Part shown: positions 1 through 64,000 of the stretch, in pieces
How the letters are laid out: each line of letters opens with the position of its first letter
How positions within the stretch are numbered: position 1 is the first letter of the stretch
Assembly (NCBI GenBank): GCA_934748015.1
Contig: CAKVHF010000001.1
Span: 188,663 to 252,662 of the forward strand
DNA: 64,000 nt
DNA from: an uncultured Clostridia bacterium
GTDB taxonomy: Bacteria; Bacillota; Clostridia; Christensenellales; UBA1242
Direction of reading: 5' to 3'
The notes under the pieces: model-generated
What the model saw: only the letters and a program-made list of their open reading frames with translations
Told to the model about the DNA's origin: nothing
The model's database searches: none
Position numbers and translations under genes: made by a program

Positions 1-759
1 CTTCTATTTGCTGTCCCAACAACTGCAGGAACGGGTAGCGAGGTGACTGTAGCTGCAGTTATAACCGATGAGGAGACGCATTTCAAGTATCCTATCAATG
101 ACTTCAATCTTATTCCTAGATATGCTGTCCTTGATTACAAAACAACTATTGGCTTGCCACCACACCTTACTTCTTCTACAGGACTAGATGCTTTAACACA
201 TTCGGTTGAGGCATATATTGGGCAGAGTTCCACTAAGTACACCAGAGCAAAAGCGGAAGAAAGTATTAAGTTAATCAAAGAAAACTTGTACACAGCATAT
301 TCTGACGGCAAAAACAAAGAGGCTAGAGCAAATATGCTACACGCATCTTATCTGGCAGGCATCGCTTTTACAAGGTCGTATGTGGGCTATGTCCATGCTG
401 TAGCTCACTCTCTTGGTGGTGCATATCGTGTTCCTCATGGACTAGCCAATGCAATTATTTTACCATATTTTTTGGACAAGTACGAGCCAAAAATTTATAA
501 AAAATTGGCTAAATTAGCCCGTATTATTGGACTAACAGACACACAAGATAACCATGAGGGTAGCAAAATATTTATCCAGTGGGTCAAGGACTTGTGTGCA
601 AGCATGGATATCCCTACTAAGGTTAAGGAATTGAAGGAAGAAGACATCCCAAGACTAGCAAAAATAGCGGACAAAGAGGGTAACCCGTTGTACCCAGTGC
701 CAATGCTTATGAATGCCAAGGAATTGGAAGAAATGTACAGAATGTTATTGGTTAAATAG
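1..759 (+). CDS. Iron-containing (group III) alcohol dehydrogenase, C-terminal ~250 aa; 5' end outside the window
   Basis: Frame 1 is open from base 1 (LLFAVPTTAGTGSEVT...). Fe-ADH hallmarks are present: the GTGSE loop and His-rich metal-ligand segments (LTHSVEAYIG, VHAVAHSLGG, VPHGLANA). Stop at 757-759. Confidence 0.85.
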   Translation, partial: LLFAVPTTAGTGSEVTVAAVITDEETHFKYPINDFNLIPRYAVLDYKTTIGLPPHLTSSTGLDALTHSVEAYIGQSSTKYTRAKAEESIKLIKENLYTAYSDGKNKEARANMLHASYLAGIAFTRSYVGYVHAVAHSLGGAYRVPHGLANAIILPYFLDKYEPKIYKKLAKLARIIGLTDTQDNHEGSKIFIQWVKDLCASMDIPTKVKELKEEDIPRLAKIADKEGNPLYPVPMLMNAKELEEMYRMLLVK

Positions 760-768
760 ATATTATGA

Positions 769-832
769 TAACACTTGCCGATACTATTGTTAGAAATATA
801 TTTAACAGCAGTTAAGCAAGTGTTATTTTTTT
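769..832 (+). terminator. Intrinsic terminator after the alcohol dehydrogenase gene
   Basis: TAACACTTGC (769-778) pairs with GCAAGTGTTA (816-825), followed by a T7 run. Confidence 0.6.
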
Positions 833-958
833 GCTATTTTTTTATCAATTGCTAAAATTGTTTTGAAAAAGCAAAATTTTGTGATAAAAATATATAGACT
901 TGAGTATTATTTATATTTAATAAATAATAAAGTTTCAAAAATTAAAAGGAATACAACT

Positions 959-2359
959 ATGACTAAAAGCAAAAAAATGTTGGCTACGATAATAGTCTTG
1001 GTGATTATGTTTGTGTCGGTTACCGGTGCATTAGTAGCGGTATTGGTGGCCAACACCCAGAGTGCTAAGTCTAATGTGCATGTTAAATATACAAGTACTG
1101 ATGTTAATGTGAGGGTTGAGGCAAAATATTATGTTGGAACAACTGGAACAGACTTGATGAACGGAACGTCAACCTATATAGATCTTGGTCCAACTTCGGA
1201 GATTGGATCACTTAATCAAGTTGCTAATGAGGTCTTGCTAGACAAGAACAATGATAAGATAATCTATGAGTATAAGTTCACTAACTTGTCGGACAAAATC
1301 CCTGCAACAATTCGCCAAACAGTAAACGCAGATAATACACTAATGATCCCAACAGATACATATAACAATGTGGGTATTACCTACACATCATCTTCTACAT
1401 CTCTAGGATCTGAAGCAACAAGCGATATGACAACACTAAATGCACAAGGACTTCCAATCAACACAACAAGATATGTGTATGTGATTGTTAGCATAACTGA
1501 TTTACTTAAGAATGTAGCATTCAATGGTGATTTTGGCTGGACTCTAGAGAAGGGTGAAGCTATAACAACCAATGCATCAAGCGGAAGCCAATCAATTGTT
1601 GTAGATACCACAGATGAGAAATTGTACAACAAGTCCGCTATGGAAAATCTACAGTTGGTAGTTGGTGTAGAAAATACCGAGCCTGAGTATCCTGTAATTG
1701 AAGGCAAGTGTTTTGTGGGATGGTATACGGATTCTAATTATGAGACTAAGGTAGAATTTCCTTTTTCACCTTCTGCAAGTGACATTTTATATCCAAAGCA
1801 TTTAACAGCGACTACAGATGTTGATTATGTTTATAATACTAATACAGAAACTTATGCTGCTGGCGGTGACTGGATACAATATTCAGGGTCTAGCACTACT
1901 ATTGTAATTGCAGATATATATGATGACGGTCAAAATGGCAAAGCATTGGTAACTGGGATGATGTGTGGATATGGTATGGCATATTTTAAAAATGACTTAG
2001 AAAACATTTATTTACCTTATTCACTTACAGATTTGGGAGATTACACATTTTATGGATGTACAAACTTGACCAACATAAACATACCACACAATGTTAAGAG
2101 AATAGGAACAAGTGCTTTTAATAGTTCTGGAATAACTAGTATCGTTATTGGTGCTCAGTTGAAAAGAATTTCACATTTGGCATTTGCTGGTTGTGATAAT
2201 TTACAAAGTGTAACATTTGAGGTTTGCTTTGGTTGGACTGTAACTGATAAAGAAAATAGTACTACAGGTGATGCTGTAACTATTTCCGCCACCGATTTCG
2301 CCGCCAATGCTACATTGCTAAAAACCACACATGTAAGCAAATATTGGAATAGGGCGTAA
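959..2359 (+). CDS. Membrane-anchored surface protein, paralog 1 (family N-domain + Listeria/Bacteroides-type repeat + BspA-type leucine-rich repeats)
   Basis: ATG at 959 follows AAAAGGA and is in frame within ORF 863-2359. N-terminus MTKSKKMLATIIVLVIMFVSVTGALVAVLVA is a signal anchor. N-domain is shared with the ORFs at 14517, 35335 and 47314. Contains the CFVGWYTD...LYPK repeat, LRR units (IGTSAFNSSGITSIVIG) and the family C-terminal tail NATLLKTTHVSKYWNRA. Confidence 0.8.
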   Translation: MTKSKKMLATIIVLVIMFVSVTGALVAVLVANTQSAKSNVHVKYTSTDVNVRVEAKYYVGTTGTDLMNGTSTYIDLGPTSEIGSLNQVANEVLLDKNNDKIIYEYKFTNLSDKIPATIRQTVNADNTLMIPTDTYNNVGITYTSSSTSLGSEATSDMTTLNAQGLPINTTRYVYVIVSITDLLKNVAFNGDFGWTLEKGEAITTNASSGSQSIVVDTTDEKLYNKSAMENLQLVVGVENTEPEYPVIEGKCFVGWYTDSNYETKVEFPFSPSASDILYPKHLTATTDVDYVYNTNTETYAAGGDWIQYSGSSTTIVIADIYDDGQNGKALVTGMMCGYGMAYFKNDLENIYLPYSLTDLGDYTFYGCTNLTNINIPHNVKRIGTSAFNSSGITSIVIGAQLKRISHLAFAGCDNLQSVTFEVCFGWTVTDKENSTTGDAVTISATDFAANATLLKTTHVSKYWNRA

Positions 2360-2387
2360 TTAGTATAAACATAATTTTAACAAATCT

Positions 2388-2433
2388 AAATTGCAAAGTT
2401 AAGATAGCAAAAAGTCTTGCTTTGCAATTTTTT
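2388..2433 (+). terminator. Intrinsic terminator after paralog 1
   Basis: AAATTGCAAAG (2388-2398) pairs with CTTTGCAATTT (2420-2430), followed by a T-run. Confidence 0.7.
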
Positions 2434-2662
2434 ATTGTGCAAAAATAAATAAATTAAGCCATTATCTTGCTTTTAGTTGACTTACAACAAATTGAGGTAT
2501 TTTTTCCCATTATACTTTTCTCGCCTTACACCGACCCCCGTAATTATATATATAAATATAGTATTATATTAATAATAACATTAATATATTTGCGTGCTCT
2601 TTGTGTGAAAAACAAGTGCGAAAAAAATTTTTAAAAAATTATAAAAAATTGTCATAAATCTG

Positions 2663-2691
2663 TTGACAATGGGATATAATACGCATATAAT
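2663..2691 (+). promoter_or_regulatory. Sigma-A type promoter of the hrcA-grpE-dnaK-dnaJ operon
   Basis: TTGACA (2663-2668), 17-nt spacer, TATAAT (2686-2691), immediately upstream of the CIRCE operator. Confidence 0.75.
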
Positions 2692-2695
2692 CTTA

Positions 2696-2722
2696 TTAGC
2701 ACTTAATGAAAGAGAGTGCTAA
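2696..2722 (+). promoter_or_regulatory. CIRCE operator (HrcA binding site)
   Basis: TTAGCACTT-N9-GAGTGCTAA matches the CIRCE consensus TTAGCACTC-N9-GAGTGCTAA with one mismatch. It lies between the promoter and hrcA. Confidence 0.92.
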
Positions 2723-2757
2723 CAATTAAAAACTAAGAGTGCTAAAAGGTGTATTAA

Positions 2758-3831
2758 GTGAAAGAAAAAAATGTAACAGAAGTTAAGTTGAATGAACGAA
2801 AAAGTCAGATACTACTTAATGCTGTCGAGAATTACATAGAGAATGCATCGCCTATAACAAGTGAGCGTGTGCAGACCAACATATTGTCGACACTATCCAG
2901 TGCGACATTGCGTAACGAACTAAATATGTTGGAGGAGATGGGATACTTAAGGCAGTTGTACACTAGTGGTGGTAGAGTTCCTACAACCAAAGCGTATAGA
3001 TATTATGTAGATACAGTTCTTAGCAACGATGCCCTTAATGTAGAGAATATAGCCAAAGTTGAGGAAAAGTTTAAAAAAAGGACATCTAACCTGAAAGATA
3101 TGTTGGATGGCTTGGCTGAAAGGGTGAGCGAGATACTAGAATATCCTACATTTGTTAATCTTACTAGTTACAAGACATTGACCATAGAGGCTGTCAATGT
3201 TATCCCAATTATTACTGGTGAGGCACTGATGTTGATCAAGACCAATGCGGGTATTATCAATAACACAGTCCCACTGAAAGACAATGTGACAGAAGATAAT
3301 TGCAAGGATGCAAGCAAGTTTCTGACAATACACTTGGCTAACAAAAAGATCAATGATGTAATAGAGCATTACAAAGATTATTCGGCATTGTTCCGAAAAG
3401 AATTGGATTATTTCCAAGATCTATTCTTCAATCTTACTTTGGTGTTGAAAGATTTTGCCGCTAACAAGACAAGTTTCAAGCGAGGCAATACCACCAAGTT
3501 GTTAGACAGCCCAGAGTGCAGAGATATTGACTCTGCTAAGAAGTTCTTAAGTGTTATTGAGAACAAAGACGAGATAGTCAAGATTATGGATAATCTAGAC
3601 GATGCCAATTCCAGCGAAGTTGTGTTCTCCATAGGTGATGAGAACAATAGCGAAGAATTGAATGAGTATAGCATAATCAAGGCTAATTATAGTTTGTCTG
3701 ACGGTATTGTGGCAAGCATTGGTGTGGTAGGTCCGGAGCGTATGGATTATGCCAAGATTGCATCGGTGTTGAAATACATTACTGACGAGATAAACGAGGA
3801 TAATAAGAAAGGAGATGAAACAAACAAATAG
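2758..3831 (+). CDS. hrcA: Heat-inducible transcription repressor HrcA
   Basis: GTG start preceded by AAAGGTG. N-terminal winged-helix segment (ERKSQILLNAVENYIENASPITSERV...SSATLRNELNMLEEMGYL). Position upstream of grpE-dnaK-dnaJ and downstream of CIRCE. Confidence 0.9.
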   Translation: MKEKNVTEVKLNERKSQILLNAVENYIENASPITSERVQTNILSTLSSATLRNELNMLEEMGYLRQLYTSGGRVPTTKAYRYYVDTVLSNDALNVENIAKVEEKFKKRTSNLKDMLDGLAERVSEILEYPTFVNLTSYKTLTIEAVNVIPIITGEALMLIKTNAGIINNTVPLKDNVTEDNCKDASKFLTIHLANKKINDVIEHYKDYSALFRKELDYFQDLFFNLTLVLKDFAANKTSFKRGNTTKLLDSPECRDIDSAKKFLSVIENKDEIVKIMDNLDDANSSEVVFSIGDENNSEELNEYSIIKANYSLSDGIVASIGVVGPERMDYAKIASVLKYITDEINEDNKKGDETNK

Positions 3832-3833
3832 CT

Positions 3834-4394
3834 ATGGAAGATAACAAACATAACGAAAAACATCACGAGCATCACAAACATCATGACAATCATGAACACA
3901 AGGAAGAGATCAAAGAAAAAGATCAATGCTGTTGCGGTGAAGCTTGCGAGTGCAAATCTAGCGATAACATCTCTGATAAGGCTACCGAATATCTAGAGTT
4001 AGCCCAAAGGATCAAAGCGGAATTTGATAATTACAAGAAGCGTAACGCAGAGATCACAACCACCAGTTACAATAATGGTATCGCAACTGCGGTGACTAAG
4101 ATTTTGCCTTGTATTGATAGTTTCAATCAAGCCAAGAGCAATATATCCGATCCAGCGGTGCTTAGTGGTGTAGAATTGATATATAACCAACTCATTAAGG
4201 GTCTAAGCGAACTTAATGTAGTTAAGATTGATTGCTTAGGCAAGTTGTTCGATCCCAACTTGCACAATGCAGTACTAGTAGGTAGAGATGATGCTTACCC
4301 AGAGGACACAGTTCTAGAGGAGTATCAAGCGGGCTTTACCTTAAATGGTAAGGTTATCCGACCTAGTACCGTCAAAGTAAATAAATTAGGATAG
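3834..4394 (+). CDS. grpE: Nucleotide exchange factor GrpE with a His/Cys-rich N-terminal extension
   Basis: Lies between hrcA and dnaK. GrpE-like core (YLELAQRIKAEFDNYKKR...FDPNLHNAV...GFTLNGKVIRPSTVKV). The first ~44 aa are HEHHKHHDNHEH...CCCGEACEC. Confidence 0.9.
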   Translation: MEDNKHNEKHHEHHKHHDNHEHKEEIKEKDQCCCGEACECKSSDNISDKATEYLELAQRIKAEFDNYKKRNAEITTTSYNNGIATAVTKILPCIDSFNQAKSNISDPAVLSGVELIYNQLIKGLSELNVVKIDCLGKLFDPNLHNAVLVGRDDAYPEDTVLEEYQAGFTLNGKVIRPSTVKVNKLG

Positions 4395-4423
4395 AAAATA
4401 TAATACATTAAACAAATAATTAA

Positions 4424-6268
<1,845 letters not shown>

Positions 6269-6363
6269 TTAACTAAATAGCGACCATGATAAGCATATCT
6301 AACATGTATTTGCTAGATATGCTTAATGTGGTTGTATACATATATAACAAGGGAAAGTAAAAA

Positions 6364-7530
6364 ATGGCTAATAAACAAAATTATTACGAGACATTGGGTG
6401 TAGACAAGTCGGCTAGTGATGACGAAATCAAATCAGCATATAGAAGAATGGCTAAGAAATATCACCCAGACCTAAACAAAGAAGCTGGTGCTGCTGAGAA
6501 GTTCAAAGAAGTCAACGAGGCTTATGAAGTCTTGTCTGACAAGACCAAAAGAAGCAATTATGACCAATATGGTGATCCTAATGGTGCTAGCAACTTCTTC
6601 CGTGGTGGTTCGTCAAGTGGTGCAGGTGCTGGCGGATTTAGTGGATTTAGCAGTAGTGACTTTGGCGAAGGCTTTAGTTTTGATGATATCTTTAGTATGT
6701 TTGGCGGTGGCGGATTTGGAAGCAGTAGATCCAATCGTGCTAGCAGTGCCGTCAAGGGACAAGATATTCAGGTTCAGATCACTTTGACCCTAAAAGAAGC
6801 TGCTCTGGGTTGCCAAAAAGATATCAATATCACTCGTGTTGACACATGCTCGGCTTGTAATGGCACAGGTGCTAAAGGCGGAACAGATTATACAACTTGT
6901 TCAACTTGTAAAGGTTCTGGTGTAGTTTCATATTCCGAAACAACACTATTTGGTAGAGTTGTAAGACAGGGACTATGTAAAGATTGTAATGGAACAGGTA
7001 AATCCATCCGTAACAAATGTACAGAGTGTGGTGGTGCTGGTGTCAAGAAAGTTAACAAAATTGTTTCAATTAACATCCCTGCAGGTATCGAAAATCATCA
7101 AGTTATAACCGTTCGTGGTTCTGGCAATGCTGGACAAAGGGGCGGAGCAAATGGTGACCTACACATTATTGTATCTATCAAGGAACACAAGTTGTTTGAG
7201 CGTGACGGTTGTGACCTAAGATTGAAAGTCTTTGTTCCATTCTACCTATTGTTACAAGGTGGTGATCTAGAAGTTCCACTTATTGACGGCTTTACTACTC
7301 TTAAGATACCAGAGTTGACACAGTCCAATACAGTATTTAAGATCAAGGGCAAGGGTGTTAAAGTGCTTAATCGTAATACTTATGGTGATCTAATAGTAAC
7401 AGTTGTTGCAGAAAGCCCTAAAACATTAACCAAAGAAGAGAAAAAGTTGCTGGATAGTTTGGCAGAAAAAATTAATCCAAATAGCTTTGCTAGATACAAA
7501 TCATATCTGAAAGATCTAGACAATCTATAA
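6364..7530 (+). CDS. dnaJ: Co-chaperone DnaJ (Hsp40)
   Basis: J-domain with HPD (KKYHPDLN), a G/F-rich region, and four CxxCxGxG zinc-finger repeats ([32 protein letters not shown]). Confidence 0.97.
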
Positions 7531-7635
7531 TGTGTGACATTATATGACATGTAGACGATGATGTGTTTGTTCTACATGAGGAGTTGTCGTCATACAATAA
7601 TAATGCTTTGATAAAATATTTAATATATAATAAAG

Positions 7636-7689
7636 ATTTCTTATGTTTTGTCTTAAAAAGAATAAGACTATAACATAAGAAATTTTTTC
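7636..7689 (+). terminator. Intrinsic terminator after dnaJ
   Basis: ATTTCTTATGTT (7636-7647) pairs with AACATAAGAAAT (7672-7683), followed by a T-run. Confidence 0.7.
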
Positions 7690-7734
7690 TTAAGTTTACA
7701 TATATTTTGCACTTTTAGCCCACACTACATATAT

Positions 7735-8292
7735 ATGGAGTGGTGGATTTTTGTTATAGGACTAATAGTGTATTTATCAATAATAGGACTGCAGGTAGAT
7801 GTAGATCTATACTACAATATAGCGGATAACAATGGCAGACTGATTGTCAAAGTTTTTAAGATCCCAGTCGTGTATCTTAACCTTAAGGTAGAGGGTAATG
7901 CAATTAGTTTTGTTGGCAAAAATAAGAAGAAAAAAGAAAAAAAATTGATAGTCAATCTTGCCAATATTGAGTTTGTTAAAAGATTAAAAAACAATATTGC
8001 TCACCGTATATATGTTAACAATCTAGAAGTAGATTGCATGCTGTCACTAACTAATCCTGCTATTGCATGCATTGCGTCTAGTGTGATAAAAAATGCACTA
8101 GATACAATCAAATATCTATTAACCAAAACTCAGGTTGAGGCTGTTGTAGACAACAATGTGGTGACGGGTTTTGACAAAAATAATTTAGTTATATTTCTGA
8201 CTGCCAATGTCTCATTTAGCATACTTGATTTTGTATGGGCTGTTGCAAAAACCGTATTTGAAAAAAGGAAAAATTATGGAAAACAAAGTTGA
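7735..8292 (+). CDS. Hypothetical membrane protein (possibly YtfI/DUF2953-like, judged by position upstream of ytfJ)
   Basis: 185-aa ORF with an N-terminal TM helix (WWIFVIGLIVYLSIIGL). It overlaps the start of the ytfJ-like gene as in an operon. The family assignment rests on context only. Confidence 0.4.
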   Translation: MEWWIFVIGLIVYLSIIGLQVDVDLYYNIADNNGRLIVKVFKIPVVYLNLKVEGNAISFVGKNKKKKEKKLIVNLANIEFVKRLKNNIAHRIYVNNLEVDCMLSLTNPAIACIASSVIKNALDTIKYLLTKTQVEAVVDNNVVTGFDKNNLVIFLTANVSFSILDFVWAVAKTVFEKRKNYGKQS

Positions 8293-8665
8293 TCAAATTA
8301 TTACAAATACTATCAAAGACCTCAAAAGTATGCTTGACGTAAATTCGGTTATTGGCTCTCCAATCAACGTTAGTTCTACAGTTACTATAATTCCTATATG
8401 CAAGCTTACCATGGGACTGGTTACTGGCGGTGGAGACGTAGGGAAAGAACGGTTCAAAAAGTTGAGTGATCGCAACTATTTAGGTGGCAGTGGAACAGGT
8501 ATTTCGTATAGTCCAGTTGGAGTGATTGCTGTCATTGGTGATAGTGTGAAATACATCTCCCTAGACGATCCAGTGCCATATTATGATATTGCTAAATCTA
8601 TAGAAAATACAATAAATAATATTGTAGATAAGGTGAAAAGTAATGAAAAGAATAATAAAAAATAG
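8276..8665 (+). CDS. ytfJ: Sporulation protein YtfJ (GerW family)
   Basis: ATG at 8276 follows AAAGGAA. Matches the YtfJ/GerW pattern (VIGSPINV...TIIPICKLTMGLVTGGGD...GGSGTGISYSPVGVIAV). Confidence 0.8.
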   Translation: MENKVDQIITNTIKDLKSMLDVNSVIGSPINVSSTVTIIPICKLTMGLVTGGGDVGKERFKKLSDRNYLGGSGTGISYSPVGVIAVIGDSVKYISLDDPVPYYDIAKSIENTINNIVDKVKSNEKNNKK

Positions 8666-9785
8666 CGTTTTGGTGTTGCTTGTGATATTTATATTATTTG
8701 CCGTTATGTTGCAAGTATTTGACAATAACATAGTATATGCTGACAACAATATGTATACTACAGCCAAATCAATGGTAGTATATGAGGGTAAGTATAGTAA
8801 GGTATTATATGAGAAAAATTGCCATGATAGACTAGCAATGGCTAGCACAACTAAGATTGCAACCGCTATCGTTGCTATTGAGAATTGTGAGGATTTAGAT
8901 GCTAAATTTGTAGTATCAGATAACGCAGTGGGTATCGAGGGAACTAGTATATATCTTAAGGAAGGTGAAGAGATATCTATGCGACAATTGTTGCTAGGGC
9001 TTATGCTTGCTAGTGGCAACGATTGTGCGGTTGCAATTGCCGAGTATTTTGGTTACGATACCTTTATGCAATGGCTTAATGAGTTGCCTACAACACTTGG
9101 TCTAACTGATACGCATTTTGACAATCCGCATGGACTAGATAGTGATACGCACTATACTTCCACATACGATCTAGCGGTTATAACTAACTATGCTTTGGAC
9201 AATGATGTATTCCGTGAGATTGTATCAACTAAGAGGGCGGTATTAGATGCTACTAATGTATCCAATGAACGATATCTTAAGCACAAGAATAAGTTGCTAT
9301 TTGCAATGGAAAATTGTATAGGTGTCAAGACTGGATTTACAGATAATGCTGGTCGATGCCTTGTTAATGCACATGAAGAGAATGGTATGCGAATTGTCTC
9401 TGTTGTGTTCAATTGTGGTCCAATGTTTGAAGAGTGTAGGGCGTTAACCGAAAAGGCTCTTGATGAGTATGAGGTTATGCAATTTGTTCAACCATATACT
9501 TATGTATCTGATGTTAATGTTGTTAATGGAGAGAAGAACAAAATTAGTCTAGTTACAATTAATGAGTATAGCGACTTGATATTGAAAGAAGATCACGATA
9601 GATATTCTGTTAAATATGATATTCCACAATCGGTGGAAGCACCTGTAGCACTTAATTCGCCATTGGGCAAAGTGTATGTATGCTATGATGATGGCATTGT
9701 TTATCAAGATGATCTATATGCAATAGATGAGACTAAGAATATTAATATTAAACACATCCTAGATGATATAATTCAGCAGTGGTAG
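8643..9785 (+). CDS. D-alanyl-D-alanine carboxypeptidase (PBP5/DacB/DacF-like serine peptidase S11)
   Basis: N-terminal signal/TM segment. SxxK motif (MASTTKIAT), SxN motif (LASGND) and KTG motif (GVKTGFT), plus a C-terminal PBP5-type domain. Confidence 0.85.
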   Translation: MKRIIKNSVLVLLVIFILFAVMLQVFDNNIVYADNNMYTTAKSMVVYEGKYSKVLYEKNCHDRLAMASTTKIATAIVAIENCEDLDAKFVVSDNAVGIEGTSIYLKEGEEISMRQLLLGLMLASGNDCAVAIAEYFGYDTFMQWLNELPTTLGLTDTHFDNPHGLDSDTHYTSTYDLAVITNYALDNDVFREIVSTKRAVLDATNVSNERYLKHKNKLLFAMENCIGVKTGFTDNAGRCLVNAHEENGMRIVSVVFNCGPMFEECRALTEKALDEYEVMQFVQPYTYVSDVNVVNGEKNKISLVTINEYSDLILKEDHDRYSVKYDIPQSVEAPVALNSPLGKVYVCYDDGIVYQDDLYAIDETKNINIKHILDDIIQQW

Positions 9786-9817
9786 TTGTTATTGTTTTAA
9801 CAACTATCATTTTTTTT
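9783..9817 (+). terminator. Intrinsic terminator after the carboxypeptidase gene
   Basis: TAGTTGTTA pairs with TAACAACTA; a T7 run begins 4 nt after the stem. Confidence 0.6.
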
Positions 9818-10060
9818 GACTATAAGACATATATATTTTTTATAATTATGTTTAGCATTATATAACACATTGTTATACAACGTTTTTATTTTTGAGTTTT
9901 ATATGGTTAACTAAATAATTTACTTGTTTTTTTCGACAAAAAACACAATTTGTTTATTTTTTTATAGGAAAATAATTTGTTGTGTGTTTTTGTTTTGAAA
10001 TTTGCGATGTTTTGTATATAATGACTAAATATTAGATCACTGCTAAGAATGGAGAGCAAT

Positions 10061-11011
10061 ATGAAAGAGTTTAGAAAAGTAAATTGTATAATTGATACCG
10101 ATCCAGGTGTCGATGATACTGCTGCTATAGCATTGTCGCTATATGATGATTTTATGGATATCAAGTTGATAACTACTGTATGTGGTAACTTGGATATAGA
10201 TACAGTAACTCGTAATGCGTTGCATGTATTAGAGAAATTTGAGCGTACAGATATTCCTCTTGCTAAGGGTTCACCTAAGGCGATGGAGCGTATTAGTCCA
10301 GATGCTAAGTTTATTCATCAGAATGATGGAATGGGTAACTATATTCCGCCCAAGACAACTAAATTGAAACCTATTAAAAAAGATGCAATTGAAGCTATGT
10401 ACGAGACTATTGTTGCCAATAAGGGCAATATCAATATTATTGCACTGGGACCTCATACCAACTTGGGACATCTTATCACTCAACACCCAGATGTAGTTGG
10501 CATGATTAACCATATTTACTGCGAAGGATGTTCACCTTATGGCTGGAAGAGTGAGGGCAAGTGGATCAACTATGTATCATTCAATGTTTCTAGTGATCCA
10601 GAGGCTTTCCAGATTGTTATGAATAGTGGTATTCCTATCACAATCGTTCCTTCTCGTATGGGTAGAGAATTGGCCAACTTCAATGAGAAAGAAGTATATG
10701 CGTTGAAAGAAATTAACGATGTAGGACATTTCCTATTTGATATGTATAGTGGATACTGGGAGCATAATTATCCAGATAAGCGTATTGCAACTAACGATAC
10801 TTGTGCTGTTCTTGCAATGCGTTTCCCAAAACTATTCAAGACCATGAAGGTTAACTTCTTAGTTAACACTACCGATATGCCGGGTAAAACAATTATTACT
10901 CCTGTTAAAGATAGCCATATCAGTTTCATCTACAAGGTTAATAGAAGAAAAATGCATAAATTCTATCGTAATGCAGTAAAACACCTTGATGCATTCAAGT
11001 TTTATGAGTAA
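10061..11011 (+). CDS. Nucleoside hydrolase (inosine/uridine-preferring, IUNH family)
   Basis: N-terminal Asp cluster IIDTDPGVDDTAAI typical of IUNH. ATG 10061 sits 6 nt after GGAGAG; an alternative start exists at 10049. Confidence 0.85.
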   Translation: MKEFRKVNCIIDTDPGVDDTAAIALSLYDDFMDIKLITTVCGNLDIDTVTRNALHVLEKFERTDIPLAKGSPKAMERISPDAKFIHQNDGMGNYIPPKTTKLKPIKKDAIEAMYETIVANKGNINIIALGPHTNLGHLITQHPDVVGMINHIYCEGCSPYGWKSEGKWINYVSFNVSSDPEAFQIVMNSGIPITIVPSRMGRELANFNEKEVYALKEINDVGHFLFDMYSGYWEHNYPDKRIATNDTCAVLAMRFPKLFKTMKVNFLVNTTDMPGKTIITPVKDSHISFIYKVNRRKMHKFYRNAVKHLDAFKFYE

Positions 11012-11019
11012 AATACACT

Positions 11020-11045
11020 AAGCCAACGCTTGTTGGCTTTTTTGT
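11020..11045 (+). terminator. Intrinsic terminator after the nucleoside hydrolase gene
   Basis: AAGCCAAC-GCTT-GTTGGCTT hairpin plus T-run. Confidence 0.8.
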
Positions 11046-11185
11046 TAGGCTTATTTTGTTTTCTTATTTTATGTAATTTTTTCTTGCAATCTTTACTTTA
11101 CTTATTTCAGTAGAAATTGTATAATTGGTAAGAAAAGTAAGACAAATCTTACCGACAAAACATAAACAAGGAGGTTTAGAGGCAA

Positions 11186-11398
11186 ATGCCTAATACAGAC
11201 GGCAAATATTTATGGACAACCAAAGTAACCAGCAAAGGGCAAATTGTTATACCAAAGGAAGCAAGAGAGATATTTCATATTGCAGAAGGTGACACATTGA
11301 TCCTTCTTGGTGATATTGATAGAGGTATTGCGATAGCAAAATATGACGATTATGTTAATTTTGCTAAGCAGATATTTGAGGCTGGTGACAAACATTAA
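11186..11398 (+). CDS. AbrB/MazE/SpoVT-family DNA-binding protein (70 aa)
   Basis: Swapped-hairpin barrel motif VTSKGQIVIPKEAREIFHIAEGDTLILLGD; strong RBS AAGGAGG. Confidence 0.75.
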   Translation: MPNTDGKYLWTTKVTSKGQIVIPKEAREIFHIAEGDTLILLGDIDRGIAIAKYDDYVNFAKQIFEAGDKH

Positions 11399-11410
11399 AC
11401 AAAGGATTAA

Positions 11411-11505
11411 TATTATCGGAAGTCAGAAGAAAGCAGTGCGAAGCAATATTTTCTTATGACTGATGTTTATTCAATCTATGTAACCACAATTTATTGTGGA
11501 TTTGC
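11411..11505 (+). repeat. Structured 95-nt element, tandem copy 1 (upstream of the ABC exporter genes)
   Basis: Conserved 5' TATTATCGGAAGT. Hairpin with 11-nt arms (11422-11432 / 11450-11460) and a 17-nt loop. Conserved 3' CTGATGTTTATTCAATCTATGTAACCACAATTTATTGTGGATTTGC, which includes the CCACAAT-TTA-TTGTGG palindrome. Confidence 0.6.
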
Positions 11506-11558
11506 GTTTAGCAAATTGGTTTGCGAATGCAATGAACAAATCAACATCACATAGATTA

Positions 11559-11653
11559 TATTATCGGAAGTTGTCGGCAAACAGCCCAAAGAGATACTTG
11601 CCAGCAACTGATGTTTTTTCAATCTATGTAACCACAATTTATTGTGAATTTGC
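11559..11653 (+). repeat. Structured 95-nt element, tandem copy 2
   Basis: Same length and same flanks as copy 1, 148 nt downstream. The hairpin arms have different sequence (GTTGTCGGCAA / TTGCCAGCAAC) but the same arm length and the same 17-nt loop length. Confidence 0.6.
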
Positions 11654-11697
11654 AATTATTATAAAAATAAAATATCAATAAAAAAAAGGAAAATAAA

Positions 11698-12408
11698 ATG
11701 CTAGAATTAAAGAATTATTCCAAAATATATCCTAATGGTAAAGTAGGTGCTAAGGATATTACGCTGACGGTTGAAGAGGGAGACATATTTGCATTTATCG
11801 GTCACAATGGTGCGGGCAAAACAACTACTATCAAGAGTATCGTTGGTATCAATGACATAACAAGCGGAGATATTATTATTGATGGACATTCTATCAAGAC
11901 TGAGCCTATTGAGTGCAAAAAGATTATTGCATATATCCCAGACAACCCAGATATATATAAGAGCCTAACAGGTATCCAGTACATTAATATCGTAGCGGAT
12001 TTCTATCATATTAGTGCTAAAGATAGAGAAGAACTGACGCTGAAGTATGCCGATATGTTGGAGATCAAAAATGATCTAAATACACCTATATCCAACTATT
12101 CGCACGGCATGAAGCAGAAGCTGGTGCTTATATCCGCTTTCGTTCATCGTCCAAAATTGATCATCATGGATGAGCCGTTTGTAGGACTTGATCCTAAGGC
12201 AAGTTTTACTATCAAAAATGTTATGAAAGAGTTTGTTAAAGACGGTGGGGCAATATTCTTCTCCACACATGTTCTAGAAGTTGCGGAGAAACTATGTAAC
12301 AAGGTGGCAATAATCAAGAATGGTGAAATAGTAACACAAGGCAATATGAAGGATATCAAAAAAGATGAGTCACTAGAACAAGTCTTTATGGAGACTGCCA
12401 ATGACTGA
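11698..12408 (+). CDS. ABC transporter ATP-binding protein
   Basis: Walker A GHNGAGKTT, ABC signature YSHGMKQKL, Walker B LIIMDEPFVGLD. Confidence 0.92.
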   Translation: MLELKNYSKIYPNGKVGAKDITLTVEEGDIFAFIGHNGAGKTTTIKSIVGINDITSGDIIIDGHSIKTEPIECKKIIAYIPDNPDIYKSLTGIQYINIVADFYHISAKDREELTLKYADMLEIKNDLNTPISNYSHGMKQKLVLISAFVHRPKLIIMDEPFVGLDPKASFTIKNVMKEFVKDGGAIFFSTHVLEVAEKLCNKVAIIKNGEIVTQGNMKDIKKDESLEQVFMETAND

Positions 12409-13972
12409 TCTGAAATTGCTGTTAAAACTTAATTTCTTACGATTTATAGCCGTATTTAAGGGTAAGAAAAAAGAACGATCCAATGTGTCGGCGCTGTGTC
12501 TACTAATATTGGCGGTGCTAGGTGTCCTTGCGTTATACTCAGTGCAATGTACGCTTATGTACAAGGATCTTGCGCCTGTGGGACTAGCCAAAATGTGTAT
12601 GTTCCTAGGGGTAATCATCTCGTTATCGGTCTTGATGATTTTTGCTGTTATGCGTACAACCACCAACAATACTGCTGGTGATACCGACTTTTTGATGACT
12701 TTGCCTATCAAGAAGAGTAGTATTATTGTGTCCAAAGTGCTTAGTACATATCTTATGGATCTAGGACTTACTGCACTTACTCTTGCTCCATATTTGGTTA
12801 ATTATCAGATTTTTACCAGGTTCAATTGGGCAACTACTTTCCTTGGTCTTCTTACAATATTTTTGTTGCCACTGCTTAGTGTAGGGGTGACTTATATAGT
12901 CAACTTCTTGGTTGTAAGACTATTTAACCGAACCAAGTACTCTAAGTTGTTCAAGACATTATTTGCTTTGACAATATATTTGGCAATCATGGTGTTACTG
13001 TACACCAAGACCTTTGCAATGAATGATTCTCTTAACTCTAGCAACATTGAAGATTTCTTTGTTGATAGACCTATATCCAATATGTTCTTGAAATTTGTTA
13101 CTGAGCCTAATTGGATATGTGTCTTAGTTGTGCTTGCTATCACACTTATCCCTGCCACTATTGGCTTAGTTGCTTATTATTACAATTTTGGTAAGAGCTT
13201 TGAGAAATTTGCTAATAAATCAGATGTGTTACATTTTGGTGATGGCAAGAGTACATTTGTCAATCTGCTTAACAAGGAAAAATCTGTGTACTTCAATATT
13301 CCAGCTTATGTCATTAATACAATAATTAGCCCAATAATGATTGTGGCACTAAGTGTCGTTGCATGTATATTTATTAACGATGACTTTTGGATGACAATGC
13401 AGGGGATTGGCTTTAGCAAAGATATGATTATTGGCTGTATTGCTATAATATTTAGTGTATTTAACTCCATGGGTTGTATATCTTGTAGTTCTATTTCGCT
13501 AGAAGGTGGCTCTATGTGGATACTTAAGACTATGCCTGTTAACGAGCGATTAATATTTCTGTCCAAAATTGCGTTTCATATAGTTATTCAGTTGCCAGCA
13601 GTGATTGTGGCATCAACCTTGCTTACAATCATTTTGCATTTATCTGCATTACAAACGGCAATCATTTATGCTGTTCCAATATTATTTGTTGTTTTACTTA
13701 GTCTGCTTGGGTTGGTTATCAATTTATGGCTACCTAAGTTCGAGTGGGATAACGAGACACAAGTGGTTAAGTCTAGTATGGCTGTGTTAATGGTTATGGT
13801 GTTTGGCTTGATCATCTCTATCATTCCAATCTTGCTATTTAAGTTCCTTACTGCATTATCTATTCTCAATATCTTTTTGATAACTATAGGACTATATCTA
13901 GCACTTATTGTATTCTTGCTCGTATTCCTTATGACACAGGGTGTTAAGATATTCCGCAAGTTAAATGTGTAA
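12401..13972 (+). CDS. Polytopic ABC exporter permease (523 aa, at least 10 predicted TM helices)
   Basis: Overlaps the ATPase stop by 8 nt (translational coupling). Hydrophobic helices run throughout. No specific family motif recognised. Confidence 0.65.
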   Translation: MTDLKLLLKLNFLRFIAVFKGKKKERSNVSALCLLILAVLGVLALYSVQCTLMYKDLAPVGLAKMCMFLGVIISLSVLMIFAVMRTTTNNTAGDTDFLMTLPIKKSSIIVSKVLSTYLMDLGLTALTLAPYLVNYQIFTRFNWATTFLGLLTIFLLPLLSVGVTYIVNFLVVRLFNRTKYSKLFKTLFALTIYLAIMVLLYTKTFAMNDSLNSSNIEDFFVDRPISNMFLKFVTEPNWICVLVVLAITLIPATIGLVAYYYNFGKSFEKFANKSDVLHFGDGKSTFVNLLNKEKSVYFNIPAYVINTIISPIMIVALSVVACIFINDDFWMTMQGIGFSKDMIIGCIAIIFSVFNSMGCISCSSISLEGGSMWILKTMPVNERLIFLSKIAFHIVIQLPAVIVASTLLTIILHLSALQTAIIYAVPILFVVLLSLLGLVINLWLPKFEWDNETQVVKSSMAVLMVMVFGLIISIIPILLFKFLTALSILNIFLITIGLYLALIVFLLVFLMTQGVKIFRKLNV

Positions 13973-13987
13973 AAAAGTCTTACTTAA

Positions 13988-14029
13988 ATATAAGAGTTTT
14001 GCCTTAGTAGCATGCTCTTATATTTTTTT
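13988..14029 (+). terminator. Intrinsic terminator after the ABC permease gene
   Basis: ATATAAGAG pairs with CTCTTATAT, followed by a T-run. Confidence 0.7.
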
Positions 14030-14150
14030 GTAAATATTATGCAAAATATTTTGAATTTTACAAAATATGTGCAATACTATTCGTGTTATGAATAATATGT
14101 TTTTTGATAACATTTTAATAGGCGAAAATATGTTGTTAGACACTCTAACA

Positions 14151-14276
14151 ATGTCTATTTTTAGTCGTTTTGCTGAAGTAAACGGGGGGGGGGTATTACT
14201 AGATAAAACTAGCAATATCTTAACTTATATAACTAAATATTTCGATCATAACAACTTAAGTCGAGAGTGTTTTTAG
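14151..14276 (+). CDS. Candidate leader mini-ORF A (41 aa) running through the G10 tract and stopping in the terminator loop
   Basis: ATG 14151 lies at the 3' foot of the hairpin. It reads ...EVNGGGVLLDK...NNLSRECF, with TAG at 14274-14276 inside the terminator loop. There is no clear Shine-Dalgarno, so coding status is unproven. Confidence 0.3.
   Translation: MSIFSRFAEVNGGGVLLDKTSNILTYITKYFDHNNLSRECF
14184..14193 (+). repeat. Homopolymeric G10 tract in leader A
   Basis: Counted directly: aac-GGGGGGGGGG-tattactagataa. The homologous tract in copy B is G6. Confidence 0.95.
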
Positions 14277-14296
14277 CCGACTTAGGTTGTTTTTTC
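14250..14296 (+). terminator. Intrinsic terminator/attenuator in leader A
   Basis: AACAACTTAAGTCG (14250-14263) pairs with CGACTTAGGTTGTT (14278-14291), 14 bp including one G-U, followed by TTTTT. Confidence 0.75.
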
Positions 14297-14330
14297 GTTT
14301 GTTATAGAGTGTAGTTGTAATATTGGTAAT

Positions 14331-14415
14331 GGCTGTGGGGCGACCACTGGCGTGGTCTAGTGGGCAAAAACTTTTGCCCACATGCGAGCCTTTCGGCTCG
14401 CATTGCCCCACAGCC
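14331..14415 (+). ncRNA. GC-rich four-way-junction (cloverleaf-like) element, copy A; class unknown
   Basis: P1 GGCTGTGGGGC / GCCCCACAGCC encloses three hairpins: GACCAC-TGGC-GTGGTC, GTGGGCAA..TTGCCCAC and ATGCGAGCC-TTTC-GGCTCGCAT. It is a GC-rich island in AT-rich DNA, with a second copy at 47131-47211. Confidence 0.5.
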
Positions 14416-14516
14416 TCTGCACATAATTAACCAAACTAATTATTTCAGAAATACATAACAAAAACATATTTTAAACAAAATTTCACATTATAAATTATAA
14501 GGAGAAATTACATATA

Positions 14517-16670
14517 ATGACGAAAAATAGAAAAATGTTGGCATTGGCTATCGCACTGGTTATTATGTTAGTAACCGTCAGTGGCACACTTATTGCAGTG
14601 CTAGTTGCTAGTAACCAGAGTGCCCAGTCCAAGGTGCATGTTAAGTACACTAGCAGTGATGTCAATGTCAAGGTTGAGGCAAAATACTATGTCGGATCAA
14701 CTGGTACAGACATGGTAGACAAGAGCAATAGCAATGCAAAATCAATAGAACTGGATGCTAATAAGACTTCAGGTTCACTTGATCAACTTGCATCTGAGGT
14801 CTCACTAAGCAAAACTAATAGCAAAATAATTTATGAATATAAGTTTACTAACTTATCTACAACTATCCCAGCCACTATTGGTCAGTTGGTTGAAAATGGC
14901 AGTGTAGTTGTTCCAAAAGATAGCAATAACAATGTGAAACTAACATATACATCATCGTCATCATCACTAGGTGCTGGAGCAAGCAGTGATGCTACAACTC
15001 TTAACACCCAAGGTCTTCCAGCAGGAACAACAAGATATGTCTATGTTATTGTGTCTATTGTAGAATTACTTAACGATGTAGACTTCGAGGGTACATTTGG
15101 CTGGGATCTAGCAAAAGGTGAGGCTATTACATCCAATACAACTGGAGGAAGCCAATCTATCGTTGTAGACACCACAGACGTGAAATTGTATAACAAATCT
15201 GCTATGGAGAATATACAATTGGTAGTAGGAGTAGAGAACACCGAACCTGACTACCCAATGATAGAAGATAAATGCTTTACAGGGTGGTATTCCGATTCTG
15301 GCCTTAACAATAAGGTAGAATTTCCAATCATCCCAACCGCCGATACTATACTATATCCTAAGCACGAGACAGCGACAAGCGACCTGACATATATGTACGA
15401 GTCAGAATCTTATGCTGTAGGCGATGACACCTTTGGGTATCAGGGCTCAGAGACAGATATTGTTATTCCTGATGTATATGATGATGGAACAAATGGATTA
15501 CATCCTGTTACAAGGATATCATGGTGTGCTTTTGAGTTTGAAGAAGCGTCCGATATGGTTCAAGTAGACATAAATAGTATCTACATGCCTAACACTATAA
15601 CGGAAATAGGCGAGATGGCTTTTTATGAATGCAGAATATCAAGTATTTTCATTCCGTCCAGTGTAACCATTTTACAGTATACTGCAATTAGTACTTGTCC
15701 AAACTTAACTAATATAGAAGTAGACAGTAATAATGCAACATATCGTAGTGAAAGTAATTGTATAATAGATAGGGCTACTAATGAGTTGGTATATGGCTGT
15801 GTTAACTCTAATATACCAGAAAGTGTCACTAGTATAGGATCTTCTGCCTTTTCTGATTGCAGTGGCTTAACAAGTATAACCATTGGATCAGGTGTCACCA
15901 GTATAGGGGATTCTGCCTTTTCTGGATGCAGTGGCTTAACAAGTATAATAATTCCAGATAGTGTAACTAGTATAAGTGATTCTGCCTTTTCTGGATGCAG
16001 TGGCTTAACAAGTATAACAATTTCCAATAGTGTCACTAGTATAGGATCTTATGCCTTTGATGGATGCAGTGGCTTAACAAGTATAACAGTATCTAGTGGT
16101 AACACAGTATATCGCAGTGAAGGAAATTGTATAATAGAGAAATCCTCTAATACATTAATACTAGGTTGTAAAAATTCAATTATTCCTAGCGGTGTCATCA
16201 GTATAGGGATGAATGCCTTTTTTGATTGCAGTGGCTTAACAAGTATAACAATTCCAGATAGTGTAACCAGTATAGGGGAGAATGTCTTTCGAAATTGCAG
16301 TGGCTTAACAAGTATAACCATTGGATCAGGTGTCACCAGTATAGGGATAAGTGCTTTTTCTTATTGTAGTGGCTTAACAAGTATAACAATTCCAGATAGT
16401 GTCACCAGTATAGAATACTCTGCCTTTTCTGATTGCAGTGGCTTAACAAGTATAACTATAGGTAGCGGAGTGAAACACATAGGAAACAACGCATTTAGCA
16501 ATTGTTCAAAACTAACTAGTGCAACTTTTAAGAATACAACCGGCTGGACTGTAACCACCTCTAGCACAGCAACGACTGGTACAGCAGTAACAATATCAAC
16601 AACTGATCTTGCTGCCAATGCGACACTATTGAAAACTACACATGTAAGTAAGTATTGGAACAGAGCATAG
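14517..16670 (+). CDS. Membrane-anchored surface protein, paralog 2 (717 aa; N-domain + Listeria/Bacteroides-type repeat + long BspA-type LRR array)
   Basis: RBS AAGGAG. Signal anchor MTKNRKMLALAIALVIMLVTVSGTLIAVLVA. Contains CFTGWYSD...LYPK. About 9 near-identical 23-aa LRR units (SVTSIGxSAFSxCSGLTSITI). C-terminal tail NATLLKTTHVSKYWNRA. Confidence 0.85.
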   Translation: MTKNRKMLALAIALVIMLVTVSGTLIAVLVASNQSAQSKVHVKYTSSDVNVKVEAKYYVGSTGTDMVDKSNSNAKSIELDANKTSGSLDQLASEVSLSKTNSKIIYEYKFTNLSTTIPATIGQLVENGSVVVPKDSNNNVKLTYTSSSSSLGAGASSDATTLNTQGLPAGTTRYVYVIVSIVELLNDVDFEGTFGWDLAKGEAITSNTTGGSQSIVVDTTDVKLYNKSAMENIQLVVGVENTEPDYPMIEDKCFTGWYSDSGLNNKVEFPIIPTADTILYPKHETATSDLTYMYESESYAVGDDTFGYQGSETDIVIPDVYDDGTNGLHPVTRISWCAFEFEEASDMVQVDINSIYMPNTITEIGEMAFYECRISSIFIPSSVTILQYTAISTCPNLTNIEVDSNNATYRSESNCIIDRATNELVYGCVNSNIPESVTSIGSSAFSDCSGLTSITIGSGVTSIGDSAFSGCSGLTSIIIPDSVTSISDSAFSGCSGLTSITISNSVTSIGSYAFDGCSGLTSITVSSGNTVYRSEGNCIIEKSSNTLILGCKNSIIPSGVISIGMNAFFDCSGLTSITIPDSVTSIGENVFRNCSGLTSITIGSGVTSIGISAFSYCSGLTSITIPDSVTSIEYSAFSDCSGLTSITIGSGVKHIGNNAFSNCSKLTSATFKNTTGWTVTTSSTATTGTAVTISTTDLAANATLLKTTHVSKYWNRA
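15822..16530 (+). repeat. Intragenic tandem 69-nt (23-aa LRR) repeats, near-identical at the DNA level
   Basis: The core tgcagtggcttaacaagtataac recurs about every 69 nt in two blocks (about 15822-16097 and about 16190-16530). Confidence 0.85.
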
Positions 16671-16764
16671 TTGTTATTTTGTTATAAGTGTGCTGTAGGA
16701 TAATAATATTTTACATTTAACAATGTAATTATTTGTACTTAATAATAAATTTGTAATATACAGA

Positions 16765-16807
16765 AACTTTATAAGCATTTATAAACGATTGCTTATAAAG
16801 TTTTTTT
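16765..16807 (+). terminator. Intrinsic terminator after paralog 2
   Basis: AACTTTATAAGC pairs with GCTTATAAAGTT, followed by a T-run. The same stem sequence recurs after paralog 4 (36981-37020). Confidence 0.8.
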
Positions 16808-17050
16808 GTGTTTGTATCAAGATGCTAATATGGTGCTGGCAATATTATTTTTTTATTTTTTGTCCGTATTTTTTTGCTTAAATGTTTTAAAATCTCGGTA
16901 GTAATTAATGGTTTTTGGACAAAAATTTACAAAATTTGATATATAATGCCAAAAAGTTTGATTTTTTGGAATAAAAAGAGTAGAGTAAAAACAATTGTGA
17001 AAAATGTTAATAGGCACTATATTTCGTTTGGTTTAGGAGAAAAATTGAAG

Positions 17051-20000
17051 ATGAGATCGATTGCTAAGAACTTATTATATATAGTAGGCATAGTGTGTCT
17101 ACTCTTTTTGTGTTCTTATGCGTTTGTGGCATGTGGGGATGTAAATATATCTAGCCTAACAATAGATATTGATGATAGTTCTTATACATATGATGCAGAT
17201 AGTAAGACTATAAAATTTGCTTATGGCGAATTGGATAATAAGCTAGAAACACTGCTAGCGTCTATTACGGTTACTGCCCATTATGATGACGACTCTGAGG
17301 TTGCAATTATTGAGGGTGATGATTATAAGTTCTCCACAGACATTGTTAAACCTTCTACTGGCAATATTGCACCTGGTAGTTATTATATCCAATACACATG
17401 TGGTGGCAAAAGAGTAAAAATAAATATAGTTGTAGCGTCAACCATTGTTTCTGTCCCACAACTATCGCTAGATACTATCAATGTCGATGAAGGTGGGGTA
17501 ATTAACTTAGAGTACAACAAAGACGGCTATGACCTGCTAGATTTAGGCATATTTGACAATATTTCTGATAAGATCACAATAGGTGGTGATACATTTGCAA
17601 CCGAAGTGGGAGAGTATACAATTACTTTTGCATGTGCTGATCGCAATTATTCTTGGTCAGACGGAACAAAGGGAACAGTTGCTAAGACTGTGACTTGGAA
17701 GATTGTCCCTAAGGCTGTGTTAGTCCCACAATTTACGACCTTATTTTATGAGTATAACCATGACGATAACTACAATGGTATTGCAAATAGTCTAATCGTC
17801 CCTAGTGCTTTTGATAACGATGTATTGACTATTTCCGGTGATCTCAACGCAACTGATGTCGGAGTGTATAATGCAGTAATAAGCCTGAAAGATAGCCACA
17901 ATTATGTATTTGCTGATGGAGCAATGACTAATATCCGTTGGTATATAACTAAGAGGACTTTGGCTGTTCCGACCTTGACTAGCAATCATGTGTCATACTG
18001 TAGTTATGTTGAGCCTTTGGCACAAAGCCCTTATATTAACTTAGACAGTAATTATATTGAAGAAATAATGAACTTTAACACTGGCATCACAGACACAGAA
18101 GGCTTGATCGGTAAGCATACTGCAACTATTGAGATAGATAGTAATTATCGCAATAATTTCCAGTTTGAAGATAATGTATATGTTAAGACTATTGATTGGT
18201 ATCTAGACAAGGGCAGTTATGTTGATATCAATGGTAACTCTCTGTGGACTTTGCCTCAAGATTATGTAATTGCTACAGATAACAATGGCAAAGATATTGA
18301 GTTTGGTGCAGTCTTGGGTGATATAATCGACACAGTTAAGTTGTGCAATGCATGGAAGGATGTCAGCAAGCAAAACCTGGTGGGAGAATATATATTTGAT
18401 AGCAATGCAAAACTATCATATAGCAGTGATTTAGGCAATGCATCTGGCAGTCGTATAATTAATGTCAATATTACATTCCGTCACGGCAGTGGTTATTACA
18501 ATGACGCAATAGTTTCAGTGCCGGTGTTTGTCCACAATATAACTATTGATATTACTCCAGCATGGATTACATCCGCTAGCATGGTGTATGATGGCACAGC
18601 CAAGAGTGTAACGGATAGTGTAGAATGTGACAAAATCTCCAGCATAGAATATTCTTATGCTTATTGTGATGTAGCAACTGGTGAGTACACTCCAATTGAT
18701 GCAAGCGAAATAATAGATGCTGGCACTTATAGAGCAACTGCACACTATGTGTATGACAAGAATCAGTACAGACTATGTATTGGTGATGAGTATTCCGATT
18801 ATTCTACTTATAATTTTGTTATATCCAAGCAGGTTGTTGATGTCGATGATGCTGATATTATATCTGTTGCAAACAACAATACAACATACAATGGCAAATA
18901 TCAGGCTTGCAGTATCTCGCTTAACCCTAAATATAGCCAAGATTTTGATATAACCATTAAGTATTATGCGTTTGACAATCTTATCACAAGTACGCTTTCC
19001 AATCCTAGTGGTTTGCCAAAAGATGTATTGCTAGACATAGACGGCAATGTAGTCAGTTATAGTGTGATTGTAGAGATTGATGCATCCAAGTCTAACAATT
19101 ATGTTCTTTTGAGCAACAACAAGATTTTGGTCAATGGTGGCTTTACTATATCCAAAGCGGTTGTTGTGTTTGATGACTTTATAACTTTGCCGGAGATAAT
19201 TATATATCAGTTGCAAAATACTGATAACTTGACAGTGCCTAGATGTGACTTTAGAGGCGTTAATGAAGAGATAGTAACTGACGCAGAATTTGAGATTGTC
19301 AGCATTGATAATATTGCACGTGATGACGATAGTGTAGAGGTGATCTTTAACATTGTATCCAACAATTACGAAGGCTTGATAGGGGTAATGGCGGAAGTAA
19401 GGCCATTGACAACATCTATCACATATAACAACACTAAGATTTCTTTCCAAGACCTATGTGATATGGAAGAGATTGCGGTCGGTGATGAACTCTTAGTAAC
19501 CACATCGCAAGGGCTAAAACTATATCTAGATGGCGTAGAAACAGATACAATATGTCTTGATACAGCCAACACGGATGTTACTTTGACTATTGCTATTGAC
19601 GAAGAAAATGTTATATTTACTAAAACTTTGCATGTATTTAATCGCAACATAATCCCTAGCATTATCATTACTGACGGCGAAAGATCGATGAGTTGCAATA
19701 TCCACGCAATGTACGAGAATGAATTGGATAATGCTGTAGTCTATAGATATGATTATCTTTCTCGTTCAGTAACAATAACTTTTGATGGCAATATTGCAGA
19801 AAAATATCAATTGTATCTGTCTATAGATAATAGCGATAATATCTTGCTAGAAGACGGCAAAATAACAATTGCAGATGTAAGACTTTGTGACCATATAGAG
19901 GTAACCTACACACAAGATTGCAAAACAATGTCTGCATTGATGTTGTATTTTGAAGAAATCACTGCAATAAATATAGTAAGTGCTACATACAAGAATTTAA

Positions 20001-21115
20001 CTGACGGCACAATAAATAATCTTGAACTTGCAAGAAATATTGCAGATAACGAATATAACTTTGCGATAAATAATGCTTATGTGCAGGCTATATTAGTTGA
20101 ACTAAACAATACACAATATTCGCACACTATTAATTGTATAGATGACTTAGAGTGGGATGTTAAAGATCAGAGTATGTCGCAAAATCTTGTGTTAAAAGTA
20201 TATGATGGCAACAATGCTTGTGTAGAGATGAGAACAATTGCATTGACCTACAATTTTGCGTACTCCAAGAGTAAAATAAGAAACGACTATAACTACATCA
20301 CTACAACAACTGGCGTTGTAAGTAATAGTGTTGCATATCAAGGTGTTGATTGCACTATAGAGGGAGAGGTTGAGTATACATTGTCCGAGAGTGGATTATA
20401 TAGCCTAGATATGTCATTGACTGACGGGGAGTATATTATTCATGATAGCGTAGTTGTTAATTATGTATGTGATATATCCGAGTATATCTCTTATCAAGAC
20501 ACAGTAGATGTAAGGGTTAGATATTTTAGCGATTTTTCGATTTATTGTGCGTGTGCAGATGATTGTGTAATAACAATAAAAAATAGCGATATGTTTGGTG
20601 ATCACAGTAGAGTTGCTAATTACTTGATATGTGACATTTGCGGATTTGATTTTGCATCCGATATCACAGAGGATAATGTTGAAGATTATCTGGCAGGTGA
20701 CAGCGTCCAATACTCTGGTGATTGGACAATAACTGGTTGTAGATTGATAGAAGCAGACTGCAAATATTTACACCTACAACTAACCAACAGTAACACTGGT
20801 GAGGTGGAGTATGTAGTACTATATTTGGGTGAGACAAGCACTTATACAGAGATGTTGTCATCATTTGTTTCTTATAATGGCGACAGTTATTATCTGACTA
20901 AATCGTCAGATGGCGTATACAATTATATTTCTTGGGCTAGTGGCAAAATATTAAAACTTAACGATATAACAACCAACATAGATATTGTTAATGTTGCCAA
21001 TTCTGATTACACTACACAATCTAGCCGTGTTGTCAATGTTGGAGGAGCAGTTGCAGTAGAGATAACTGTGTGCAAAAATTCTAAAACTTGCAATATTTTT
21101 ATATTAGTCGATTAG
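17051..21115 (+). CDS. Very large putative surface lipoprotein (1354 aa) with MBG-like repeats
   Basis: ATG 17051 sits 10 nt after GGAG. Signal peptide MRSIAKNLLYIVGIVCLLFLCSYAFVAC ends in a lipobox-like FVAC. Repeated about 90-aa modules resemble MBG (YGX-type) adhesin repeats (VYDGTAKSV, GEYTITFACADRNYSW..., GTYRATAHYVYD, TYNGKYQ). Confidence 0.7.
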   Translation: MRSIAKNLLYIVGIVCLLFLCSYAFVACGDVNISSLTIDIDDSSYTYDADSKTIKFAYGELDNKLETLLASITVTAHYDDDSEVAIIEGDDYKFSTDIVKPSTGNIAPGSYYIQYTCGGKRVKINIVVASTIVSVPQLSLDTINVDEGGVINLEYNKDGYDLLDLGIFDNISDKITIGGDTFATEVGEYTITFACADRNYSWSDGTKGTVAKTVTWKIVPKAVLVPQFTTLFYEYNHDDNYNGIANSLIVPSAFDNDVLTISGDLNATDVGVYNAVISLKDSHNYVFADGAMTNIRWYITKRTLAVPTLTSNHVSYCSYVEPLAQSPYINLDSNYIEEIMNFNTGITDTEGLIGKHTATIEIDSNYRNNFQFEDNVYVKTIDWYLDKGSYVDINGNSLWTLPQDYVIATDNNGKDIEFGAVLGDIIDTVKLCNAWKDVSKQNLVGEYIFDSNAKLSYSSDLGNASGSRIINVNITFRHGSGYYNDAIVSVPVFVHNITIDITPAWITSASMVYDGTAKSVTDSVECDKISSIEYSYAYCDVATGEYTPIDASEIIDAGTYRATAHYVYDKNQYRLCIGDEYSDYSTYNFVISKQVVDVDDADIISVANNNTTYNGKYQACSISLNPKYSQDFDITIKYYAFDNLITSTLSNPSGLPKDVLLDIDGNVVSYSVIVEIDASKSNNYVLLSNNKILVNGGFTISKAVVVFDDFITLPEIIIYQLQNTDNLTVPRCDFRGVNEEIVTDAEFEIVSIDNIARDDDSVEVIFNIVSNNYEGLIGVMAEVRPLTTSITYNNTKISFQDLCDMEEIAVGDELLVTTSQGLKLYLDGVETDTICLDTANTDVTLTIAIDEENVIFTKTLHVFNRNIIPSIIITDGERSMSCNIHAMYENELDNAVVYRYDYLSRSVTITFDGNIAEKYQLYLSIDNSDNILLEDGKITIADVRLCDHIEVTYTQDCKTMSALMLYFEEITAINIVSATYKNLTDGTINNLELARNIADNEYNFAINNAYVQAILVELNNTQYSHTINCIDDLEWDVKDQSMSQNLVLKVYDGNNACVEMRTIALTYNFAYSKSKIRNDYNYITTTTGVVSNSVAYQGVDCTIEGEVEYTLSESGLYSLDMSLTDGEYIIHDSVVVNYVCDISEYISYQDTVDVRVRYFSDFSIYCACADDCVITIKNSDMFGDHSRVANYLICDICGFDFASDITEDNVEDYLAGDSVQYSGDWTITGCRLIEADCKYLHLQLTNSNTGEVEYVVLYLGETSTYTEMLSSFVSYNGDSYYLTKSSDGVYNYISWASGKILKLNDITTNIDIVNVANSDYTTQSSRVVNVGGAVAVEITVCKNSKTCNIFILVD

Positions 21116-21177
21116 TTTTTTGTTTTGTGGTTATATATGATACAATGATAGTATCATAATAATATAGGAGAGATAAT

Positions 21178-22188
21178 ATGCAGAATAAGAAACGCAATAT
21201 AACACTTATAGTAGTTGGTAGTATTATTTTGGTTATAACTTTGTTTTGTCTTATCTATTTCTGTTCACCATGGAACAAAGATTTCTTTAACAAAGCAACC
21301 AAAGAATTTGATATCCCGGGACTAGATACTAAGTTTTGTCCACAAGGAATGACATATCTAGATAACTCGGATGAGTATATTGTTGGGGGATATATGACCG
21401 ACAATACACCATCTAGATACTATGTAGTAGATCCTGATGGCGAAGTAAAATATTTTACACTAACAATCAATGGTGAGGACTTTGTAGGACATTCTGGTGG
21501 TATCACCAGCTATCAAGATAGCATCTGGATAGTGTCTAAAGATAGTGAGATAGGTTATTGCTATCACATATATGTAAGTGATGTTATTGCTGTTGCTAAT
21601 GGTGGCAAAGTGGCTGTAACTGGCAAATTTGATACTCACAACGGAGCAGATTTCGTATTTAACGACAATGGAACTCTTTGGGTAGGAGAGTTCTACAAGA
21701 AAGGTAAATATGACACCGAAGGAAGCCATTTCATTACGACATCTAGTGGCGAGGTTAATCCTGCTATTGCATTTGGCTACACTATTGACTCTTCAACCGA
21801 TATTGGAGTAAAAGATAATACTCCAGTTATGGCATTGTCTATCAGAGGCCTGTGCCAAGGTATTGCTGTGACAGAAGATGGCAAATTTATACTTAGTACA
21901 TCTTACGGCTTGGCTGATAGCAATCTATATATGTACGATAATGTTCTAGCTAAGTCAATCACTGAAACAATCAAGGTTGGCGACACCAATGTCCCACTTG
22001 CAATATTGGATGATAGTGTACTATTATCCACAGTCAATGCACCAGCAATGTCAGAGGAGATTGTTGTCAAGGATGGTAAATTGTATGTGCTATTTGAGTC
22101 CGCTTGCAATAAATATAAGTTATTTAATCGTGTAAGAGTGAGAAATGTATATAGTTTGCCTCTTAGTGCTTTTGACGCTAATAAATAA
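21178..22188 (+). CDS. Hypothetical membrane-anchored extracytoplasmic protein (336 aa)
   Basis: RBS AGGAGAG. N-terminal TM helix (ITLIVVGSIILVITLFCLIYF). The remainder appears beta-rich. No motif recognised. Confidence 0.5.
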   Translation: MQNKKRNITLIVVGSIILVITLFCLIYFCSPWNKDFFNKATKEFDIPGLDTKFCPQGMTYLDNSDEYIVGGYMTDNTPSRYYVVDPDGEVKYFTLTINGEDFVGHSGGITSYQDSIWIVSKDSEIGYCYHIYVSDVIAVANGGKVAVTGKFDTHNGADFVFNDNGTLWVGEFYKKGKYDTEGSHFITTSSGEVNPAIAFGYTIDSSTDIGVKDNTPVMALSIRGLCQGIAVTEDGKFILSTSYGLADSNLYMYDNVLAKSITETIKVGDTNVPLAILDDSVLLSTVNAPAMSEEIVVKDGKLYVLFESACNKYKLFNRVRVRNVYSLPLSAFDANK

Positions 22189-22223
22189 ACTAACACTAGT
22201 GCGATTTTATATTTTTAGAACAC

Positions 22224-22259
22224 AATAAGACAGAGTTTTGATGCTTTGTCTTATTTTTT
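22224..22259 (+). terminator. Intrinsic terminator
   Basis: AATAAGACA pairs with TGTCTTATT, followed by a T-run. Confidence 0.7.
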
Positions 22260-22291
22260 ATGTTTTTTTGCAAAAATATTTCAAATAATTA

Positions 22292-22320
22292 TTGACAAGA
22301 AGAGGAGTATAGGTTACAAT
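22292..22320 (+). promoter_or_regulatory. Sigma-A type promoter of the rrf2-nifS-nifU operon
   Basis: TTGACA (22292-22297), 17-nt spacer, TACAAT (22315-22320). Confidence 0.7.
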
Positions 22321-22357
22321 AAATTCAGACTAAAAAGGTAGGGTTTTAGAAAATCAA

Positions 22358-22759
22358 ATGAAATTATCAACTAAAGGTAGGTATGGACTAAGGGTTATGT
22401 ACTATCTAGGCACAGATCCGGGACACGTATATGTCTTAAGTGAATTAGCTAAGATGACAGAGGTATCTGCACCATATCTAGAGAAGATATTGGGGATACT
22501 ACGCAAGGCAAAATTGGTCAAAACAGAGCGAGGGGCAAATGGCGGATATTTAGTGGCTAGAGACCCCAAAGAGATATCAATAGGGCAGATTTTGCGATCA
22601 CTGGAAGGCAATCTATATTTAGCCGATTGCAACAGAACTGATTGCACCAAAGCATGTTGCCCAAACCGTGACATACTTAATTATGTATATAGAGAGATTA
22701 ACAATGTTTTGGATAACAAGACATTGCATGATATGATAACAGGAGACAATTATGAGTGA
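22358..22759 (+). CDS. Rrf2-family transcriptional regulator (IscR/CymR-like)
   Basis: [17 protein letters not shown]... wHTH region and a Cys cluster ([11 protein letters not shown]) compatible with Fe-S ligation. Lies upstream of nifS-nifU. Confidence 0.9.
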
Positions 22760-23933
22760 TAAGAGAGTATATTTAGACAATGCAGCAACAACCGAAGTAT
22801 ATGGTGAGGTTTTGAATGAAATGTTGCCATATTTTACCAAAATATATGGCAATGCCAATAGTTTGCATACCTTTGGCAGAGAGGCAAGTGCAGGAGTAGA
22901 CAAGGCGAGAGATATTATTGCTAAGTCAATCAACGCCAATCGTGATGAGATATATTTTACATCAGGTGGCACAGAGGCTAACAACTGGGCACTTAGAGGA
23001 ATTGCTTACGCCAATGCTAAGAAGGGTAAGCATATTATAGTTTCTTCCATAGAGCATCATAGCATTATTGATACTGCTAAGGATCTAGAGAAGGAAGGCT
23101 TTGAGGTAACATATCTTCCAGTTGATGAGACAGGTATGGTGTCTTTGGTAGACGTTATGCAAGCAATCAGACCAGATACAATCTTAGTGTCTGTCATGAG
23201 TGTTAATAACGAAGTCGGCACTATCCAAAATATTAAGGCAATAGGTGAGACAGTGCATCACTTTGGAGCATTGTTCCACACCGATGCAGTGCAAGCAATG
23301 AGTGTTATTGACTTTGATGTTAAGGATATGTATATTGACCTACTTAGTATGTCGTCACATAAGATCCATGGGCCAAAGGGTGTAGGTGCACTATATGTCC
23401 GTAAGGGTGTTGCTATCAAGAAGTTCATGCTAGGTGGCGAGCAAGAAATGAACAAGCGTGGCGGAACAACTAATGTTCCTGCTGTTGTTGGTTTTGGTAA
23501 AGCGATGGAACTAAATATCAAGAATATGAAAGAGTCCAACAAGATAATTAGCCAAACAGTTGATTACTTCTTGAAGAAATTGACATTTACTATCCCAGAT
23601 ATTAGCATCAATGGCAATATGGCTCAGAAGGCTCCAGGAATTGTCAATGTTAGCTTTAATTACATTGAGGGTGAAAGTATCCTAATGTTGCTAGATTTCG
23701 AGGGGATTGCTGTATCAACAGGATCGGCATGTGCATCGGGTAGTTTGCAGAAGAGCCATGTGCTTAAGGCTATGGGCAAGTCTCACGAAGATATCAATGG
23801 AGCTATTAGATTTTCTTTTGGAGTAGATATAACCAAAGACGATGTGGACTATGTTATAGATAAGCTTAGCGAGATTGTTGCTAGACTTAGATCTATGAGT
23901 CCGCTTAAGAAGAAAAGAACTAGAAAGAATTAA
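22752..23933 (+). CDS. nifS: Cysteine desulfurase (NifS/IscS, class V aminotransferase)
   Basis: YLDNAATT N-terminus, PLP-lysine motif [10 protein letters not shown], active-site loop SSGSACAS-like ([10 protein letters not shown]). Confidence 0.93.
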
Positions 23934-23949
23934 TTAACAAGGAGATAAT

Positions 23950-24324
23950 ATGTATAACGACAAAGTGTTGGATTTGTTCAAAAATCCTAAGAATGTTGGT
24001 GCAATGCCAGATGCAAACGCAATAGGCAAAGTTGGCAATGCTGCTTGTGGAGATATAATGCAAATATTCCTAAAAATAAACAAAAAAGGGATAATCGAGG
24101 ATGCAAGTTTTCAGACTTTTGGCTGTGCAGCAGCAATAGTATCATCCAGTGTTGCTTGTGATCTAATCAAGGGCAAAACTATTGAAGAAGCACTTAAGAT
24201 AGAGAACCAGGAAATAATAGATATCCTAGGTGGACTTCCTCAACACAAGATCCACTGTTCAGTGCTTGCCAAAGAAGCAATCGAAGACGCAATCAACAAT
24301 TATAACAAATCTAAGAATAAATAA
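23950..24324 (+). CDS. nifU: Fe-S cluster assembly scaffold NifU/IscU
   Basis: Three conserved Cys contexts (GNAACGD, FGCAAAI, HCSVLA); N-terminus YNDKVLDLFKNPKN. Confidence 0.93.
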   Translation: MYNDKVLDLFKNPKNVGAMPDANAIGKVGNAACGDIMQIFLKINKKGIIEDASFQTFGCAAAIVSSSVACDLIKGKTIEEALKIENQEIIDILGGLPQHKIHCSVLAKEAIEDAINNYNKSKNK

Positions 24325-24447
24325 TTTTAACCCAAAGTAAGTATGTGCAATAGATTGGCATATACTTTTTTGTTTATAGGTCATAATTATGCAATGTATA
24401 TTTTTTTAGATTTTACCCAATACTATTATTGTTGGAGGTACTATAGC

Positions 24448-24585
24448 ATGAAAGAATGTATATTCGGAATGGCTGTTGGTGTACTTGCAGGTGCTCTTTT
24501 GGTCAACTGTAGCCCAAAGGCGAGAGAAATGGTGGACAAAGGCACTAATTTTGTCAAGGACAAAGTCAAAAAAATGGCAAAATAG
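24448..24585 (+). CDS. Small hypothetical membrane protein (45 aa)
   Basis: ATG 24448 follows GGAGG. One TM helix (IFGMAVGVLAGALLV) plus a Lys-rich tail. Function unknown. Confidence 0.35.
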   Translation: MKECIFGMAVGVLAGALLVNCSPKAREMVDKGTNFVKDKVKKMAK

Positions 24586-24632
24586 TTTTAAGTACATAGT
24601 GGATATTTTCCACATCCAACAATTTTTTCTAA

Positions 24633-24669
24633 TATGTCGCAAAAGCATTATTTTGTGGCATATTTTTTT
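24633..24669 (+). terminator. Intrinsic terminator; copy 1 of a 37-nt identical direct repeat flanking the phase-variable paralog
   Basis: tATGTCGCAAAA-GCATTA-TTTTGTGGCAT + T7 (stem includes G-U pairs). Identical to 25950-25986. Confidence 0.75.
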
Positions 24670-24800
24670 ATTTTGCTACGCAATTTGTTGGACAAATTGT
24701 ATGACAATGATATATTATTGTATTAGATTGAATTGCGGATATTTTGTTGCAATATAGTATTAGTATTGCACAAATTGCCTTAAAAAAAAGGAGTGAAAAG

Positions 24801-25941
24801 ATGAATACAACAAGAAAAATGTCTTTAGCCTTGGTGCTATTGTGCGTGACACTGGCTATTACTGTGATGACATTAGGATTGGTATTGGTTTCTGGAACTC
24901 AAGATGTAATAACCGACCTAGATATTCATTATGCGGGGGGGGGGTGTCACTTTTGAAGTAGGTGATGACTGCATTAACAAGAGTGACTTTGCAACCATCA
25001 AAGTTGACAAGGTTACTAAGACTGCTGTCGTACAACAACCAGCCAATCCCAATCAGTTAGGCAAAACATTTGAGGGCTGGTACACAGATAGTAGTATAAC
25101 TCAGAAGGTAGATAAGTTCCCTGTAACTCTATCTAAGGGTGATGTGCTATATGCCAATTATTATGATGCATCCACATGGCTGACATTGTCTTGGAATGCT
25201 ACAACTAGTTCATACTCTGTCGAAAGGAGTAGCTCGTCTTCTGCAACAGAGGCAATAATTCCAGATATATATGACGATGGGACACATGGGGTTGCAGTGG
25301 TTGATACTATAGGATCATATTCGTTGACTGATGTAACAACTTTGACCAATATTTATTTGTCTAACAACATCACAACAATTAGCGAGAGGGCTTTTTCCGC
25401 TTGTGCTAATGTAACTGCAATTAATGTTCCGGAAAATGTTGCTACAATCGGTGCATATTGGCTACAAAATATGAAAAAGCTAAAAACCATAAATTGGAAT
25501 GCAATAAATGCGGAGTACACTGCAGAATTTTCGCAAACATATAGTGTTGGTTCGCAATACGGAATTGACTTTGTTGTTGGTTACAAAGTGCAGAGTATTC
25601 CTAGATATTTGTTCAATCCACAATCTTCAAAATCTTATGTTAAATCTATTGATATGACCAATGCTACATCGCTAAAGGAAATTGGATCTTGGGCTTTTGG
25701 TGGTTGTTATAAGATAACATCTCTTACAATTCCTGCCAGTGTAGAATTGATTGGAGCATATGCTTTTACCGAATGTACTGGTTTATCCAGTATAACATTT
25801 GAAGTATCAGATAACTGGTATAGATTTTCATCCGAGACAGCAACCACTGGTGGAACTGCGTTGTCTTTAGGCTCTGCTTATACTGATGCTAAATGGATAA
25901 GAGATACTTATGCACAATATTGGTGGAGAAGAATTTCATAA
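24801..25941 (+). pseudogene. Surface protein paralog 3, split by a G10 tract (currently frameshifted; candidate phase-variable gene)
   Basis: ATG 24801 follows AAGGAG and encodes the signal anchor MNTTRKMSLALVLLCVTLAITVMTLGLVLV. This frame ends at TGA 24954-24956, just after G10 (24935-24944). The -1 register continues as VTFEVGDD...FEGWYTD...LRR units...YAQYWWRRIS through 25941. G9 or G12 would fuse both parts. Confidence 0.75.
24935..24944 (+). repeat. Homopolymeric G10 tract inside the paralog 3 coding sequence
   Basis: Counted directly: cattatgc-GGGGGGGGGG-tgtcac. Confidence 0.95.
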
Positions 25942-25949
25942 ATAATTTT

Positions 25950-25986
25950 TATGTCGCAAAAGCATTATTTTGTGGCATATTTTTTT
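25950..25986 (+). terminator. Intrinsic terminator; copy 2 of the 37-nt identical direct repeat
   Basis: Identical to 24633-24669; followed by T8. Confidence 0.75.
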
Positions 25987-26110
25987 TCGACTGTATCTAG
26001 CAATAATTGTTATTGTTAGACTTTTTTCTTGTATGGATATATGTTGGGGCGGATATATAATGATAACTAACAATATAACATTGTATAAATATCATTGGGA
26101 GGGTTGTAGA

Positions 26111-26953
26111 TTGGATGTATATATCGAATATGTAATTATAGATAACTTGATCATCAACTATATTTTACTTACTCTTGCTAACAGACTATGCAATGCTAGT
26201 GTTAGTAAAAAACGGCTTATTGTAGCCGATATTGTTGGAACGACCGCTGTTGTATTTATGCCATGGATAGGCAATATCTCTTATCTATTACTGCTTTATC
26301 GCTTTGGTGTCGCAATACTAGTGTGTCTAGTCTTAAAGCGGTGGGACTTTGCTAAATACATATCGTTTTTGCTCACTTTTGTAACTATTACTTTTCTATT
26401 TGGTGGATTTCTGATAGCAACTCTATCTATCTTTGATATTGTATACACCACTAGCGGTCTACTATTTCTTAATTTCGAGATACCACTTAGTCTATTTGTC
26501 GTTCCTATATGGATTTATTCGGTGTTAGTTAACAAAATTTATCACTTTGTTATTAGTAAGATCGGATATAGCAAATTAACTTACAATGCGACTATATATA
26601 CCGCTAGTGGACATTATAATCTTACTGCTTTTCTTGATACTGGCAACGAACTGACTGATAGCGATGGATCGCCAGTGCTGGTGATGGAACTTAAGACATT
26701 TTGCAAGGTGTTCAAGGACTTTCCTTTGCAAAAATTGCTAATGAATGGTGTAGATGACAATCTGCTTGAGGGAGCACATTATATCAATGTAGATACTGTC
26801 AATAGCAAAGAAAAAATGCTTGTTTTTAGAGTAGAAAAACTTGTTTTGCATAATACCGCAGGTGACAGTAGTTATAACAATGTAATGGTGGGGCTATCTA
26901 GACGAAATTTCAATGATTATAATCTAATATTGCACAAAAATCTTTGTGGATAA
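26111..26953 (+). CDS. spoIIGA: Sigma-E processing aspartic peptidase SpoIIGA
   Basis: TTG 26111 sits 8 nt after GGGAGGG and gives the typical N-terminus (L)DVYIEYVIIDNLIINYILL. Five TM helices. Catalytic motif FLDTGNELTD. Directly upstream of sigE. Alternative ATG starts at 25970 and 26060. Confidence 0.8.
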   Translation: MDVYIEYVIIDNLIINYILLTLANRLCNASVSKKRLIVADIVGTTAVVFMPWIGNISYLLLLYRFGVAILVCLVLKRWDFAKYISFLLTFVTITFLFGGFLIATLSIFDIVYTTSGLLFLNFEIPLSLFVVPIWIYSVLVNKIYHFVISKIGYSKLTYNATIYTASGHYNLTAFLDTGNELTDSDGSPVLVMELKTFCKVFKDFPLQKLLMNGVDDNLLEGAHYINVDTVNSKEKMLVFRVEKLVLHNTAGDSSYNNVMVGLSRRNFNDYNLILHKNLCG

Positions 26954-26969
26954 GAAAGGAGAATATGAA

Positions 26970-27686
26970 ATGTTTAAATTATTAAAAAAATTAATCGCAT
27001 GGCTTAAAAATGACGATCTTGTTACGGCAAAAAATATTTTACATTATTTTACTAATGGTGAGGCATTGCCAACGACTTTGACTGAGGAAGAGGAGAAGGA
27101 TCTAATCGATAAAATGATGGCAGGGGATGTGAATGCAAAAAACACATTGATAGAAAGAAATATAAGGCTGGTTATATATATTGCTAAGAAATTTGAAAAC
27201 AACAACTTGGAAATGGAAGATATAATAAGCATCGGCAGTATTGGGCTTATCAAGGCAATCAATTCGTTCAAGGGTGACAAGAATATTAAGATTGCTACAT
27301 ATGCCTCTAAGTGTATTGAGAACGAAATACTAATGTACTTACGCAAAACCAGTAGACAGAAGCAAGAAATAAGCATAGATGATCCTATTAATATCGATAG
27401 CGAAGGCAATGAGCTAGCATTTGTTGATCTTGTAACTAGCGAAGAGAATACTCCGCATTTCGAAATGGAAAAAATAACTGAAAAGCAGATATTGTGGCAA
27501 ATTTTAGATAGGCTAAATGCACGAGAGAAGGAGATAATGATACTTAGATTTGGACTACTAGGTCAGGACGAAAAAACGCAAAAAGAAGTGGCTGACGATC
27601 TTGGCATAAGCCAGAGTTATATTAGTAGACTGGAGAAAAAAATTGTGTCAAGGATAAAAAAGGAGATAATAAAGGTAGCAAATTAA
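26970..27686 (+). CDS. sigE: Sporulation sigma factor SigE (pro-sigma-E)
   Basis: Pro-sequence followed by YFTNGEALPTTLTEEEE. Region 2 (RNIRLVIYIAKKF...IGLIKAINSF...ATYASKCIENEILMYLRK). Region 4 (LGISQSYISRLEKK). Adjacent to spoIIGA. Confidence 0.9.
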   Translation: MFKLLKKLIAWLKNDDLVTAKNILHYFTNGEALPTTLTEEEEKDLIDKMMAGDVNAKNTLIERNIRLVIYIAKKFENNNLEMEDIISIGSIGLIKAINSFKGDKNIKIATYASKCIENEILMYLRKTSRQKQEISIDDPINIDSEGNELAFVDLVTSEENTPHFEMEKITEKQILWQILDRLNAREKEIMILRFGLLGQDEKTQKEVADDLGISQSYISRLEKKIVSRIKKEIIKVAN

Positions 27687-27816
27687 AAATTTTTGAAAAA
27701 ATTTACATTATTAAACAATATATTTTTAATAATTTAATTTCTGTGCTATACTTTATCTAAATAGATGTGCAATATATTAGAGTTTTTGCATCAATAACAA
27801 CAAGATTGAGGTAAGT

Positions 27817-30789
27817 ATGCCAGTATATCCCAGCAAAAAAAGTTCAATTGTATCTAAGAGAAAACGATACCAATCCAAGGTTGGTATAGCTTTAATTTGT
27901 GTTTTTTCTATTCTGCTTATCAATATGATATTTAACATTATTGGCTTTGTTAATTCATTTCTATATGGTGTGTTCGGGCTATCTGTGTATCCAGTGTCAC
28001 TATTCCTTATAGCACTGGGCATCATGAAGATTAAGCGTGTTAAGATCAAACTTTCCGGCAAAGAGTTGACATATCTTATTTTGTCGTTCGTTTGCTTGCT
28101 TGCAATAGTGCATGTTCTTACATCCAGTGGGATTATTAATAATTCTTACAAACAATATCTGGTTGATAGTTATACTTGTGCTAGGGGTTATACAGCCGGT
28201 GGCATAATATTTAGTTTTCTATGCTATCCTATATACAACATCACACACTTAGCAGGGGCAACAACTATTTTGGCAATATTGCTAGTTCTATTTATTGCAT
28301 TATTTGTTGACACTATGTACAAGAAGAAACAAGCACAAGTGTATGTAGAAGACGCTAGCAATGGCTATATCAAGAAGGCGGAAGATCAGCCTAACGATGT
28401 ATCAGATAGTCAAGACTATGTAGCCAAAACACCTAGTGAGACACCTTATGACGAAGATGTTTTTATCTCTGATGACGAGCCTAAGGTGGAAGAAGACGAA
28501 ACTGCTGAAAGGTCGAAGGCGCTAAAGATATTAGGCTTGGAGAAAGAACCTAGTATGGAAGTGGATGAGGATGATGAAGATCTATTTATAAACGATGACG
28601 AAGTATCAGTTAAGAAACCTCAAATGGTGGTGCATGAGGAAGAGCCAATAGATGGCACAATGGAAGAGGATCTAGCACCAGCAATGGCTACACAAACTGT
28701 CCAATCTGTTGCAACTAGCAATCCGGTTGACAAAGAAAAACAAGAAATCAAAATGCGTAACAAAGCATATCTAGATGATATAATGGGTAGGTCAAGTGCC
28801 ACTCCAGAAACTAAGAAAGAAACAATCAGATCACAGAGCGAAGTTAGATCTAGTGCTAAGGAAAAATTGTTTGGCAAACCAACCAATAATATGTTTGATA
28901 ACAGTCGTGATGATAGAAAAAATAATGATTATTCTGCTCGCAATCAAAACGCATATAATAGCAATAATAACATAACCAGCAGGGGAGATAATTCACGCAA
29001 TAATAGTTTATTTAATAATGATCGAAACAATAGAAACAACTCGTTTAACAACTACAACAATAAGCAAAACAATATTTCGTCCAGCAATAGTGACATATAT
29101 GATCCTAACTTGACAATGAAGAGTTATGAGAAGAATAAGACTGACTATATTAATACTCTTAATAACTTTGATACTGACACCGTCAAGATCGCACGTGCTA
29201 ATGAAGTATACAATATGCAAGAAAATACCCAACGTGCGGATGCTAAAGCATATCAATCCAACATTGTTAATGTAAATGAAATCAACAAGATTAAGCCACC
29301 TAAAGAAAAGGTTAAACGAAGACCTTATGTTAGACCTACATTGGATCTATTGCAGACTTATGACAACCAAAATCACATGTCAGAGGACGTACAGGCAAGG
29401 GCTCAGAGCCTAGAGCGTGTGCTAGAAAGCTTCCATATTCCAGCCAAAGTCTGTTCTATTGCACAAGGCCCAACATTTACAAGATTTGAGTTGACGATGC
29501 CAGTTGGTATATCAGTTAAGAAGATTGACAGCCTTGTGCCAGATATGCAGATGGCACTTGCTTGCAAAGGCTCAATCCGTACCGAAATACCTATCCCAGG
29601 CAAGAGTGCTTTTGGTGTCGAAGTTCCTAACGAGAACAAGGAAACTGTTGGCTTAAGAGAGGTTATCGATTCTTATGATTTTCAGAACTCAAAATATACA
29701 ACCGCTTATGGACTAGGTAAGGACATATCCAATTCCGCCATAATCGGAAATATTGAAAAAATGCCTCACTTATTAGTTGCAGGTACAACTGGTAGTGGTA
29801 AATCTGTTTGCCTTAACTCTATGCTTATAAGTTTGTTGTATAAGTCTAGCCCAGAAGATCTAAGGCTGATATTGATAGACCCTAAGAGACTAGAGTTCTC
29901 GCTATACAATGGATTACCTCACTTGCTAGTGCCTAATGTAATAACTGACAAAGACAAGGCAATGAATGCTTTTGATTGGCTAATTGACGAAATGAACCGC
30001 CGTATTAATTATTTTGACTCGCTTAAGGCTGGTATCAGAAACATAGATGAGTACAACTCCTCCCAATTAGTCAAGAGTGGCGAAAAAGAAAAAATGCCTA
30101 AAATTGTAGTAGTTGTAGATGAGTTAAACGAACTTATGATGCAGACTAAGAAAGAGATGGAATCTAAGATTGTTCGTATCGCACAGTTGTCTAGAGCGGT
30201 TGGTATTCACCTTGTTCTTGCTACTCAGAGACCTAGTACTGACGTTATTACTGGTCTTGTTAAGAGTAACTTGCCATCTCGTATCGCATTTGCAGTATCA
30301 TCATTTACCGATAGTTTAACTATCCTAGGTCAGGGCGGTGCAGAAACACTTCTTGGTTATGGTGACATGTTGTATGCTCCAGTAGGTTGCAACAAGCCTC
30401 ATCGTATCCAAGGTGCTTTCCTAAGCAATCTAGAGGTTGAGAAAGTTGTTGAGTTTGTCAAAGCAAATAACGATTGCATCTTTGATGAAGATCTAGAAGA
30501 TCAGATGTTTAACAGAAATGTAGAAGAAAATATGGCAGAATCATCAACCGGTGAGAAGGGCAAGAGTAGTGACCCATTGATGAAAGAAGCGGTAAGATGT
30601 GCAATTAAGTTCGGCAATATATCCACCACCAAGTTGCAACGTTGCCTAGGCATAGGTTATCCACGTGCTGCTAAGTTGGTTGACGATATGGAAGAACTAA
30701 ATTATATATCCAAGAAGGATGATAAAAATAATAGAGTTATATTTATATCTCAGCAAGAATTTGAAGAAATTTATGGAGAAGACTTTTAA
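27817..30789 (+). CDS. ftsK: DNA translocase FtsK/SpoIIIE (990 aa)
   Basis: N-terminal TM helices, a long low-complexity linker, motor domain with Walker A GTTGSGKS and Walker B VVVVDE, and a C-terminal gamma wHTH (LQRCLGIGYPRAAKLVDDME). Confidence 0.93.
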   Translation: MPVYPSKKSSIVSKRKRYQSKVGIALICVFSILLINMIFNIIGFVNSFLYGVFGLSVYPVSLFLIALGIMKIKRVKIKLSGKELTYLILSFVCLLAIVHVLTSSGIINNSYKQYLVDSYTCARGYTAGGIIFSFLCYPIYNITHLAGATTILAILLVLFIALFVDTMYKKKQAQVYVEDASNGYIKKAEDQPNDVSDSQDYVAKTPSETPYDEDVFISDDEPKVEEDETAERSKALKILGLEKEPSMEVDEDDEDLFINDDEVSVKKPQMVVHEEEPIDGTMEEDLAPAMATQTVQSVATSNPVDKEKQEIKMRNKAYLDDIMGRSSATPETKKETIRSQSEVRSSAKEKLFGKPTNNMFDNSRDDRKNNDYSARNQNAYNSNNNITSRGDNSRNNSLFNNDRNNRNNSFNNYNNKQNNISSSNSDIYDPNLTMKSYEKNKTDYINTLNNFDTDTVKIARANEVYNMQENTQRADAKAYQSNIVNVNEINKIKPPKEKVKRRPYVRPTLDLLQTYDNQNHMSEDVQARAQSLERVLESFHIPAKVCSIAQGPTFTRFELTMPVGISVKKIDSLVPDMQMALACKGSIRTEIPIPGKSAFGVEVPNENKETVGLREVIDSYDFQNSKYTTAYGLGKDISNSAIIGNIEKMPHLLVAGTTGSGKSVCLNSMLISLLYKSSPEDLRLILIDPKRLEFSLYNGLPHLLVPNVITDKDKAMNAFDWLIDEMNRRINYFDSLKAGIRNIDEYNSSQLVKSGEKEKMPKIVVVVDELNELMMQTKKEMESKIVRIAQLSRAVGIHLVLATQRPSTDVITGLVKSNLPSRIAFAVSSFTDSLTILGQGGAETLLGYGDMLYAPVGCNKPHRIQGAFLSNLEVEKVVEFVKANNDCIFDEDLEDQMFNRNVEENMAESSTGEKGKSSDPLMKEAVRCAIKFGNISTTKLQRCLGIGYPRAAKLVDDMEELNYISKKDDKNNRVIFISQQEFEEIYGEDF

Positions 30790-32099
30790 TGGACATACTT
30801 AAGAAAAAAATAGGCTTTGTAAGTCTTGGCTGTGACAAAAATCGTGTTGATCTGGAGAAGATGATTAGTAACATCCACTCGGCTGGCTTTGAGATAACAG
30901 GTGATGCAAAATCCGCTAATGTGGTAATTATCAATACATGTTCGTTTATCAAAACCGCAAGAGAAGAGTCAATCGAGGCAATTTTGACCGCTGGCAAATG
31001 CAAAGAAAACAAGCAACTGGAGCATATCATAGTTACTGGTTGCCTAAATGAAATGCAGTACTCCGACCTAGAGTCTAGTTTGCCAGAAGTAGATGCTTTT
31101 GTTAATATCAAAGACAATGATAAGATAGTCGACAAAATATATGCCTTGTATGGCGAAAAGCCAAGAGTGGAGTGCGTATATAGCACTGTTGCAAGAGAAC
31201 TGACCACTCCACATCATTATGCATATCTTAAGATAGCAGATGGATGTGACAACTTCTGTTCCTATTGCAAGATCCCATACATTAGGGGTAGATATCGCAG
31301 TGAATCGCTTGATAACCTTATGATGGAGGCAAAAAACCTAGTAGATAACGGTGTTAAAGAGATTATTCTCGTTGCCCAAGATGTAACCAAGTATGGCAGT
31401 GATTTCAAGGATGGAACAACCCTTGTTACATTGATCAGAAGACTGTCGGAGTTACAGGGTTTGCACTGGATAAGGCTATTATATTGCTATCCAGAGAGTA
31501 TCACAGATGACCTTATTACAGAGATTAGAGACAACCCAAAGGTGTGCAAGTATCTAGATATTCCATTGCAACACGTAGACTCTGATATTCTGAAATCAAT
31601 GAACCGCAAAAATAATTATGACAAAATTGTTAACCTTATAAATAAGTTAAGACATGAGATCCCAAACATAGCACTAAGAACCACATTTATAGTTGGCTTG
31701 CCGGGCGAGAAAAAGGAACACTTCAATAGATTGTTGCAGTTTGTTAAAGACTTCAAACTTAATTATGTGGGCTTCTTCAAATATAGTCGAGAAGAGGGGA
31801 CAAGAGCGTACGACTTTGCTGGACAGGTATCTGAGAAGACCAAACAGAGTAGACTGGATGCAATATCCGAAGTACAATATGCCAATGTGTTGGAAACCAA
31901 TGCAAATGAGGTTGGCAAAGAATATGAAGTCGTGGTAGACAGGATCGAGGATGATTATGCTGTGTGCCGTAGCCAATATCAAAATCCAGAATCGGATAAT
32001 GTCATATATGTTAACAATCTAAATATGCATATAGGTGAGTTTTACAAAGTCAAAATAGTCGCTTACGAAGGCTATGACTTGGAAGGAGAAAGATTATGA
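30789..32099 (+). CDS. rimO: Ribosomal protein S12 methylthiotransferase RimO (radical SAM, MiaB family)
   Basis: UPF0004 N-domain Cys residues (LGCDKN, NTCSF, TGC), radical SAM CxxxCxxC (CDNFCSYC), and a TRAM domain at the C-terminus. Confidence 0.88.
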   Translation: MDILKKKIGFVSLGCDKNRVDLEKMISNIHSAGFEITGDAKSANVVIINTCSFIKTAREESIEAILTAGKCKENKQLEHIIVTGCLNEMQYSDLESSLPEVDAFVNIKDNDKIVDKIYALYGEKPRVECVYSTVARELTTPHHYAYLKIADGCDNFCSYCKIPYIRGRYRSESLDNLMMEAKNLVDNGVKEIILVAQDVTKYGSDFKDGTTLVTLIRRLSELQGLHWIRLLYCYPESITDDLITEIRDNPKVCKYLDIPLQHVDSDILKSMNRKNNYDKIVNLINKLRHEIPNIALRTTFIVGLPGEKKEHFNRLLQFVKDFKLNYVGFFKYSREEGTRAYDFAGQVSEKTKQSRLDAISEVQYANVLETNANEVGKEYEVVVDRIEDDYAVCRSQYQNPESDNVIYVNNLNMHIGEFYKVKIVAYEGYDLEGERL

Positions 32100-32752
32100 A
32101 TACACCTACGAAAATCACTATGGTAAGAATAATGCTTACCCCACTAATGCTATTCTTTTATTTGGCTGATTTTATACCTTACAACCTTGGCAAACTATTT
32201 GCGTTTATATGTTTCTTTGGTGGTGTAATGACAGACTTTTTGGACGGATATCTAGCCAGAAAGAACAACCAAGTAACTAACTTGGGCAAGTTTCTAGACC
32301 CAATTGCCGACAAGCTTTTGGTTACTACATGTATGGTATTGTTAATTACTGGCGCTAATCCGGTTATACCAACAATCACAGGTATTATCTTTATGTTCTT
32401 CAACTTGCAACGTGACTATATGATTACTGGCTTTAGACAGATAGGTCAGTTGAAGGGGATTATTGTTGCATCAGATATACCGGGCAAATTGAAAGCAATC
32501 TTCCAATATATTACTCTTAATATCTGCATGTTCTATGCTTATATTAGAGAATTATCTTGGGGTGCTGATCACACATTACATACAGTATATTTAATTGTAA
32601 TGTATGCGTTTATTGTTCTAACTTGCTTATTTATGATTATCTCCGAAGTTAACTATATTATCAAAAATCCTAATGTCTTGAAGGATGAGCCAAAAGAGAC
32701 TGCCCCTAAGACAGAAGAAAAGAAATCGGAGACTACTACAGCACAATCTTGA
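32096..32752 (+). CDS. pgsA: CDP-diacylglycerol--glycerol-3-phosphate 3-phosphatidyltransferase
   Basis: CDP-alcohol phosphotransferase motif DFLDGYLAR...GKFLDPIADK. Confidence 0.9.
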   Translation: MNTPTKITMVRIMLTPLMLFFYLADFIPYNLGKLFAFICFFGGVMTDFLDGYLARKNNQVTNLGKFLDPIADKLLVTTCMVLLITGANPVIPTITGIIFMFFNLQRDYMITGFRQIGQLKGIIVASDIPGKLKAIFQYITLNICMFYAYIRELSWGADHTLHTVYLIVMYAFIVLTCLFMIISEVNYIIKNPNVLKDEPKETAPKTEEKKSETTTAQS

Positions 32753-34011
32753 TTGCGAGTATTGATATGATAAATTATGCATATTTAGACATTGATTACG
32801 ATCCAACTTTTAGCGATCCGATCCTAGAATATTTATCCTATAGTTTAGCGAAATATGGCATGTCACTTGATAATTTCAGTGGCATGGCTTTTTCGCTTGA
32901 TAATGTCAAGAATTTTCTAAGTATTTGCCCTAATAGCCTAGTTTTTGTCAAATTAAGTACATCTTTTGACAAAAACGAGCAATTAAAGAAATACTTGTGT
33001 GAGTGTTTTGATACATTTTTGACTAAAAACACTGCTAACAAATTTGCAATTGAGAGTTATCTAAGATTATGTCAATCTGACATCGCCAATGCCCAAGATT
33101 TCGAGAAAGAATCGCTTATTCCTGATGGTGCAGAACCTCTTAATAGTGATATGGGCTTTGTGCAAGGCTATATGCTTAATTACAAGAGCTATAATTTTTG
33201 TTTTTTGCCACCTAAGATAGAGCAGGTTAAGGATATTGTTAACAATCGCTTACCGAGTATATTTGCTAGACTGTACAAGACTCCAACAGAGTTTATTAAT
33301 CTTAAGACATTTGGACTAAATAGAGAACAGATAATGCAACAGATCAAGCCTTTTGTTAATAATAGCCTAGGGGTAAGTATCAATATTGCAGAGAAGTATA
33401 CTGATGCACTTATTTCTATCGGTTATGATAGTCATGCGTCAGAGAGTGAAGTTAATAATTTTGTGTCACAGATCTGTGAAACACTTCGAAAGCACCTATA
33501 TGCAACTGAAGACTCCGATATATTTACAATTGCCTTAGATATGATGAGATTGACTGGCAAGAAATTGGCGTTGGTTGAAAGTCTAACAATGGGTACGTGT
33601 TTTGGTGAATTTGCTAATGTTTCTAATGGTAAAATCAACGATAGCATTGGATATTTCAAAATAATCAACAATATATCCGACCTTATTGATTGCAAAGGTG
33701 TAGATAGAGATATTGTATCAACTAAGGGACTATATTCAGTTGATTCTACTTACGAGATATCTACTGCAGTAATTAATGAGACTGGTTGCGATCTGGTTCT
33801 GTCATCCTTGGCGGAGTACAACGAGACTAGTGAACAAGCCATTGCTTATCTTGCGGTAGGCGATCAAGACGGCATACACATATATAAGCAGACTATCAAG
33901 GGTGATAAGTCGGTTATCGGCAAATTGGTTGCACACAATATGTGTTTTTACTTGATCCGAAAACTAAAACAGAACGATTTAATTTTTGATCAAACTTTAG
34001 CAAATATGTGA
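32749..34011 (+). CDS. CinA-like protein, highly divergent (called mainly from pgsA-cinA-recA synteny)
   Basis: 420 aa, the usual CinA size and position. The C-terminal part has [16 protein letters not shown] where CinA/PncC has an ESCTGG-type motif. The N-terminal MoCF-type motifs were not recognised. Confidence 0.45.
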
Positions 34012-34085
34012 ACAAATGTTTGATTTTTGATACACAATGTGATATAATCATGGATGTAAAATCAAATTATTCAAGGATAACAATT

Positions 34086-35102
34086 ATGGATGAAAATAAG
34101 AAGAAAGCGTTAGAATTGGCTCTATTGCAGATTGAGAAACAATTTGGCAAGGGCAGTATTATGAAATTGGGTGATACCCAGTATCAAAATGTTGAAGTTA
34201 TTCCTACAGGATGCTTAACATTGGATGCAGCATTGGGTATTGGTGGTGTTCCTAGAGGACGTATTATTGAGATCTATGGTCCAGAGTCTTCTGGTAAAAC
34301 AACTGTATCTCTACATATCTTGGCTGAGGCTCAGAAGATGGGTGGCACAGCAGCATTTATAGATGCAGAGCATGCTCTAGATCCTATCTATGCATCACAT
34401 CTAGGCGTAAATGTAGACGAATTGTATGTCAGCCAGCCAGATACTGGTGAACAAGCACTAGATATATGCGAGTCTTTGGTTAGAAGCGGTGCGGTTGATA
34501 TTATTGTTATCGACTCAGTTGCTGCACTTACACCTAAGGCAGAGATCGATGGTGAGATGGGAGATAACTTCATCGGTACACAAGCTAGACTTATGAGTCA
34601 GGCTTTGCGTAAATTAACTGCTATCACCAACAAGAGCAAGACCTGTGTTATCTTCATTAACCAATTGCGTGACAAGATTGGTGTAATCTATGGTAGCCCA
34701 GAGACAACTACTGGTGGTAAAGCACTAAAATTCTATTCTAGTATCCGTCTAGATGTAAGAAAGGTTGATACAATCAAGGATGGCGCTAATATCATAGGTA
34801 ACAGAACCAAGGTTAAGGTTGTTAAGAATAAGATGGCTCCTCCATTCAAGGTTGCAGAGTTTGATATCATGTACGGCAAAGGTATTGATAAGATCGGTTG
34901 CATAATTGATGTCGCAATCGATGCAGATATAATCAATAAGAGCGGTAGTTGGTATTCTTACAATGGTAGCAAAATTGGTCAAGGCAAGGAAAATGTCAAG
35001 GCATTCTTGCAAGCATCTCCAGAGTTGCTAGCAGAGGTAGAGGCTAAGGTAAGAGAGAAGATGGATGCAATCTCCGGCAAGGTTGAGGTTGACGAACAAT
35101 AA
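34086..35102 (+). CDS. recA: Recombinase RecA
   Basis: [27 protein letters not shown]-terminus, Walker [10 protein letters not shown], and L1/L2 loop regions. ATG 34086 is preferred over 34008. Confidence 0.97.
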
Positions 35103-35115
35103 TAATTAAGCATAA

Positions 35116-35156
35116 GCACACTGTTGTACTACAAAATACATACAGTGTGTTTTTTG
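35116..35156 (+). terminator. Intrinsic terminator after recA
   Basis: GCACACTGT pairs with ACAGTGTGT, followed by a T-run. Confidence 0.75.
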
Positions 35157-35334
35157 TTCTTTTAGGTTAAAAAATTTTTTTGTATAATTAAAAATATTTT
35201 GTATTTAAGTAAATCTATGCAATAATATTGTTGTTGTACACATAACATGTGTAACTATATAACAAAAATAATAGTTGCTATTATGCGACTATAAAATATA
35301 GTTAGAAACAACACTATAAGAGGAGAAAATATAA

Positions 35335-36954
35335 ATGACAAAAAGTAAAAAAATGTTAGCCTTAGTCATTGCATTAGTTGTTATGTTGGTTGCAGTCAGT
35401 GGTACACTTATTGCAGTACTGGTTGCTGGCAACCAGAGTGCCCAGTCTAAGGTACATGTTAAGTACACTAGTAGTGATGTCAATGTTAAGGTAGAGGCTA
35501 AATACTATGTTGGATCAACTGGTACAGACATGGTAGACAAGAGCAATAGCAATGCAAAATCTATAGAACTGGATGCTAATAAGACATCAGGTTCACTTGA
35601 TCAACCCGCATCTGAGGTCTCACTAAGCAAAACTAATAATAAAATAATATACGAATATAAGTTTACTAACTTATCCACAACCATCCCAGCCACTATCGGT
35701 CAGTTAGTTGAGAATGGCAGTGTTGTTGTGCCAAAAGATAGCAATAACAATGTGCATCTAACATACACATCATCATCATCCGCACTAGGTTTAGGAGCAA
35801 CTAGTGACGCAACTACACTTAACACGCAAGGTCTTCCAGCAGGAACAACAAGATATGTATATGTTATTGTATCTATTGTAGAACTACTTAATAATGTAGA
35901 CTTTGAGGGCACATTTGGCTGGGATCTAGCAAAAGGTACTACTGCTAGCCTAGATACAACAGGTAGCGGAAATAGTATCGTTAATGTTAACACATCTCAG
36001 ACAGGTTTCTACAACGCAGCATCACTACAAAATATAGACCTTATGGTAGGTGTAGAGAACCAAGAACCAGATATCTATCCAATGATAGCTAACAAATGCT
36101 TTACAGGTTGGTACACCAATTCTGCACTTACAACCAAAGCAGTCTTCCCTATGGTAGTTACTGCGGATACTAAGTTGTATCCAAAAAATGAAACTGCCAC
36201 GAGTGGGTTGGTTTATGGGTATAGTGCCTCATCACAAACATATCACATAGGTGATGGAAGTTCATCTTTTGCAGGAACTGCAACAGAAATTATAATTCCA
36301 GACATGTTTGATGATGGCACTAATGGATTAAAAGAAGTAAAAAGTGTTTATCCAGAGGCTTTTAGTGGTTGTGTGAATATATCAGAAGTTGTTTTTCCTA
36401 AGAATTTAGTAGCTATTGGTAGATACGCATTTGACGGATGTTCAAGTTTAACAAGCATTAATCTTCCAAAAGGGTTGATAGAACTTAATCGCTATGCGTT
36501 TAAAGATTGCAATAATGTAAAAAGTATAATAATTGAAAGCGAAAATCTTATGACATTTGATAATAGTGTTTTTTATAATTGTAGTAAGAGTTTAGTCAGT
36601 ATCAAAGTAACATCTAGCAGTTTATATCTAAGATCTGAAGGAAACTGCTTAATAGATACAAGGTATAATATACTGCTTATAGGATGTCGAAATTCAGTTA
36701 TACCTAATTATATAACAGATATTGCACCATGGGCATTTTACAATTGTAAACAATTATCAAATATTAATATACCTGTAAGTGTAGAGTATATTGGCAATGA
36801 AGCATTTTATGGTTGTGACAATTTAACTAGTGTTGTATTTGATGATACAATTGGTTGGAAATCTGGAGGGACGAGTATTGACATTTCTAAAGTAGATTAT
36901 ACTGCGAACGCATTGTTATTAAGAACTGCAGATGGTTCATTTTCTAAATCATAA
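35335..36954 (+). CDS. Membrane-anchored surface protein, paralog 4 (539 aa)
   Basis: RBS GAGGAG. The first ~200 codons are nearly identical in DNA to paralog 2 (MTKSKKMLALVIALVVMLVAVSGTLIAVLVAGNQSAQSKVHVKYTSSDVNVKVEAKYYVGSTGTDMVDKSNSNAKSIELD...). Contains CFTGWYTN...LYPK and divergent LRR units. Lacks the KYWNRA tail. Confidence 0.85.
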   Translation: MTKSKKMLALVIALVVMLVAVSGTLIAVLVAGNQSAQSKVHVKYTSSDVNVKVEAKYYVGSTGTDMVDKSNSNAKSIELDANKTSGSLDQPASEVSLSKTNNKIIYEYKFTNLSTTIPATIGQLVENGSVVVPKDSNNNVHLTYTSSSSALGLGATSDATTLNTQGLPAGTTRYVYVIVSIVELLNNVDFEGTFGWDLAKGTTASLDTTGSGNSIVNVNTSQTGFYNAASLQNIDLMVGVENQEPDIYPMIANKCFTGWYTNSALTTKAVFPMVVTADTKLYPKNETATSGLVYGYSASSQTYHIGDGSSSFAGTATEIIIPDMFDDGTNGLKEVKSVYPEAFSGCVNISEVVFPKNLVAIGRYAFDGCSSLTSINLPKGLIELNRYAFKDCNNVKSIIIESENLMTFDNSVFYNCSKSLVSIKVTSSSLYLRSEGNCLIDTRYNILLIGCRNSVIPNYITDIAPWAFYNCKQLSNINIPVSVEYIGNEAFYGCDNLTSVVFDDTIGWKSGGTSIDISKVDYTANALLLRTADGSFSKS

Positions 36955-36980
36955 AACTTGTTATTTTATATAATTGGTTT

Positions 36981-37020
36981 AACTTTATAAGCAAAAAATC
37001 GAAGCTTATAAAGTTTTTTT
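36981..37020 (+). terminator. Intrinsic terminator after paralog 4
   Basis: AACTTTATAAGC pairs with GCTTATAAAGTT, followed by a T-run. Confidence 0.8.
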
Positions 37021-37083
37021 ATGTAAAAAATTGATTTATTTTGGAAGATTTGCTACAATTTGATAGATAGTCAGGTAAATAAT

Positions 37084-37875
37084 ATGAGATTTTGTTCATT
37101 GGCTAGTTCCTCCAAAGGGAATTGTAGCGTTGTATATACAGACAATACGCATATCTTAATAGATGCAGGGATTTCCCTTGGTGAGATAGAGTTGAAGTTA
37201 CAAGCTCTGTCTATTTCTGTTGCAGACCTTGACGGAATTATTATCACTCACGAGCATGGTGACCATATCAAGAGTGTAGGTGCTCTGAACCGCAAATACG
37301 GTGTAAAAATATTTACCCATATTTTGGCTTATGATAGCCTTATCAAGAAGTTGGGCAAAGTTAGAGAAAATACTGTACTTACTTTTTCGGATGTGCCTTT
37401 TAAGATAGGTGATCTGGTGGTTGAAGCATTTAGGCTTCCGCACGATGTGCCATGCTGTTGTGGGTTCAACATTTATCACAATGCTCGCAAAATCAGTTTT
37501 GCAACCGATTTGGGACACATAACAGAAGACATTATTGCTAAGTTCTATGATAGTAAGTTGGTTGTACTAGAGTCCAATCATGATGAAACAATGCTTATGG
37601 CTAATCCGAAATATTCTTTCCAATTAAAACAGCGTATCAAGGGAGAAAACGGACACCTTAGCAATATTGTATGTGCCAAGGTTGTTAGTAGGCTTGCGAC
37701 TAACAATGTTAGACAAATGGTGCTTGCACACCTTAGCGAGGAAAATAACACACCAGAGTTGTGTTATAATACAGTGACCAAATATCTACGCAGTGTAGGA
37801 GTTGAACCAGAGGTCAATATCAAGATATTTGTGGCATCCCCACACAATCTTAGTCCGATATTTCATATAGTGTAG
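37084..37875 (+). CDS. MBL-fold metallo-hydrolase (YycJ/WalJ-like)
   Basis: HxHxDH motif (ITHEHGDHI). N-terminus MRFCSLASSSKGNCSVV is typical of the YycJ group. Confidence 0.8.
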   Translation: MRFCSLASSSKGNCSVVYTDNTHILIDAGISLGEIELKLQALSISVADLDGIIITHEHGDHIKSVGALNRKYGVKIFTHILAYDSLIKKLGKVRENTVLTFSDVPFKIGDLVVEAFRLPHDVPCCCGFNIYHNARKISFATDLGHITEDIIAKFYDSKLVVLESNHDETMLMANPKYSFQLKQRIKGENGHLSNIVCAKVVSRLATNNVRQMVLAHLSEENNTPELCYNTVTKYLRSVGVEPEVNIKIFVASPHNLSPIFHIV

Positions 37876-38060
37876 GATTTAGAAGGCAAAATACTTAAAA
37901 ATGTCTATTTTATGCAAAAATTAATGATTTTATGTGTAATTTTTTGATTTTTTAGCGAAAATTGTTCAAAATTTGAGCAGTTTTTGCTTTTTTTAGAGTG
38001 TTTTGACAAATTTTTGTTGTATATATTAGATGAAGTTTTTTGGAAAAGTAGGGTAATATT

Positions 38061-39848
38061 TTGGAAAAATTTGGTTTTTCTAATACATGGATTAGTGACC
38101 TAAAAGGAAGGGTCAATATTGTTTCTATTGCCAGCAAGTATATCAAGTTAGATAAGAAAGGCAAACAATATTGGGCATGTTGTCCATTTCATTTAGAGAA
38201 GACTCCTTCATTTGCAATCAATGAGATAGAGCAGTTTTTTAAGTGTTTTGGCTGTGGTGTTAGCGGTGATGTAATCAACTTTGTTGAGAAGATTGAGGCG
38301 GTTGACTTCTATGATGCATGCAAGATTTTGGCAAAAGAGTGTAATATGGAGTTGCCAACATTTGACAAAGACAACACCATTGCATTGACTAAACAGAAGA
38401 AAGATACATATCTCAATATTTTGCGAGATTCTGCAAGATACTATTATGGCAATTTGAAGAACCCTAGCAGTAAGCCAGCATTGGATTATATTCAGAAGAG
38501 ACATTTGGATGCCAAGACTGTACTAGATTTTGGCATAGGTTATAGTCTGGGCTGGAATGAAATAGTTACATACTTAAGCAAATTGGGATATTCTAAGGAA
38601 GATATGGTTGCATCGGGTGTGGTGGAGCAGAAGAACGGATCATATTTTGATGCTCAAGCCAAGAGGTTGGTTTTTCCAATAATCAACAGTTATAACGAAG
38701 TAATTGGTTTTAGTGCCAGAATGCTAGAGAATGCGGACTTTGCTAAATATAAGAATACAACCCAGACACTTATATTTGATAAGAGCCGAACAGTGTATAA
38801 TATTAATAACATTAAGAAATTGAAGAATACTGAAGGACTAAAAGAAATAATTATTGTAGAAGGTCAGATGGATGTAATATCTCTTCATCGCAGTGGTATA
38901 CGTAATGCAGTGGCTTGTATGGGTACAGCATTGACGCAATATCATGCTAAGGAGTTGAAGAGATTTACGGACAAAGTCGTTGTGTGCTTTGATGGTGATG
39001 GTGCAGGAATTAAGGCGACTCTGCGTAGTCTTGAGATCCTAGTAGGTGTGGGGCTTAATGTATATGTAGCCTCTCTTCCTGCAGGCGTTGACCCAGACGA
39101 GTTTGTGCTAAAGTATGGCAAAGAGAGTTATGAGGACTTGATAAAGAATGCAAAATATTGGATAGAATATCTAATGTATTATTATAGCCAGAAATATGAC
39201 CTAAAGAAGTTAGAAGAGAAAACAAAATTTGTTGCAGAATGTTTAACTGTTATCAATACTCTATCTAGTGAGAGCGAGAAAGATATATATCTAAGCAAAC
39301 TGCGTGACATGACTAACATTGCAATCAGCGTCCTTAAGGATGATCTAAAGAATATCAAATCTACTAGCATAACTGATGAGGTAGACGAAAATAGTGTTAA
39401 AGGCACTAATGACAGCGTTAATCTTAAGGAAAACGCTTATGTTAAGGCGGTTAAGTTTGTTATATCGGCACTTTTGTTTAAGAAAGAATATGCCAAATTG
39501 GATGAAAATATCAAGGAAAATATCAAGAACGGCGATTATATAAGAATATACGAATATATAGAAAAGCAATATGTTGAGGGCAATGTTCCTAAGGTTTCTA
39601 CTATATTTGACTTGTTTGAGGATGCAACTAATAACTCGGATGTCAATGACATTATCAATTACGAGTTTAGTCCGCAAGAAGACAATGCAAAATATTATCA
39701 GGACTGTGTAAATACACTAACATCTTACGGATTATTGCTTAAGCAGGACGAGTTGTCACGCAGACTTAGACAGACTAGTGATAATAATGAAAAAATGGAA
39801 ATAGCAAGAGAATTGCAGAAACTAATTTCAAAGAGAAAAGGATTATAG
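38061..39848 (+). CDS. dnaG: DNA primase DnaG
   Basis: Zinc-ribbon [12 protein letters not shown]...CFGCG and a TOPRIM domain ([12 protein letters not shown]...[10 protein letters not shown]). TTG start; followed by rpoD. Confidence 0.93.
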
Positions 39849-39850
39849 AA

Positions 39851-40906
39851 ATGTTGAACGACGGAATAATGAATGATTTACAGTCAATAGTAAAGAAATA
39901 TAGCAAAGATGGTGTCATAACACAAGAACAATTGTGTGATAGATTAATACAACACGACTTGACTTCTAACGAGTACAATGAAGTTGTTGATTATCTTAAC
40001 AACGAGGGTATCACCGTAGAGATGCCAGAGGACGAGATTAAGGATTCCGACCTAAAACAGATTATTAATTCGGTTAAGGTAGATGACCCAGTTAAGATGT
40101 ACTTGAAGGATATCGGAACAGTGCAATTGCTTACTGCCGACCAAGAGGTTGAGTTAGCTAAGAAGATCTTAGAAGGCGATGAGTATGCTAAATCTGAGTT
40201 GTGTGAGAGAAACTTGAAATTGGTTGTGTCAATAGCCAAGAAATATGTTAATCGTAGCAGTATGCAGTTTCTCGATCTTATCCAAGAAGGCAACCTAGGA
40301 TTACTTAAGGCAGTCGAAAAGTTCGATTATACTAAAGGTTTCAGATTTTCGACATATGCAACATGGTGGATTAGACAAGCAATAACCAGAGCAATTGCAG
40401 ATCAAGCCAGAACAATTCGTATCCCAGTACACATGGTTGAAACAATACATAGACTATCTAGAGTAAGCAAACAGTTAATGCAAGAGTTGGGTAGAGATCC
40501 ATCTAATGCAGAGATAGCAGAGCGTATGGGTATAACTGAGCAGAGAGTGTGCGAGATTCAGAAGATTGCACAAGATCCAGTATCTATTGAGAGCCCAGTA
40601 GGCGAAGAAGACGAGAGCAAAATAGGTGATTTCCTAGAAGATGAAAGTACGACATCTCCATCGGATGACGCATCTCAGAGTCTGCTTAAGGTTCAATTGA
40701 TGTCAGTTATCGAGACTTTAACTCCAAGAGAACAGAAGGTTATTAGACTAAGATATGGTCTAGATGACAATCACCCAAGAACCCTAGAAGAGGTTGGCAG
40801 AGATTTCAATGTAACAAGAGAGAGAATAAGACAGATCGAAGCAAAGGCACTAAGGAAGTTGCGTAACCCAAATAGAAGTAAAAAATTAATGGATTATATG
40901 GAATAA
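39851..40906 (+). CDS. rpoD: Primary RNA polymerase sigma factor RpoD/SigA
   Basis: Regions 1.2 to 4.2: [11 protein letters not shown], the rpoD box [55 protein letters not shown], and [27 protein letters not shown]. Confidence 0.97.
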
Positions 40907-41598
40907 TGAACTCAATCAAATTATCTAAAAGATTGCAAGCAATTGCTAATTGTGTGATTGGCAAAAGGGTCGTTGATGTAGGGTGTGATCATGGCAAAGT
41001 GGCTTATTACCTTATAGCCAATAATATTGCAGAATATGTTGTCTGTACAGACATTAGTGCACCCAGTGTGGCAAAGGCGGAAAAGTTGCTACGAGAAAAC
41101 AAAATAGCAAAAAGTAAATATGATATCAGATGCGGAGATGGTCTTGAGACTGTATCCAGTGCTGACCGTCTAGACACAACGATTATTGCTGGAATGGGCG
41201 GTTATGAGACTATTAAAATATTGCAGAATGCAGGCTTTTTGACAAAAACTCTAGTACTGCAACCACAAAGGAACTGGGTAGATGTCAAGAAATATGTACT
41301 AAGTGTACAATACAGTATTGTGTATGATAGAATAATATTTGATGATGGTAAGTACTATAACATAATTATTTGTCAACTTGATTGCAATAATAGTGATGCG
41401 ATTAATGAGTTTCAGTTGCATTACGGCAAAGACAACTATGTAGGTGATACACAAGACTTTGTGTCTTATTTAGCCTACGAAGAGGAGAAATTACAAAAAA
41501 TACTATCTAAGGTTGCTAAAGATGATAGACAATTAGTTGAGACTATGCTAAACTTAAATAGACAAGCAAAACAAAAATTAGGAGATATTAATGAATAA
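40906..41598 (+). CDS. trmK: tRNA (adenine22-N1)-methyltransferase TrmK-like (class I SAM MTase)
   Basis: LSKRLQAIANCV...VVDVGCDHGKVAYYL N-terminus typical of TrmK/YqfN. Position after dnaG-rpoD matches Bacillus. Confidence 0.78.
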   Translation: MNSIKLSKRLQAIANCVIGKRVVDVGCDHGKVAYYLIANNIAEYVVCTDISAPSVAKAEKLLRENKIAKSKYDIRCGDGLETVSSADRLDTTIIAGMGGYETIKILQNAGFLTKTLVLQPQRNWVDVKKYVLSVQYSIVYDRIIFDDGKYYNIIICQLDCNNSDAINEFQLHYGKDNYVGDTQDFVSYLAYEEEKLQKILSKVAKDDRQLVETMLNLNRQAKQKLGDINE

Positions 41599-42283
41599 CA
41601 TATTACAATATCAAGCCATAGATATGGAATTAGACAAGTTAATTAAGCAGAAGAACACTTTTGAGGAAATCGAGTTGATTGAGAAGATGAAGGGTATTGT
41701 CAAGAATGCACAAAACAATAGTATTAAACTTGACTCCGAGGCAAAAAAGTTGTTGGACGAGTATAACAAATTAAAAGTTTCTTATGATAAGCAACTTAAA
41801 GCAATCCAAAGCCTAATTAATCAAGATGTTAACTCAATGGATCGTGATCAGATCACAGATAACCTTGTTAAAATCAATTCTATCAGTAGCGAACTATTTA
41901 TGATCGAAAGAAATCTAAATATTGTTATAACCAAGATTAGCACTGCTTTGAAAGAATTTGAGAACAACAAGAAGACTGCTGTTATTGCTAAGAATAAGTA
42001 CAAGGATGCTAAGGAAGAGTATAGCAAGAAGGTAAAAGAACTAGAACCGGTTATTGCTAAGAAGATGCAAGATCTTAAATCTCTAGAGTCTAAGCAAGAC
42101 CCTGAGCTATTTGCAAAATACAAAGCATATAAGAATGACGGTATATTCCCAGTATATACTCAACTACAGAATGGCGCATGCGGATATTGCAGAATGGAGT
42201 TGCCTAAGAACAAGTTGGACTCACTTAAGAACTCTAATTATATCGTTTGTGAGCATTGCAGAAGAATAATATTCAATAAATAG
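41591..42283 (+). CDS. Coiled-coil protein with a C-terminal C4 zinc ribbon (DUF164/zf-RING_7-like)
   Basis: Long heptad-like Lys/Glu-rich region. C-terminal CGYC...N18...CEHC. Confidence 0.65.
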   Translation: MNNILQYQAIDMELDKLIKQKNTFEEIELIEKMKGIVKNAQNNSIKLDSEAKKLLDEYNKLKVSYDKQLKAIQSLINQDVNSMDRDQITDNLVKINSISSELFMIERNLNIVITKISTALKEFENNKKTAVIAKNKYKDAKEEYSKKVKELEPVIAKKMQDLKSLESKQDPELFAKYKAYKNDGIFPVYTQLQNGACGYCRMELPKNKLDSLKNSNYIVCEHCRRIIFNK

Positions 42284-42404
42284 GATATATTTATATTTAA
42301 CAAACTATTTTGACTATGTAGTGTGTGTAAGTGTCAATAATACTTTAGGGTATGTGACGCTGTGAGGGAAATATATAATTAAGCCCTATAATGTAGGCGA
42401 TTAC

Positions 42405-42451
42405 AAAAAAAACGACATATTGTAAAAAACAAAACAATATGTCGTTTTTTT
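42405..42451. terminator. Bidirectional intrinsic terminator between convergent genes
   Basis: A-run, ACGACATATTGT, loop, ACAATATGTCGT, T-run. Confidence 0.8.
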
Positions 42452-42501
42452 GTATTATCATTTTATATTATATAATATTGTATAATACTATATTATTTAT
42501 G

Positions 42502-43356
42502 CTATATTTCTGGAGTAAAACTAGCAAATACTATATTGTCAGCATAAGGCAAAACACGTTTGTACTCTTCCTGAGACATAACATTGTACGCTATAACACC
42601 CACAACTTTGTTCTTACGGATGTATTTAGTAGGAAGATCCTTGGCAATATACACAATGAAATCTGCTTTGGATAGCTTAAGATATTTTAATTTCTTCAAC
42701 TTAGATGTCTTGATATTGGCATAAGTCTTGATATCTTTGAAGCAACCACTCTTGATCATGCGTGTGTACCATGGTGCATTGTCGTAGAACCACTCTAGCA
42801 CAAAAGGATTGACAGACATTATTGCAACTCTGCCAGGACAATCATGCTTCTTGCAATATGCATCCAAGATTTGTTCTATCTTAGATTCCATTTTACCCAC
42901 AAACGACTCGTTCATTATCTCAATCACAACAGGAACTTGGTTATCAACAATGTCTAATGCCTCAGCAAGTGTCAATATATGTTCCTTTGTATTTCTTATA
43001 GTCAATTCTTTGATCTCATCATAAGACACATTAGTAACATAAGCATTTAGCCCAGTTGATTCTCCTAGGGACTTGTGCTTAAAGCATACTATTGTATCGT
43101 CCTTAAGGATTTGAACCACAAGATTGATGGCATAGCCAGCCTTGACTGCAGCCTCTATAGCAGGTGCAGTTAGACATGGTGCTTCTTCGCTTACAATCCC
43201 AAATCTAGATATATATTGTTCTAACAACCACTCGTTATGCATGATATCGAAATAGTCGTCTGCAAATTTAATGTCGGTTAGTGCGTTTGCTCTCTGAAGG
43301 GTAAGGATGTCTACTTTGTAAGACTTCCATAAATTTTCGTTGTTGTTTTCTTTCAT
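42502..43356 (-). CDS. Glycerophosphodiester phosphodiesterase (GDPD)-like protein, apparently lacking canonical catalytic residues
   Basis: 284 aa. The layout resembles GDPD (…AIEAAVKAGYAINLVVQILKDDTIVCFKHKSL…VVIEIMNES…), but I could not find the HRG, E/D or H motif positions. Confidence 0.4.
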   Translation of the reverse strand: MKENNNENLWKSYKVDILTLQRANALTDIKFADDYFDIMHNEWLLEQYISRFGIVSEEAPCLTAPAIEAAVKAGYAINLVVQILKDDTIVCFKHKSLGESTGLNAYVTNVSYDEIKELTIRNTKEHILTLAEALDIVDNQVPVVIEIMNESFVGKMESKIEQILDAYCKKHDCPGRVAIMSVNPFVLEWFYDNAPWYTRMIKSGCFKDIKTYANIKTSKLKKLKYLKLSKADFIVYIAKDLPTKYIRKNKVVGVIAYNVMSQEEYKRVLPYADNIVFASFTPEI

Positions 43357-43875
43357 ACTTTATATCCCAAGACCTATAGCACATAGCAATAGGTGTTATT
43401 ATATTTTTACTTGTATACCCACATTTCCGATAATGTGATAGGTGAGTATTTTCCTTGATAGATATTGATGCTTTGCAATATCTTAGGTACATCAACTTAT
43501 GTTTTAATAGCCGTGATGTAATGTTTAGTATAATATAAGTCTGATATTTCTTCAATATTATACTAACACTTTTTTGTCGTTTTTTCCAAACTTTTTTACT
43601 TAATTTTTCAATTATTAACCATTTATTGTCAAAAATTAACCACATTTTGATCATTTTGAGGCAGGTAGTGGCACATTTTTTGATTTTTCTTGAGATTTTC
43701 TATTTGCTATTTGCCGATCTATAATGTATACTTTTAGTCGTATAGATTGCTTATGTAGGTAGCATAGGTAGGTCAATGTATATTATATACAATATTATTG
43801 TGCTATATCATGTTTCACATAATATATGCATTGACTTCAAAGACAAGAGTAGTGACATAATAAAGGAAGAAGAGT

Positions 43876-45675
43876 ATGAGCGAAAGAAGTGACCGAATAA
43901 GAAATTTTTGCATAGTTGCACATATTGACCATGGCAAAAGCACATTGGCAGATAGACTGCTGGAAATTACTGGCACGGTAGCCAAGCGTGATATGACAGA
44001 ACAATTGCTAGACAGTATGGATATAGAGAGAGAGCGTGGAATAACAATCAAGTTGACGCCATCTACCATGAAGTATACTTGTGATGGGGTGGAATATACC
44101 CTTAATCTAATAGATACGCCGGGGCATGTTGACTTTACTTATGAGGTTTCTCGTTCACTAGCAGCATGCGAAGGGGCGATATTGATAGTAGATGCTACTC
44201 AAGGCGTAGAGGCACAGACCCTTGCCAATGTGTATCTTGCTCTGGACAATAACCTAGAGATATTGCCGGTTATCAATAAGATCGATCTACCTAGTGCCGA
44301 TGTAGAGGGTGTCAGAAAAGAGATAGAGGATGTTATTGGCATCCCTGCCGATGTAGCACCTGCTGTTAGTGCTAAGGATGGAACCAATTGCGAAGATGTT
44401 CTTAGACAGATAGTAAAGTATATCCCAGCACCTAAGGGTAACGAAGATGGGGCACTAAGGGCATTGATTTTTGATAGTTATTACGACAACTTCAAGGGTG
44501 CAGTATCGCTAGTGCGTATAGTAGATGGCAAAGTTAAGAAAGGGGATAAGATCAAGTTCTTCCAGACAGGCAATGTTTACGACGTGACAGAGGTTGGTAT
44601 TTTTGAACCTAAGCCTACAGAGAAAGACATCCTAGAAATGGGCGATGTTGGATATATATGTGCCAGCATCAAGAATGTTAACGAAACCAAGGTTGGCGAT
44701 ACTATTACACTTGCTGACGTACCTGCACATGAGGCTTTGCCGGGATATAAAGAGGCTAAACCGGTTGTGTTTAGCGGAATATTCTGCGTAGATGGCTCAA
44801 AATACAATGACCTTAAGGATGCTTTGGAAAAACTTAAACTAAATGATGCTGCTTTAGAATATGAGCAAGAAGTGTCGCAGGCGCTAGGTTATGGATTCAG
44901 ATGTGGATTCCTTGGACTGCTACATATGGAAATCATTCAAGAGAGGCTGGAGAGGGAATACAACCTAGACCTGATCACAACCGCTCCTACAGTTAGTTAT
45001 AGAGTTCACAAGACTAATGGCGAAGTGCTTGATGTGAGCAATCCTGCAGACTTGCCAGAACCTCAGTCAATTGCCTTTACTGAAGAACCAATGATTAGAG
45101 TTAATATCTTTACTCCACCAGAGTATGTGGGAGAGTTGATGCAGTTGTGTCAAGAGAGACGTGGAATACATGTGGATCTACAGTACTTGGATGAAAAAAG
45201 ATGTCAGCTTATATATAAGATACCACTTAACGAGATAGTTTTTGATTTCTTTGATCAACTAAAATCTCGTTCTCATGGATATGCTAGCATGGATTATGAG
45301 ATTGTTGGATATGAACCTAGTGACTTGGTTAAACTAGATATTTTGCTAAATGGCGAAATTTGTGATGCTCTTAGCCTTATTGTTCATCGTGACAAAGCCT
45401 ATGCTAGAGGTAGGGCAATAGCTGAGAAATTGAAAGAAGTCATCCCTAGACAATTGTTTGAGATTCCTATTCAGGCAACTATTGGATCTAAGGTAATAGC
45501 CAGAGAGACAGTAAAAGCTTTGCGTAAAGATGTGTTAGCAAAGTGCTATGGTGGAGATGTAACTCGTAAAAAGAAATTGCTAGAAAAACAAAAACGAGGA
45601 AAGAAAAGAATGAGACAGATAGGTTCTGTTGAGATCCCTAGTGAGGCATTTATGTCCATTCTTAAGATTGACTAG
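43876..45675 (+). CDS. lepA: Translation elongation factor 4 (LepA)
   Basis: [36 protein letters not shown], and the characteristic LepA C-terminal domain. Confidence 0.97.
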
Positions 45676-45676
45676 T

Positions 45677-46813
45677 ATGGATAACTTGGGTATATATATT
45701 CACATTCCGTTTTGTCTAAGTAAGTGCAGATATTGCGATTTTAACTCTTTTGCTGGCAAAACACATTTGCAAAAAGATTATCTATTCGCCTTAATTAAAC
45801 AGATAAGAGGCACTGCAGATAGGTGCAAAGGGCGAGAAGTAGACACTATATATATTGGTGGCGGAACACCAAGTTGTATGTTCAATGGTGCTATTCAGAC
45901 AATACTGGCAGAAGTGCGAAAGTATTATAAGATAAGAGATGATGCAGAGATATCTATGGAAGCTAATCCCAATAGCATAACTATGGATAAAGCATTGGAG
46001 TGGCGAAATGCTGGCGTCAACAGAATAAGCGTGGGGCTACAGACTACGAGATCAAGTGCTTTGCAATTAATAGGCAGAACACACACCAAGAAGGACTATG
46101 TCAATGCAATACAGGTGCTTCATAATGCTGGATTTAACAATATCAATACCGATCTTATGATAGGATTGCCTAAGCAGAAGTCATCTGATGTGAGATATAC
46201 CGTAGATCTATGTGCCAAGTTGGGGTGTAAGCATATCAGTTGTTATAGCCTTATATTGGAAGAAAATACACCGCTGTATGCTATGGTTAAAGAAGGTAAA
46301 GTGAAACTGCCTAAAGAAGCTAAGACTATTGGGATGTATAACACTGCATATACTGAGTTAACTAAGTTAGGTTATAATAGATATGAGGTCAGTAACTTTG
46401 CATTGGATGGATATAGGTGTAGACACAACCTTAATTGTTGGAATATGTGTGAGTATCTTGGCTTTGGGGCAGGGGCTTGCGGATATTATGACAATGTAAG
46501 ATATGAGAATACAAAATCTATAGAAGATTATATCAATAAGATTAATAACAACGTAGATCCAATAGTAGATTATGATAAGTGTGATCAATCATCTAATTAC
46601 GAAGAAATGATTATGCTAGGATTGCGAACAACGGATGGCATAACTATAGATAACCTAGATAAGTGCCTAGGATGTGACTTTGTTGAGAAATACAGAGATA
46701 CTATAGATAAGTATCAGAAACTAGGATTGATAGAAATATTGGATGGCAGGCTCCGTGTCACTTCCAAGGGTTTCTTTGTCCTAAATCAGATAATATTAGA
46801 TTTTGTTATGTAA
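45677..46813 (+). CDS. hemW: Radical SAM heme chaperone HemW (coproporphyrinogen III oxidase-like)
   Basis: IYIHIPFCLSKCRYCDF radical SAM motif and GGGTPS. Directly after lepA; ATG 45677 sits 1 nt after the lepA stop. Confidence 0.88.
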   Translation: MDNLGIYIHIPFCLSKCRYCDFNSFAGKTHLQKDYLFALIKQIRGTADRCKGREVDTIYIGGGTPSCMFNGAIQTILAEVRKYYKIRDDAEISMEANPNSITMDKALEWRNAGVNRISVGLQTTRSSALQLIGRTHTKKDYVNAIQVLHNAGFNNINTDLMIGLPKQKSSDVRYTVDLCAKLGCKHISCYSLILEENTPLYAMVKEGKVKLPKEAKTIGMYNTAYTELTKLGYNRYEVSNFALDGYRCRHNLNCWNMCEYLGFGAGACGYYDNVRYENTKSIEDYINKINNNVDPIVDYDKCDQSSNYEEMIMLGLRTTDGITIDNLDKCLGCDFVEKYRDTIDKYQKLGLIEILDGRLRVTSKGFFVLNQIILDFVM

Positions 46814-46814
46814 A

Positions 46815-46848
46815 AACTATCCTATAGATAATATGGGATAGTTTTTTT
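46815..46848 (+). terminator. Intrinsic terminator after hemW
   Basis: AACTATCC pairs with GGATAGTT, followed by a T-run. Confidence 0.75.
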
Positions 46849-46975
46849 ATAAAAATTTGTGAAATATTTAATTTTATTTTGAAAAAATATATGATTGTGA
46901 CATAATATAAGTATGAGGAAAAATGTTTGCATTTATAGTTTAATAAGAGATTTTACATTGTTAAATGTTTTAACA

Positions 46976-47098
46976 ATGGCTTCTTTTAGGCAAGATGTAA
47001 TAGTTCAACGGGGGGTATTACTAGATAATTCTAGTATTATCATAACCGATATAACTCAATATAACGATAATAACAACTTAAGTCGATGGTGTTTCTAG
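46976..47098 (+). CDS. Candidate leader mini-ORF B (40 aa) running through the G6 tract and stopping in the terminator loop
   Basis: ATG 46976 lies at the hairpin foot. It reads ...VQRGVLLDN...NNLSRWCF, with TAG at 47096-47098 in the terminator loop. No clear Shine-Dalgarno. Confidence 0.3.
   Translation: MASFRQDVIVQRGVLLDNSSIIITDITQYNDNNNLSRWCF
47010..47015 (+). repeat. Homopolymeric G6 tract in leader B
   Basis: Counted directly: caac-GGGGGG-tattactagataa. Confidence 0.95.
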
Positions 47099-47118
47099 GC
47101 AACTTAGGTTGTTTTTTC
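47072..47118 (+). terminator. Intrinsic terminator/attenuator in leader B
   Basis: AACAACTTAAGTCG (47072-47085) pairs with CAACTTAGGTTGTT (47100-47113), followed by TTTTT. Confidence 0.7.
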
Positions 47119-47130
47119 GTATTTTTTATA

Positions 47131-47211
47131 GGCTTTGGGCGACCACTGTCGTGATCTAGCGGGCGTTTCCGCCCACCATGCGAGCCTTTTTGGCTCGCAT
47201 GACCCAAAGCC
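47131..47211 (+). ncRNA. GC-rich four-way-junction (cloverleaf-like) element, copy B; class unknown
   Basis: P1 GGCTTTGGG / CCCAAAGCC encloses GACCAC-TGTC-GTGATC, GGGCG-TTTC-CGCCC and ATGCGAGCC-TTTTT-GGCTCGCAT. P1 differs from copy A by a compensatory G:C to T:A change. Confidence 0.5.
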
Positions 47212-47313
47212 CTCGCTTGCTTGTATCAACTATTTTCCCTCAAATAAAAATGTATTGTATACAAAGCAAATATATTTGTACAAAAATAAGAATACGTTAA
47301 AAAAGGAAAAATA

Positions 47314-49389
47314 ATGATAACAAAAAACAGAAAAATGCTAGCGTTGATAATTGCATTGGTTATAACATTGGTTTCGGTCAGTGGGACTCTTATTGCAGTA
47401 TTGGTTATCAGCAACCAGAGTGCACAATCAACAGTTCATGTTAAATATACCAGTACTGATGTTAACGTAAGAGTAGAAGCTAAGTATTATGTAGGTACGA
47501 CAGGTACAGACATGGTAGACAAGAGCAATAGCAATGCAAAATATCTAGATTTAGATGCTAATAAAACATCAGGTTCTCTTGATCAACCATCTAACGAAGC
47601 GGTCGAGCTAAGCAAAACTAATAACAAAATAATCTATGAATACAAGTTCACCAACTTATCTACAACTATCCCAGCAACTATAGGTCAGCTGGTCGAAAAT
47701 GGCAATGTTGTTGTTCCAAAAGACAGCAATAACAATGTAAAACTAACATATACATCGTCTTCAACATCCCTAGGTTCAGGAGCAACTAGTGACGCAACTA
47801 CACTTAATACCCAAGGACTTCCTGCAGGTACAACAAGATATGTCTATGTTATTGTGTCTATTGTAGAACTACTTAATGATGTAGATTTTTCTGGCAGTTT
47901 TGGTTGGGATCTAGCGAAAGGTGAGGCTATTACATCCAATACAACTGCAGGTAGTCAATCTATCGTTGTAGACACCACAGACGTGAAATTGTATAACAAA
48001 TCTGCTATGGAGAATATACAATTGGTCGTAGGAGTAGAGAACACCGAGCCGGACTACCCAATGATAGAAGACAAATGTTTTACTGGTTGGTATACTGATG
48101 AAAGTTTAGAAACTAAAGCAGTTTTTCCATTAACTCCAACTGCTGAAACCAAATTGTATCCTAAGTATGAAACAGCAACAAGTGATCTTACTTATGTGTA
48201 TAATGAAGCATCACAAAGCTATTTTGTTGGGGATGGAACTACATCATATTCCGGGTCGACAAAAAATATTGTTATTCCTGATACATATAACAATGGAACC
48301 AATGGATTACATGCGGTAACATGTATTAACGATTGTGCGTTTTTAAAAACTAGTATTATTAGTGGTATTGTAATTCCAGGTTCTGTTAGTAATATAAGTA
48401 TAGGAGATAATAGGGCATTGAAAGGCGGCATAACTACAGTGTCTGTATCTTCGGCTAATCCTGTATATAAGAGTGAGAATACATGTATAGTACGCAAGGC
48501 TGATAATTGCTTAATATACGGAGGCCAGAAATATGATATACCAAAATATGTAACATCAATATATGATTATGCATGTTTTGGTTCATATGCTACAACAATT
48601 GCATTAAGAGAAGGTGTTGTTAGTATTGGAAGGCATGCTTTTTATAATAATAAGTTTGCTGAGCTTATTATTCCATCTAGTGTTGTCAATATTGATGAAT
48701 TGGCATTCTCTTCTTGTATGCACTTAAAAAGGGTTACTTTTAAAGAAGGCTTACTTAGTATAGGAAAAGAGGCATTTAGAGGCTGTGTTTCTCTAACAAG
48801 TGTTACAATTCCGAGCACAGTAACCAGTTTGGATCGTCTAGCTTTTATTAATTGTACAGCATTAAATTCTTTTTGGGTTTCAGATAATAACAAAGTGTAT
48901 AAGGGTGAAAGTAATTGTGTAATGTTAAGAGCAGAACCTACTGTTTTGTATTGTTGTTTTGCAAATGGTACTATTCCTGCCTATATAACTAAAATAGGTG
49001 ATTATGCATTTTACTATAATACGGCACGTGGCTCGCTTCATATACCAAAATCTGTAACGGAAATAGGTGTTAGTGCTTTTGAATCTTCTTCAATTAAGGG
49101 TAGCGTCGTTATACCAGATAGTGTAATTACTATTGGAAATTCTGCTTTTAAAAGCTGTAACATAACAAGTGTGACAATTGGTAATGGCGTTAAAAGTATA
49201 GGGGTAAACGCTTTTTATTATTGTGGTAACTTAACAAATATTACATTCAATACAATAACTGGCTGGACTGTCACAAATGACAGTAGCGCAACCACTGGAG
49301 ATCCAGTTACCGTGTCAAAATCTGATACAAAAGCTAATGCGACACTACTAAGAACAACACATGCAAGTAAATATTGGCACAGGGCATAG
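47314..49389 (+). CDS. Membrane-anchored surface protein, paralog 5 (691 aa)
   Basis: Signal anchor MITKNRKMLALIIALVITLVSVSGTLIAVLVI, the family N-domain, CFTGWYTD...LYPK, a divergent BspA-type LRR array, and the tail ANATLLRTTHASKYWHRA. Confidence 0.85.
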   Translation: MITKNRKMLALIIALVITLVSVSGTLIAVLVISNQSAQSTVHVKYTSTDVNVRVEAKYYVGTTGTDMVDKSNSNAKYLDLDANKTSGSLDQPSNEAVELSKTNNKIIYEYKFTNLSTTIPATIGQLVENGNVVVPKDSNNNVKLTYTSSSTSLGSGATSDATTLNTQGLPAGTTRYVYVIVSIVELLNDVDFSGSFGWDLAKGEAITSNTTAGSQSIVVDTTDVKLYNKSAMENIQLVVGVENTEPDYPMIEDKCFTGWYTDESLETKAVFPLTPTAETKLYPKYETATSDLTYVYNEASQSYFVGDGTTSYSGSTKNIVIPDTYNNGTNGLHAVTCINDCAFLKTSIISGIVIPGSVSNISIGDNRALKGGITTVSVSSANPVYKSENTCIVRKADNCLIYGGQKYDIPKYVTSIYDYACFGSYATTIALREGVVSIGRHAFYNNKFAELIIPSSVVNIDELAFSSCMHLKRVTFKEGLLSIGKEAFRGCVSLTSVTIPSTVTSLDRLAFINCTALNSFWVSDNNKVYKGESNCVMLRAEPTVLYCCFANGTIPAYITKIGDYAFYYNTARGSLHIPKSVTEIGVSAFESSSIKGSVVIPDSVITIGNSAFKSCNITSVTIGNGVKSIGVNAFYYCGNLTNITFNTITGWTVTNDSSATTGDPVTVSKSDTKANATLLRTTHASKYWHRA

Positions 49390-49484
49390 TGAAGATAATT
49401 TAATTATTTTTAAAGAAATCTGTTTAATTTACATTTTTTAATTAATAATAAAAGTTGTTTAATTTTGTACAAGTGAATTAAAAA

Positions 49485-49518
49485 ATATTGCAAATATTGG
49501 TTTTGCAATATTTTTTTT
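49485..49518 (+). terminator. Intrinsic terminator after paralog 5
   Basis: ATATTGCAAA pairs with TTTGCAATAT, followed by T8. Confidence 0.75.
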
Positions 49519-49702
49519 GTGTGCGGTGGGTGGTGTCTGTTAGGTCTGAAAATATAACGAAATAACAAGGTATTGACAGATATATTAAGACAACAATGCA
49601 ATCATAGATATTTTAAGGGTATATATAAATAAAAAAAGAGTAACCTAAAAATGATTTTTCTTATGTTACTCTTAGTTTTTGGGTTTGGAATATTGGGGTT
49701 GG

Positions 49703-50245
49703 TTACAATCTGCCCAAGATCCTCTCGCATTCAGATAGTAGGTGAGACATGTCAGAATTGTTAAGGATGTAATAATCGGCAATTGCTATTGGACCAGCTT
49801 TCTCTATATTCTCGATCTCTGTTAGATCACGCTTGTCAACCTCTGCACTGGTTAAGGCTCTAGTTGGTCTATTGGCAATTCTTGCTTTTCGGATATCCTT
49901 GTCTACTACTACGCTTATTATTTTGAAATTGTCTCCGTAGATGTCTTTGATGTATTTGTATTCACTCCAAGAGTATAGACTCTCTATTACTACATTGCCT
50001 TTGCTGTAGGCTTCTGCAATTTTCTTTTCGTTTAGTTTAGCGTATATAGCCATATCGCCACTAGCACGAAATTCTTCTCTTATCTTTCTTTCATTATCTT
50101 GGTTGTTTTCTAGTCCACGCTTTGCAATTTCTTCAAATGTTATTGCTCCAAAATATATTCTAGCAAATCCTTTTTCTTCGAAATAGTTAGTAACTTCGCT
50201 TTTTCCAGCACCACACATGCCTACAATAGCTATTATTTTGTTCAT
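49703..50245 (-). CDS. P-loop nucleoside/nucleotide kinase family protein (dephospho-CoA kinase / dNMP kinase-like)
   Basis: ATG 50245 follows AGGAG. Walker A IVGMCGAGKS. Size (~180 aa) and layout fit small NMP-kinase-fold proteins. Substrate unknown. Confidence 0.55.
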   Translation of the reverse strand: MNKIIAIVGMCGAGKSEVTNYFEEKGFARIYFGAITFEEIAKRGLENNQDNERKIREEFRASGDMAIYAKLNEKKIAEAYSKGNVVIESLYSWSEYKYIKDIYGDNFKIISVVVDKDIRKARIANRPTRALTSAEVDKRDLTEIENIEKAGPIAIADYYILNNSDMSHLLSECERILGRL

Positions 50246-50590
50246 TTGTTTGTCTCCTAATAGTATAATATCTAAATAGCAGTGTAGCACAAAAAGGTTA
50301 AAGTTAACAAATGTATTTGGATAACAAAATTAAAATTAATATAATTGGTGATAGATGTGAAGCGGTAGGGTAATTGAGTTAAAACTAAGTTGTATAGAAC
50401 TGGTTAGTGACAAACAAACCCTAATTGTTGCATCTAACATATATGTTAGAATGTATGTAAAATAGGCATTATATCGCAATATTTGTGGCACAATTAATTG
50501 TGATATTTGGCAATAAAATTATTATTATCAAATAAAAAATATGTGGTGCACAAATATTTACTAAATTTTGAAAAAAATTGCAAAATTCTC

Positions 50591-50619
50591 TTGACAATGG
50601 TTGCCACATATAGTAAAAT
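50591..50619 (+). promoter_or_regulatory. Sigma-A type promoter of the tRNA cluster
   Basis: TTGACA (50591-50596), 17-nt spacer, TAAAAT (50614-50619). Confidence 0.7.
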
Positions 50620-50655
50620 TTGTTCGTTATCTTATGAAAGGTAATGGAAGGATTT

Positions 50656-50732
50656 CGGGGTGTAGCGCAGTTTGGTAGCGCACATGATTTGGGATCATGG
50701 GGCCGGGAGTTCGAGTCTCTTCACCCCGACCA
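50656..50732 (+). tRNA. tRNA-Pro (anticodon UGG)
   Basis: Manual cloverleaf: acceptor CGGGGTG/CACCCCG, anticodon arm CATGA-TTTGGGA-TCATG, T-loop TTCGAGT, encoded CCA. Confidence 0.9.
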
Positions 50733-50749
50733 CTTATCTAATGCAATTT

Positions 50750-50826
50750 GGGCCTTTAGCTCAGTTGGTTAGAGCAACCGGCTCATAACCGGTTTGTCCG
50801 GGGTTCAAGTCCCTGAAGGCCCACCA
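50750..50826 (+). tRNA. tRNA with CAU anticodon (elongator Met or lysidine-modified Ile2)
   Basis: Acceptor GGGCCTT/AAGGCCC, anticodon arm CCGG-CTCATAA-CCGG, T-loop TTCAAGT, CCA. The body resembles Firmicute tRNA-Ile2(CAU), but identity cannot be fixed by eye. Confidence 0.85.
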
Positions 50827-50854
50827 AAAAATTGTTTTAGATATTTATATATAT

Positions 50855-50931
50855 GGCCTGGTAGTTCAGTTGGTTAGAACGCTAGCCTGTCACGCTAGAG
50901 GTCGAGAGTTCGAGTCTCTTCCAGGTCGCCA
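50855..50931 (+). tRNA. tRNA-Asp (anticodon GUC)
   Basis: Acceptor GGCCTGG/CCAGGTC, anticodon arm CTAGC-CTGTCAC-GCTAG, T-loop TTCGAGT, CCA. Confidence 0.9.
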
Positions 50932-50939
50932 TTATGTCT

Positions 50940-51015
<76 letters not shown>

Positions 51016-51050
51016 TATTACATTATCAATTGATAGATAACATATTATAT

Positions 51051-51126
51051 GCTGGTGTAGCTCAATAGGTAGAGCAGCTGACTTGTAATCAGCAGGTTGT
51101 GGGTTCGATTCCTATCACCAGCTCCA
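51051..51126 (+). tRNA. tRNA-Thr (anticodon UGU)
   Basis: Acceptor GCTGGTG/CACCAGC, anticodon arm GCTGA-CTTGTAA-TCAGC, T-loop TTCGATT, CCA. Confidence 0.9.
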
Positions 51127-51241
51127 ACCAAACATCGAAAAAGTTAAATTGAATATAAAATAACTTATTTTTTTTATTTTTTCATATTCAACTCTATCTC
51201 CTTTCTAAATTTACCTTTTTTTGATGTTTGACAACTTATTT

Positions 51242-51326
51242 GGGAGAGTTCCAGAGCGGCCAAATGGAACAGACTGTAAATCTGTCGTCTCAGACTTCGT
51301 TGGTTCGAATCCAGCCTCTCCCACCA
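51242..51326 (+). tRNA. tRNA-Tyr (anticodon GUA), class II with a long variable arm
   Basis: Acceptor GGGAGAG/CTCTCCC, anticodon loop CTGTAAA, long variable arm, T-loop TTCGAAT, CCA. Confidence 0.88.
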
Positions 51327-51335
51327 AAGCAAACA

Positions 51336-51362
51336 AAAAGTCCTAGTTTTAGGACTTTTTTT
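51336..51362 (+). terminator. Intrinsic terminator after the tRNA cluster
   Basis: AAAAGTCCTA-GTTT-TAGGACTTTT plus T-run. Confidence 0.8.
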
Positions 51363-51843
51363 GTTGCAAAATGTTAAATGGGTCCATTTTGGGTCTAAAA
51401 AAATAAAAAGCATTTAAATTTTATCTAAAATATTTAGTAAAATATATGCTCTGCGTTATATTTAAATTATGTGAACAAAAAAAGGGAATTAGAAAAACTG
51501 TGATGATTTTACTAATTTCCTTTTTTGTAAGTATATGGCTACCACTACGAAACTTAATTGACCAAAAATAATCTTTGCCACAGTATCCTTGAGGTATATG
51601 CCATACATCGAAGTATAACAATTATTAAGTCGTTAGATCATAACAATGCAAACCAACAGTAGGCATTGTGTTAGGAAGAAATAACAGACATCGTCTTTGT
51701 TAACTTCTATTACTAGTATGTGTCGCAAAGGTAATAATATGCATATATATTTAATATTTTTACTAAAAATTATCAACCGATATTTGTTTTGGTTAAAGTG
51801 ACAATATAGTGTATAATCATTACTAATTAGAGGGGGAAAAGGA

Positions 51844-52848
51844 ATGGAAACATATAATTTTGCAATAGATCTATGTGCGGAGCATATTGCTATATATCGT
51901 GCTGGTCAAGGTGTGGTATTGTCCGAATCACCAATTGTACTATTGTCTGGCAAGGGCAAGAACCCAAAAGAGATATATTGCGGTGATGAAGCCAATGAAC
52001 TTATCAATAAGATTGAAGACTGCAAGGTGTGCTATCCGACCGCTTGTGGCAAAATAACTGATTTCGATAATGCAGTAATTTTGGTCAATAATATGCTTAA
52101 GAAGGTTGAAGACAGATCTATACTCAAGAAGCGTAATCTTATCTTTCTTGTGCCATGTGGGCTGAGTAAAGCGGATCTTGACAGATATATGGATCTAGGA
52201 TATGCTCTTTCTGCCAAAAATGTAAAGTTGATCCCAAGAGTACAAACCATTGCTAGATTAAATCAGAAGAAAGACAAGCTGTCAAACATGTATATTGTTT
52301 TGAACAAAGACTATTTCGATATTGCGGTTATATATAATAACAGCATTGTGCGAGGATACACAATAGATCTAGGCTATAGTATTATAACCAACAATATAGA
52401 GCGATATATATTTGCCAACAAACAGGCAGAATTGGATGAGAAGACGCTAGATGAGATCACATTCGACCTTGCAACTGTTATCCCCAATGACAGTGTGGAG
52501 GAAAAATATACAGGTCTAGAGTCATACACTAAACAAGCAATTGATTTCAAAATATCTTCGCTAGAAGTTGTAAATTATTACACAAGTTATGCTTGCGAGG
52601 TGTGTGATATTATCGAGGCAATTATGCGAACTCTGTCACGAGAGATAGTTGCAGAACTAAAAGTTGCCGGTGCGACCATTTCGGGCAAAATCGCCAAAAT
52701 TACGGGACTAACTAAGTTTCTTAGCAGTAGGCTAAACTTCGATGTCATAGCAAGCGAGCATGATGAGTATTCGGCATTGCTTGGTGTCGGCAGTATCATG
52801 ACCGATCTAGGCGAAATAGATAAGATTGCAATTGATAACAAGATATAA
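51844..52848 (+). CDS. MreB/actin-fold homolog lacking the nucleotide-binding motifs (putative pseudo-ATPase)
   Basis: Colinear with MreB by eye: [27 protein letters not shown] vs [38 protein letters not shown] vs CVPSGITAVE; C-terminal [32 protein letters not shown] vs [32 protein letters not shown]. The DLGT, DxGGGT and GGG motifs are all replaced. Confidence 0.5.
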   Translation: [334 protein letters not shown]

Positions 52849-53178
52849 TAATTTGTTTACAATAATAGTAATTCTTAGAAATTTTGCTTGCCATGATGCA
52901 ATGATGTTAAAAAATAGATCACATATTTATAAAAATAATAATCAATAGCACACATAACCACAAAACCCTAAATTTTAAGGACAATGTAATAGCCACAGCC
53001 CCCGATTAAGGGTATTAGAGAATCCACTAAAACCATTAAACTCGCTATAGTTAGTACAATATTAGATATTTATCAAATAACGCTAAAAGTAGACAAAATC
53101 TGATAAAAATTTTGTTTACTTTTTTCTTGCAAAATCTTAACATGATTGTATCAATACAATCACCAACAGGAGAAGGAG

Positions 53179-53973
53179 ATGGCACGAAAAATTTTGATTA
53201 CCTCAGGCAAAGGCGGAGTGGGGAAGACTACCATATCCGCTAACATTGGAACAAGGCTGGCAAAAATGGGTTACTCAGTACTTATAATTGACGGTGATCT
53301 TGCTCTAAACAATCTAGATATAGTTATGGGCATGGAAGATAAAGTAGTGTATGACATAAGTGATATTACGTATGGCAAATGCCGAGCAAAACAGGCTATA
53401 ATTACCGATTATTACAACCCAAACCTAAATATATTGCCATCCAGCAAAGGTGTCAGAGCGTTGGGATTATCTAGTCAAGCATTGGATGGGATTATACATG
53501 ATTTGGACAAAAATTACGATTATATATTGATAGACTCTCCAGCGGGCATAGACAATGCTTTTGCCAAAGTCGTAGGATTAGCAAAAGAGGCAATAGTTGT
53601 AACCACTCCGCATATATCTGCCATAAGAGATGCCGACAAGATGTGTAGTGTACTAAGAAGTGTAGGCATAACAGATATCAAGATAGTTGTCAATAGGGTT
53701 AGAGGTGACCTTGTTGTTAGTGGCGAGTCAATAAGTGTTGACTTCATTAGTGATTTCTTTCGATTGCCTATTATAGGTGTAGTACCAGAGGATGATGAAA
53801 TCAATAACCAACTGCTATTGGGTGGTGATGTACATGTGTCTACGCCTGCGTATGTATCATTTGGGAAAATCGCTAAGAGTGTGTCTACTGGTAAAATTGA
53901 TGTATATGATTGTACTAAGAGGTATAGAGGATTGATAGGAAGTATAAGAAGGAAACTGCGTAAGGTGATATAG
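53179..53973 (+). CDS. minD: Septum site-determining ATPase MinD
   Basis: ATG 53179 follows GGAGAAGGAG. Deviant Walker A SGKGGVGKTT, LIIDGD, DSPAG, and a C-terminal amphipathic helix (IGSIRRKLRKVI). Confidence 0.92.
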   Translation: MARKILITSGKGGVGKTTISANIGTRLAKMGYSVLIIDGDLALNNLDIVMGMEDKVVYDISDITYGKCRAKQAIITDYYNPNLNILPSSKGVRALGLSSQALDGIIHDLDKNYDYILIDSPAGIDNAFAKVVGLAKEAIVVTTPHISAIRDADKMCSVLRSVGITDIKIVVNRVRGDLVVSGESISVDFISDFFRLPIIGVVPEDDEINNQLLLGGDVHVSTPAYVSFGKIAKSVSTGKIDVYDCTKRYRGLIGSIRRKLRKVI

Positions 53974-53985
53974 GGAGGATAGTAT

Positions 53986-54234
53986 ATGGACAAGACAAGC
54001 ATGCAAGTATATTGCGAGAACAGATTAAAGAATATAATGATTAAGGATAAGGCCAATAACCCACAGAAGATAAGTAATGTACTAAGGTCGGAGATATTAT
54101 ATGTACTTAAGAACTATCTAGAGATTAATGATTATGATCTAGATATAGATGTAAGTATAGCAGATAGTGGGTGTTATCATATAAAGATAGAAGCGGATTG
54201 TCGAAATATCAAGAATGTATCATATATTAGTTAG
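53986..54234 (+). CDS. minE: Cell division topological specificity factor MinE
   Basis: 82 aa directly after minD; RBS GGGAGG. MinE-like pattern (ENRLKNIMIKDKA...LRSEILYVLKNYLEIN...DIDV). Confidence 0.72.
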   Translation: MDKTSMQVYCENRLKNIMIKDKANNPQKISNVLRSEILYVLKNYLEINDYDLDIDVSIADSGCYHIKIEADCRNIKNVSYIS

Positions 54235-54299
54235 GAGATAGATATCATAAAAGGGACATACAATCTCATATAGTTATGTAGATAACAAGTGAGGTGGAT

Positions 54300-54923
54300 A
54301 TGGAAATACATAGTGCGGAGATAGTAAAAGTATATAAGAGCGATATAACACTAACAAGATATAACAAAAGATATAGAAGGATAAGAACCTATAGTATGCT
54401 ATTTCTATTATTAGTGCCAGTTATTGCTTTGGCATGTATAGGGATAGGGTCTAATGGATATCTAAGCAATATATATCACAACGCATGCAATCTATACAAT
54501 CCTATATACTCTCCATATATAGAAACCAGCAATATGACATTTGCATGGAACTATAATTTCAGCGAAGATGTACAAGACTTTGATATGCCTATAGTTAGTT
54601 CGGATTATAGAATAGAGGCAGACGGAACAGTTATTGCTAAAGTAAAAGAGAGTATTATGGTTAAATCTGTAGCAGATGGCGTAGTAGTAAGCGTAAGCCA
54701 ACAAGATGGCGTAAAAAGTATCAAAATTGCTTATTCCAATGATCTGACAGTAGAATATATTAATATGGATGTACTAGGAGTTAACGAAGGCAATATTGTA
54801 GAGAGAGGCAAACAGATCGGCACTGCTAAATTGGGTGACGAAATAATGTTCAAAGCATATCTGGGAAATAATCAAATCAAAGGCTTCAAGATTGAAAATA
54901 ATAAACTAGTATGGCAAAATTAA
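54300..54923 (+). CDS. SpoIVFA-like membrane protein with a degenerate LytM/M23 domain
   Basis: One TM helix (MLFLLLVPVIALACIGI). The C-terminal M23-like fold (ADGVVVSV...VKSIKIAYSNDLTVEYINMD...VERGKQIGTA...MFKAY) lacks the metal-binding His residues. Lies directly upstream of, and overlaps, the spoIVFB-like gene, as in the Bacillus minCD-spoIVFA-spoIVFB arrangement. Confidence 0.55.
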   Translation: MEIHSAEIVKVYKSDITLTRYNKRYRRIRTYSMLFLLLVPVIALACIGIGSNGYLSNIYHNACNLYNPIYSPYIETSNMTFAWNYNFSEDVQDFDMPIVSSDYRIEADGTVIAKVKESIMVKSVADGVVVSVSQQDGVKSIKIAYSNDLTVEYINMDVLGVNEGNIVERGKQIGTAKLGDEIMFKAYLGNNQIKGFKIENNKLVWQN

Positions 54924-55747
54924 AAATAACCATTGAGCCACTGAGTTTTGTGGCTCTTTTTTTACTAATTATTTTTGGATGGCTGGAGCAGGTGTTATTC
55001 TATGTAGTAGCACTTGTGTTGCACGAGTTCTCTCACTATTATGTTGCAAGAAAACTAGGTTATGACTTTGATAACATTACATTTTCACCTTTTGGCGCTG
55101 TCCTGAATGGCAACAAAAATGTATTTAAGACCAAAGATGAGGTTATGGTCGCACTGGCTGGGCCTGTGTGCAATCTGTTGCTAGCAGTCTTGTGTGTTGC
55201 TGTATGGTGGATGTTTCCTAGTACATATATATTTACTCATTCTTTCGTTATAGCCAATATGGCACTATTTGTGTTCAATATGCTTCCGCTATTTCCGCTG
55301 GATATGGGTAGGGTGGTTGTTGCTTGTATCAAAAATACTCGAAAAACAAAGGTACTATTCAAGATCTATATTGTTAACAGTATTATATTTGCTATATTGT
55401 TGTTAGCCCTATTTGTGGTGTCTGCTTTTGGTCAAGTCAATATAACACTACTACTAGTATCAATATTGCTTATTAGTTCAATATTTGATGTCAAGAAAGA
55501 TATATACTATCAACATGCTTATGTTAGCAAGATTAGTTCACATTACAATAGTGTCACATCAGTCAAGGAATATATAGTGCCAGAGGATACAAAATTATTA
55601 AAATTGTTAAAATATATTAACAAAAATAGTTATTCTATTTTTCTTTTTGTGGACAAAGGTGGTAATATATTGTATAAACTAAATGAAAAACAACTATTGG
55701 ATAAATGTCTAAATAATGACACAGGAGCAAAGGATTGGAAGAAGTAA
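54911..55747 (+). CDS. spoIVFB: Site-2 metalloprotease SpoIVFB (M50B family)
   Basis: HEFSHYYVARKLG (HExxH) in a TM helix, NMLPLFPLDMG (NxxPxxxLDG-type second motif), and a C-terminal CBS-like region. Confidence 0.8.
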   Translation: MAKLKITIEPLSFVALFLLIIFGWLEQVLFYVVALVLHEFSHYYVARKLGYDFDNITFSPFGAVLNGNKNVFKTKDEVMVALAGPVCNLLLAVLCVAVWWMFPSTYIFTHSFVIANMALFVFNMLPLFPLDMGRVVVACIKNTRKTKVLFKIYIVNSIIFAILLLALFVVSAFGQVNITLLLVSILLISSIFDVKKDIYYQHAYVSKISSHYNSVTSVKEYIVPEDTKLLKLLKYINKNSYSIFLFVDKGGNILYKLNEKQLLDKCLNNDTGAKDWKK

Positions 55748-56433
55748 GAACTAAAGGGATAGTTATAGATAGCACTGATTACAAAGAGTATGACAAATTG
55801 CTAACAATATTTACATACGATATGGGAGTAATCAGGGCGGTTATTAAGGGTGTTAAGAAGAGCACTGCAAAATCTCGCTTTGCTGGACAATTATTTTGTT
55901 TTACAGAATTAATACTGTCTAAGCGAGGCGAATATTATACAGTGATTAGTTGCGACCTGATCGAGAGTTTTTTCGAAATCGCATACAATTATGAAAAATT
56001 TGTCCTGGCAACGGATATTGTCAAAGTAATCAAGTTTGTATCAAAATATCAACCTGATAGCACTGAACTATTTATAACCTTTGTTTCTATCTTAAATGTC
56101 CTACTTAAGACTGACACCAATCTGAACCTTGTGTATCTCAAATTCTTGGTTGAAACATTGAAAGTCCTTGGTTACAAACACAATTATAACAAGTGTGATA
56201 AATGTCAAATAAGCATCGAAAATGACGCTTATTTAGACCTTGTGGCAGGTGCGATTGTGTGTGGGAACTGCAAAACAAGCAAATGTGCTCATATTGCTAA
56301 GAATGTTATACACTTGATTAACAGGGTGTCAAATAGCGAGTATGTTGATCTAGAGGCTATAGAAACAGCCGATGACACTGCACTTAGTGCATTGAAAGTG
56401 GTTCAGACACTATTTAAGATCAATTGCAACTAA
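55735..56433 (+). CDS. recO: DNA repair protein RecO
   Basis: TTG start. OB-fold N-terminus (TKGIVIDSTDYKEYDKLLTIFTYDMGVIRAVIKGVKK) and a C-terminal zinc motif CDKC...CGNC. Confidence 0.85.
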   Translation: MEEVRTKGIVIDSTDYKEYDKLLTIFTYDMGVIRAVIKGVKKSTAKSRFAGQLFCFTELILSKRGEYYTVISCDLIESFFEIAYNYEKFVLATDIVKVIKFVSKYQPDSTELFITFVSILNVLLKTDTNLNLVYLKFLVETLKVLGYKHNYNKCDKCQISIENDAYLDLVAGAIVCGNCKTSKCAHIAKNVIHLINRVSNSEYVDLEAIETADDTALSALKVVQTLFKINCN

Positions 56434-56609
56434 CACAATGTATTAATAAGGCAAGTTTTTTGTCTTATTTTTTCATTTTGTTGGCGACTATGTGATGTTA
56501 TCTACAAATAATATACTTTTTTTTAAAAATACATTTGCATTTTGTATATAATTTTTATATAATATTTATCGGTATTTAAGCCGAAAAAATATAAACAGGA
56601 GAAAAAAGT

Positions 56610-59252
56610 ATGGCAAATAAATATGTATATTTATTTAGCGAAGGTAATGCTAAAATGAGAGAGTTGCTTGGTGGCAAGGGTGCTAACTTAGCAGAAATGA
56701 CTAAGATCGGCCTACCAGTTCCTCAAGGATTTACAATTTCTACCGAAGCTTGTACTCAATACTACGAGGACGGCAGACAGATTAATCCAGAGATCCAAGC
56801 ACAAATCATGGAATACATTGGAAAGATGGAAGACATTACTGGAAAGAAATTTGGAGACAAAGAGAACCCTCTACTAGTTTCTGTTCGTTCAGGTGCTAGA
56901 GCATCTATGCCAGGTATGATGGATACTATCCTTAACCTTGGTCTTAATGAAGATGTTGTAGAAGTTATCTCTAAGAAGTCTGGCAACCCTAGATGGGCTT
57001 GGGACTGCTATCGTAGATTTATCCAAATGTTCAGCGATGTTGTTATGGAAGTTGGTAAGAAGTATTTCGAGAAGCTTATCGACCAAATGAAAGAGAAGAA
57101 AGGCGTTGTATATGATGTAGATTTGACAGCTGATGACCTAAAGGAATTGGCTAGACAATTCAAGGCAGAATACAAGAACCAATTGGGCAAAGATTTCCCA
57201 GATGATCCAAAGGAGCAATTGTTCGAAGCAATCAAGGCTGTATTTAGATCTTGGGATAACCCTAGAGCAAATATCTATCGTATGGATCATGATATCCCAT
57301 ATAGCTGGGGTACTGCAGTTAACGTACAGATGATGGCTTTTGGTAACATGGGCGAAACATCAGGTACAGGTGTTGCATTTACTCGTAATCCAGCTACTGG
57401 TGAGAAGGGTCTAATGGGTGAGTTCCTTATGAATGCACAGGGTGAAGACGTTGTTGCTGGTGTTAGAACTCCAATGCCTATTGCTAAAATGGCTGAGATT
57501 ATGCCAGAGGTATATGATCAATTCTTGAAGATCTGCGATACTCTAGAGAAACACTATCGTGATATGCAAGATATGGAGTTCACTATCGAAGATAAGAAAC
57601 TATATATGTTGCAGACTAGAAATGGTAAGAGAACTGCTGCTGCAGCTATCCGTATCGCATGTGACCTTATCGATGAGGGTATGATCACTGAGAAAGAAGC
57701 TCTTATGCAGATCGATGCTAAGACACTAGATATGTTGCTACACCCAACATTTGATGCTACTGCTCTTAAGAATGCAGACAAGAACAATGTTGTAGGTAAG
57801 GGTATTGCTGCATCTCCAGGTGCTGCTGCTGGTAAGATCGTATTTACTGCTGAGGATGCTGTTATCCATGGCAAAAACAAAGAAAAAGTTGTTCTAGTAA
57901 GACTAGAGACTAGCCCAGAAGATATCGAAGGTATGAAATATGCTCAAGGTATCCTAACAGTTCGTGGTGGACAAACATCTCACGCAGCCGTTGTTGCTCG
58001 TGGTATGGGTACTTGTTGCGTATCTGGTTGTGGTGACATCAAGATGGATGAAGAGAACAAGTGCTTCACTCTTGCTGGTCAAACATTCCATGAAGGAGAT
58101 TATATCTCTCTAGATGGTTCTACTGGTAACATCTATAACTGCGAAATCAAGACTGTTCCTGCTGATCCTAACAGTGGATACTTCGGAAGAATTATGAAAT
58201 TAGCAGACAAATACAAGAAGTTGGGTGTTAAGACTAACGCTGATACTCCTGCTGACGCTAAGCGTGCTAGAGAGTTGGGGGCTGAAGGTATCGGTCTATG
58301 CCGTACTGAGCATATGTTCTTCGACCCAGAGAGAATCGGTGCATTCCGTGAAATGATCTGCTCTGATAGTGTAGAAGAGAGAGAAGTTGCTCTTAACAAG
58401 ATCGAACCTATGCAACAAGCTGACTTCGAAGGTCTATTTGAGGCACTAGAAGGTCATTCAGTTACTATCAGATACTTGGATCCACCTCTACATGAGTTCG
58501 TTCCTACTGAAGAAGCTGATATCAAAGCTCTTGCAAAGGCTAAAGGCAAGACTGTAGAGCAAATCAAACAATACATCACTGATTTGCACGAGTCTAACCC
58601 TATGATGGGTCACCGTGGATGCAGATTGGCAGTTACTTATCCAGAGATTGCTGTTATGCAGACCAAGGCTGTTATCAAGGCTGCTATCAATGTTCAGAAG
58701 AGACATCCAGAATGGAAAGTTGTTCCTGAGATCATGATCCCACTTGTAGGTGAGTTGAAAGAACTTCAATTCGTTAAGAAGATCGTTGTTGAGACTGCTG
58801 ATGCTGTTATCGCAGATGCTAAGTCTGATCTTAAGTACGAAGTAGGTACTATGATTGAGATCCCAAGAGCTGCATTGATTTCTGATGAGATCGCTAAAGA
58901 TGCTGAGTTCTTCTGCTTTGGTACTAACGACCTTACTCAGATGACATTCGGTTTCAGCCGTGATGATGCTGGTAAGTTCCTTCCTTCTTACTATGCTAAC
59001 AAGATCTATGAGTCAGATCCATTTGCTAGACTAGATACTGTTGGTGTTGGTAAATTAATGGAAATGTCTGTTAAACTAGGCAGAGCTACTAGACCAGACC
59101 TTCATTGTGGTATCTGTGGTGAGCACGGTGGTGATCCATCTTCTATCCAATTCTGTCACAAGATTGGTCTAGACTATGTATCTTGTTCTCCATATCGTGT
59201 TCCTATCGCAAGACTTGCTGCTGCTCAGGCTGCTATTGCTGATGAGAAATAA
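56610..59252 (+). CDS. ppdK: Pyruvate, phosphate dikinase
   Basis: 880 aa. LLGGKGANLAEM N-terminus, phospho-His motif GGQTSHAAVVARGMG, and PEP-utilising C-terminal motif (GLCRTEHMF; FFCFGTNDLTQ). Confidence 0.97.
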   Translation: MANKYVYLFSEGNAKMRELLGGKGANLAEMTKIGLPVPQGFTISTEACTQYYEDGRQINPEIQAQIMEYIGKMEDITGKKFGDKENPLLVSVRSGARASMPGMMDTILNLGLNEDVVEVISKKSGNPRWAWDCYRRFIQMFSDVVMEVGKKYFEKLIDQMKEKKGVVYDVDLTADDLKELARQFKAEYKNQLGKDFPDDPKEQLFEAIKAVFRSWDNPRANIYRMDHDIPYSWGTAVNVQMMAFGNMGETSGTGVAFTRNPATGEKGLMGEFLMNAQGEDVVAGVRTPMPIAKMAEIMPEVYDQFLKICDTLEKHYRDMQDMEFTIEDKKLYMLQTRNGKRTAAAAIRIACDLIDEGMITEKEALMQIDAKTLDMLLHPTFDATALKNADKNNVVGKGIAASPGAAAGKIVFTAEDAVIHGKNKEKVVLVRLETSPEDIEGMKYAQGILTVRGGQTSHAAVVARGMGTCCVSGCGDIKMDEENKCFTLAGQTFHEGDYISLDGSTGNIYNCEIKTVPADPNSGYFGRIMKLADKYKKLGVKTNADTPADAKRARELGAEGIGLCRTEHMFFDPERIGAFREMICSDSVEEREVALNKIEPMQQADFEGLFEALEGHSVTIRYLDPPLHEFVPTEEADIKALAKAKGKTVEQIKQYITDLHESNPMMGHRGCRLAVTYPEIAVMQTKAVIKAAINVQKRHPEWKVVPEIMIPLVGELKELQFVKKIVVETADAVIADAKSDLKYEVGTMIEIPRAALISDEIAKDAEFFCFGTNDLTQMTFGFSRDDAGKFLPSYYANKIYESDPFARLDTVGVGKLMEMSVKLGRATRPDLHCGICGEHGGDPSSIQFCHKIGLDYVSCSPYRVPIARLAAAQAAIADEK

Positions 59253-59293
59253 TAACACTATATAGATAACATATTGCGGTTATATAAGAAGAG

Positions 59294-59328
59294 CCAAACT
59301 AATGAAATACTTAGTTTGGTTTTTTTTT
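59294..59328 (+). terminator. Intrinsic terminator after ppdK
   Basis: CCAAACTAA pairs with TTAGTTTGG, followed by T9. Confidence 0.8.
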
Positions 59329-59389
59329 AATATTGTTCTAAACGAATGCCAAGCAGTTTTTTTTGGGGAAATGGTTGGTAGAGTATAAC

Positions 59390-59424
59390 AAAAAATGCGA
59401 CAAATTAATATTGTCGCATTTTTT
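59390..59424 (-). terminator. Intrinsic (bidirectional) terminator after the coupling-protein gene
   Basis: A-run, ATGCGACAA, loop, TTGTCGCAT, T-run. It lies 16 nt downstream (minus sense) of the stop at 59440. Confidence 0.75.
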
Positions 59425-59439
59425 GCATTGTGTTTTCTA

Positions 59440-61497
59440 TTAAAATTCTTCATTGCCACTATTGTTAGTAGCAGGGGCTGGCTTGTTGCCACGAAGTATC
59501 TTGTTGTTTCTTACCCTTATATCATAGAACATTTCGGCTTCGTTAATAGGACGAGGGACTTTGTAAGCATCTACAGCCTTCTCCATATCATAATATTGTC
59601 TACACTTGTAACTAGGAGTAAAGATACTCTTGATAGGGTTCTGTTGCAAAATATATACTATACATTCACCACTATTTGGTTTAAGAGATGCCAACTCAGC
59701 AGGGTATATCAATGGTCTGGATTCTTGTGTCAACGATGTGGTTGTACTATTGGATGCATCTTTGCCTTCCTTGCTTTTGGATGCTGATACATTCTCTGTC
59801 TCTACTGTTGTATTACCACATCTCTTACTAAATTCTTCCAATGTGCCTTGGTCGTTGGATGCTATAAAGACGTGTATGTTACAGTTATCTTTAACGGTCG
59901 ATGCTACTTCATTGCCATACTTGGTTGTCAATTGGACATAAGATTGTAGGATCAAAGTAAAGAATATTCTACGGCTACGAGCAACTGTTATGATTGTATC
60001 GAAGTTCTGTATCTTAGGCATATTACCAAATTCATCTAGTATAAAGAATACATCTCTTGCCAGTGATCCGCCATTACGGTTAGCACTATCAACTAGTATC
60101 TTATATAATTGTGATATAAACATTGTTGCAATAGGGTGACGAGTTGTTTTTTCGTCTGGGATCTTAATAAATAGTGCAGTTGGCTCATCGGCAAAATTCT
60201 CTAGTTTCATATCATTCTTGCTAGTAGCAAAACAGATACCGCTATCACTAAATAATCCCATACGATCGGTAACAATACCCATGTATGACTTGGCTGTCTT
60301 CTCAGAGTTGGCAACAACCTGGTTGGCTAACTGTGTTGCTAGGCTTAGTTTGTCTCTGCCCTGGAAGTACTCTTGCAGGCTCTTAATAGGGTTGTACTGG
60401 TCATTATCTTTGGTGTTCAATATCTTACTTAGGTTGAAGAAATTGAACTTGTCTTTGGTCATGTCTAGATTAGGATTTTCACTATCTTCTAGCATTGCTA
60501 GCATTGTACCAAATACCAGATCTTTAGCACCACGTTCCCAGATAGGGTCGTTAGTACTCTCAATAGGGCATAGGGTAGTTGCTAAGTCTTTTAGGTCTTC
60601 AAAGGCATTGTTTTTTAGTACTTGTCTTATGCCTTCTAGATGTGCTTTGAGTTCTGGTTCGTTAGAGAATGCCAGACCGTCAAATTCGTACCATTCATGG
60701 AAGTATTCCTTATTAACACACTTTAACTTATATGTCCTAGGATCATCGCCATGGTGTACCTTAACTTCCTTATTTAGGTTAAGGGCACGCATATTCATTT
60801 CGTATGCTCTTGTCATTGGGTTCCAACATGTGCTTTGAAATGGTTCTTTTAGGTCAAATACTAGTACCTTATATCCACGTTTACGCAACTTGTTGCTATG
60901 GTTCTCATATATCTCACCCTTTGGGTCTGTGATAACCATACATGGTCTTGCAGCACTTTCGGCTAATATCTGAACTGTTGGATCAACGAATTGTGTTGTC
61001 TTACCACTACCAGTTGTACCTATTACTAGGGTGTGGATGCTCTTGTACATGTTGACCTGCAACTTATTGCCCGTTAACTCTGCTCTGATTGGCACACCAA
61101 TGTTGCTTGACTTGCTTAGGTCAGAATAATAATGGAATTTGAACTGAGGGTCGGTCTTTAACTCTTTCAGTGTCATCCATCTAGTGTTATAGTACTTTTC
61201 CATTCCATCTTTGTTTTTTATCTTTGCTTTTGATCCGCCTTTACTCATTCCAAATAACTTAAATCCATCATCGGATAGACTAAGTAGGAATATAAATACA
61301 AGTAGCACGCACACGACTGTAAATATCGAAAAGAAACTAGAGTCACTAAATACATCTAGTGAAAATACAAATGTGCCAGTAGTGATAAACGATGCTACAA
61401 TATATGATGCTGCAAATGCACTTATTGCTCCAAATATAAAATATCTTATAATACTGACAAAGGTTGATGTGCCTTTGCTCTCTTTGTCTTTTGCCAT
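59440..61497 (-). CDS. Type IV secretion coupling protein (VirD4/TraG/TraD family ATPase)
   Basis: Two N-terminal TM helices. Walker A VIGTTGSGKTT. ITDPKGEIY, Walker B FFILDEFGNMPKI, and RSRRIFFTLILQSYVQL...YG match the T4SS-DNA_transf family pattern. Confidence 0.85.
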   Translation of the reverse strand: MAKDKESKGTSTFVSIIRYFIFGAISAFAASYIVASFITTGTFVFSLDVFSDSSFFSIFTVVCVLLVFIFLLSLSDDGFKLFGMSKGGSKAKIKNKDGMEKYYNTRWMTLKELKTDPQFKFHYYSDLSKSSNIGVPIRAELTGNKLQVNMYKSIHTLVIGTTGSGKTTQFVDPTVQILAESAARPCMVITDPKGEIYENHSNKLRKRGYKVLVFDLKEPFQSTCWNPMTRAYEMNMRALNLNKEVKVHHGDDPRTYKLKCVNKEYFHEWYEFDGLAFSNEPELKAHLEGIRQVLKNNAFEDLKDLATTLCPIESTNDPIWERGAKDLVFGTMLAMLEDSENPNLDMTKDKFNFFNLSKILNTKDNDQYNPIKSLQEYFQGRDKLSLATQLANQVVANSEKTAKSYMGIVTDRMGLFSDSGICFATSKNDMKLENFADEPTALFIKIPDEKTTRHPIATMFISQLYKILVDSANRNGGSLARDVFFILDEFGNMPKIQNFDTIITVARSRRIFFTLILQSYVQLTTKYGNEVASTVKDNCNIHVFIASNDQGTLEEFSKRCGNTTVETENVSASKSKEGKDASNSTTTSLTQESRPLIYPAELASLKPNSGECIVYILQQNPIKSIFTPSYKCRQYYDMEKAVDAYKVPRPINEAEMFYDIRVRNNKILRGNKPAPATNNSGNEEF

Positions 61498-61832
61498 AAT
61501 ACACCTCTATTATGTCTATAGTAGACTATATATAATGATAATATAATAAAAAGGTTAAAATTGTCAAAGAATATAACACCATATCCCAAATAGCAAAAAT
61601 ATATGTAGTAAATTAATATTTATAAAAAAGATATAATGATATCTATTAGTTATAGGTAGGTGTTTTGTGACATAATAGCGTGTTATCAAGAATAAAAAGT
61701 GTCTATTTATGGCAAAATACAACTAAATAATTATTTTTTTGAAACATAGGCAAAATTGTTTTGCTTTTGGGTCAATATATGCTACTATATGTGTAGTTAA
61801 AAAAATTTTTACAAGGTAGAAGGAAAAGAGAT

Positions 61833-62198
61833 ATGAATTTTTTAATAGGAATTATGAATTTATTAGGTGAAGGTGGAAGGTTTGACGGTTATGTTGACAA
61901 AGGTGCTCCAAAATGGCTTGTTGAGATTTTAAATCCAATATACAATATAATAAACGCAATTGTAGTTCCAATTTTGATTTGCGTTGCGATTGTTGGTATT
62001 ATTTATTCTATCGTTCTTGGTGTTAATTATGCTAGAGCAGAGACTTCTGACCAAAAAGAAGAAGCTAAGAAACGTATCATTAACGTAGTTGTTGGTGCAT
62101 TATTAATGATTGTGTTAATGTTATTATTGTGGCTATTTATTGCTAATGCGGACATAATTTTTGGTTGGGTAGAGAGCTACGGAAAACAGACAACTTAA
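61833..62198 (+). CDS. Small two-TM membrane protein (121 aa), topology reminiscent of VirB2/TrbC-type or Gram-positive conjugation pilin-like proteins
   Basis: RBS AAGGAAAAGAG. TM1 (AIVVPILICVAIVGIIYSIVLGV), charged loop (ARAETSDQKEEAKKR), TM2 (VVVGALLMIVLMLLLWLFI). Divergent from the coupling-protein gene. The family assignment is only a topology argument. Confidence 0.4.
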   Translation: MNFLIGIMNLLGEGGRFDGYVDKGAPKWLVEILNPIYNIINAIVVPILICVAIVGIIYSIVLGVNYARAETSDQKEEAKKRIINVVVGALLMIVLMLLLWLFIANADIIFGWVESYGKQTT

Positions 62199-62232
62199 TA
62201 TTAAGTAATTAATGATATTATGATTAAATTTT

Positions 62233-62265
62233 AAAAGATGAGTTTTAAGTAATTCATCTTTTTTG
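62233..62265 (+). terminator. Intrinsic terminator after the small membrane protein gene
   Basis: AAAAGATGA pairs with TCATCTTTT, followed by a T-run. Confidence 0.7.
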
Positions 62266-62268
62266 TTG

Positions 62269-62310
62269 CAAAAAATGAGATGTAATTGGTATTTTACATC
62301 TCATTTTTGC
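62269..62310 (-). terminator. Intrinsic terminator after the PFOR gene
   Basis: AATGAGATGTAA pairs with TTACATCTCATT, flanked by an A-run (a T-run in minus sense). Confidence 0.75.
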
Positions 62311-62370
62311 TATAATGTTTTATCCGTTGTTGGTGTGTCAAAATGTTGTTTGACAACTAATACTGACGAT

Positions 62371-64000
62371 TTACTTGTTGTCTGCTAGGGACTTGTAGTA
62401 TTCGTAAGTTTCTTTTGCATGTTCTTTGGCTTCAGCAAATAGTTTGTCTGCTAAGTCTTTGTCTTTAGCAATAAGCGACTTATATCTATTTTCGCCTAGC
62501 AAGAAACTTTCGTAGTCTAGAGTAGGTTCTTTGCTATCTAGCACGAATGGATTTTTGCCTTCCATTTTTAGGGTAGGGTTGTATCTCCACAAGTGCCAAT
62601 ATCCTGTATCTACCGCTTTCTTCTCTTCTGCTTGGCTATTAGACATCTTGATTCCGTGGTTAATACATGGTGCATAAGCGATAATAAGTGATACACCGTC
62701 ATAAGCTTCAGCTTCTTTGATTGCTGTTAGGAACTGGTTCATGTTAGCACCCATTGCAACTTTTGCAACATACACATTCTTATAAGTAGTTGCCATGATG
62801 CCTAGGTCTTTCTTATTTGTTCTCTTGCCGTATGCTGCGAACTTGGCTACAGCACCTAGTGGTGTAGATTTGCTAGATTGTCCGCCTGTATTGGAGTATA
62901 CTTCGGTGTCTAGTACTAAGATATTAACATTTTGTCCGCTTGCTAGTACATGGTCTAGTCCGCCATATCCAATATCATACGCCCAACCATCGCCACCAAT
63001 GATCCAGATTGAGTCCTTTGCAAAATGATCTTGCAGGGAAAGTACACGATTGCAAGCACAACACTTTTTACTTGATTTTTCGATAATTTCTACTATATTT
63101 TTGCCAGTTGCACGTTGATCGTTGACAGTTTTTGCTTCGAAATAACTATTAATAGCGTCTTTCAATTTTTTGCTATCTGTCTTCTCTTTTACTTCATTTA
63201 AGGTTTTTATCAACTCATCGTGGTTGATATCTAGACCTGTTTTGATGCCTAGACCGAACTCAGCATTGTCCTCAAATAGGCTATTAGCCCAAGCAATTCC
63301 GTGACCATTGTCGTCCTTAGCATAAGGACAAGCAGGAGCACTGCCACCATATATACTGGAGCAACCAGTAGCATTGGCTACAACCATTCTGTCACCAAAC
63401 ATCTGAGATATAACCTTGATATATGGAGTCTCTCCACATCCTGCACAAGCACCGCTAAATTCAAAATATGGCTTGTTGAATTGACTGCCCTTGACAGTGT
63501 TATCTTTGAATACGTCACTCTTGACATGAGGTAGGCTAGATACATAGTCGTAGTTTTTAGCCTCTCTGTCCATTATGTTGTACGCTTCTGTCATGGTTAT
63601 TGCTTTGTTTTTGGCAGGGCAGACATTGGCACATACACCACATCCTGTACAATCTTTGGCACTTACTTGCAAGATATATTTTTTGCCGGCTTCCGCTGTT
63701 GCATCTAGTGTCTGTAGAGTGTCAGGCTTATTCTTGAGATCTTTATCATTAACTAGATATGGTCTAATTGCTGCATGAGGGCAAGCAAATGCACAAGAGT
63801 TACATTGTACGCAGTTCTCGGAGTGCCAGCAAGGTAGATCCTCTGCCACACCACGTTTCTCTAGTCTTGCAGTGTCTGTTGGGACAAAGCCTCTTGGGTC
63901 TAATTTGCTTACTTCAATAGTGTCACCATCTAGTCTTTGGATTGGTTTCATTATTTCGTTATAGTATTTGTCTGTGCAGTTCTTAACAGGGTCGGTGTTC
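62371..64000 (-). CDS. nifJ: Pyruvate:ferredoxin (flavodoxin) oxidoreductase, C-terminal ~540 aa; N-terminus outside the window
   Basis: Two 4Fe-4S ferredoxin motifs (CVQCNSCAFACP, CTGCGVCANVCP), a TPP-binding domain (GGDGWAYDIGYGGLDHV) and the typical PFOR C-terminal tail. The reading frame stays open to the window edge. Confidence 0.93.
   Translation of the reverse strand, partial: NTDPVKNCTDKYYNEIMKPIQRLDGDTIEVSKLDPRGFVPTDTARLEKRGVAEDLPCWHSENCVQCNSCAFACPHAAIRPYLVNDKDLKNKPDTLQTLDATAEAGKKYILQVSAKDCTGCGVCANVCPAKNKAITMTEAYNIMDREAKNYDYVSSLPHVKSDVFKDNTVKGSQFNKPYFEFSGACAGCGETPYIKVISQMFGDRMVVANATGCSSIYGGSAPACPYAKDDNGHGIAWANSLFEDNAEFGLGIKTGLDINHDELIKTLNEVKEKTDSKKLKDAINSYFEAKTVNDQRATGKNIVEIIEKSSKKCCACNRVLSLQDHFAKDSIWIIGGDGWAYDIGYGGLDHVLASGQNVNILVLDTEVYSNTGGQSSKSTPLGAVAKFAAYGKRTNKKDLGIMATTYKNVYVAKVAMGANMNQFLTAIKEAEAYDGVSLIIAYAPCINHGIKMSNSQAEEKKAVDTGYWHLWRYNPTLKMEGKNPFVLDSKEPTLDYESFLLGENRYKSLIAKDKDLADKLFAEAKEHAKETYEYYKSLADNK

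What the first reader, a model, noticed from the sequence alone, without database searches (positions are those of the whole stretch)
959..49389. Five-member modular surface-protein family scattered between housekeeping operons
The ORFs at 959-2359, 14517-16670, 24801-25941 (split), 35335-36954 and 47314-49389 all lie on the + strand.

They share a common build:
- a signal-anchor N-terminus
- a ~230-aa N-domain in four of the five (…NQSAQSKVHVKYTSSDVNVKVEAKYYVG…IIYEYKFTNLS…TRYVYVIVSI…FGWDLAKGEAI)
- a Listeria/Bacteroides-type repeat (CFTGWYTD…LYPK)
- a highly variable BspA-type LRR array
- in three members, an almost invariant tail (TGWTVT…ANATLLKTTHVSKYWNRA)

The 5' modules of paralogs 2, 4 and 5 are far more similar at the DNA level than the LRR parts. 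Long runs are identical, for example ggtacagacatggtagacaagagcaatagcaatgcaaaat. This pattern points to gene conversion or cassette exchange between conserved ends.

Together with the G tracts, it looks like an antigenic- or adhesin-variation system in a lineage where such systems are not, to my knowledge, characterised.
Basis: partly seen in the sequence, partly recalled or inferred. Interest (0 to 1): 0.6.

Follow-up and report, generated by a model that had tools for sequence, protein, structure and literature searches.

The report
Phase-variable LRR surface-protein gene family
An uncultured human-gut Clostridia bacterium with a small genome carries at least eight scattered genes for membrane-anchored leucine-rich-repeat surface proteins; their shared front ends are patched together by gene conversion and some copies carry unstable runs of G, a familiar way of varying the cell surface seen here in an unstudied lineage.

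Summary
All five + strand genes exist and share a signal anchor, a Flg_new-like repeat, a BspA-type LRR_5 array and a C-terminal tail. Four also carry a ~170-aa N-domain.

The window is 100% identical to a 1.08-Mb ENA metagenome scaffold that holds at least three more paralogs.

**Supported**
- Gene conversion in the 5' module. PHI gives p<=0.001 for 5 and 7 paralogs, and max-chi2 gives p=0.003. In another strain, the g4 allele is 98-99% identical to g2 over ~200 nt but only 84-93% to its own ortholog.
- Unstable G tracts. The only G/C runs of 6 or more in ~150 kb of this species sit at family genes.
- g3 is split by an internal G10. It is still under purifying selection (dN/dS 0.11), and another sample carries an in-frame allele.

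**Not supported**
- LRR cassette shuffling. The LRR parts of g4 and g5 are 100% identical between strains.
- Silent donor cassettes. None were found.
- A diversifying N-domain. Its dN/dS is 0.05-0.25.

Best reading: a repertoire of adhesin-like proteins on a constant stalk, with ectopic conversion and poly-G contingency switching.

Open lead: in g2, g5 and two paralogs outside the window, the leader has a G-tract-bearing upstream ORF whose stop lies in, or at the foot of, a terminator-like hairpin.

The parts
959..2359 (+). g1: family member of 466 aa. Build: signal anchor, N-domain, Flg_new-like repeat, short LRR_5 array, conserved tail.
   Evidence: The ortholog P0005 in strain BRIT20 (L082) is about 99% identical and syntenic.
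14517..16670 (+). g2: family member of 717 aa with a long, internally repetitive LRR_5 array. Its 5' module is a mosaic: g4-like at about 14577-15056 and g5-like at about 15117-15237.
   Evidence: Gene positions 856-1300 are 93-100% identical to a paralog at another locus in strain BRIT20.
14023..14516 (+). g2 leader module, in order:
- promoter-like TTGAAT-N18-TACTAT at about 14052-14083
- upstream ORF 14088-14276 (62 aa)
- G10 tract 14184-14193
- terminator-like hairpin 14251-14290 followed by a T run
- GC-rich multi-hairpin element at about 14331-14416
   Evidence: Homologous to the g5 leader from about 500 nt upstream. Sequence and ORFs. Hairpin dG is -15.8 kcal/mol. The GC-rich element has 37 predicted pairs, some compensatory. 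No Rfam match.
14184..14193 (+). Poly-G tract (G10) inside the g2 leader ORF. It is G9 in strain BRIT20 and G5 in a strain 96% identical.
24801..25941 (+). g3: a family member with the signal anchor but no N-domain. It is split by a frameshift at its G10 tract. Removing one G gives an intact 379-aa protein.
   Evidence: dN/dS is 0.11 at dS 0.167 against L089. An in-frame 380-aa allele, P0172, is on L109.
24935..24944 (+). Intragenic poly-G tract (G10) in the out-of-frame state.
   Evidence: It is G10 in the window strain (window and its source scaffold, L086) and in L087 and L089. L109 has the interrupted GGGGGGAGGAGG, in frame. P0170's fused reading frame implies G8.
24633..24669 (+). Upstream copy of a perfect 37-nt direct repeat that brackets g3. 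By eye it contains a terminator-like hairpin. The second copy is at 25950-25986.
35335..36954 (+). g4: family member of 539 aa. Its 5' module differs by 5-13% between strains, while its LRR part is 99-100% identical.
47314..49389 (+). g5: family member of 691 aa. It is 100% identical in a strain whose flanks are 99.1% identical.
46842..47313 (+). g5 leader module, in order:
- promoter 46879-46906
- upstream ORF 46913-47098 (61 aa)
- G6 tract 47010-47015
- terminator-like hairpin 47073-47112
- GC-rich element at about 47130-47212

The whole module is absent from the BRIT20 allele.

Best explanation
**What it is.** These genes belong to a lineage-specific multigene family, with at least 8 members on a 1.08-Mb scaffold. 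The proteins are N-terminally membrane-anchored and look like adhesins.

**Build of each protein**
- A roughly 24-residue hydrophobic anchor.
- A previously undescribed ~170-aa beta-sandwich domain. Its role as a constant stalk is inferred.
- A Flg_new-like repeat.
- A BspA-type LRR_5 solenoid whose length and sequence are specific to each locus. Its role as the ligand-binding part is inferred.
- A conserved C-terminal cap.

Each gene stands alone, with its own ribosome-binding site and promoter-like site (seen by eye upstream of g1, g2, g4, g5 and P0001), between housekeeping operons on the strand that carries nearly all the window's genes.

**Two processes act on the family**
1. Shown: homologous, presumably RecA-dependent, ectopic gene conversion moves tracts of about 100-450 nt between paralogs. 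This happens mainly in the 5' module. That module therefore evolves in concert and differs between strains, while the LRR arrays stay stable.
2. Shown for tract polymorphism, inferred for switching: poly-G tracts make individual members contingency loci.
   - In g3 the tract is in the coding sequence just after the anchor, and its length sets the reading frame.
   - In g2, in paralog P0001 and, as short G5-G6 runs, in g5 and one g2 allele, the tract lies in a leader ORF upstream of a terminator-like hairpin.

**Net effect (inferred).** A population expresses varying subsets of a fixed repertoire of binding specificities.
For: **Architecture**
- Domain content.
- The AF2 model of the anchor plus N-domain has pLDDT 90. 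It shows a helix at residues 3-31 followed by a beta-sandwich.
- The N-domain has no Pfam or NCBIfam match.
- It has 235 remote relatives among 1.84 billion representatives. The listed matches start at about residue 30 in nearly all. Those checked are stand-alone ~200-aa proteins or are fused to LRR_5.

**Family size and scatter**
- The window is identical to ENA MERR22-1 scaffold_1.
- That scaffold also carries paralogs P0003, P0006 and P0008 at other housekeeping loci.
- Two further loci are occupied in strain BRIT20.

**Gene conversion**
- PHI: none of 1000 permutations reached the observed value, for both 5 and 7 paralogs.
- Max-chi2: p=0.003 for three triplets.
- The BRIT20 g4 allele is 98-99% identical to window g2 at alignment columns 300-500, but 84-93% to its own ortholog.
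- Its LRR part is 100% identical to the window's.
- The longest exact run shared by paralogs is 71 nt or less, and independent assemblies agree, so assembly chimeras are unlikely.

**G tracts**
- About 150 kb of this species contains only four G/C runs of 6 or more, and all are at family genes.
- G9 matches: 4 observed against 0.03 expected.
- g3 states: G10 (out of frame), inferred G8 (out of frame), and an interrupted 12-nt in-frame version.
- g3 dN/dS is 0.11, with 5 synonymous and 0 nonsynonymous changes in the anchor part.
- The g2 leader tract is G10, G9 or G5 in different strains.

**Precedent.** The Listeria LRR adhesin gene inlA has a 5' homopolymeric tract with reversible frameshifts (PMC2831843).
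Against: - No expression, localisation or binding data exist. Surface exposure rests on the predicted anchor only.
- Switching within a clone was not observed. Only differences between assemblies were seen. G10, the out-of-frame state, is the consensus in the three distinct g3 alleles whose DNA I could read.
- PHI with only the four window paralogs is not significant (p=0.17).
- Most family genes are as stable between strains as their flanks (g1, g3, g5). Conversion is therefore occasional, not a fast switch.
- The effect of the leader tracts on expression is unknown.
Confidence: 0.7

Rival explanations
1. Cassette-type antigenic variation. Variable LRR cassettes would be exchanged between conserved 5' and 3' ends, so that one locus displays many alternative LRR arrays. 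The models are pilE/pilS, vlsE and MgPar.
For: - Conserved ends flank a variable middle.
- Mosaic identity exists.
- A 450-nt block covering the junction and first LRRs is shared at 93-100% between g2 and a paralog at another locus in another strain.
Against: - The LRR parts of g4 and g5 are 100% identical between strains whose flanks differ by 1-2%.
- All members are full length and have their own ribosome-binding site, and five of the upstream regions compared have a promoter-like site. No truncated or silent copies were seen.
- The tails are only 67-75% identical at DNA level between the window's paralogs.
- No recombinase or inverted repeats were found.
Confidence: 0.08
2. Neutral concerted evolution only. 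The family is an ordinary paralog expansion. Conversion is a by-product of sequence similarity. The G tracts are incidental, and g3 is a decaying pseudogene.
For: - Purifying selection, not diversifying selection, acts on the N-domain.
- Most alleles are stable between strains.
- G10, the out-of-frame state, is the consensus in the three distinct g3 alleles read.
- The paralog P0004 carries an in-frame stop.
Against: - g3's dN/dS is 0.11 over dS 0.167, with both halves intact in their respective frames. A long-dead pseudogene would not show this.
- All four G/C runs of 6 or more in ~150 kb lie at family genes, in a 36% GC genome.
- An in-frame g3 allele exists in which the tract is broken by synonymous G-to-A changes.
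Confidence: 0.15
3. g3 is expressed constitutively at a low level from the G10 template. RNA polymerase slippage or ribosomal +1 frameshifting on the G run would do this, rather than DNA-level phase variation.
For: - The same G10 length is conserved across lineages about 5% apart.
- Purifying selection persists despite the frameshift.
Against: - Other tract states exist in other samples, namely the inferred G8 and an interrupted in-frame allele. DNA-level change therefore does occur.
- No stop or rare codon follows the run in the zero frame, as is usual for +1 frameshift sites (the comparison rests on my own knowledge).
Confidence: 0.1
4. The mosaics and tract differences are artefacts of metagenome assembly. 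The causes would be paralog collapse, chimeric contigs and homopolymer errors.
For: - The window comes from a metagenome scaffold.
- Many contigs from other samples break at the g2 leader.
- One low-coverage 1.2-kb contig, L085, is clearly chimeric.
Against: - Paralogs share exact runs of 71 nt or less.
- Independent assemblies from different samples and assemblers reproduce the window exactly. L096, L098, L099 and L101 are 100% identical over 2.5-9.6 kb each, up to and into the g2 leader.
- G10 in g3 was recovered in the window's source scaffold and in two independent assemblies of a lineage about 5% diverged.
Confidence: 0.04

Closest known systems
Listeria internalin multigene family (InlA, InlB and relatives)
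   Same: - Firmicute surface proteins that combine an LRR domain with Listeria-Bacteroides (Flg_new / B-repeat) modules.
- Many paralogs per genome.
- Recombination among paralogs (my own knowledge).
- inlA carries a 5' homopolymeric tract with reversible frameshifts (PMC2831843), just as g3 carries a 5' poly-G.
   Different: - The domain order is reversed, and the anchor is an N-terminal transmembrane helix, not a C-terminal LPXTG or GW module.
- The LRR type is LRR_5 (BspA). Nothing but LRR_5, LRR_8 and Flg_new was reported at E<=0.01.
- An extra, undescribed N-domain is present.
- The tract is poly-G, not poly-A.
BspA-like LRR_5 proteins (Tannerella forsythia BspA, Treponema denticola LrrA, Streptococcus HupY/LrrG, and the Trichomonas and Entamoeba BspA families)
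   Same: - The LRR_5 repeat type.
- A partial match to NCBIfam 'adhesin_HupY' (88 bits against a cut-off of 1250).
- Large paralog families of putative adhesins (PMC2843621).
   Different: - None of these is described with this N-terminal anchor plus beta-sandwich module, as far as Pfam, NCBIfam and the papers searched show.
- The scores fall far below the equivalog cut-off, so the proteins share only the repeat, not orthology.
Poly-G/C contingency loci of Campylobacter jejuni, Neisseria and Haemophilus (my own knowledge)
   Same: - Homopolymeric G tracts of 8-12 nt in, or upstream of, surface-structure genes.
- Tract length sets the frame or the expression level.
- Tracts are concentrated in a few gene families.
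   Different: - The host is an AT-rich, spore-forming Clostridia gut commensal.
- In-clone switching has not been shown.
- Several tracts lie in a leader ORF about 330 nt upstream of the gene, rather than in a promoter spacer or the gene itself.
Mycoplasma variable surface gene families (vlhA, vlp, MgpB/MgPar) (my own knowledge)
   Same: - A small-genome, low-GC organism devotes many loci to a paralogous surface family.
- Simple repeats upstream control expression (vlhA GAA repeats, vlp poly-A).
- Segmental gene conversion occurs (MgPar).
   Different: - No silent partial copies.
- The proteins are LRR proteins with a transmembrane anchor, not lipoproteins.
- Conversion here homogenises a conserved module and does not diversify an exposed one.
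Leader-ORF transcription attenuation (for example E. coli pyrBI) (my own knowledge)
   Same: The leader ORF runs into a terminator hairpin. A translating ribosome could therefore prevent termination.
   Different: - Here the proposed variable would be a heritable frameshift in a G tract within the leader ORF, not nucleotide or amino-acid supply.
- This is entirely untested.

Membership tests
BspA-type LRR proteins (Pfam LRR_5, PF13306) | Match to the LRR_5 profile above the gathering score | tested here: met
   All five genes score 71-255 bits against a cut-off of 27.7.
Listeria-Bacteroides repeat (Pfam Flg_new, PF09479 / TIGR02543) | Match above the gathering score | tested here: inconclusive
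   g3 scores 36.6 bits against a cut-off of 27, so it is met. g1, g2, g4 and g5 score 17-23 bits, which is sub-threshold. TIGR02543 gives 12-13.5 bits against 20.95.
Listeria internalins | Internalin N-terminal cap and the LRR-adjacent Ig-like domain | tested here: not met
   Pfam reported only LRR_5, LRR_8 and Flg_new at E<=0.01.
Listeria internalins | C-terminal LPXTG or GW wall anchor | tested here: not met
   The proteins end in ...KYWNRA or similar. The translations contain no LPXTG motif or C-terminal hydrophobic segment.
Simple-sequence contingency locus (phase variation by slipped-strand mispairing) | A long homopolymeric tract placed where its length sets the reading frame or expression | tested here: met
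   The G10 at 24935-24944 separates the anchor ORF from the main ORF of g3. The G10 at 14184-14193 lies in the g2 leader ORF.
Simple-sequence contingency locus (phase variation by slipped-strand mispairing) | Tract length differs between strains or populations and changes the frame | tested here: met
   g3: G10, inferred G8, and an interrupted in-frame allele. g2 leader: G10, G9 and G5.
Simple-sequence contingency locus (phase variation by slipped-strand mispairing) | The gene is otherwise intact and under purifying selection | tested here: met
   g3 dN/dS is 0.11 at dS 0.167. Both parts are open in their own frames in strains about 5% apart.
Simple-sequence contingency locus (phase variation by slipped-strand mispairing) | Reversible ON/OFF switching at high frequency within a clonal population | not testable with these tools
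   This needs read-level data or culture. Only consensus assemblies were available.
Cassette-type antigenic variation (pilE/pilS, vlsE, MgPar, msp2) | One expression site plus silent, truncated or promoterless donor copies | tested here: not met
   All ten members seen are full length and have their own start codon and ribosome-binding site, apart from the g3 frameshift and the stop in P0004. Five of the upstream regions compared (g1, g2, g4, g5, P0001) show a promoter-like site.
Cassette-type antigenic variation (pilE/pilS, vlsE, MgPar, msp2) | The exposed variable region differs between closely related strains at the same locus | tested here: not met
   The LRR parts of g4 and g5 are 100% identical between strains. 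The part that varies is the conserved N-module.
Invertible-DNA switches and shufflons | Inverted repeats flanking a promoter or gene segment, with a site-specific recombinase nearby | tested here: not met
   No recombinase was found among the window ORFs scanned. The one contig suggesting an inversion, L085, has 1.8x coverage and three segments, so it is a chimera.

The most novel reading that the evidence does not exclude
The ~330-nt leader shared by g2, g5 and paralog P0001, and in part by P0003, is a heritable, phase-variable transcription attenuator.

**Proposed mechanism**
- A promoter drives a leader ORF of 55-62 codons.
- The peptide sequence of this ORF is not conserved, but its reading frame is.
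- In g2, g5 and P0003 its stop codon lies in the loop of a terminator-like hairpin; in P0001 (read as G10) it lies at the foot of the hairpin's 5' arm.
- When the poly-G tract keeps the ORF in frame (G10 in g2, G6 in g5), a ribosome reaches the hairpin and blocks termination. The adhesin gene is then transcribed.
- A one-base slip (G9, as in the BRIT20 alleles of g2 and P0001) stops translation about 70 nt earlier. The terminator forms and the gene is silenced.

The GC-rich four-way-junction RNA that follows in g2, g5 and P0003 would be a second, unknown leader element.
Probability: 0.22. Interest if true: 0.7.

Novelty: new variant of a known kind. Interest (0 to 1): 0.45.

Why it matters
**What it shows**
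- An uncultured, small-genome Clostridia lineage from the human gut, seen in Hadza samples among others, spends at least eight loci on a surface LRR family.
- That lineage uses poly-G contingency tracts. This mechanism is documented mainly in Gram-negative pathogens and mycoplasmas.

**What it provides**
- An uncharacterised N-terminal domain family with a confident predicted fold. It has 235 representative clusters and no Pfam or NCBIfam model.
- A clear natural example where gene conversion homogenises the stalk of an adhesin family while the binding arrays stay locus-specific.
- A testable candidate for a new type of phase-variable leader.

**Limits**
- The general concept is well known: an LRR adhesin family with homopolymer switching and paralog conversion.
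- No function has been shown.

Tried and rejected
1. **Genome scan with N-domain patterns.** The scan of GTDB representative genomes found no relatives. The species is absent from that set. A RecA scan placed it only near uncultured Clostridia MAGs, at about 80% identity.
2. **AF2 with a 4-sequence alignment.** It failed, with pLDDT 40. The 71-sequence alignment succeeded.
4. **Profile search of the N-domain against PDB sequences.** It gave only insignificant antibody light-chain hits.
5. **L085 as evidence of DNA inversion.** Rejected. It is a 1.2-kb contig at 1.8x coverage, made of three segments in alternating orientation.
6. **G tract as a promoter spacer.** The scan found no + strand promoter spanning the tract. 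The hexamers I could find by eye are poor and are not conserved among copies.
7. **Metagenome scan for GGGGGTATTACTAGATA.** It returned 14 unrelated chance matches.
8. **Rfam.** No family matched the leader or the GC-rich element.
9. **The leader ORF as a conserved small protein.** By hand count, substitutions between copies run about 3:1 nonsynonymous to synonymous, so the peptide is not conserved. Only the open frame is.
10. **Last profile search of the 5.8-billion-protein set with the N-domain alignment.** It added no names or annotation.
11. **Literature searches.** No description of this family or lineage was found.

Full report
**1. The observation**

The five + strand ORFs exist as described.

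- Pfam finds a strong BspA-type LRR_5 region in all five.
- It finds a Listeria-Bacteroides (Flg_new) repeat that passes the curated cut-off only in g3. The repeat is sub-threshold in the other four.
- A protein alignment shows the shared build: hydrophobic N-terminus, a ~170-aa N-domain in g1, g2, g4 and g5, the CFTGWY...LYPK repeat, a variable LRR array, and a C-terminal tail.
- The tail is identical in g1 and g2 and near-identical in g5.
- g3 has the signal anchor but lacks the N-domain.
- The neighbours are housekeeping genes:
  - Fe-ADH | g1 | hrcA-grpE-dnaK-dnaJ
  - ABC transporter | g2 | a 1389-aa protein
  - nifU | g3 | spoIIGA-sigE
  - recA | g4 | MBL hydrolase
  - lepA-hemW | g5

**2. 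Source and true size of the family**

- Look-ups with the window's own NifU, LepA, ABC ATPase and RpoD returned loci 100% identical to the window. They come from ENA ERZ28615298, MERR22-1 scaffold_1, which is 1,084,506 bp long.
- Exact copies of parts of the window also occur in a Hadza gut assembly and in several Logan assemblies.
- The best RecA match among 185,579 GTDB species representatives is about 80%, to uncultured Clostridia MAGs from human and ruminant guts. The organism is therefore an uncultured Clostridia with sporulation genes and 36% GC.
- The same scaffold carries three more paralogs at other housekeeping loci: P0003, P0006 and P0008.
- A strain 98-99% identical (BRIT20-1) has members at two further loci: P0001 between obg/yhbY and ffh, and P0004 after the formate-tetrahydrofolate ligase gene.
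- The family therefore has at least 8 members per genome.
- A search of 5.8 billion proteins with the g2 5' module found only 11 clusters, all from metagenomes or MAGs.

**3. The N-domain**

- It has no Pfam or NCBIfam match.
- A profile search of 1.84 billion representatives found 235 relatives at E<=1e-3.
- The domain starts at about residue 30, after a hydrophobic N-terminus, in nearly all the matches listed. Those checked are stand-alone ~200-aa proteins or are fused to LRR_5 arrays.
- With a 71-sequence alignment, AF2 gives pLDDT 90. The model is a long helix (residues 3-31) followed by a beta-sandwich.
- Foldseek against PDB finds nothing below E=1e-3.
- The hydrophobic stretch of about 24 residues is longer than a typical signal-peptide core. 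I therefore read it as a signal anchor. This is an inference.

**4. Mosaic identity and gene conversion**

*Within the genome*
- In a codon alignment, g2 is 90-98% identical to g4 over positions 61-540. It then switches to 95-97% identity with g5 at 600-720.
- Maximum-chi-squared tests on three triplets give p=0.003, the floor for 300 permutations.
- My PHI implementation gives 0 of 1000 permutations for 5 and for 7 within-genome paralogs.
- With only the four window genes it gives p=0.17.

*Between strains*
- At the recA|g4 locus, the BRIT20 allele is 99-100% identical to the window through recA and through the LRR part of g4. It is only 87-95% identical in the 5' module.
- At alignment columns 300-500, that allele is 98-99% identical to the window's g2, but 84-93% to its own ortholog.
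- Gene positions 856-1300 of g2 are 93-100% identical to P0004 of BRIT20, which sits at a different locus. The flanking parts are 51-81% identical.
- Paralogs share exact runs of 71 nt or less, and independent assemblies agree. I therefore discount assembly chimeras.

*Limits on the variation*
- g5 is 100% identical between two strains whose flanks are 99.1% identical.
- g1 is about 99% identical, and g3 diverges like its flanks.
- dN/dS in the N-domain among paralogs is 0.05-0.25, even where dS exceeds 1.
- Conversion is thus occasional, and it acts on a module that is conserved by selection.
- The LRR arrays, the presumed binding parts, are locus-specific and stable. This is the opposite of a cassette system that diversifies an exposed region.

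**5. The G tracts**

*Distribution*
- The window has only two G/C runs of 7 or more. Both are G10.
- Chance expectation for G9 matches is 0.03, against 4 observed.
- In a further 86.7 kb of this species, the only run of 6 or more is a G9 upstream of P0001.
- All four runs of 6 or more (counting the G6 upstream of g5) are at family genes.

*The tract inside g3*
- The tract follows the anchor-coding part. With G10, the anchor ORF stops 4 codons later, and the main ORF is in the +1 frame.
- Deleting one G gives a 379-aa protein.
- G10 is present in the window strain (the window and its source scaffold, L086) and in two assemblies of a lineage about 5% diverged, L087 and L089.
- Across that divergence, dS is 0.167 and dN/dS is 0.11. 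The anchor part has 5 synonymous and 0 nonsynonymous changes. The gene is therefore not a decaying pseudogene.
- The 90% protein cluster of g3 contains a 380-aa in-frame member. Its DNA, on L109, reads GGGGGGAGGAGG, so the run is broken by two synonymous G-to-A changes.
- The cluster also contains a 365-aa member whose fused frame implies G8.
- This fits a contingency locus. The closest precedent is the 5' poly(A) tract of Listeria inlA (PMC2831843).
- In-clone switching could not be tested.

**6. The leader module**

This part is unexpected and only partly explained.

*Layout*
- g2 and g5 are homologous from about 500 nt upstream of the start codon.
- By eye, a promoter-like site (TTGnnn-N17/18 plus an extended -10) aligns in five of the upstream regions compared: g1, g2, g4, g5 and P0001. 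The consensus scan reported it only for g5.
- In g2, g5 and P0001, and partly in P0003, extra sequence lies between that promoter and the ribosome-binding site: about 330 nt in g2 and g5, less in P0001. In order it holds:
  - a hairpin with a compensatory change;
  - the G tract: G10, G9 or G5 in g2 alleles, G6 in g5, G9 in P0001;
  - a second hairpin;
  - a terminator-like hairpin with a 13-bp stem and a 14-nt loop, followed by a T run, with dG -15.8 kcal/mol;
  - in g2, g5 and P0003, a GC-rich element that folds into a multi-hairpin junction. It has 37 pairs, several with compensatory changes in the closing stem.
- Rfam has no match for any of this.
- The module is missing from the BRIT20 g5 allele. 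Its distal half is missing from the g2 allele of a strain 96% identical, deleted between short imperfect direct repeats.

*The leader ORF*
- An ORF of 55-62 codons runs through the leader and contains the G tract.
- Its stop codon lies in the loop of the terminator-like hairpin in g2, g5 and P0003.
- In P0001, read as G10, the stop lies at the foot of the hairpin's 5' arm.
- A fully open frame across this AT-rich stretch occurs in only 1-2% of shuffles.
- By hand count, substitutions between copies are about 3:1 nonsynonymous to synonymous, so the peptide itself is not conserved.
- The G9 alleles (BRIT20 g2 and P0001) truncate the ORF about 70 nt before the hairpin.
- Frame variants of the P0003-type ORF exist in the protein collection.

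*Hypothesis*
- I propose that translation of the leader ORF into the hairpin prevents termination, and that tract length makes this heritable.
- It is untested, and I give it about 0.2.
- The alternative that the tract is a promoter spacer is not supported.

**7. Comparison with known systems**

- The proteins are members of the BspA/LRR_5 class by profile score.
- They are not internalins. Nothing but LRR_5, LRR_8 and Flg_new was reported, there is no LPXTG, and the domain order is reversed.
- They work like a contingency-locus adhesin repertoire of the Campylobacter/Neisseria kind, and like the Listeria inlA homopolymer switch.
- They resemble mycoplasma surface families in genome economy.
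- They fail the defining tests of cassette-type antigenic variation: no silent copies, and no variation of the exposed region between strains.
- They also fail the tests for invertible switches.

**8. Verdict**

- Novelty: a new variant of a known kind. It combines a new lineage, a new N-terminal domain and a new leader module.
- Interest is moderate (0.45). The main open lead is the G-tract leader ORF and its terminator.

Noticed in passing
window 14331-14416 and 47130-47212; L001 5772-5858: A GC-rich element of about 85 nt lies in the 5' leaders of g2, g5 and paralog P0003. It folds into a closing stem plus three hairpins: 37 predicted pairs, with compensatory changes in the closing stem. 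It has no Rfam match. Whether it acts as RNA, as DNA or as a small mobile insert is unknown.
   Followed up: partly
window 24633-24669 and 25950-25986: A perfect 37-nt direct repeat brackets g3 together with its promoter region. By eye it contains a terminator-like hairpin. It looks like the nifU-operon terminator was duplicated when the gene was inserted. No such repeat flanks g1, g2, g4 or g5.
   Followed up: partly
window 16946-21115 and 21178-22188: A 1389-aa protein lies directly downstream of g2. It has a lipoprotein-type signal (…AFVAC↓GD) and no Pfam or NCBIfam match. A 336-aa protein follows it, with an N-terminal hydrophobic segment and also no match. Both may be further surface proteins.
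   Followed up: partly
window 11410-11658: A tandem duplication of about 100 nt with a 148-nt period and 77% identity lies upstream of the ABC-transporter ATPase gene. Strains differ by an indel here: alignments to L082, L095 and L097 break at 11505-11607.
   Followed up: no
window 59440-61497 (- strand): A TraG/VirD4-type type IV secretion coupling protein sits on the minus strand, where the otherwise steady positive GC skew flattens. It may mark the edge of an integrated conjugative element.
   Followed up: no
L083 10001-12157 (strain BRIT20, after the formate-tetrahydrofolate ligase gene): A g2-like paralog carries an in-frame TAA where g2 has TAT (…DINSI*MPNT…). This splits it into ORFs of 356 and 361 aa. 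The same locus also follows a 4342-aa gene upstream of secA.
   Followed up: partly
L085 1-1207: A 1.2-kb contig at 1.8x coverage joins three pieces in alternating orientation: the region downstream of g2, an internal part of g2, and the 5' end of g4. I judged it an assembly or read chimera, not an inversion.
   Followed up: yes
L096, L099, L100 and L101 (contig ends); L095: Many independent assemblies break just after the ABC permease gene, at or a few tens of bases either side of the g2 leader's G tract. The cause could be repeat-induced assembly breaks or poor coverage at the homopolymer.
   Followed up: no
window 50656-51326: A cluster of six tRNA genes (Pro, Met, Asp, Phe, Thr, Tyr) lies downstream of g5.
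   Followed up: no

Follow-up and report, generated by a model that had tools for sequence, protein, structure and literature searches.

The spacer between an abrB-like gene and the genes of an ABC exporter in the window (the whole 64-kb stretch of DNA that was analysed) probably holds two adjacent copies, one complete and one without its 3' third, of a mobile repeat of approximately 150 nt. This repeat is non-coding and non-autonomous, is dispersed in the intergenic DNA of gut Clostridia, and has landed here within an operon. It represents a previously unlisted family of structured repeats from uncultured Clostridia of the human gut.

Two repeat units between abrB and the ABC exporter genes

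A preliminary description of this DNA had reported two units that lie 148 nt apart and have common 5' and 3' blocks, and these are indeed present in the sequence. Exact copies of the 13-nt block TATTATCGGAAGT lie at 11411-11423 and at 11559-11571, a 27-nt core of the 3' block has two exact occurrences versus none expected from shuffles, and a repeat search returns a direct repeat of 101 nt with a spacing of 148 nt and an identity of 77%. The period of 148 nt stands, but the unit is itself 148 nt long (11412-11559) rather than 95 nt, and the 53 nt that had been taken for a spacer belong to unit 1. Likewise, the palindrome CCACAAT-TTA-TTGTGG that had been ascribed to both units is perfect in unit 1, while unit 2 reads CCACAAT-TTA-TTGTGA. 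The neighbours had been correctly named as genes for an AbrB-like protein and an ABC exporter, and they encode an AbrB/MazE-domain protein, an ABC ATPase, and a 523-aa permease. The features of the locus, by position in the window, are as follows.

11020-11039: predicted terminator of the gene upstream of the operon
11097-11125: predicted promoter-like site upstream of abrB
11186-11398, + strand: abrB-like gene (AbrB/MazE-domain protein, 70 aa), host operon, outside the element
11186-13972, + strand: host operon (abrB-like gene, ABC ATPase, and permease), context and not part of the element
11407-11411, + strand: left flank pentamer TTAAT, directly 5' of unit 1, a variant form of the TTTAT-like motif found ahead of most copies
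11412-11559, + strand: unit 1, a complete copy of 148 nt from ATTATCGGAAGT to CACATAGATTAT (nhmmer match to the family profile, E=5e-33, profile positions 2-154)
11417-11465, + strand: long hairpin P1 of unit 1, with the invariant base CGGAAGU/ACUGAUG and the tip UGC-GAA-GCA
11466-11474, + strand: conserved single-stranded joint TTTATTCAA of unit 1 (family consensus KTTATTCAA)
11475-11555, + strand: four-way junction of unit 1, in which P2 closes HP2, HP3, and HP4
11475-11481 with 11549-11555, + strand: closing helix P2 of unit 1, TCTATGT with ACATAGA
11484-11499, + strand: HP2 of unit 1, the palindrome of the preliminary description
11500-11516, + strand: HP3 of unit 1, ATTTGC-GTTTA-GCAAAT
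11517-11543, + strand: HP4 of unit 1, TGGTTTG...CAAATCA
11555-11559, + strand: terminal pentamer ATTAT (family consensus TTTAT), which forms the head-to-tail junction of TAGATTAT with ATTATCGG
11560-11656 (end approximate), + strand: unit 2, a 3'-truncated copy (nhmmer E=3e-17, profile positions 2-102 only)
11632-11647, + strand: HP2 remnant of unit 2, CCACAATTTATTGTGA
11669-11697, + strand: ancestral intergenic remnant with the ribosome-binding site of the ABC ATPase (AAAATATCAATAAAAAAAAGGAAAATAAA), which aligns with the spacer of locus L031
11698-12408, + strand: ABC ATPase gene, host operon, outside the element
12401-13972, + strand: permease gene (523 aa), host operon, outside the element

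As RNA, unit 1 is predicted to fold at -37.9 kcal/mol (z=-3.8), and none of 200 shuffles folds equally well. Unit 2 retains the 5' block, a P1 hairpin of another lineage (11565-11613), the joint, the 5' half of P2, and the remnant of HP2, and is without HP3, HP4, and the 3' end; homology to the family stops near 11656, and its fold as RNA is no better than that of shuffles (z=-0.8).

The upper part of P1 is the segment in which the two units differ most conspicuously in the preliminary description, which had noted arms of 11 nt, a loop of 17 nt, nearly unrelated arm sequences, and 10 of 11 pairs formed in each unit. All of this is present, in a hairpin of 39 nt in each unit. In unit 1, this variable upper stem pairs 11422-11432 (GTCAGAAGAAA) with 11450-11460 (TTTCTTATGAC), with one G.A mismatch at position 5, and in unit 2 position 5 of the arms GTTGTCGGCAA (11570-11580) and TTGCCAGCAAC (11598-11608) is a T.G wobble and position 6 a C.A mismatch. 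The pattern had been read as a hairpin that was rewritten in place while its geometry was kept, and here our results differ. The hairpin of unit 1 is 95% identical to that of locus L129 and the hairpin of unit 2 is 95% identical to that of locus L109, both on unrelated contigs, whereas the two are 50% identical to each other. The units are thus two pre-existing repeat lineages that lie side by side rather than products of compensatory evolution at this site, and the geometry of the hairpin is kept in both because the whole family keeps it.

These identities also bear on another explanation, in which an intergenic segment was duplicated locally in tandem and then drifted, without a wider family or selection. 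The adjacency of the units, their period of 148 nt, and their near-identical blocks are what such a duplication would leave, yet each hairpin resembles one on a distant contig far more closely than it resembles its neighbour. Moreover, dozens of family members exist elsewhere, and arrays elsewhere join unrelated subtypes. We therefore give a local duplication practically no credence.

Insertion into the operon and variation between strains

A permease-based scan of species-representative genomes identified 54 related loci, eight of which also have an abrB-like gene. The preliminary description had proposed comparing the intergenic regions of such abrB-ABC clusters, and the outcome goes against its reading: in all eight operons, which come from related MAGs and have the same gene order (L023, L028-L031, L038, L040, and L065), the abrB stop lies only ~10-50 nt from the ATPase start and the insert is absent. 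The last 29 nt of the spacer in the window (11669-11697) align with the entire 31-nt abrB-ATPase spacer of L031, AAAATATAATAGTAAAAAAGGAAGATAAAAT. Since the tail of the spacer corresponds to the whole of this shorter one, the DNA from ~11412 to ~11656 is extra, and it is an insertion into a former spacer of ~30-45 nt within the abrB-ABC exporter operon.

Contigs of the same species, which encode an identical AbrB or ATPase protein, have spacers of two lengths, 299 nt with two units and ~150 nt with one. In the two-unit strain L003, unit 2 carries a hairpin of a third sequence, and the single unit of a more diverged strain (L012) combines arms of the unit-2 type with another loop and a palindrome in which a compensatory change has occurred. 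Recombination between the shared blocks would be the simplest explanation for the one-unit alleles. The variation in unit number between strains whose ATPase protein is identical speaks against a regulatory role that is essential. Short-read contigs of the species in the window break within the element region.

Both units are sense-oriented between the abrB and ABC genes. The sole terminator-like call between these genes is a weak 6-bp stem, which is HP2 of unit 1, and a weak promoter-like site, TGAACA-N18-TATATT, is predicted across the junction of unit 1 and unit 2. Given the sense orientation, the absence of a predicted strong terminator, and the contiguity of the genes in relatives, the units are probably co-transcribed with the operon and carried in its mRNA as a stable sense structure.

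This placement, together with the conserved structure and the two weak sites at the unit junction and after HP2 of unit 1, favours the reading of the preliminary description, in which the 5' UTR of the exporter genes contains the units as a tandem cis-regulatory RNA, such as a riboswitch or leader, or the AbrB-like protein binds them as paired operators. We consider this reading very unlikely nonetheless. None of the eight orthologous operons has the element, some 70 copies occur in other places, beside unrelated genes and in both orientations, and both the unit count and the hairpin vary between strains with an identical ATPase protein. The proposal of an AbrB operator also encounters the variability of the palindrome, as the stem of HP2 has at least 10 different sequences across the family, and no Rfam model matches the units. 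More generally, the copies do not fit a class of riboswitches or cis-regulatory leaders, as they are not consistently upstream of, or co-oriented with, related genes. Any influence of the units on the expression of the exporter would be a by-product of the insertion. A tempting false lead is thereby removed, in that the exporter probably does not have a dedicated riboswitch or AbrB operator here.

A dispersed family in gut Clostridia

A profile built on the two units matched another Clostridia MAG (L044), where the copy lies downstream of a 574-aa ORF that, from inspection of its sequence, we take to be argS. In metagenome contigs, a strict two-block pattern gave 51 exact matches at 48 loci, and the family profile recovers 70 copies across those 48 loci, L044, and the window, which itself has a single locus of the element in its 64 kb. 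The hosts are MAGs of uncultured Clostridia from the human gut. Units range from 145 to 168 nt in length, and 65 of the 70 copies (~93%) are intergenic. Orientation relative to the neighbouring genes is mixed, with the downstream gene in the same orientation as the copy in 20 cases and in the opposite orientation in 26, and the upstream gene divided 27 to 27. Among the neighbours in the element-bearing contigs, we found no protein family that recurs beside the copies. In one assembly (ERZ808286), 17 copies are distributed over 12 contigs that all have a coverage of 4.2-5.9x, and this uniform coverage indicates many copies in one genome. Many contigs begin or stop within the element.

The strict pattern had zero matches in viral contigs, and a loose version of it matched only phage coding sequences there, which we regard as noise. 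A blastn search with one family member against phage and plasmid records (the latter from PLSDB, word size 11) gave no match. Consistent with the preliminary description, which had recognised no riboswitch or leader, the covariance models of Rfam 15 matched neither the units of the window at E<=10 nor nine family loci at E<=1, and the IS605-associated and ribozyme models were among those without a match in either set. A literature search for the sequence of the 5' block returned unrelated primers only. The element is a dispersed repeat, and this is in spirit the known repeat or IS remnant that the preliminary description had set against its own reading.

A conserved fold with a four-way junction

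From 5' to 3', the family layout consists of a TTTAT flank, ATTATCGGAAGT, P1, the joint KTTATTCAA(ACT), the closing helix P2 with HP2, HP3, and HP4 inside it, and ATAGTTTAT at the end. The base of P1 (CGGAAGU/ACUGAUG) is invariant and is composed of C-G, G.U, tandem G.A/A.G, A-U, G-C, and U-A. Its upper part exists in a handful of discrete versions, which are either ~38 nt long with a C-GAA-G tip or ~31 nt long with a tetraloop. The joint columns are invariant or nearly so in the alignment of 42 sequences. When folded alone, 35 of the 42 copies adopt the closing stem with three hairpins, i.e. the four-way junction.

At least three subfamilies can be distinguished. In type A, P2 is GUGAUG/CAUCAC, and in type B it is GGAAGU/ACUUCC, which gives the latter inverted-repeat-like ends of 10-12 nt (ATTATCGGAAGT with ACTTCCGATAGT) that types A and C are without. 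In type C, ACTCAAGGAAGT and ACTGACGCCGAATCAAAACT replace the usual blocks. The types of hairpin and the types of 3' domain are freely combined.

For the covariation test, we used a plain MAFFT alignment of the 42 members and a structure taken from a single member (L127). Helix cells are paired in 81.8% of cases versus 68.4% in column shuffles, with none of 500 shuffles reaching the observed value, and sliding the partners by 1-3 columns reduces pairing to 36-51%. Both sides have changed in 31 of 41 pairs, and the covariation score is 0.378 versus 0.164 in shuffles. In a structure-anchored alignment, which leans towards the structure, pairing reaches 95-99% in P2, HP2, HP3, and HP4, with compensatory changes in every pair. 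When RNAalifold was run on the raw MAFFT alignment, it returned only P1 and HP3, as the subtypes are misaligned in it, and for this reason we relied on per-sequence folds and the reference-derived structure. The fold is under selection across the family, and to this extent the preliminary description, which had argued for a selected structure from the two units, was right. In 39 of 42 copies, the + strand is the one with the lower folding energy, and it is richer in G.U pairs; the reverse strand folds well too (z of -3.8 to -5.7 over both strands).

The four internal helices covary more than a transposase should need. We count this observation against the explanation that we otherwise find best, and it hints at a function at the level of RNA, for which the strong covariation makes the family a reasonable candidate.

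A role as RNA is the premise of an alternative in which the copies are multicopy genes for structured non-coding RNAs, or processed pieces of such RNAs, that act as an omega-RNA-type scaffold on ORF-less IS200/IS605 derivatives, as a decoy, or as a new ribozyme, with their spread being secondary. Covariation extends over four helices and P1, the unpaired joints (ATTATCGGAAGT, ACTGATGKTTATTCAA, and TAGTTTAT) are invariant, the + strand is favoured in both energy and G.U pairs, and the tandem G.A/A.G at the base of P1 is typical of RNA. Moreover, Meers et al. reported that ORF-less IS200/IS605 derivatives often encode omega-RNAs (10.1101/2023.03.14.532601). However, solitary copies lie in unrelated flanks, without a conserved upstream promoter, and are without a 3' terminator, and their random orientation relative to neighbours means that approximately half of them would be sense-transcribed by read-through. 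The good folding of both strands, the lack of a match to the IS605-associated and ribozyme models of Rfam, and the lack of a tnpB-like ORF in the contigs examined also weigh against this alternative, which we regard as improbable.

A more specific form of it, in which the family is more than selfish DNA and a mobile unit that targets TTTAT carries structured RNAs of a new class, is similarly doubtful. Such an RNA might act in trans as a stand-alone, omega-RNA-like guide-RNA scaffold for a nuclease of the TnpB/IscB type, or the arrays might process themselves to RNAs of unit length. If this were true, the invariant joints and the covarying junction would reflect selection on the RNA, and the same might also explain the bcr1 repeats of Bacillus.

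Several other structured elements were considered and set aside. The sequence CUGAUG recalls a hammerhead core, but the GAAA and helix arrangement of a hammerhead is absent and Rfam gave no match. Repeats of the CRISPR or type III antitoxin kind differ in period and architecture, and the arms and loops are of the wrong sizes for a tRNA-like element.

Ends, arrays, and a proposed mode of spread

The copies end in (G)TTTAT, and a similar motif precedes them. In 54 left flanks, the most common bases are T at -5 (35 flanks), T at -4 (45), T at -3 (41), A at -2 (49), and T at -1 (47). TTTAT ends 22 of the 54 flanks, versus a background of 1.1%, and approximately 12 of the 54 are the end of an upstream copy; 34 match [TA]T[TA]AT. 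Eight arrays (L106, L116, L128, L137, L142, L143, L144, and L148) contain the exact junction in which TAGTTTAT is followed directly by ATTATCGG, and head-to-tail arrays often mix subtypes (e.g. type A beside type B in L116, and type C beside types B and A in L106). The left and right pentamers do not co-vary, the left one often deviating while the right one stays TTTAT, and a strict target duplication of 5 nt is therefore unsupported. The family does not conform to a classical MITE, as inverted ends occur only in subtype B and there is no consistent target duplication.

A search for empty sites by both flanks of all loci returned only the pair L126 and L111, in which other DNA takes the place of the element. 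We found no transposase in either the window or ~380 kb of contigs that bear the element, and a search of these contigs for an autonomous parent, with the left-end and right-end profiles placed around an ORF, gave none. A tnpA probe (an approximate sequence) had no match in the window or the fetched contigs, and the contigs examined contain no tnpB-like ORF with the C-terminal zinc-ribbon motif. Orientation is not detectably linked to replication in the manner reported for IS200/IS605 elements, with 8 copies in the same and 14 in the opposite direction (p=0.29), a small sample in which the majority coding strand serves as a rough proxy.

We hypothesize that an enzyme supplied in trans would insert the element site-specifically, just 3' of a TTTAT-like pentamer, and the best candidate for this enzyme would be a single-strand (HUH) transposase of the IS200/IS605 type. 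As the element has TTTAT at its 3' end, every insertion would supply a new target there, into which the next copy could insert. The exact head-to-tail arrays of mixed subtypes can be understood in this way, as each copy would make a fresh TTTAT target. Spread by TTTAT-directed insertion in trans is, on the evidence of the ends and arrays, the most likely mode. The family breaks assemblies, its copy number differs from strain to strain, and operons are among its insertion sites.

Comparison with known repeat families

Among the closest known systems are the bcr1 repeats of the Bacillus cereus group, which are ~155 bp long, flanked by TTTAT, and transcribed, and in which the fold is kept by compensatory changes and the mode of mobilisation is unknown (PMC3184786, PMC6199540, PMC6542083). 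Together, bcr1-bcr3 form group A of the 'Bacillus cereus repeats', have TTTAT at both ends, and have been called MITE-like (PMC3184786, PMC6199540, PMC6542083, PMC3446304). Like bcr1, the present family is ~150-155 nt long, non-coding, and multicopy, and occupies intergenic, UTR, or operon-spacer DNA of Firmicutes. It also has TTTAT at two ends (here at the 3' end of most copies and in the left flank of 22 of 54), a stable predicted fold with compensatory changes, and no known transposase. In contrast to bcr1, reportedly confined to the B. cereus group, it has uncultured gut Clostridia as hosts. No nucleotide similarity was found to the plasmids of PLSDB, among them some from B. cereus in which bcr1 has been reported, although this comparison is an indirect one. 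The folds also differ, with a long hairpin and a four-way junction here and a cruciform-like structure of two stem-loops described for bcr1. With another host group and no similarity found in sequence, the family is not assigned to bcr1.

A second set of likenesses is to transposons of the IS200/IS605 type. In Geobacillus, TTTAT is the transposon-adjacent motif of such elements, which have a similar right-end pentamer, do not duplicate their target, and include ORF-less derivatives (10.1101/2023.03.14.532601). The family resembles PATEs, ORF-less IS200/IS605 derivatives related to the Geobacillus ISGst elements with their TTTAT motif, in its TTTAT-like left flank and similar right-end pentamer, and in its hairpins near the ends on one preferred strand. 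It may also share with them the lack of long terminal inverted repeats and of a target duplication, in that types A and C are without inverted ends, although type B has them, and no convincing duplication is seen, a duplication and a shared motif being separable only at an empty site. It is likewise multicopy and without an ORF, and mobilisation in trans would be possible. Points of difference from PATEs are that no cognate tnpA or tnpB was found in the window or the fetched contigs, that the element is only ~150 nt long, and that the IS605-associated RNA models of Rfam are unmatched. Unlike the ends of classic IS200/IS605 elements, P1 at the 5' side and HP4 and the junction at the 3' side differ in both sequence and shape, the stems vary freely, and there is no replication-linked bias in orientation (8 versus 14 in the proxy count). 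Two defining features are thus lacking, and the family is not filed as a proven IS200/IS605 derivative.

The family further resembles BOX and RUP of pneumococci, the Correia or nemis elements of Neisseria, and ERIC of enterobacteria in being small, non-coding, multicopy, intergenic, and open to co-transcription with neighbouring genes, and the modular make-up of BOX is comparable to the mixture of hairpin and 3' domain types described here (PMC3184786). Most of these elements, however, have long terminal inverted repeats with TA or short duplications, or consist of modules without a defined junction fold, whereas in the present family inverted-repeat-like ends are confined to one subtype and it is the four-way junction that is conserved.

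Structure that is kept while the stem sequence is free, conserved mismatches within the stem, and an arrangement in arrays are also properties of integron attC sites. The core sites RYYYAAC and GTTRRRY are absent from the family, in which the hairpin begins with GTT and ends with AAC, i.e. in the reverse order. There are no cassettes and no integrase, and copies are scattered singly and in both orientations.

Taken together, the element is of a known kind, a small, structured, and non-autonomous intergenic repeat with TTTAT ends, whereas this particular family, the group of its hosts, and its fold with a four-way junction seem not to have been described. Its TTTAT ends may link it both to bcr1, the mobility of which is unexplained, and to the IS200/IS605 elements that target TTTAT, and the analogy suggests a common mechanism that can be tested.

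The repeat at the unit junction and at other loci

The junction of the two repeat units that lie between the abrB-like gene and the ABC exporter genes creates a promoter-like site:

11533-11562, + strand, TGAACA-N18-TATATT, formed by the unit 1/unit 2 junction

The same arrangement is seen again at the 3' end of repeat copies ending ...ATGAACAAAGCAACATCACATAGTTTAT, so the repeat might carry an outward-reading promoter.

In the element-bearing locus L121 (6780-7882), a 355-aa GTPase ORF, HflX-like by inspection of its sequence, terminates within a remnant of the repeat in inverted orientation, so that its final codons and its stop codon come from the repeat. Upstream of this gene there is also a left-end remnant. 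At an orthologous site compared between two assemblies (L126 6417-6509 versus L111 1559-1619), one carries a truncated element whereas the other carries an unrelated 55-nt AT-rich stretch, such that the difference is a replacement rather than simple presence or absence. Two element-bearing contigs also carry tRNA genes by Rfam match (L110 16-197 and L136 124-196); distances to the repeat copies range from several hundred to about 2,000 nt, and the genes have no evident link to the element.

Assembly breaks and the joint in L014

Short-read contigs of the window's species (L004-L007, L013, and L015-L017) begin or stop within the repeat region, near window positions 11440-11625, which fits a repeated site or one that is polymorphic within the sample. 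In L014 (1-391; Logan contig ERR7745867_33889), a 308-nt segment that matches neither the window nor any retrieved locus runs into the 3' block of unit 2, with the joint exactly at TTTTTCAATCTATG. Just ahead of this joint is a hairpin, AAAGTCGTC-N24-GACGACTTT. L014 comes either from a strain with a rearrangement here or from a chimeric assembly.

Genomic setting

On the whole, the window resembles ordinary chromosomal housekeeping DNA; the + strand carries 91% of its coding sequence, and no candidate transposase was seen within it. Four paralogous genes encode large surface-type proteins:

863-2359, surface-type paralogue
14517-16670, surface-type paralogue; its orthologue contains LRR_5 repeats
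35335-36954, surface-type paralogue
47314-49389, surface-type paralogue

Their N-terminal signal/anchor segments are almost the same in all four (M.K..KMLAL.IALV..LV.VSGTLIAVLV..NQSAQS.V). Another stretch of the window resembles a known operon:

2758-7530, + strand, four ORFs in a run

In their sizes and N-terminal sequences, the latter being the sole basis of the assignment, these ORFs look like the heat-shock operon hrcA-grpE-dnaK-dnaJ.

Follow-up and report, generated by a model that had tools for sequence, protein, structure and literature searches.

Why do two genes for BspA-type surface proteins carry, in front of their start codons, a homopolymeric G tract that lies within a short open reading frame (ORF) and is followed by an intrinsic terminator? 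The window, which is the whole stretch of 64,000 nucleotides (nt) that was analyzed, had a GC content of 36% and matched a 1.08-Mb human-gut metagenome scaffold (ENA ERZ28615298), plus Hadza and other assemblies. A module consisting of a promoter, a hairpin, a frame open through the G tract and an intrinsic terminator was found upstream of two BspA genes in the window (copies A and B). Reading of positions 13800-14600 and 46650-47400 confirmed that the parts listed by a first-pass annotation were in place in both copies. We favor the reading that the module is probably a transcription attenuator switched by phase variation of its leader peptide, built on a homopolymer, analogous but not homologous to the S. 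gallolyticus pil1 leader, and acting at several BspA loci. What is observed in this proposal is the anatomy of the module, the length polymorphism of the tract, the selection that keeps the frame open and the positions of the stops. The genes, leaders and tract concerned were the following.

14088 to 14276, forward strand: leader ORF of copy A, 62 codons plus TAG, with no stop in frame 0 until the TAG in the terminator loop
14184 to 14193, forward strand: G tract of copy A, G10, the in-frame, "long peptide" state
14517 to 16670, forward strand: paralog 2, a BspA-type LRR surface protein (Pfam LRR_5, 1.4e-76), with the Shine-Dalgarno sequence AGGAG at 14500-14504; candidate controlled gene
46913 to 47098, forward strand: leader ORF of copy B, 61 codons plus TAG; G6 occupies 47010-47015 and the invariant string follows at 47016-47028
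47314 to 49389, forward strand: paralog 5, a BspA-type LRR surface protein (Pfam LRR_5, 6.4e-50); candidate controlled gene

Both paralogs had an N-terminal signal anchor. The BspA N-terminal domain was confined to the lineage (11 clusters among 5.8 billion) and found no match in a scan of species-representative genomes, and an exact look-up of the 717-aa paralog 2 showed that it was not on record. Homologues of this domain in related metagenome assemblies led to two further copies of the leader module, so that four loci were compared, two inside the window and two outside.

L018, 1490 to 1860: copy C, from the genome that contains the window, downstream of a sigma-70-family gene; also present in L023
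L020, 1670 to 1935: copy D, from sample ERZ28575248, with G9, the TATTACTAGATAG string, an A-type terminator and no junction

Copy C in L018 contained the promoter, the hairpin P1, a 55-codon ORF, a rebuilt terminator and the four-way junction described below, with only G4 and without the TATTACTAGATAA string. Profiles of the leader and the junction searched with nhmmer gave no additional copy in the window or the loci. Neither the leader nor the junction matched an Rfam family, in the whole window at gathering scores, which only tRNAs reached, or in 13950-14530 at E <= 10. Four matches from a scan of metagenome contigs with GGGGGTATTACTAGATAA were all rejected as chance occurrences in coding sequence.

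The G10 and G6 tracts sat inside the 62- and 61-codon leader ORFs, 324 nt (14184) and 299 nt (47010) from the BspA start codons. The tracts were located about 100 nt downstream of the -10 box, neither in the promoter spacer nor overlapping the promoter. As the first-pass annotation had reported, the tracts were followed in both copies by the shared string TATTACTAGATAA. Only three runs of at least 6 G or C were found in the 64 kb, all of them at BspA paralogs, and about 0.009 runs of G10/C10 would be expected in a stretch of this length. The third tract, G10 at 24935-24944, was part of a BspA coding sequence, where it separates the signal peptide from the mature part, and its alleles were G10 (OFF, 19 contigs), G12 (the fused 380-aa ON form) and G8; it is a classical in-gene contingency locus. 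Because this in-gene tract also varied in length, poly-G slippage appears to be the organism's way to vary its BspA proteins. With its G runs and its stop-free frame, the arrangement is well beyond chance.

The length of the tract differed between strains in the related assemblies (G8, G9 and G10 at A; G4, G5, G9 and G10 at C). At copy A, G10 was present in the window and in L011, G9 in L010, and G8 in L016 and L017. The 69-aa form encoded with G10 was found in 11 contigs and in a 91%-identical variant (L011), and the G10 contigs L004-L009 were identical to the window. The 44-aa form with G9 (P0003; one contig) ended in GGGYY and a stop, and the 45-aa form with G8 (P0005; 3-4 contigs, also in an NCBI genome) ended in GGGITR and a stop. 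The contigs with G9 and G8 came from different strains, 97.6% and about 98% identical to the window. In the G8 strains, the tract was the sole difference across the 544-nt leader, while the flanking ABC genes differed by 1.7-1.9% and the BspA N-terminus by 13%. At locus C, the alleles were G4 (P0022) and G10 (P0027, verified in L023); G9 (P0025) was deduced from the peptide, and a +1-frame form known as a peptide only (P0026) fits G5. The position of the tract was retained at A, B and D, and at C in L023. Copy B had G6 in 4 of 4 sequences, and this invariance counts against a switch. So does the origin of the variants above, which were taken from consensus metagenome assemblies of separate strains and concern homopolymers, which are prone to sequencing error.

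These points raise the explanation that the module has no regulatory function: a duplicated 5' region would contain a homopolymer that is neutral and prone to error, or whose length variation arose during assembly. The copies are indeed paralogous duplicates, the variants come from short-read metagenome assemblies, and several contigs break close to the tract. We regard this explanation as highly improbable, since G8 recurs in 3-4 contigs from different sources, the flanking genes have diverged more than the remainder of the leader, and long G tracts are restricted to BspA paralogs, against an expectation of 0.009. The tract also keeps its place in the copies named above.

In addition to the tract, the frame around it was examined. 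Frame 0 of the leaders contained no stop over 55-62 codons (A 62, B 61, C 55) in DNA of 29% GC. The other two frames contained 3-11 stops overall, 4-11 when A, B and C were counted from the ATG to the terminator U run, and in the body of the copy A ORF each of them had 9. A shuffle test gave a probability of 0.003-0.01 per copy that a frame this long would lack a stop. The leaders of A and B were aligned without gaps over the first 22 codons, and the 4-nt difference between their tracts was offset by a 1-nt indel before the tract, by which the frame was kept (tract plus pre-tract length of 106 and 103 nt, respectively). The peptides themselves behaved differently. Their C-terminal halves were unrelated between copies, and the homologous stretch AAAyTGAATATT was read in different frames in C and D. 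A word-indexed search of 5.8 billion clusters found no homologues of the leader peptide outside the lineage, and a full HMMER search of 1.84 billion representatives with the peptide profile yielded nothing but sequences from the lineage itself. Since the frame is kept open and the peptide is not conserved, selection appears to act on translatability, not on the product. The sequences thus suggest that the leader is translated and that the leader peptide itself is not what is selected.

A clearly maintained frame would also suit an ordinary gene for a small protein, phase-variable and ending at a terminator that belongs to it, placed in a co-duplicated cassette in front of a BspA gene that has its own promoter. 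The ORF is listed by gene callers (as a 69-aa version in copy A, starting at 14067), and ordinary genes often end with a stop codon that overlaps a terminator. Nevertheless, such a gene is quite improbable here. The unrelated C-terminal halves, the homologous DNA read in different frames, the lack of homologues beyond the lineage and the lack of a Shine-Dalgarno sequence all speak against it. No promoter was called before the BspA start, where the gap in copy D measures only about 75 nt, and the same upstream promoter serves module-less BspA paralogs.

The open frame ended at the terminator. The first-pass annotation had described an ORF that stays open through the tract and closes at a TAG in the terminator loop, and this was borne out for both copies of the window.

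14250 to 14297, forward strand: terminator of copy A, a 14-bp stem (14250-14263 with 14278-14291), a 14-nt loop and a U run, with the TAG at 14274-14276 in the loop
47072 to 47119, forward strand: terminator of copy B, with the TAG at 47096-47098 in the loop and a predicted energy of -13.4 kcal/mol

The 14-bp stem and the U run were present as annotated, but the terminators, which had been called strong, are of moderate predicted energy: -16.9 kcal/mol (z -4.8) in copy A and the value listed above in copy B, each with a 14-nt loop. A terminator with a U run was predicted in 5 of 5 alleles, with energies from -13.4 to -21.9 kcal/mol. The consensus scan did not call the terminators of A and B because of the large 14-nt loop. 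Terminator activity is a prediction from folding, and the uncalled loop counts against the switch. The range of about -13 to -22 kcal/mol is comparable to the -18.7 kcal/mol of pil1 and counts in its favor.

Stop positions were derived from simulated tract lengths of G4-G13, with the following result.

Copies A and B: one of three registers long, ending in the terminator loop; the shifted frames close at the TAG or TAA within the string, with 46-50 nt left to the 5' arm
Copy D: one of three registers long (G10), ending at a TAA in the 5' arm; the shifted frames stop 47-51 nt upstream
C-type alleles: two of three registers long, ending in the loop or the 3' arm; the third register stops 43-46 nt upstream

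Overall, the shifted frames stopped 43-51 nt upstream of the hairpin, and natural alleles were known for both the long and the shifted registers. The earlier claim that loss of one G brings TAG, and gain of one G brings TAA, into frame held true; the natural G9 and G8 alleles stop exactly there, in the invariant string. The expected conservation of a stop in the loop was seen in A, B, C and P0025, but the long frame ended in the 5' arm in D (at G10) and in the 3' arm in L023. The C-type terminator was rebuilt, as CTTAAGTCG formed the 5' arm in A but the 3' arm in C. Despite this rebuilding, a stop codon was still inside the hairpin in copy C and L023.

The same open frame and tract could also act through translation at a post-transcriptional level, with the register setting how much of the leader is covered by ribosomes and thereby mRNA decay or polarity, not the formation of the terminator. 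The stable junction downstream might then be a processing or stability element. This seems distinctly unlikely, since the stop tracks the hairpin after the terminator is rebuilt, as expected for steric anti-termination and unneeded for stability, and since copy D has no junction. Attenuation at the terminator remains the reading that we prefer.

Two hairpins were predicted in the leader upstream of the terminator.

14132 to 14152, forward strand: hairpin P1, GUUGUUAGA-CAC-UCUAACAAU, followed by a U-rich stretch; predicted energy -8.8 kcal/mol
14192 to 14219, forward strand: invariant string and hairpin P2, with TATTACTAGATAA at 14194-14206 as the 5' arm and loop of P2

P1 was found in every copy, and the compensatory stem change noticed earlier between copies was verified as one G-C to A-U exchange in B. 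P2 had a predicted energy of -11.6 kcal/mol (z -4.7) and started in the last Gs of the tract. The invariant string was the same in A and B and contained off-frame stops, TAG at 14200-14202 and TAA at 14204-14206 in copy A. In D, the string ended in G (TATTACTAGATAG), which gives an off-frame TAG, and it was degenerate in C, whose tract is short in the window genome. Two compatible readings of the string are suggested by its sequence, as stops for both shifted frames and as hairpin P2.

The conserved hairpins P1 and P2, together with the missing Shine-Dalgarno sequence, could point to an effect at the RNA or DNA level that does not involve translation, such as a change in leader folding, pausing or slippage of the polymerase, or base pairing to a small RNA rich in C/U, as in tlpB/RepG of H. 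pylori. Leader G repeats are known small-RNA targets (PMC8295292). We give an effect of this kind only a low probability. It leaves unexplained the 55-62 stop-free codons in five diverged alleles, the frame-restoring indels and the stops in both shifted frames just past the tract. Moreover, the window contained no C run of at least 6, no obvious anti-G RNA and no evident RepG-like C-rich RNA. Each of the alternatives considered here fails to account for at least one of three things: the open but unconserved frame, the rule that the stop lies in the hairpin, and the polymorphism among strains.

The promoters preceding the leaders were as follows.

14051 to 14080, forward strand: putative promoter of copy A, -35 TTGAAT at 14051-14056, 18-nt spacer, -10 TACTAT at 14075-14080
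46879 to 46906, forward strand: putative promoter of copy B, TTGAAA, 16-nt spacer, TG-n-CATAAT

The plausible sigma-A promoter of the first-pass annotation was present in both copies, although copy A had only 8 of 12 consensus matches, was under the threshold of the scan and was not called. Copy B had 10 of 12 matches with an extended -10 box. The promoter of copy A was homologous to that of copy B and to the promoters of module-less BspA paralogs; the family promoter TTTTGAwa...GTGcAATAATAT preceded such paralogs at 959 and 35335 in the window and in L019 and L021. Because module-less paralogs have the same promoter, the module is a portable 5' leader inserted between the family promoter and the ribosome-binding site of a subset of BspA genes. 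A forward-strand promoter scan called nothing between the terminator and the start codon of either BspA gene. This result and the shared promoter of the module-less paralogs both count for the switch. A candidate promoter between the terminator and the junction in A was rejected, as its 23-nt stretch was missing in B.

The leader starts at a conserved ATG (GTTATGA), 4-7 nt after the -10 box across copies and close to the predicted transcription start. In copy A it is at 14088, 7 nt past the -10 box, and in copy B at 46913. The ATG at the foot of the hairpin, which had been taken as the start, is not retained: it is AAG in copies C and D, and the open frame runs back to 14088 and 46913. Further in-frame ATGs were found in the copy A leader at 14097, 14130 and 14151. 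In all copies, no Shine-Dalgarno sequence was present before the conserved ATG or before any conserved in-frame internal start, so leaderless or near-leaderless initiation must be assumed. The position of the transcription start follows from the predicted promoter, and initiation is the weak point of the reading that the leader is translated. The missing Shine-Dalgarno sequence counts against the switch, as does the 8 of 12 match of the copy A promoter.

In the mechanism that we propose, transcription would begin at, or a few nt before, the conserved ATG, and ribosomes would translate the leader of 55-62 codons, the sequence of the peptide being irrelevant. One register (two in the C-type allele) would keep the frame open until the stop inside the terminator hairpin; the ribosome on the 5' arm would prevent formation of the hairpin, and RNA polymerase would continue into the BspA gene (ON). 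When slipped-strand mispairing adds or removes a G, translation would shift to a frame with a stop within 3-7 codons, still 43-51 nt short of the hairpin. This early stop would allow the terminator to form, leaving the BspA gene OFF or low. Which register is ON is assigned by likeness to S. gallolyticus pil1, so this assignment would hold only insofar as the two systems work alike. The switch logic of the first-pass annotation is favored by the strain polymorphism of the tract, the open frame lacking peptide conservation and the stop that stays in the hairpin after rebuilding; its start at the hairpin foot was not supported by the other copies, and the mechanism is one that we infer. In Bacillus subtilis, transcription and translation are uncoupled, so that ribosome-dependent attenuation is uncommon in Firmicutes. 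Against this objection, the mechanism reported by Danne 2014 (PMC3894217) works in Streptococcus and Lactococcus, and this experimental Gram-positive precedent counts for the switch.

The module did not end at 14296, as the earlier annotation had it. The parts assigned to it were present, but it continued beyond the terminator into a GC-rich structure in both copies.

14331 to 14415, forward strand: predicted four-way junction of copy A, GC-rich, an outer stem around three hairpins
47131 to 47211, forward strand: predicted four-way junction of copy B

The junction measured 81-85 nt and was separated from the terminator by about 35 nt in A and about 12 nt in B. It was predicted to be very stable, and the whole-leader z-scores were -9.3 and -6.9 in A and B, respectively. 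It was present in A, B, C and L023, and missing in D. Two pairs of the outer stem covaried and stayed paired across A, B, C, L023 and L010, and the inner hairpins were nearly invariant. A scan of species-representative genomes with the pattern GGGCGACCACTGNCGTGNTCTAG found none, and six matches from a scan of viral contigs with the junction core were rejected as chance occurrences in GC-rich coding DNA. The junction plays no part in the switch model, and this too counts against the switch. A more far-reaching possibility, which we consider unlikely, is that the whole would be a portable regulatory cassette confined to this uncultured gut lineage with its small genome. The junction would then be a new cis-acting class (a processing, stability or protein platform) working with the attenuator, and the tract would be a three-state selector (loop, 3' arm, far upstream) with graded output. 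If this were true, the cassette and the in-gene tracts would together provide combinatorial control of a hypervariable BspA repertoire.

The closest known systems are pil1 and pil3 of S. gallolyticus, in which GCAGA repeats in a leader-peptide ORF alter its frame (Danne 2014, PMC3894217). A peptide stop at least 28 nt before the stem-loop terminator (-18.7 kcal/mol in pil1, -28.2 kcal/mol in pil3) leads to low expression, and a long peptide that stops within or after the hairpin leads to high expression (PMC3894217). Mutants of the start codon and the stop codon and a terminator deletion proved the translation dependence of the effect, which also works in Lactococcus (PMC3894217). The present module resembles these leaders in having a simple sequence repeat (SSR) in the short leader ORF of a surface-structure gene, followed by an intrinsic terminator, with the repeat number placing the stop upstream of the hairpin or within or after it, and with strains that differ in repeat number. 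Two of three frames are long in pil1, as in the C-type allele, whereas only one of three is long in A, B and D. The module and the pil1 leader are not homologous in sequence: pil1 carries 13-22 copies of GCAGA and the repeat here is a G homopolymer; no penta-nucleotide repeat was found in the window. In contrast to the clear ribosome-binding site of pil1, the module has none, and its ATG is at the predicted transcription start. In A, B and D the tract is immediately followed by two in-built stops, and the module serves several loci of a paralogous BspA family, often with a four-way-junction RNA in addition. Finally, pil1 is experimentally proven, whereas the present case is known from sequence and predictions. 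Comparison of the sequences thus indicates that the module is an analogue, not a homologue, of the pil1 leader.

In the E. coli pyrBI and trp/his leaders, a ribosome translating the leader into the attenuator blocks the terminator hairpin. The proposed switch shares this principle, but those leaders sense UTP or charged tRNA, and the input here would be a heritable frameshift. Asn codons (NN, NNN) were present on the 5' arm in A and B and missing from copy C, and an Asn-sensing attenuator was therefore set aside. The folds of the A and B leaders showed no conserved antiterminator hairpin, and no regulatory codon run was found in them.

Leader G tracts that tune expression are also known elsewhere. 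In Moraxella uspA1, poly-G in the leader tunes expression, and its transcriptional effect is unresolved. In H. pylori, the leader G repeat of tlpB is targeted by the RepG small RNA (PMC8295292). The likeness is a variable leader G tract that tunes a downstream surface or chemotaxis gene; no leader ORF is involved there, whereas frame and terminator geometry are conserved here. In cwpV of C. difficile, DNA inversion by RecV creates or removes a terminator (Emerson 2009, as cited in PMC5914908). Common to cwpV and the proposed switch is a leader in which transcription of a gut Firmicute's surface-protein gene stops early, in a phase-variable way, at an intrinsic terminator, but in cwpV the terminator is made or lost by inversion, whereas here it is constant and slippage would alter the access of ribosomes. 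In-gene SSR switching of BspA-like genes has been described in Ca. Mycoplasma girerdii (PMC5476646). As in the poly-G loci of Campylobacter and in Ca. M. girerdii, slippage would toggle surface proteins, of which BspA-like families are typical targets, but the tracts at 14184 and 47010 are in a separate upstream ORF and not in the structural gene.

According to the first-pass annotation, a contingency tract had not been described together with a leader-peptide attenuator in any known system. This was mistaken, as the same combination was shown for pil1 and pil3 by Danne 2014 (PMC3894217), and the present case is a new example, not a new principle. In the literature searched, S. gallolyticus was the one species documented to couple SSR phase variation to leader-peptide attenuation, and later mentions of the mechanism concerned it only. 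If the independent version described here holds, the design has evolved more than once, in this case with a mononucleotide tract, at several loci, for a BspA-type adhesin family and in an uncultured human-gut bacterium. For the prediction of contingency loci in metagenomes, homopolymers in "intergenic" leaders deserve to be scored for short upstream frames and terminators.

Runs of at least six G or C occurred at only three places in the 64-kb window, starting at 14184, 24935 and 47010, and every one of them was located at a BspA paralog. No A or T runs of at least ten were found in the window, and its longer-unit simple-sequence repeats were limited to two 5-copy dinucleotides. The runs at 14184 and 47010 belong to the leader ORFs of module copies A and B, and the remaining one lies inside a gene:

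24935-24944 (window): second G10 tract, within the BspA-paralog coding sequence 24801-25941, separating the signal peptide from the mature part

With ten G residues at this position, the mature part was out of frame with the signal peptide, which corresponded to the OFF state. Other alleles in the database included G12 (protein P0020, the fused 380-aa ON form) and G8 (P0018). The tract represents a contingency locus of the classical type.

Of six contigs found by way of the ABC permease, three (L006, L008 and L009) ended inside the leader, at or near window positions 14150-14270 and within ~60 nt of the G tract of copy A. These breaks may reflect read-level heterogeneity of the tract or sequencing drop-out at poly-G. 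The low-coverage Hadza contig L011 differed by a cluster of seven SNPs within the 5' half of the ORF (L011:184-393, corresponding to window 14104-14177). Six of these SNPs were non-synonymous, and the loop of the P1 hairpin was altered. The remaining ~600 nt outside the cluster were identical to the window. The cluster could have arisen by recombination with another copy, or it could be a read error.

Comparison of the copies revealed turnover of the terminator (L018:1680-1734 versus window 14250-14297). Copies A, B and D use CTTAAGTCG as the 5' arm of the stem, whereas copy C uses it as the 3' arm, paired with a new arm located upstream. The new loop of this rebuilt terminator still held the leader stop codon. 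A U-rich stretch (CUAUUUUU, CUUCUUUU or CUUUUUCUU) was located 2-10 nt past the P1 stem in all copies (window 14153-14165 and 46979-46990). Speculatively, P1 and this stretch could together act as a hairpin-dependent polymerase pause that gives the ribosome time to catch up, the counterpart of the pause in the trp leader.

Two further elements were located next to leader copies:

window 14331-14415 (copy A), window 47131-47211 (copy B), L018:1773-1853 and L023:2748-2828 (copy C): GC-rich four-way-junction RNA of 81-85 nt, with an outer stem and three hairpins
L018:743-1441 and L023:1707-2405: sigma-70-family protein of 232 aa, with regions 2 and 4 and a weak HTH_3 match

In copies A, B and C, the RNA came 3' of the leader terminator, whereas copy D lacked it. 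Two pairs of its outer stem showed covariation, and no Rfam match to it was found. The sigma-70-family gene was located immediately 5' of copy C, a position shared by the two strains.

Between strains, the BspA N-terminal region was 6-13% divergent (window 14517-15400 versus contigs L016 and L010), whereas the neighbouring genes of the same strains differed by 1-2% and the leader was nearly identical, a pattern suggesting that the surface protein undergoes diversifying selection or recombination. Proteins P0014 and P0015 were N-terminally truncated forms with MVENGS as their first residues. In the strain with G10 at copy C, the downstream BspA gene (L023:2974-5059) was interrupted by a nonsense codon, with TAA in place of the GAA that the other paralogs have in KIIYEYKF. 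The gene is thereby split into two ORFs, of 100 and 556 aa.

Follow-up and report, generated by a model that had tools for sequence, protein, structure and literature searches.

What is a GC-rich, cloverleaf-like structure doing between a transcription terminator and the gene of a surface protein, and does it belong to any class of element already described? The question is raised by an 85-nt segment at positions 14331–14415 of the 64-kb stretch of DNA analysed here (the window). A preliminary description had noted it as a high-GC island in AT-rich DNA; its GC content is 0.62, against 0.34–0.40 for the window. This segment (copy 1; assigned to the plus strand from gene context only) can be folded into a closing helix of 11 bp, P1 (14331–14341 with 14405–14415; GGCTGTGGGGC/GCCCCACAGCC), and three hairpins, H1 (14342–14357; GACCAC-TGGC-GTGGTC), H2 (14360–14381; GTGGGCAAA-AACT-TTTGCCCAC) and H3 (14382–14403; ATGCGAGCC-TTTC-GGCTCGCAT). 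The dinucleotide TA separates H1 from H2, and a single T follows H3. A second copy of 81 nt (copy 2) lies on the same strand at 47131–47211, with P1 at 47131–47140/47202–47211, H1 at 47141–47156, H2 at 47159–47176 and H3 at 47178–47200. Compared with copy 1, a G:C pair of its P1 is exchanged for U:A, its H2 is shorter and rewritten, and its H3 keeps an identical stem with a loop of 5 nt. All these changes had been listed in the preliminary description, whose sequence, coordinates and architecture for both copies proved exact. RNAfold reproduced the fold: the minimum free energy structure coincided with the centroid and with the four-helix fold both in copy 1 (–64.4 kcal/mol, z = –9.8) and in the plus strand of copy 2 (–47.5 kcal/mol, z = –7.3), and none of 200 shuffled sequences reached the fold energy of the element. 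When the whole window was scanned with a descriptor set to loose thresholds (three or more hairpins, a closing helix of 7 bp or more and a stable fold), it returned the two element loci and the tRNA genes, and nothing else. The element is a real feature, and chance does not explain it. Its helices are all perfect, with no internal loops (P1, 10–11 bp; H1, 6 bp; H2, 7–9 bp; H3, 9 bp), the hairpin loops have 4–5 nt, and the junction linkers measure 0/2/0–1/1 nt. The zero-length linkers predict that the helices would stack coaxially in two pairs, P1 on H1 and H2 on H3, each of ∼17–18 bp.

The element had been described as matching no known family, and the databases bore this out. Rfam 15 gave no match at the gathering threshold, and searches at E ≤ 10 with copies 1 and 2 and one copy of a further subfamily (B, see below) returned only noise below threshold, such as sRNA162 (18 bits, the threshold being 78). 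It had likewise been held not to be a tRNA; ARAGORN and the Rfam model RF00005 reported six tRNAs at 50656–51326, and neither recognised the element. It shares with tRNAs, tRNA-like cloverleaves and the enterovirus 5′ cloverleaf the layout of an 80–90-nt four-helix junction made of a closing helix and three hairpins, but differs from them in its tetraloops, its linkers and the absence of D and T loop motifs; these features, together with its stem and loop lengths, led to the rejection of a tRNA or tRNA-like identity. Other candidates were rejected as well. An intrinsic terminator would need a T-run after P1, which is absent from either strand, and a terminator scan called none at the ends of the element. 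The R′/R″ core sites of an integron attC site are missing, and the annotated neighbourhoods contain no reverse transcriptase or recombinase, as a retron, a diversity-generating retroelement (DGR) or an invertible switch would require. On these grounds the four readings were dropped; in addition, the copies are repeated in direct orientation, 33 kb apart, with essential genes in between.

Four-way junctions form the scaffold of several riboswitches and of the hairpin ribozyme. The element sits in a 5′ leader, where such an RNA might be expected, and a ribozyme-like fold had been among the earlier suggestions. That the element is a ribozyme or riboswitch with a four-way junction core is nevertheless very improbable: it has no Rfam match at any threshold, its helices are perfect and capped by tetraloops, no expression platform overlaps it, and its linkers and loops, rather than being conserved, are its most variable positions (linkers TA/TG; none/C/T/A; T/G; all three loops vary).

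Further copies were sought outside the window. Exact-pattern scans of genome, metagenome and viral contigs gave chance matches only, the patterns being too strict for subfamily B; these were a Chlamydiales contig containing the H1 string only (L001), an rplL terminator (L002) and a phage hairpin (L017). After these scans had failed, relatives were reached through BspA-type proteins, and from these through their contigs. In this way five variants came to light beyond the two described at the outset, giving seven variants at six loci. They form three subfamilies: A (copy 1; 84 bits with the covariance model), C (copy 2; 92.5 bits) and B, which comprises c3 (L012 19393–19472), c4 (L016 470–549), c5 (L018 9773–9852) and c6 (L018 19701–19780). 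The last two lie on a single 1.08-Mb scaffold that also carries the window loci, so that a genome has at least four copies. The species of the window occurs in several gut metagenomes, that of the 1.08-Mb scaffold among them, and within it the element is identical save for 1 nt in the H3 loop of a 97.6%-identical strain (L021). Whether the copies always accompany this surface-protein family had been left as a question; all known copies precede a BspA-type gene. Away from the junctions between leader and BspA gene, the covariance model built from the seven variants found none in 179 kb and nhmmer found none in about 330 kb, the DNA covered amounting to roughly 10–15% of the genome. The small leader ORF, when used as a search probe, matched the same species only, and the strings of the invariant stems were absent from the literature and from the supplements of a human-microbiome structured-RNA catalogue that were searched. 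The element is thus a structured element not described before, known so far from a single rare gut lineage and a single genomic setting, and it is best filed as a variant among cis-acting structured leader or intergenic modules, outside any named family. A distribution as narrow as this would escape standard comparative RNA discovery.

The host is a rare low-GC gut bacterium with sporulation-type genes, and the 90% cluster of its LepA protein has six members only. The N-terminal domain of the BspA-type proteins is also very rare, with 7–10 clusters among 5.8 billion proteins. It spans ∼285 aa, has no Pfam match and is common to four paralogues in the window (14517–15400, 959–1800, 35335–36200 and 47314–48200); all 10 relative clusters come from this lineage.

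The preliminary description had proposed a discrete conserved unit with unrelated flanks. The identity values agree with this: between subfamilies they were 77–89% for the element, 75–84% for the adjacent coding sequence, 57–69% for the leader and 48–57% for the flanking spacers, the last being the level of shuffled sequences. Between copies 1 and 2, the spacers that separate the element from the start codons showed 56.8% identity, against 55.5% when shuffled, so that the element stands as an island of conservation between spacers that cannot be aligned. In the four-helix structure 96% of the cells were paired, compared with 32–38% in slid controls. The compensatory exchange reported earlier in P1 held, and in all three pairs were found to have changed on both sides (P1 G:C to U:A, P1 G:C to A:U and H2 G:C to A:U). 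In addition, one pair of P1 was lost on both sides at once, and H2 was remodelled, three A:U pairs giving way to one G:C with the hairpin kept. Among closely related copies, six of eight recent independent substitutions fell at unpaired positions, which make up 16 of the 80 positions (20%; binomial P = 0.0012). Less favourably, the column-shuffle control was not significant (61/500), and the stems of H1 and H3 are invariant across the three subfamilies, so that they show no covariation. These data indicate a fold under selection for pairing, with thin covariation support drawn from three independent subfamilies.

The invariance of the H1 and H3 stems could reflect sequence-specific recognition, or merely the slow evolution of GC-rich stems. 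The first possibility would make the element a platform on the leader RNA for a sequence-specific protein (for example RNase III, a regulator of translation or a processive antitermination factor), bound through H1 (GACCAC/GTGGTC) and H3 (ATGCGAGCC/GGCTCGCAT). These two stems stay constant over three subfamilies in which P1, H2 and all loops change, the predicted coaxial stacks of ∼17–18 bp would be nearly as long as an RNase III substrate, and long surface-protein genes lie downstream. We nonetheless consider such a platform rather unlikely. The annotated neighbourhoods of the copies contain no candidate gene for the partner, the bulges and internal loops of known antitermination RNAs (put, EAR) are absent, and a short divergence time combined with the cost of breaking GC-rich stems may suffice to explain the invariance.

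The setting of the element was the same for all copies, which share one order and one orientation of parts: a promoter, a small ORF with a poly-G tract, a strong hairpin followed by a T-run, the element, a spacer, a ribosome-binding site and a gene for a BspA-type leucine-rich repeat (LRR) surface protein. The distance from terminator to element ranges from 4 to 40 nt, and the AT-rich spacer after the element measures 100–150 nt. The gene that follows copy 1 (14517–16670, plus strand) encodes 717 aa with an N-terminal transmembrane or signal segment (Pfam LRR_5, E = 1e-76) and is separated from the element by an AT-rich spacer of 101 nt; that following copy 2 (47314–49389, plus strand) encodes 691 aa (LRR_5, E = 6e-50) and is reached after an AT-rich spacer of 102 nt. 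Upstream of copy 1, the leader ORF extends over 14088–14276 of the plus strand (62 aa from the ATG at 14088); in L006 it was called as a gene. This ORF includes a G10 tract (14184–14193), and its stop codon, TAG at 14274–14276, falls within the loop of the terminator hairpin. This terminator (14250–14295, plus strand), read from the sequence, consists of 14-nt arms (AACAACTTAAGTCG/CGACTTAGGTTGTT), a 14-nt loop and a T-run, and was missed by the scan tool because the latter limits loops to 8 nt. It ends 35 nt upstream of the element and is conserved at copy 2 and at other leaders. At copy 2, a promoter-like sequence (TTGAAA-16-CATAAT with a TG extension, 46879–46906) precedes an ORF of 61 aa (46913–47098, plus strand) that bears a G6 tract (47010–47015) and also stops in the terminator loop. 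The terminator, again read from the sequence (47072–47117, plus strand), is 84% identical to that of copy 1 and lies 13 nt before the element.

The position of the stop codon relative to the terminator depends on the poly-G tract. In nine of nine leaders, one poly-G frame stops 5–26 nt before the T-tract, that is, in the terminator hairpin, and the other frames stop 72–96 nt upstream. Alleles of the copy 1 leader differ within the species: the G10 tract of the window gives the long ORF, and a G9 tract in strain L021 gives 37 aa, as does protein P0002, which is an independent call of the G9-allele leader sequence. Tracts elsewhere are G6, G9, G10 or interrupted; the leaders in L016 (G10), in L012 at 9.7 kb (G9) and in L019 (G10) are in short frames, and some subfamily-B tracts are interrupted and thereby locked in the long frame. 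Between the element and the start codon of copies 1 and 2 no promoter-like site was found on the plus strand, so that the simplest assumption is that the BspA genes rely on the leader promoter and on read-through; the subfamily-B spacer does contain a weak plus-strand promoter-like site. In Streptococcus gallolyticus, a change in repeat length in the pil1 leader moves the stop of the leader peptide into a premature terminator, where ribosomes prevent termination (Danne et al. 2014, PMC3894217). The leader described here looks like a poly-G version of this phase-variable attenuator, attached to several BspA paralogues. Both have a simple repeat in a leader ORF that sets the position of the stop relative to a terminator, upstream of a gene for a surface structure. 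They differ in that the repeat of pil1 is GCAGA, that the leaders here are multi-copy and serve several paralogous BspA genes, and that no four-way junction follows the terminator of pil1 (PMC3894217). BspA-like proteins have also been reported to phase-vary through repeats in Ca. Mycoplasma girerdii (PMC5476646). Given a poly-G phase-variable attenuator as the leader, placing the element in the 5′-UTR would be the most natural reading.

Leaders of this kind were seen in the window at 14040–14300 and 46880–47120, and elsewhere at L012 9700–9930 and 19120–19350, L016 200–430, L018 9510–9730 and 19440–19660, and L019 15590–15840. By eye, the ATG of the leader ORF lies a few nucleotides past an extended –10-like TGTGnnATAnT, and the mRNA may thus be leaderless or nearly so. 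Two hairpins within the ORF are maintained across leader types by compensatory changes, one at 14128–14150 of the window and homologous positions (TTGTTAG..CTAACAA versus TTGTTG..CAACAA) and one after the poly-G tract, at 14194–14215 (TACTAG..CTAGTA versus GTACTAC..GTAGTAC versus TATCCTT..AAGGATA). They are kept while the peptide is poorly conserved there, so that RNA structure may be a further means by which the leader acts.

BspA genes do not all carry these parts. Paralogues without any leader start in the window at 959 and 35335, and others were found in L013 and at L019 10001. Two homologous leaders enter their gene without the element (L012 9700–10003 and L019 at ∼15.6 kb), so the element is dispensable, an optional module of the leader. 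A link to the duplication of the paralogue cassette, as proposed in the preliminary description, finds no support here, since at these same two loci homologous cassettes of leader and gene vary between strains without the element. When copy 1 was compared with the elementless L012 leader, homology ran through the terminator and resumed at AAATACATA... in the distal spacer, leaving a surplus of ∼149 nt in copy 1 (14301–14449), in which 31 nt precede the junction and 33 nt follow it. An extended pairing was sought in these 31- and 33-nt flanks, and no conserved structure was found; complementarity of the loops to ribosome-binding sites, judged by eye, was inconsistent among copies. As a separate observation, comparison of L012 8700–11600 with L018 600–2000 showed that a cassette of leader and BspA gene (encoding P0003, and without a four-way junction) lies between the yhbY-side genes and ylxM/ffh in one strain, and that the genome of the window lacks it at the syntenic position. 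Strains that are ∼97% identical thus differ in their BspA repertoire.

The presence of the element in one leader and its absence from a close homologue could point to a palindromic unit acting at the DNA level, a selfish element or relic of the REP/BIME or MITE type, kept by fold-back of single-stranded DNA, by cruciform extrusion or by gene conversion, and with no function in the mRNA. The sharp island of conservation between unrelated flanks would fit such a unit, as would the 149-nt indel, the 10–11-bp inverted repeat that P1 forms at the ends, in the manner of terminal inverted repeats, and the prediction of the same fold on both strands with DNA folding parameters. The species also contains a second, unrelated insertion with a four-way junction (L014 8341–8638). 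We regard this origin as unlikely. The flanks of copies 1 and 2 and of c3–c6, when read, showed no target-site duplications; the indel ends 31 and 33 nt beyond P1 and not at the ends of the element; and all known copies occupy a single context in a single orientation, with none elsewhere in 179 kb by the covariance model, nhmmer or the structural scan. Searches of plasmid and phage collections with blastn gave noise only, no transposase or RAYT gene occurs in the annotated neighbourhoods, and compensatory changes in P1 would not be expected of ends bound by a transposase. REP/BIME, BOX and STAR-type repeats resemble the element as intergenic GC-rich nested palindromes located just past a terminator, which exceed the genome in GC content and can stabilise the adjacent mRNA; they have no sequence similarity to it, and a genome holds tens to hundreds of them, dispersed over many contexts and both orientations, whereas the element has at least four copies per genome, all those known being at one type of junction and in one orientation. 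MITEs such as Correia and RUP share its small size, its terminal inverted repeat and its presence or absence at related loci, but the element has no target-site duplication, no dispersed copies were found in the DNA searched, its indel boundaries are displaced, and its termini covary as a helix.

The insertion in L014 belongs to a second, AT-rich family of structured repeats, seen at 11410–11660 of the window, at L014 8341–8638 and at L021 500–600, whose units start with ATATTATCNGAAGT and end with CACATAGATT. The window has ∼1.6 tandem units and strain L021 one unit. In strain L014, two modules form an insertion of ∼295 nt upstream of lepA that is missing from the window at ∼43798, and the 3′-most 79 nt fold into an 11-bp closing helix with three hairpins and linkers of 0/2/0/1 nt (z = –6.5). 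This insertion gave no Rfam match, no sequence similarity to the GC-rich element and no match to its covariance model. Since neither the covariance model nor nhmmer recognises the L014 junction, the shape that the two have in common is not evidence of homology.

The context of the genes and the constant co-orientation with them favour the plus strand as the one on which the element would act. Folding energies lean the other way. Copy 2 reached –57.7 kcal/mol on the minus strand, against –47.5 on the plus strand, because three C.A mismatches of the latter become U.G wobbles on the former, and RNAalifold gave –59.8 for the minus and –54.9 for the plus strand. A rival reading makes the element the structured 5′ part of an antisense RNA that would begin in the AT-rich spacer and run back over the terminator and the leader ORF. 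It is only on the minus strand that the junction of copy 2 is perfect and that GAAA tetraloops appear, and on this strand the spacers of all three subfamilies contain promoter-like sites directed towards the element. Such sites numbered 4–8, against 2.4–3.9 expected; they are neither conserved nor aligned, their distances vary (∼30–70 nt), and sites of this kind are common, and here not in excess, for AT-rich DNA. Moreover, the minus strand has no U-tract terminator, the evidence from wobble pairs all comes from one sequence, and in subfamily B there are U.G pairs, located at the base of H3 and in an extension of P1, that form on the plus strand only. A minus-strand RNA is accordingly improbable.

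The reading that we tentatively prefer, with somewhat less than even confidence, is that the element is a cis-acting and purely architectural RNA module in the 5′ leader of the BspA-type mRNAs, which would serve in stability, processing or insulation. Transcription would start at the promoter of the small leader ORF. In the poly-G frame whose stop lies inside the terminator hairpin, ribosomes would disrupt the terminator and RNA polymerase would read through, the GC-rich four-way junction of 80–85 nt being the first structure transcribed past it. The junction would fold as the two coaxial stacks, P1 with H1 and H2 with H3. We infer its transcription on the plus strand, and its role as stabiliser or insulator, from this arrangement: after an endonucleolytic cleavage the stable fold would be a barrier or landmark that shields the AT-rich, ribosome-free leader and the coding region from 5′-to-3′ decay of the RNase J type, and/or it would isolate the ribosome-binding site from the upstream attenuator. 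In the ON phase, expression would rise through either of these effects. The features seen that relate to such a role are the position upstream of the ribosome-binding site and the stability of –47 to –64 kcal/mol. Against this reading, two homologous leaders do without the element, and a block on the 5′ side could already be provided by the terminator hairpin.

In Firmicutes, stable structures close to the 5′ end are known to stabilise mRNAs (aprE, ermC, cryIIIA STAB-SD, SP82). The aprE leader hairpin, ermC, the cryIIIA STAB-SD and the RNase III site of SP82 resemble the element in that a very stable structure precedes the ribosome-binding site in the leader, is of a purely structural kind (none of its unpaired nucleotides is conserved) and belongs to a gene that is highly expressed or codes for a surface protein. 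The known cases, however, are located at the 5′ end or close to it and consist of one hairpin or an SD-like sequence, whereas the element is a predicted four-way junction more than 200 nt from the putative start of transcription, past the terminator of a putative attenuator. It is also conceivable, although unlikely, that the element represents a new class of bacterial RNA, either a self-contained junction that blocks exonucleases or is recognised by a protein, is released or exposed by processing of the phase-variable surface-protein mRNAs and sets their stability, with a function parallel to that of viral xrRNAs or 5′ cloverleaves, or a stable trans-acting RNA the size of a tRNA. If the module does tune the fate of the mRNA, control of a host-facing, adhesin-like multigene family in an uncultured gut bacterium with a small genome would comprise, besides the phase-variable attenuator, a further layer at the post-transcriptional level, and the module would constitute a compact, portable and purely structural part for RNA stability or insulation. 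Were it merely a selfish palindrome, it would still flag the sites from which a variable set of surface proteins is expressed.

Another surface-protein gene of the window also carries a poly-G tract. At 24801–25941, an LRR gene is split by a G10 tract (24935–24944), so that the N-terminal signal or transmembrane part (ATG at 24801) stops just past the tract and the body (24931–25941) lies in the +1 frame. A G9 tract would fuse both parts, and the gene appears to phase-vary in the classical intragenic manner, its present state being OFF. On both sides of this gene lies an exact direct repeat of 37 nt that resembles a terminator hairpin (TATGTCGCAAAAGCATTATTTTGTGGCATATTTTTTT), at 24633–24669 and 25950–25986.
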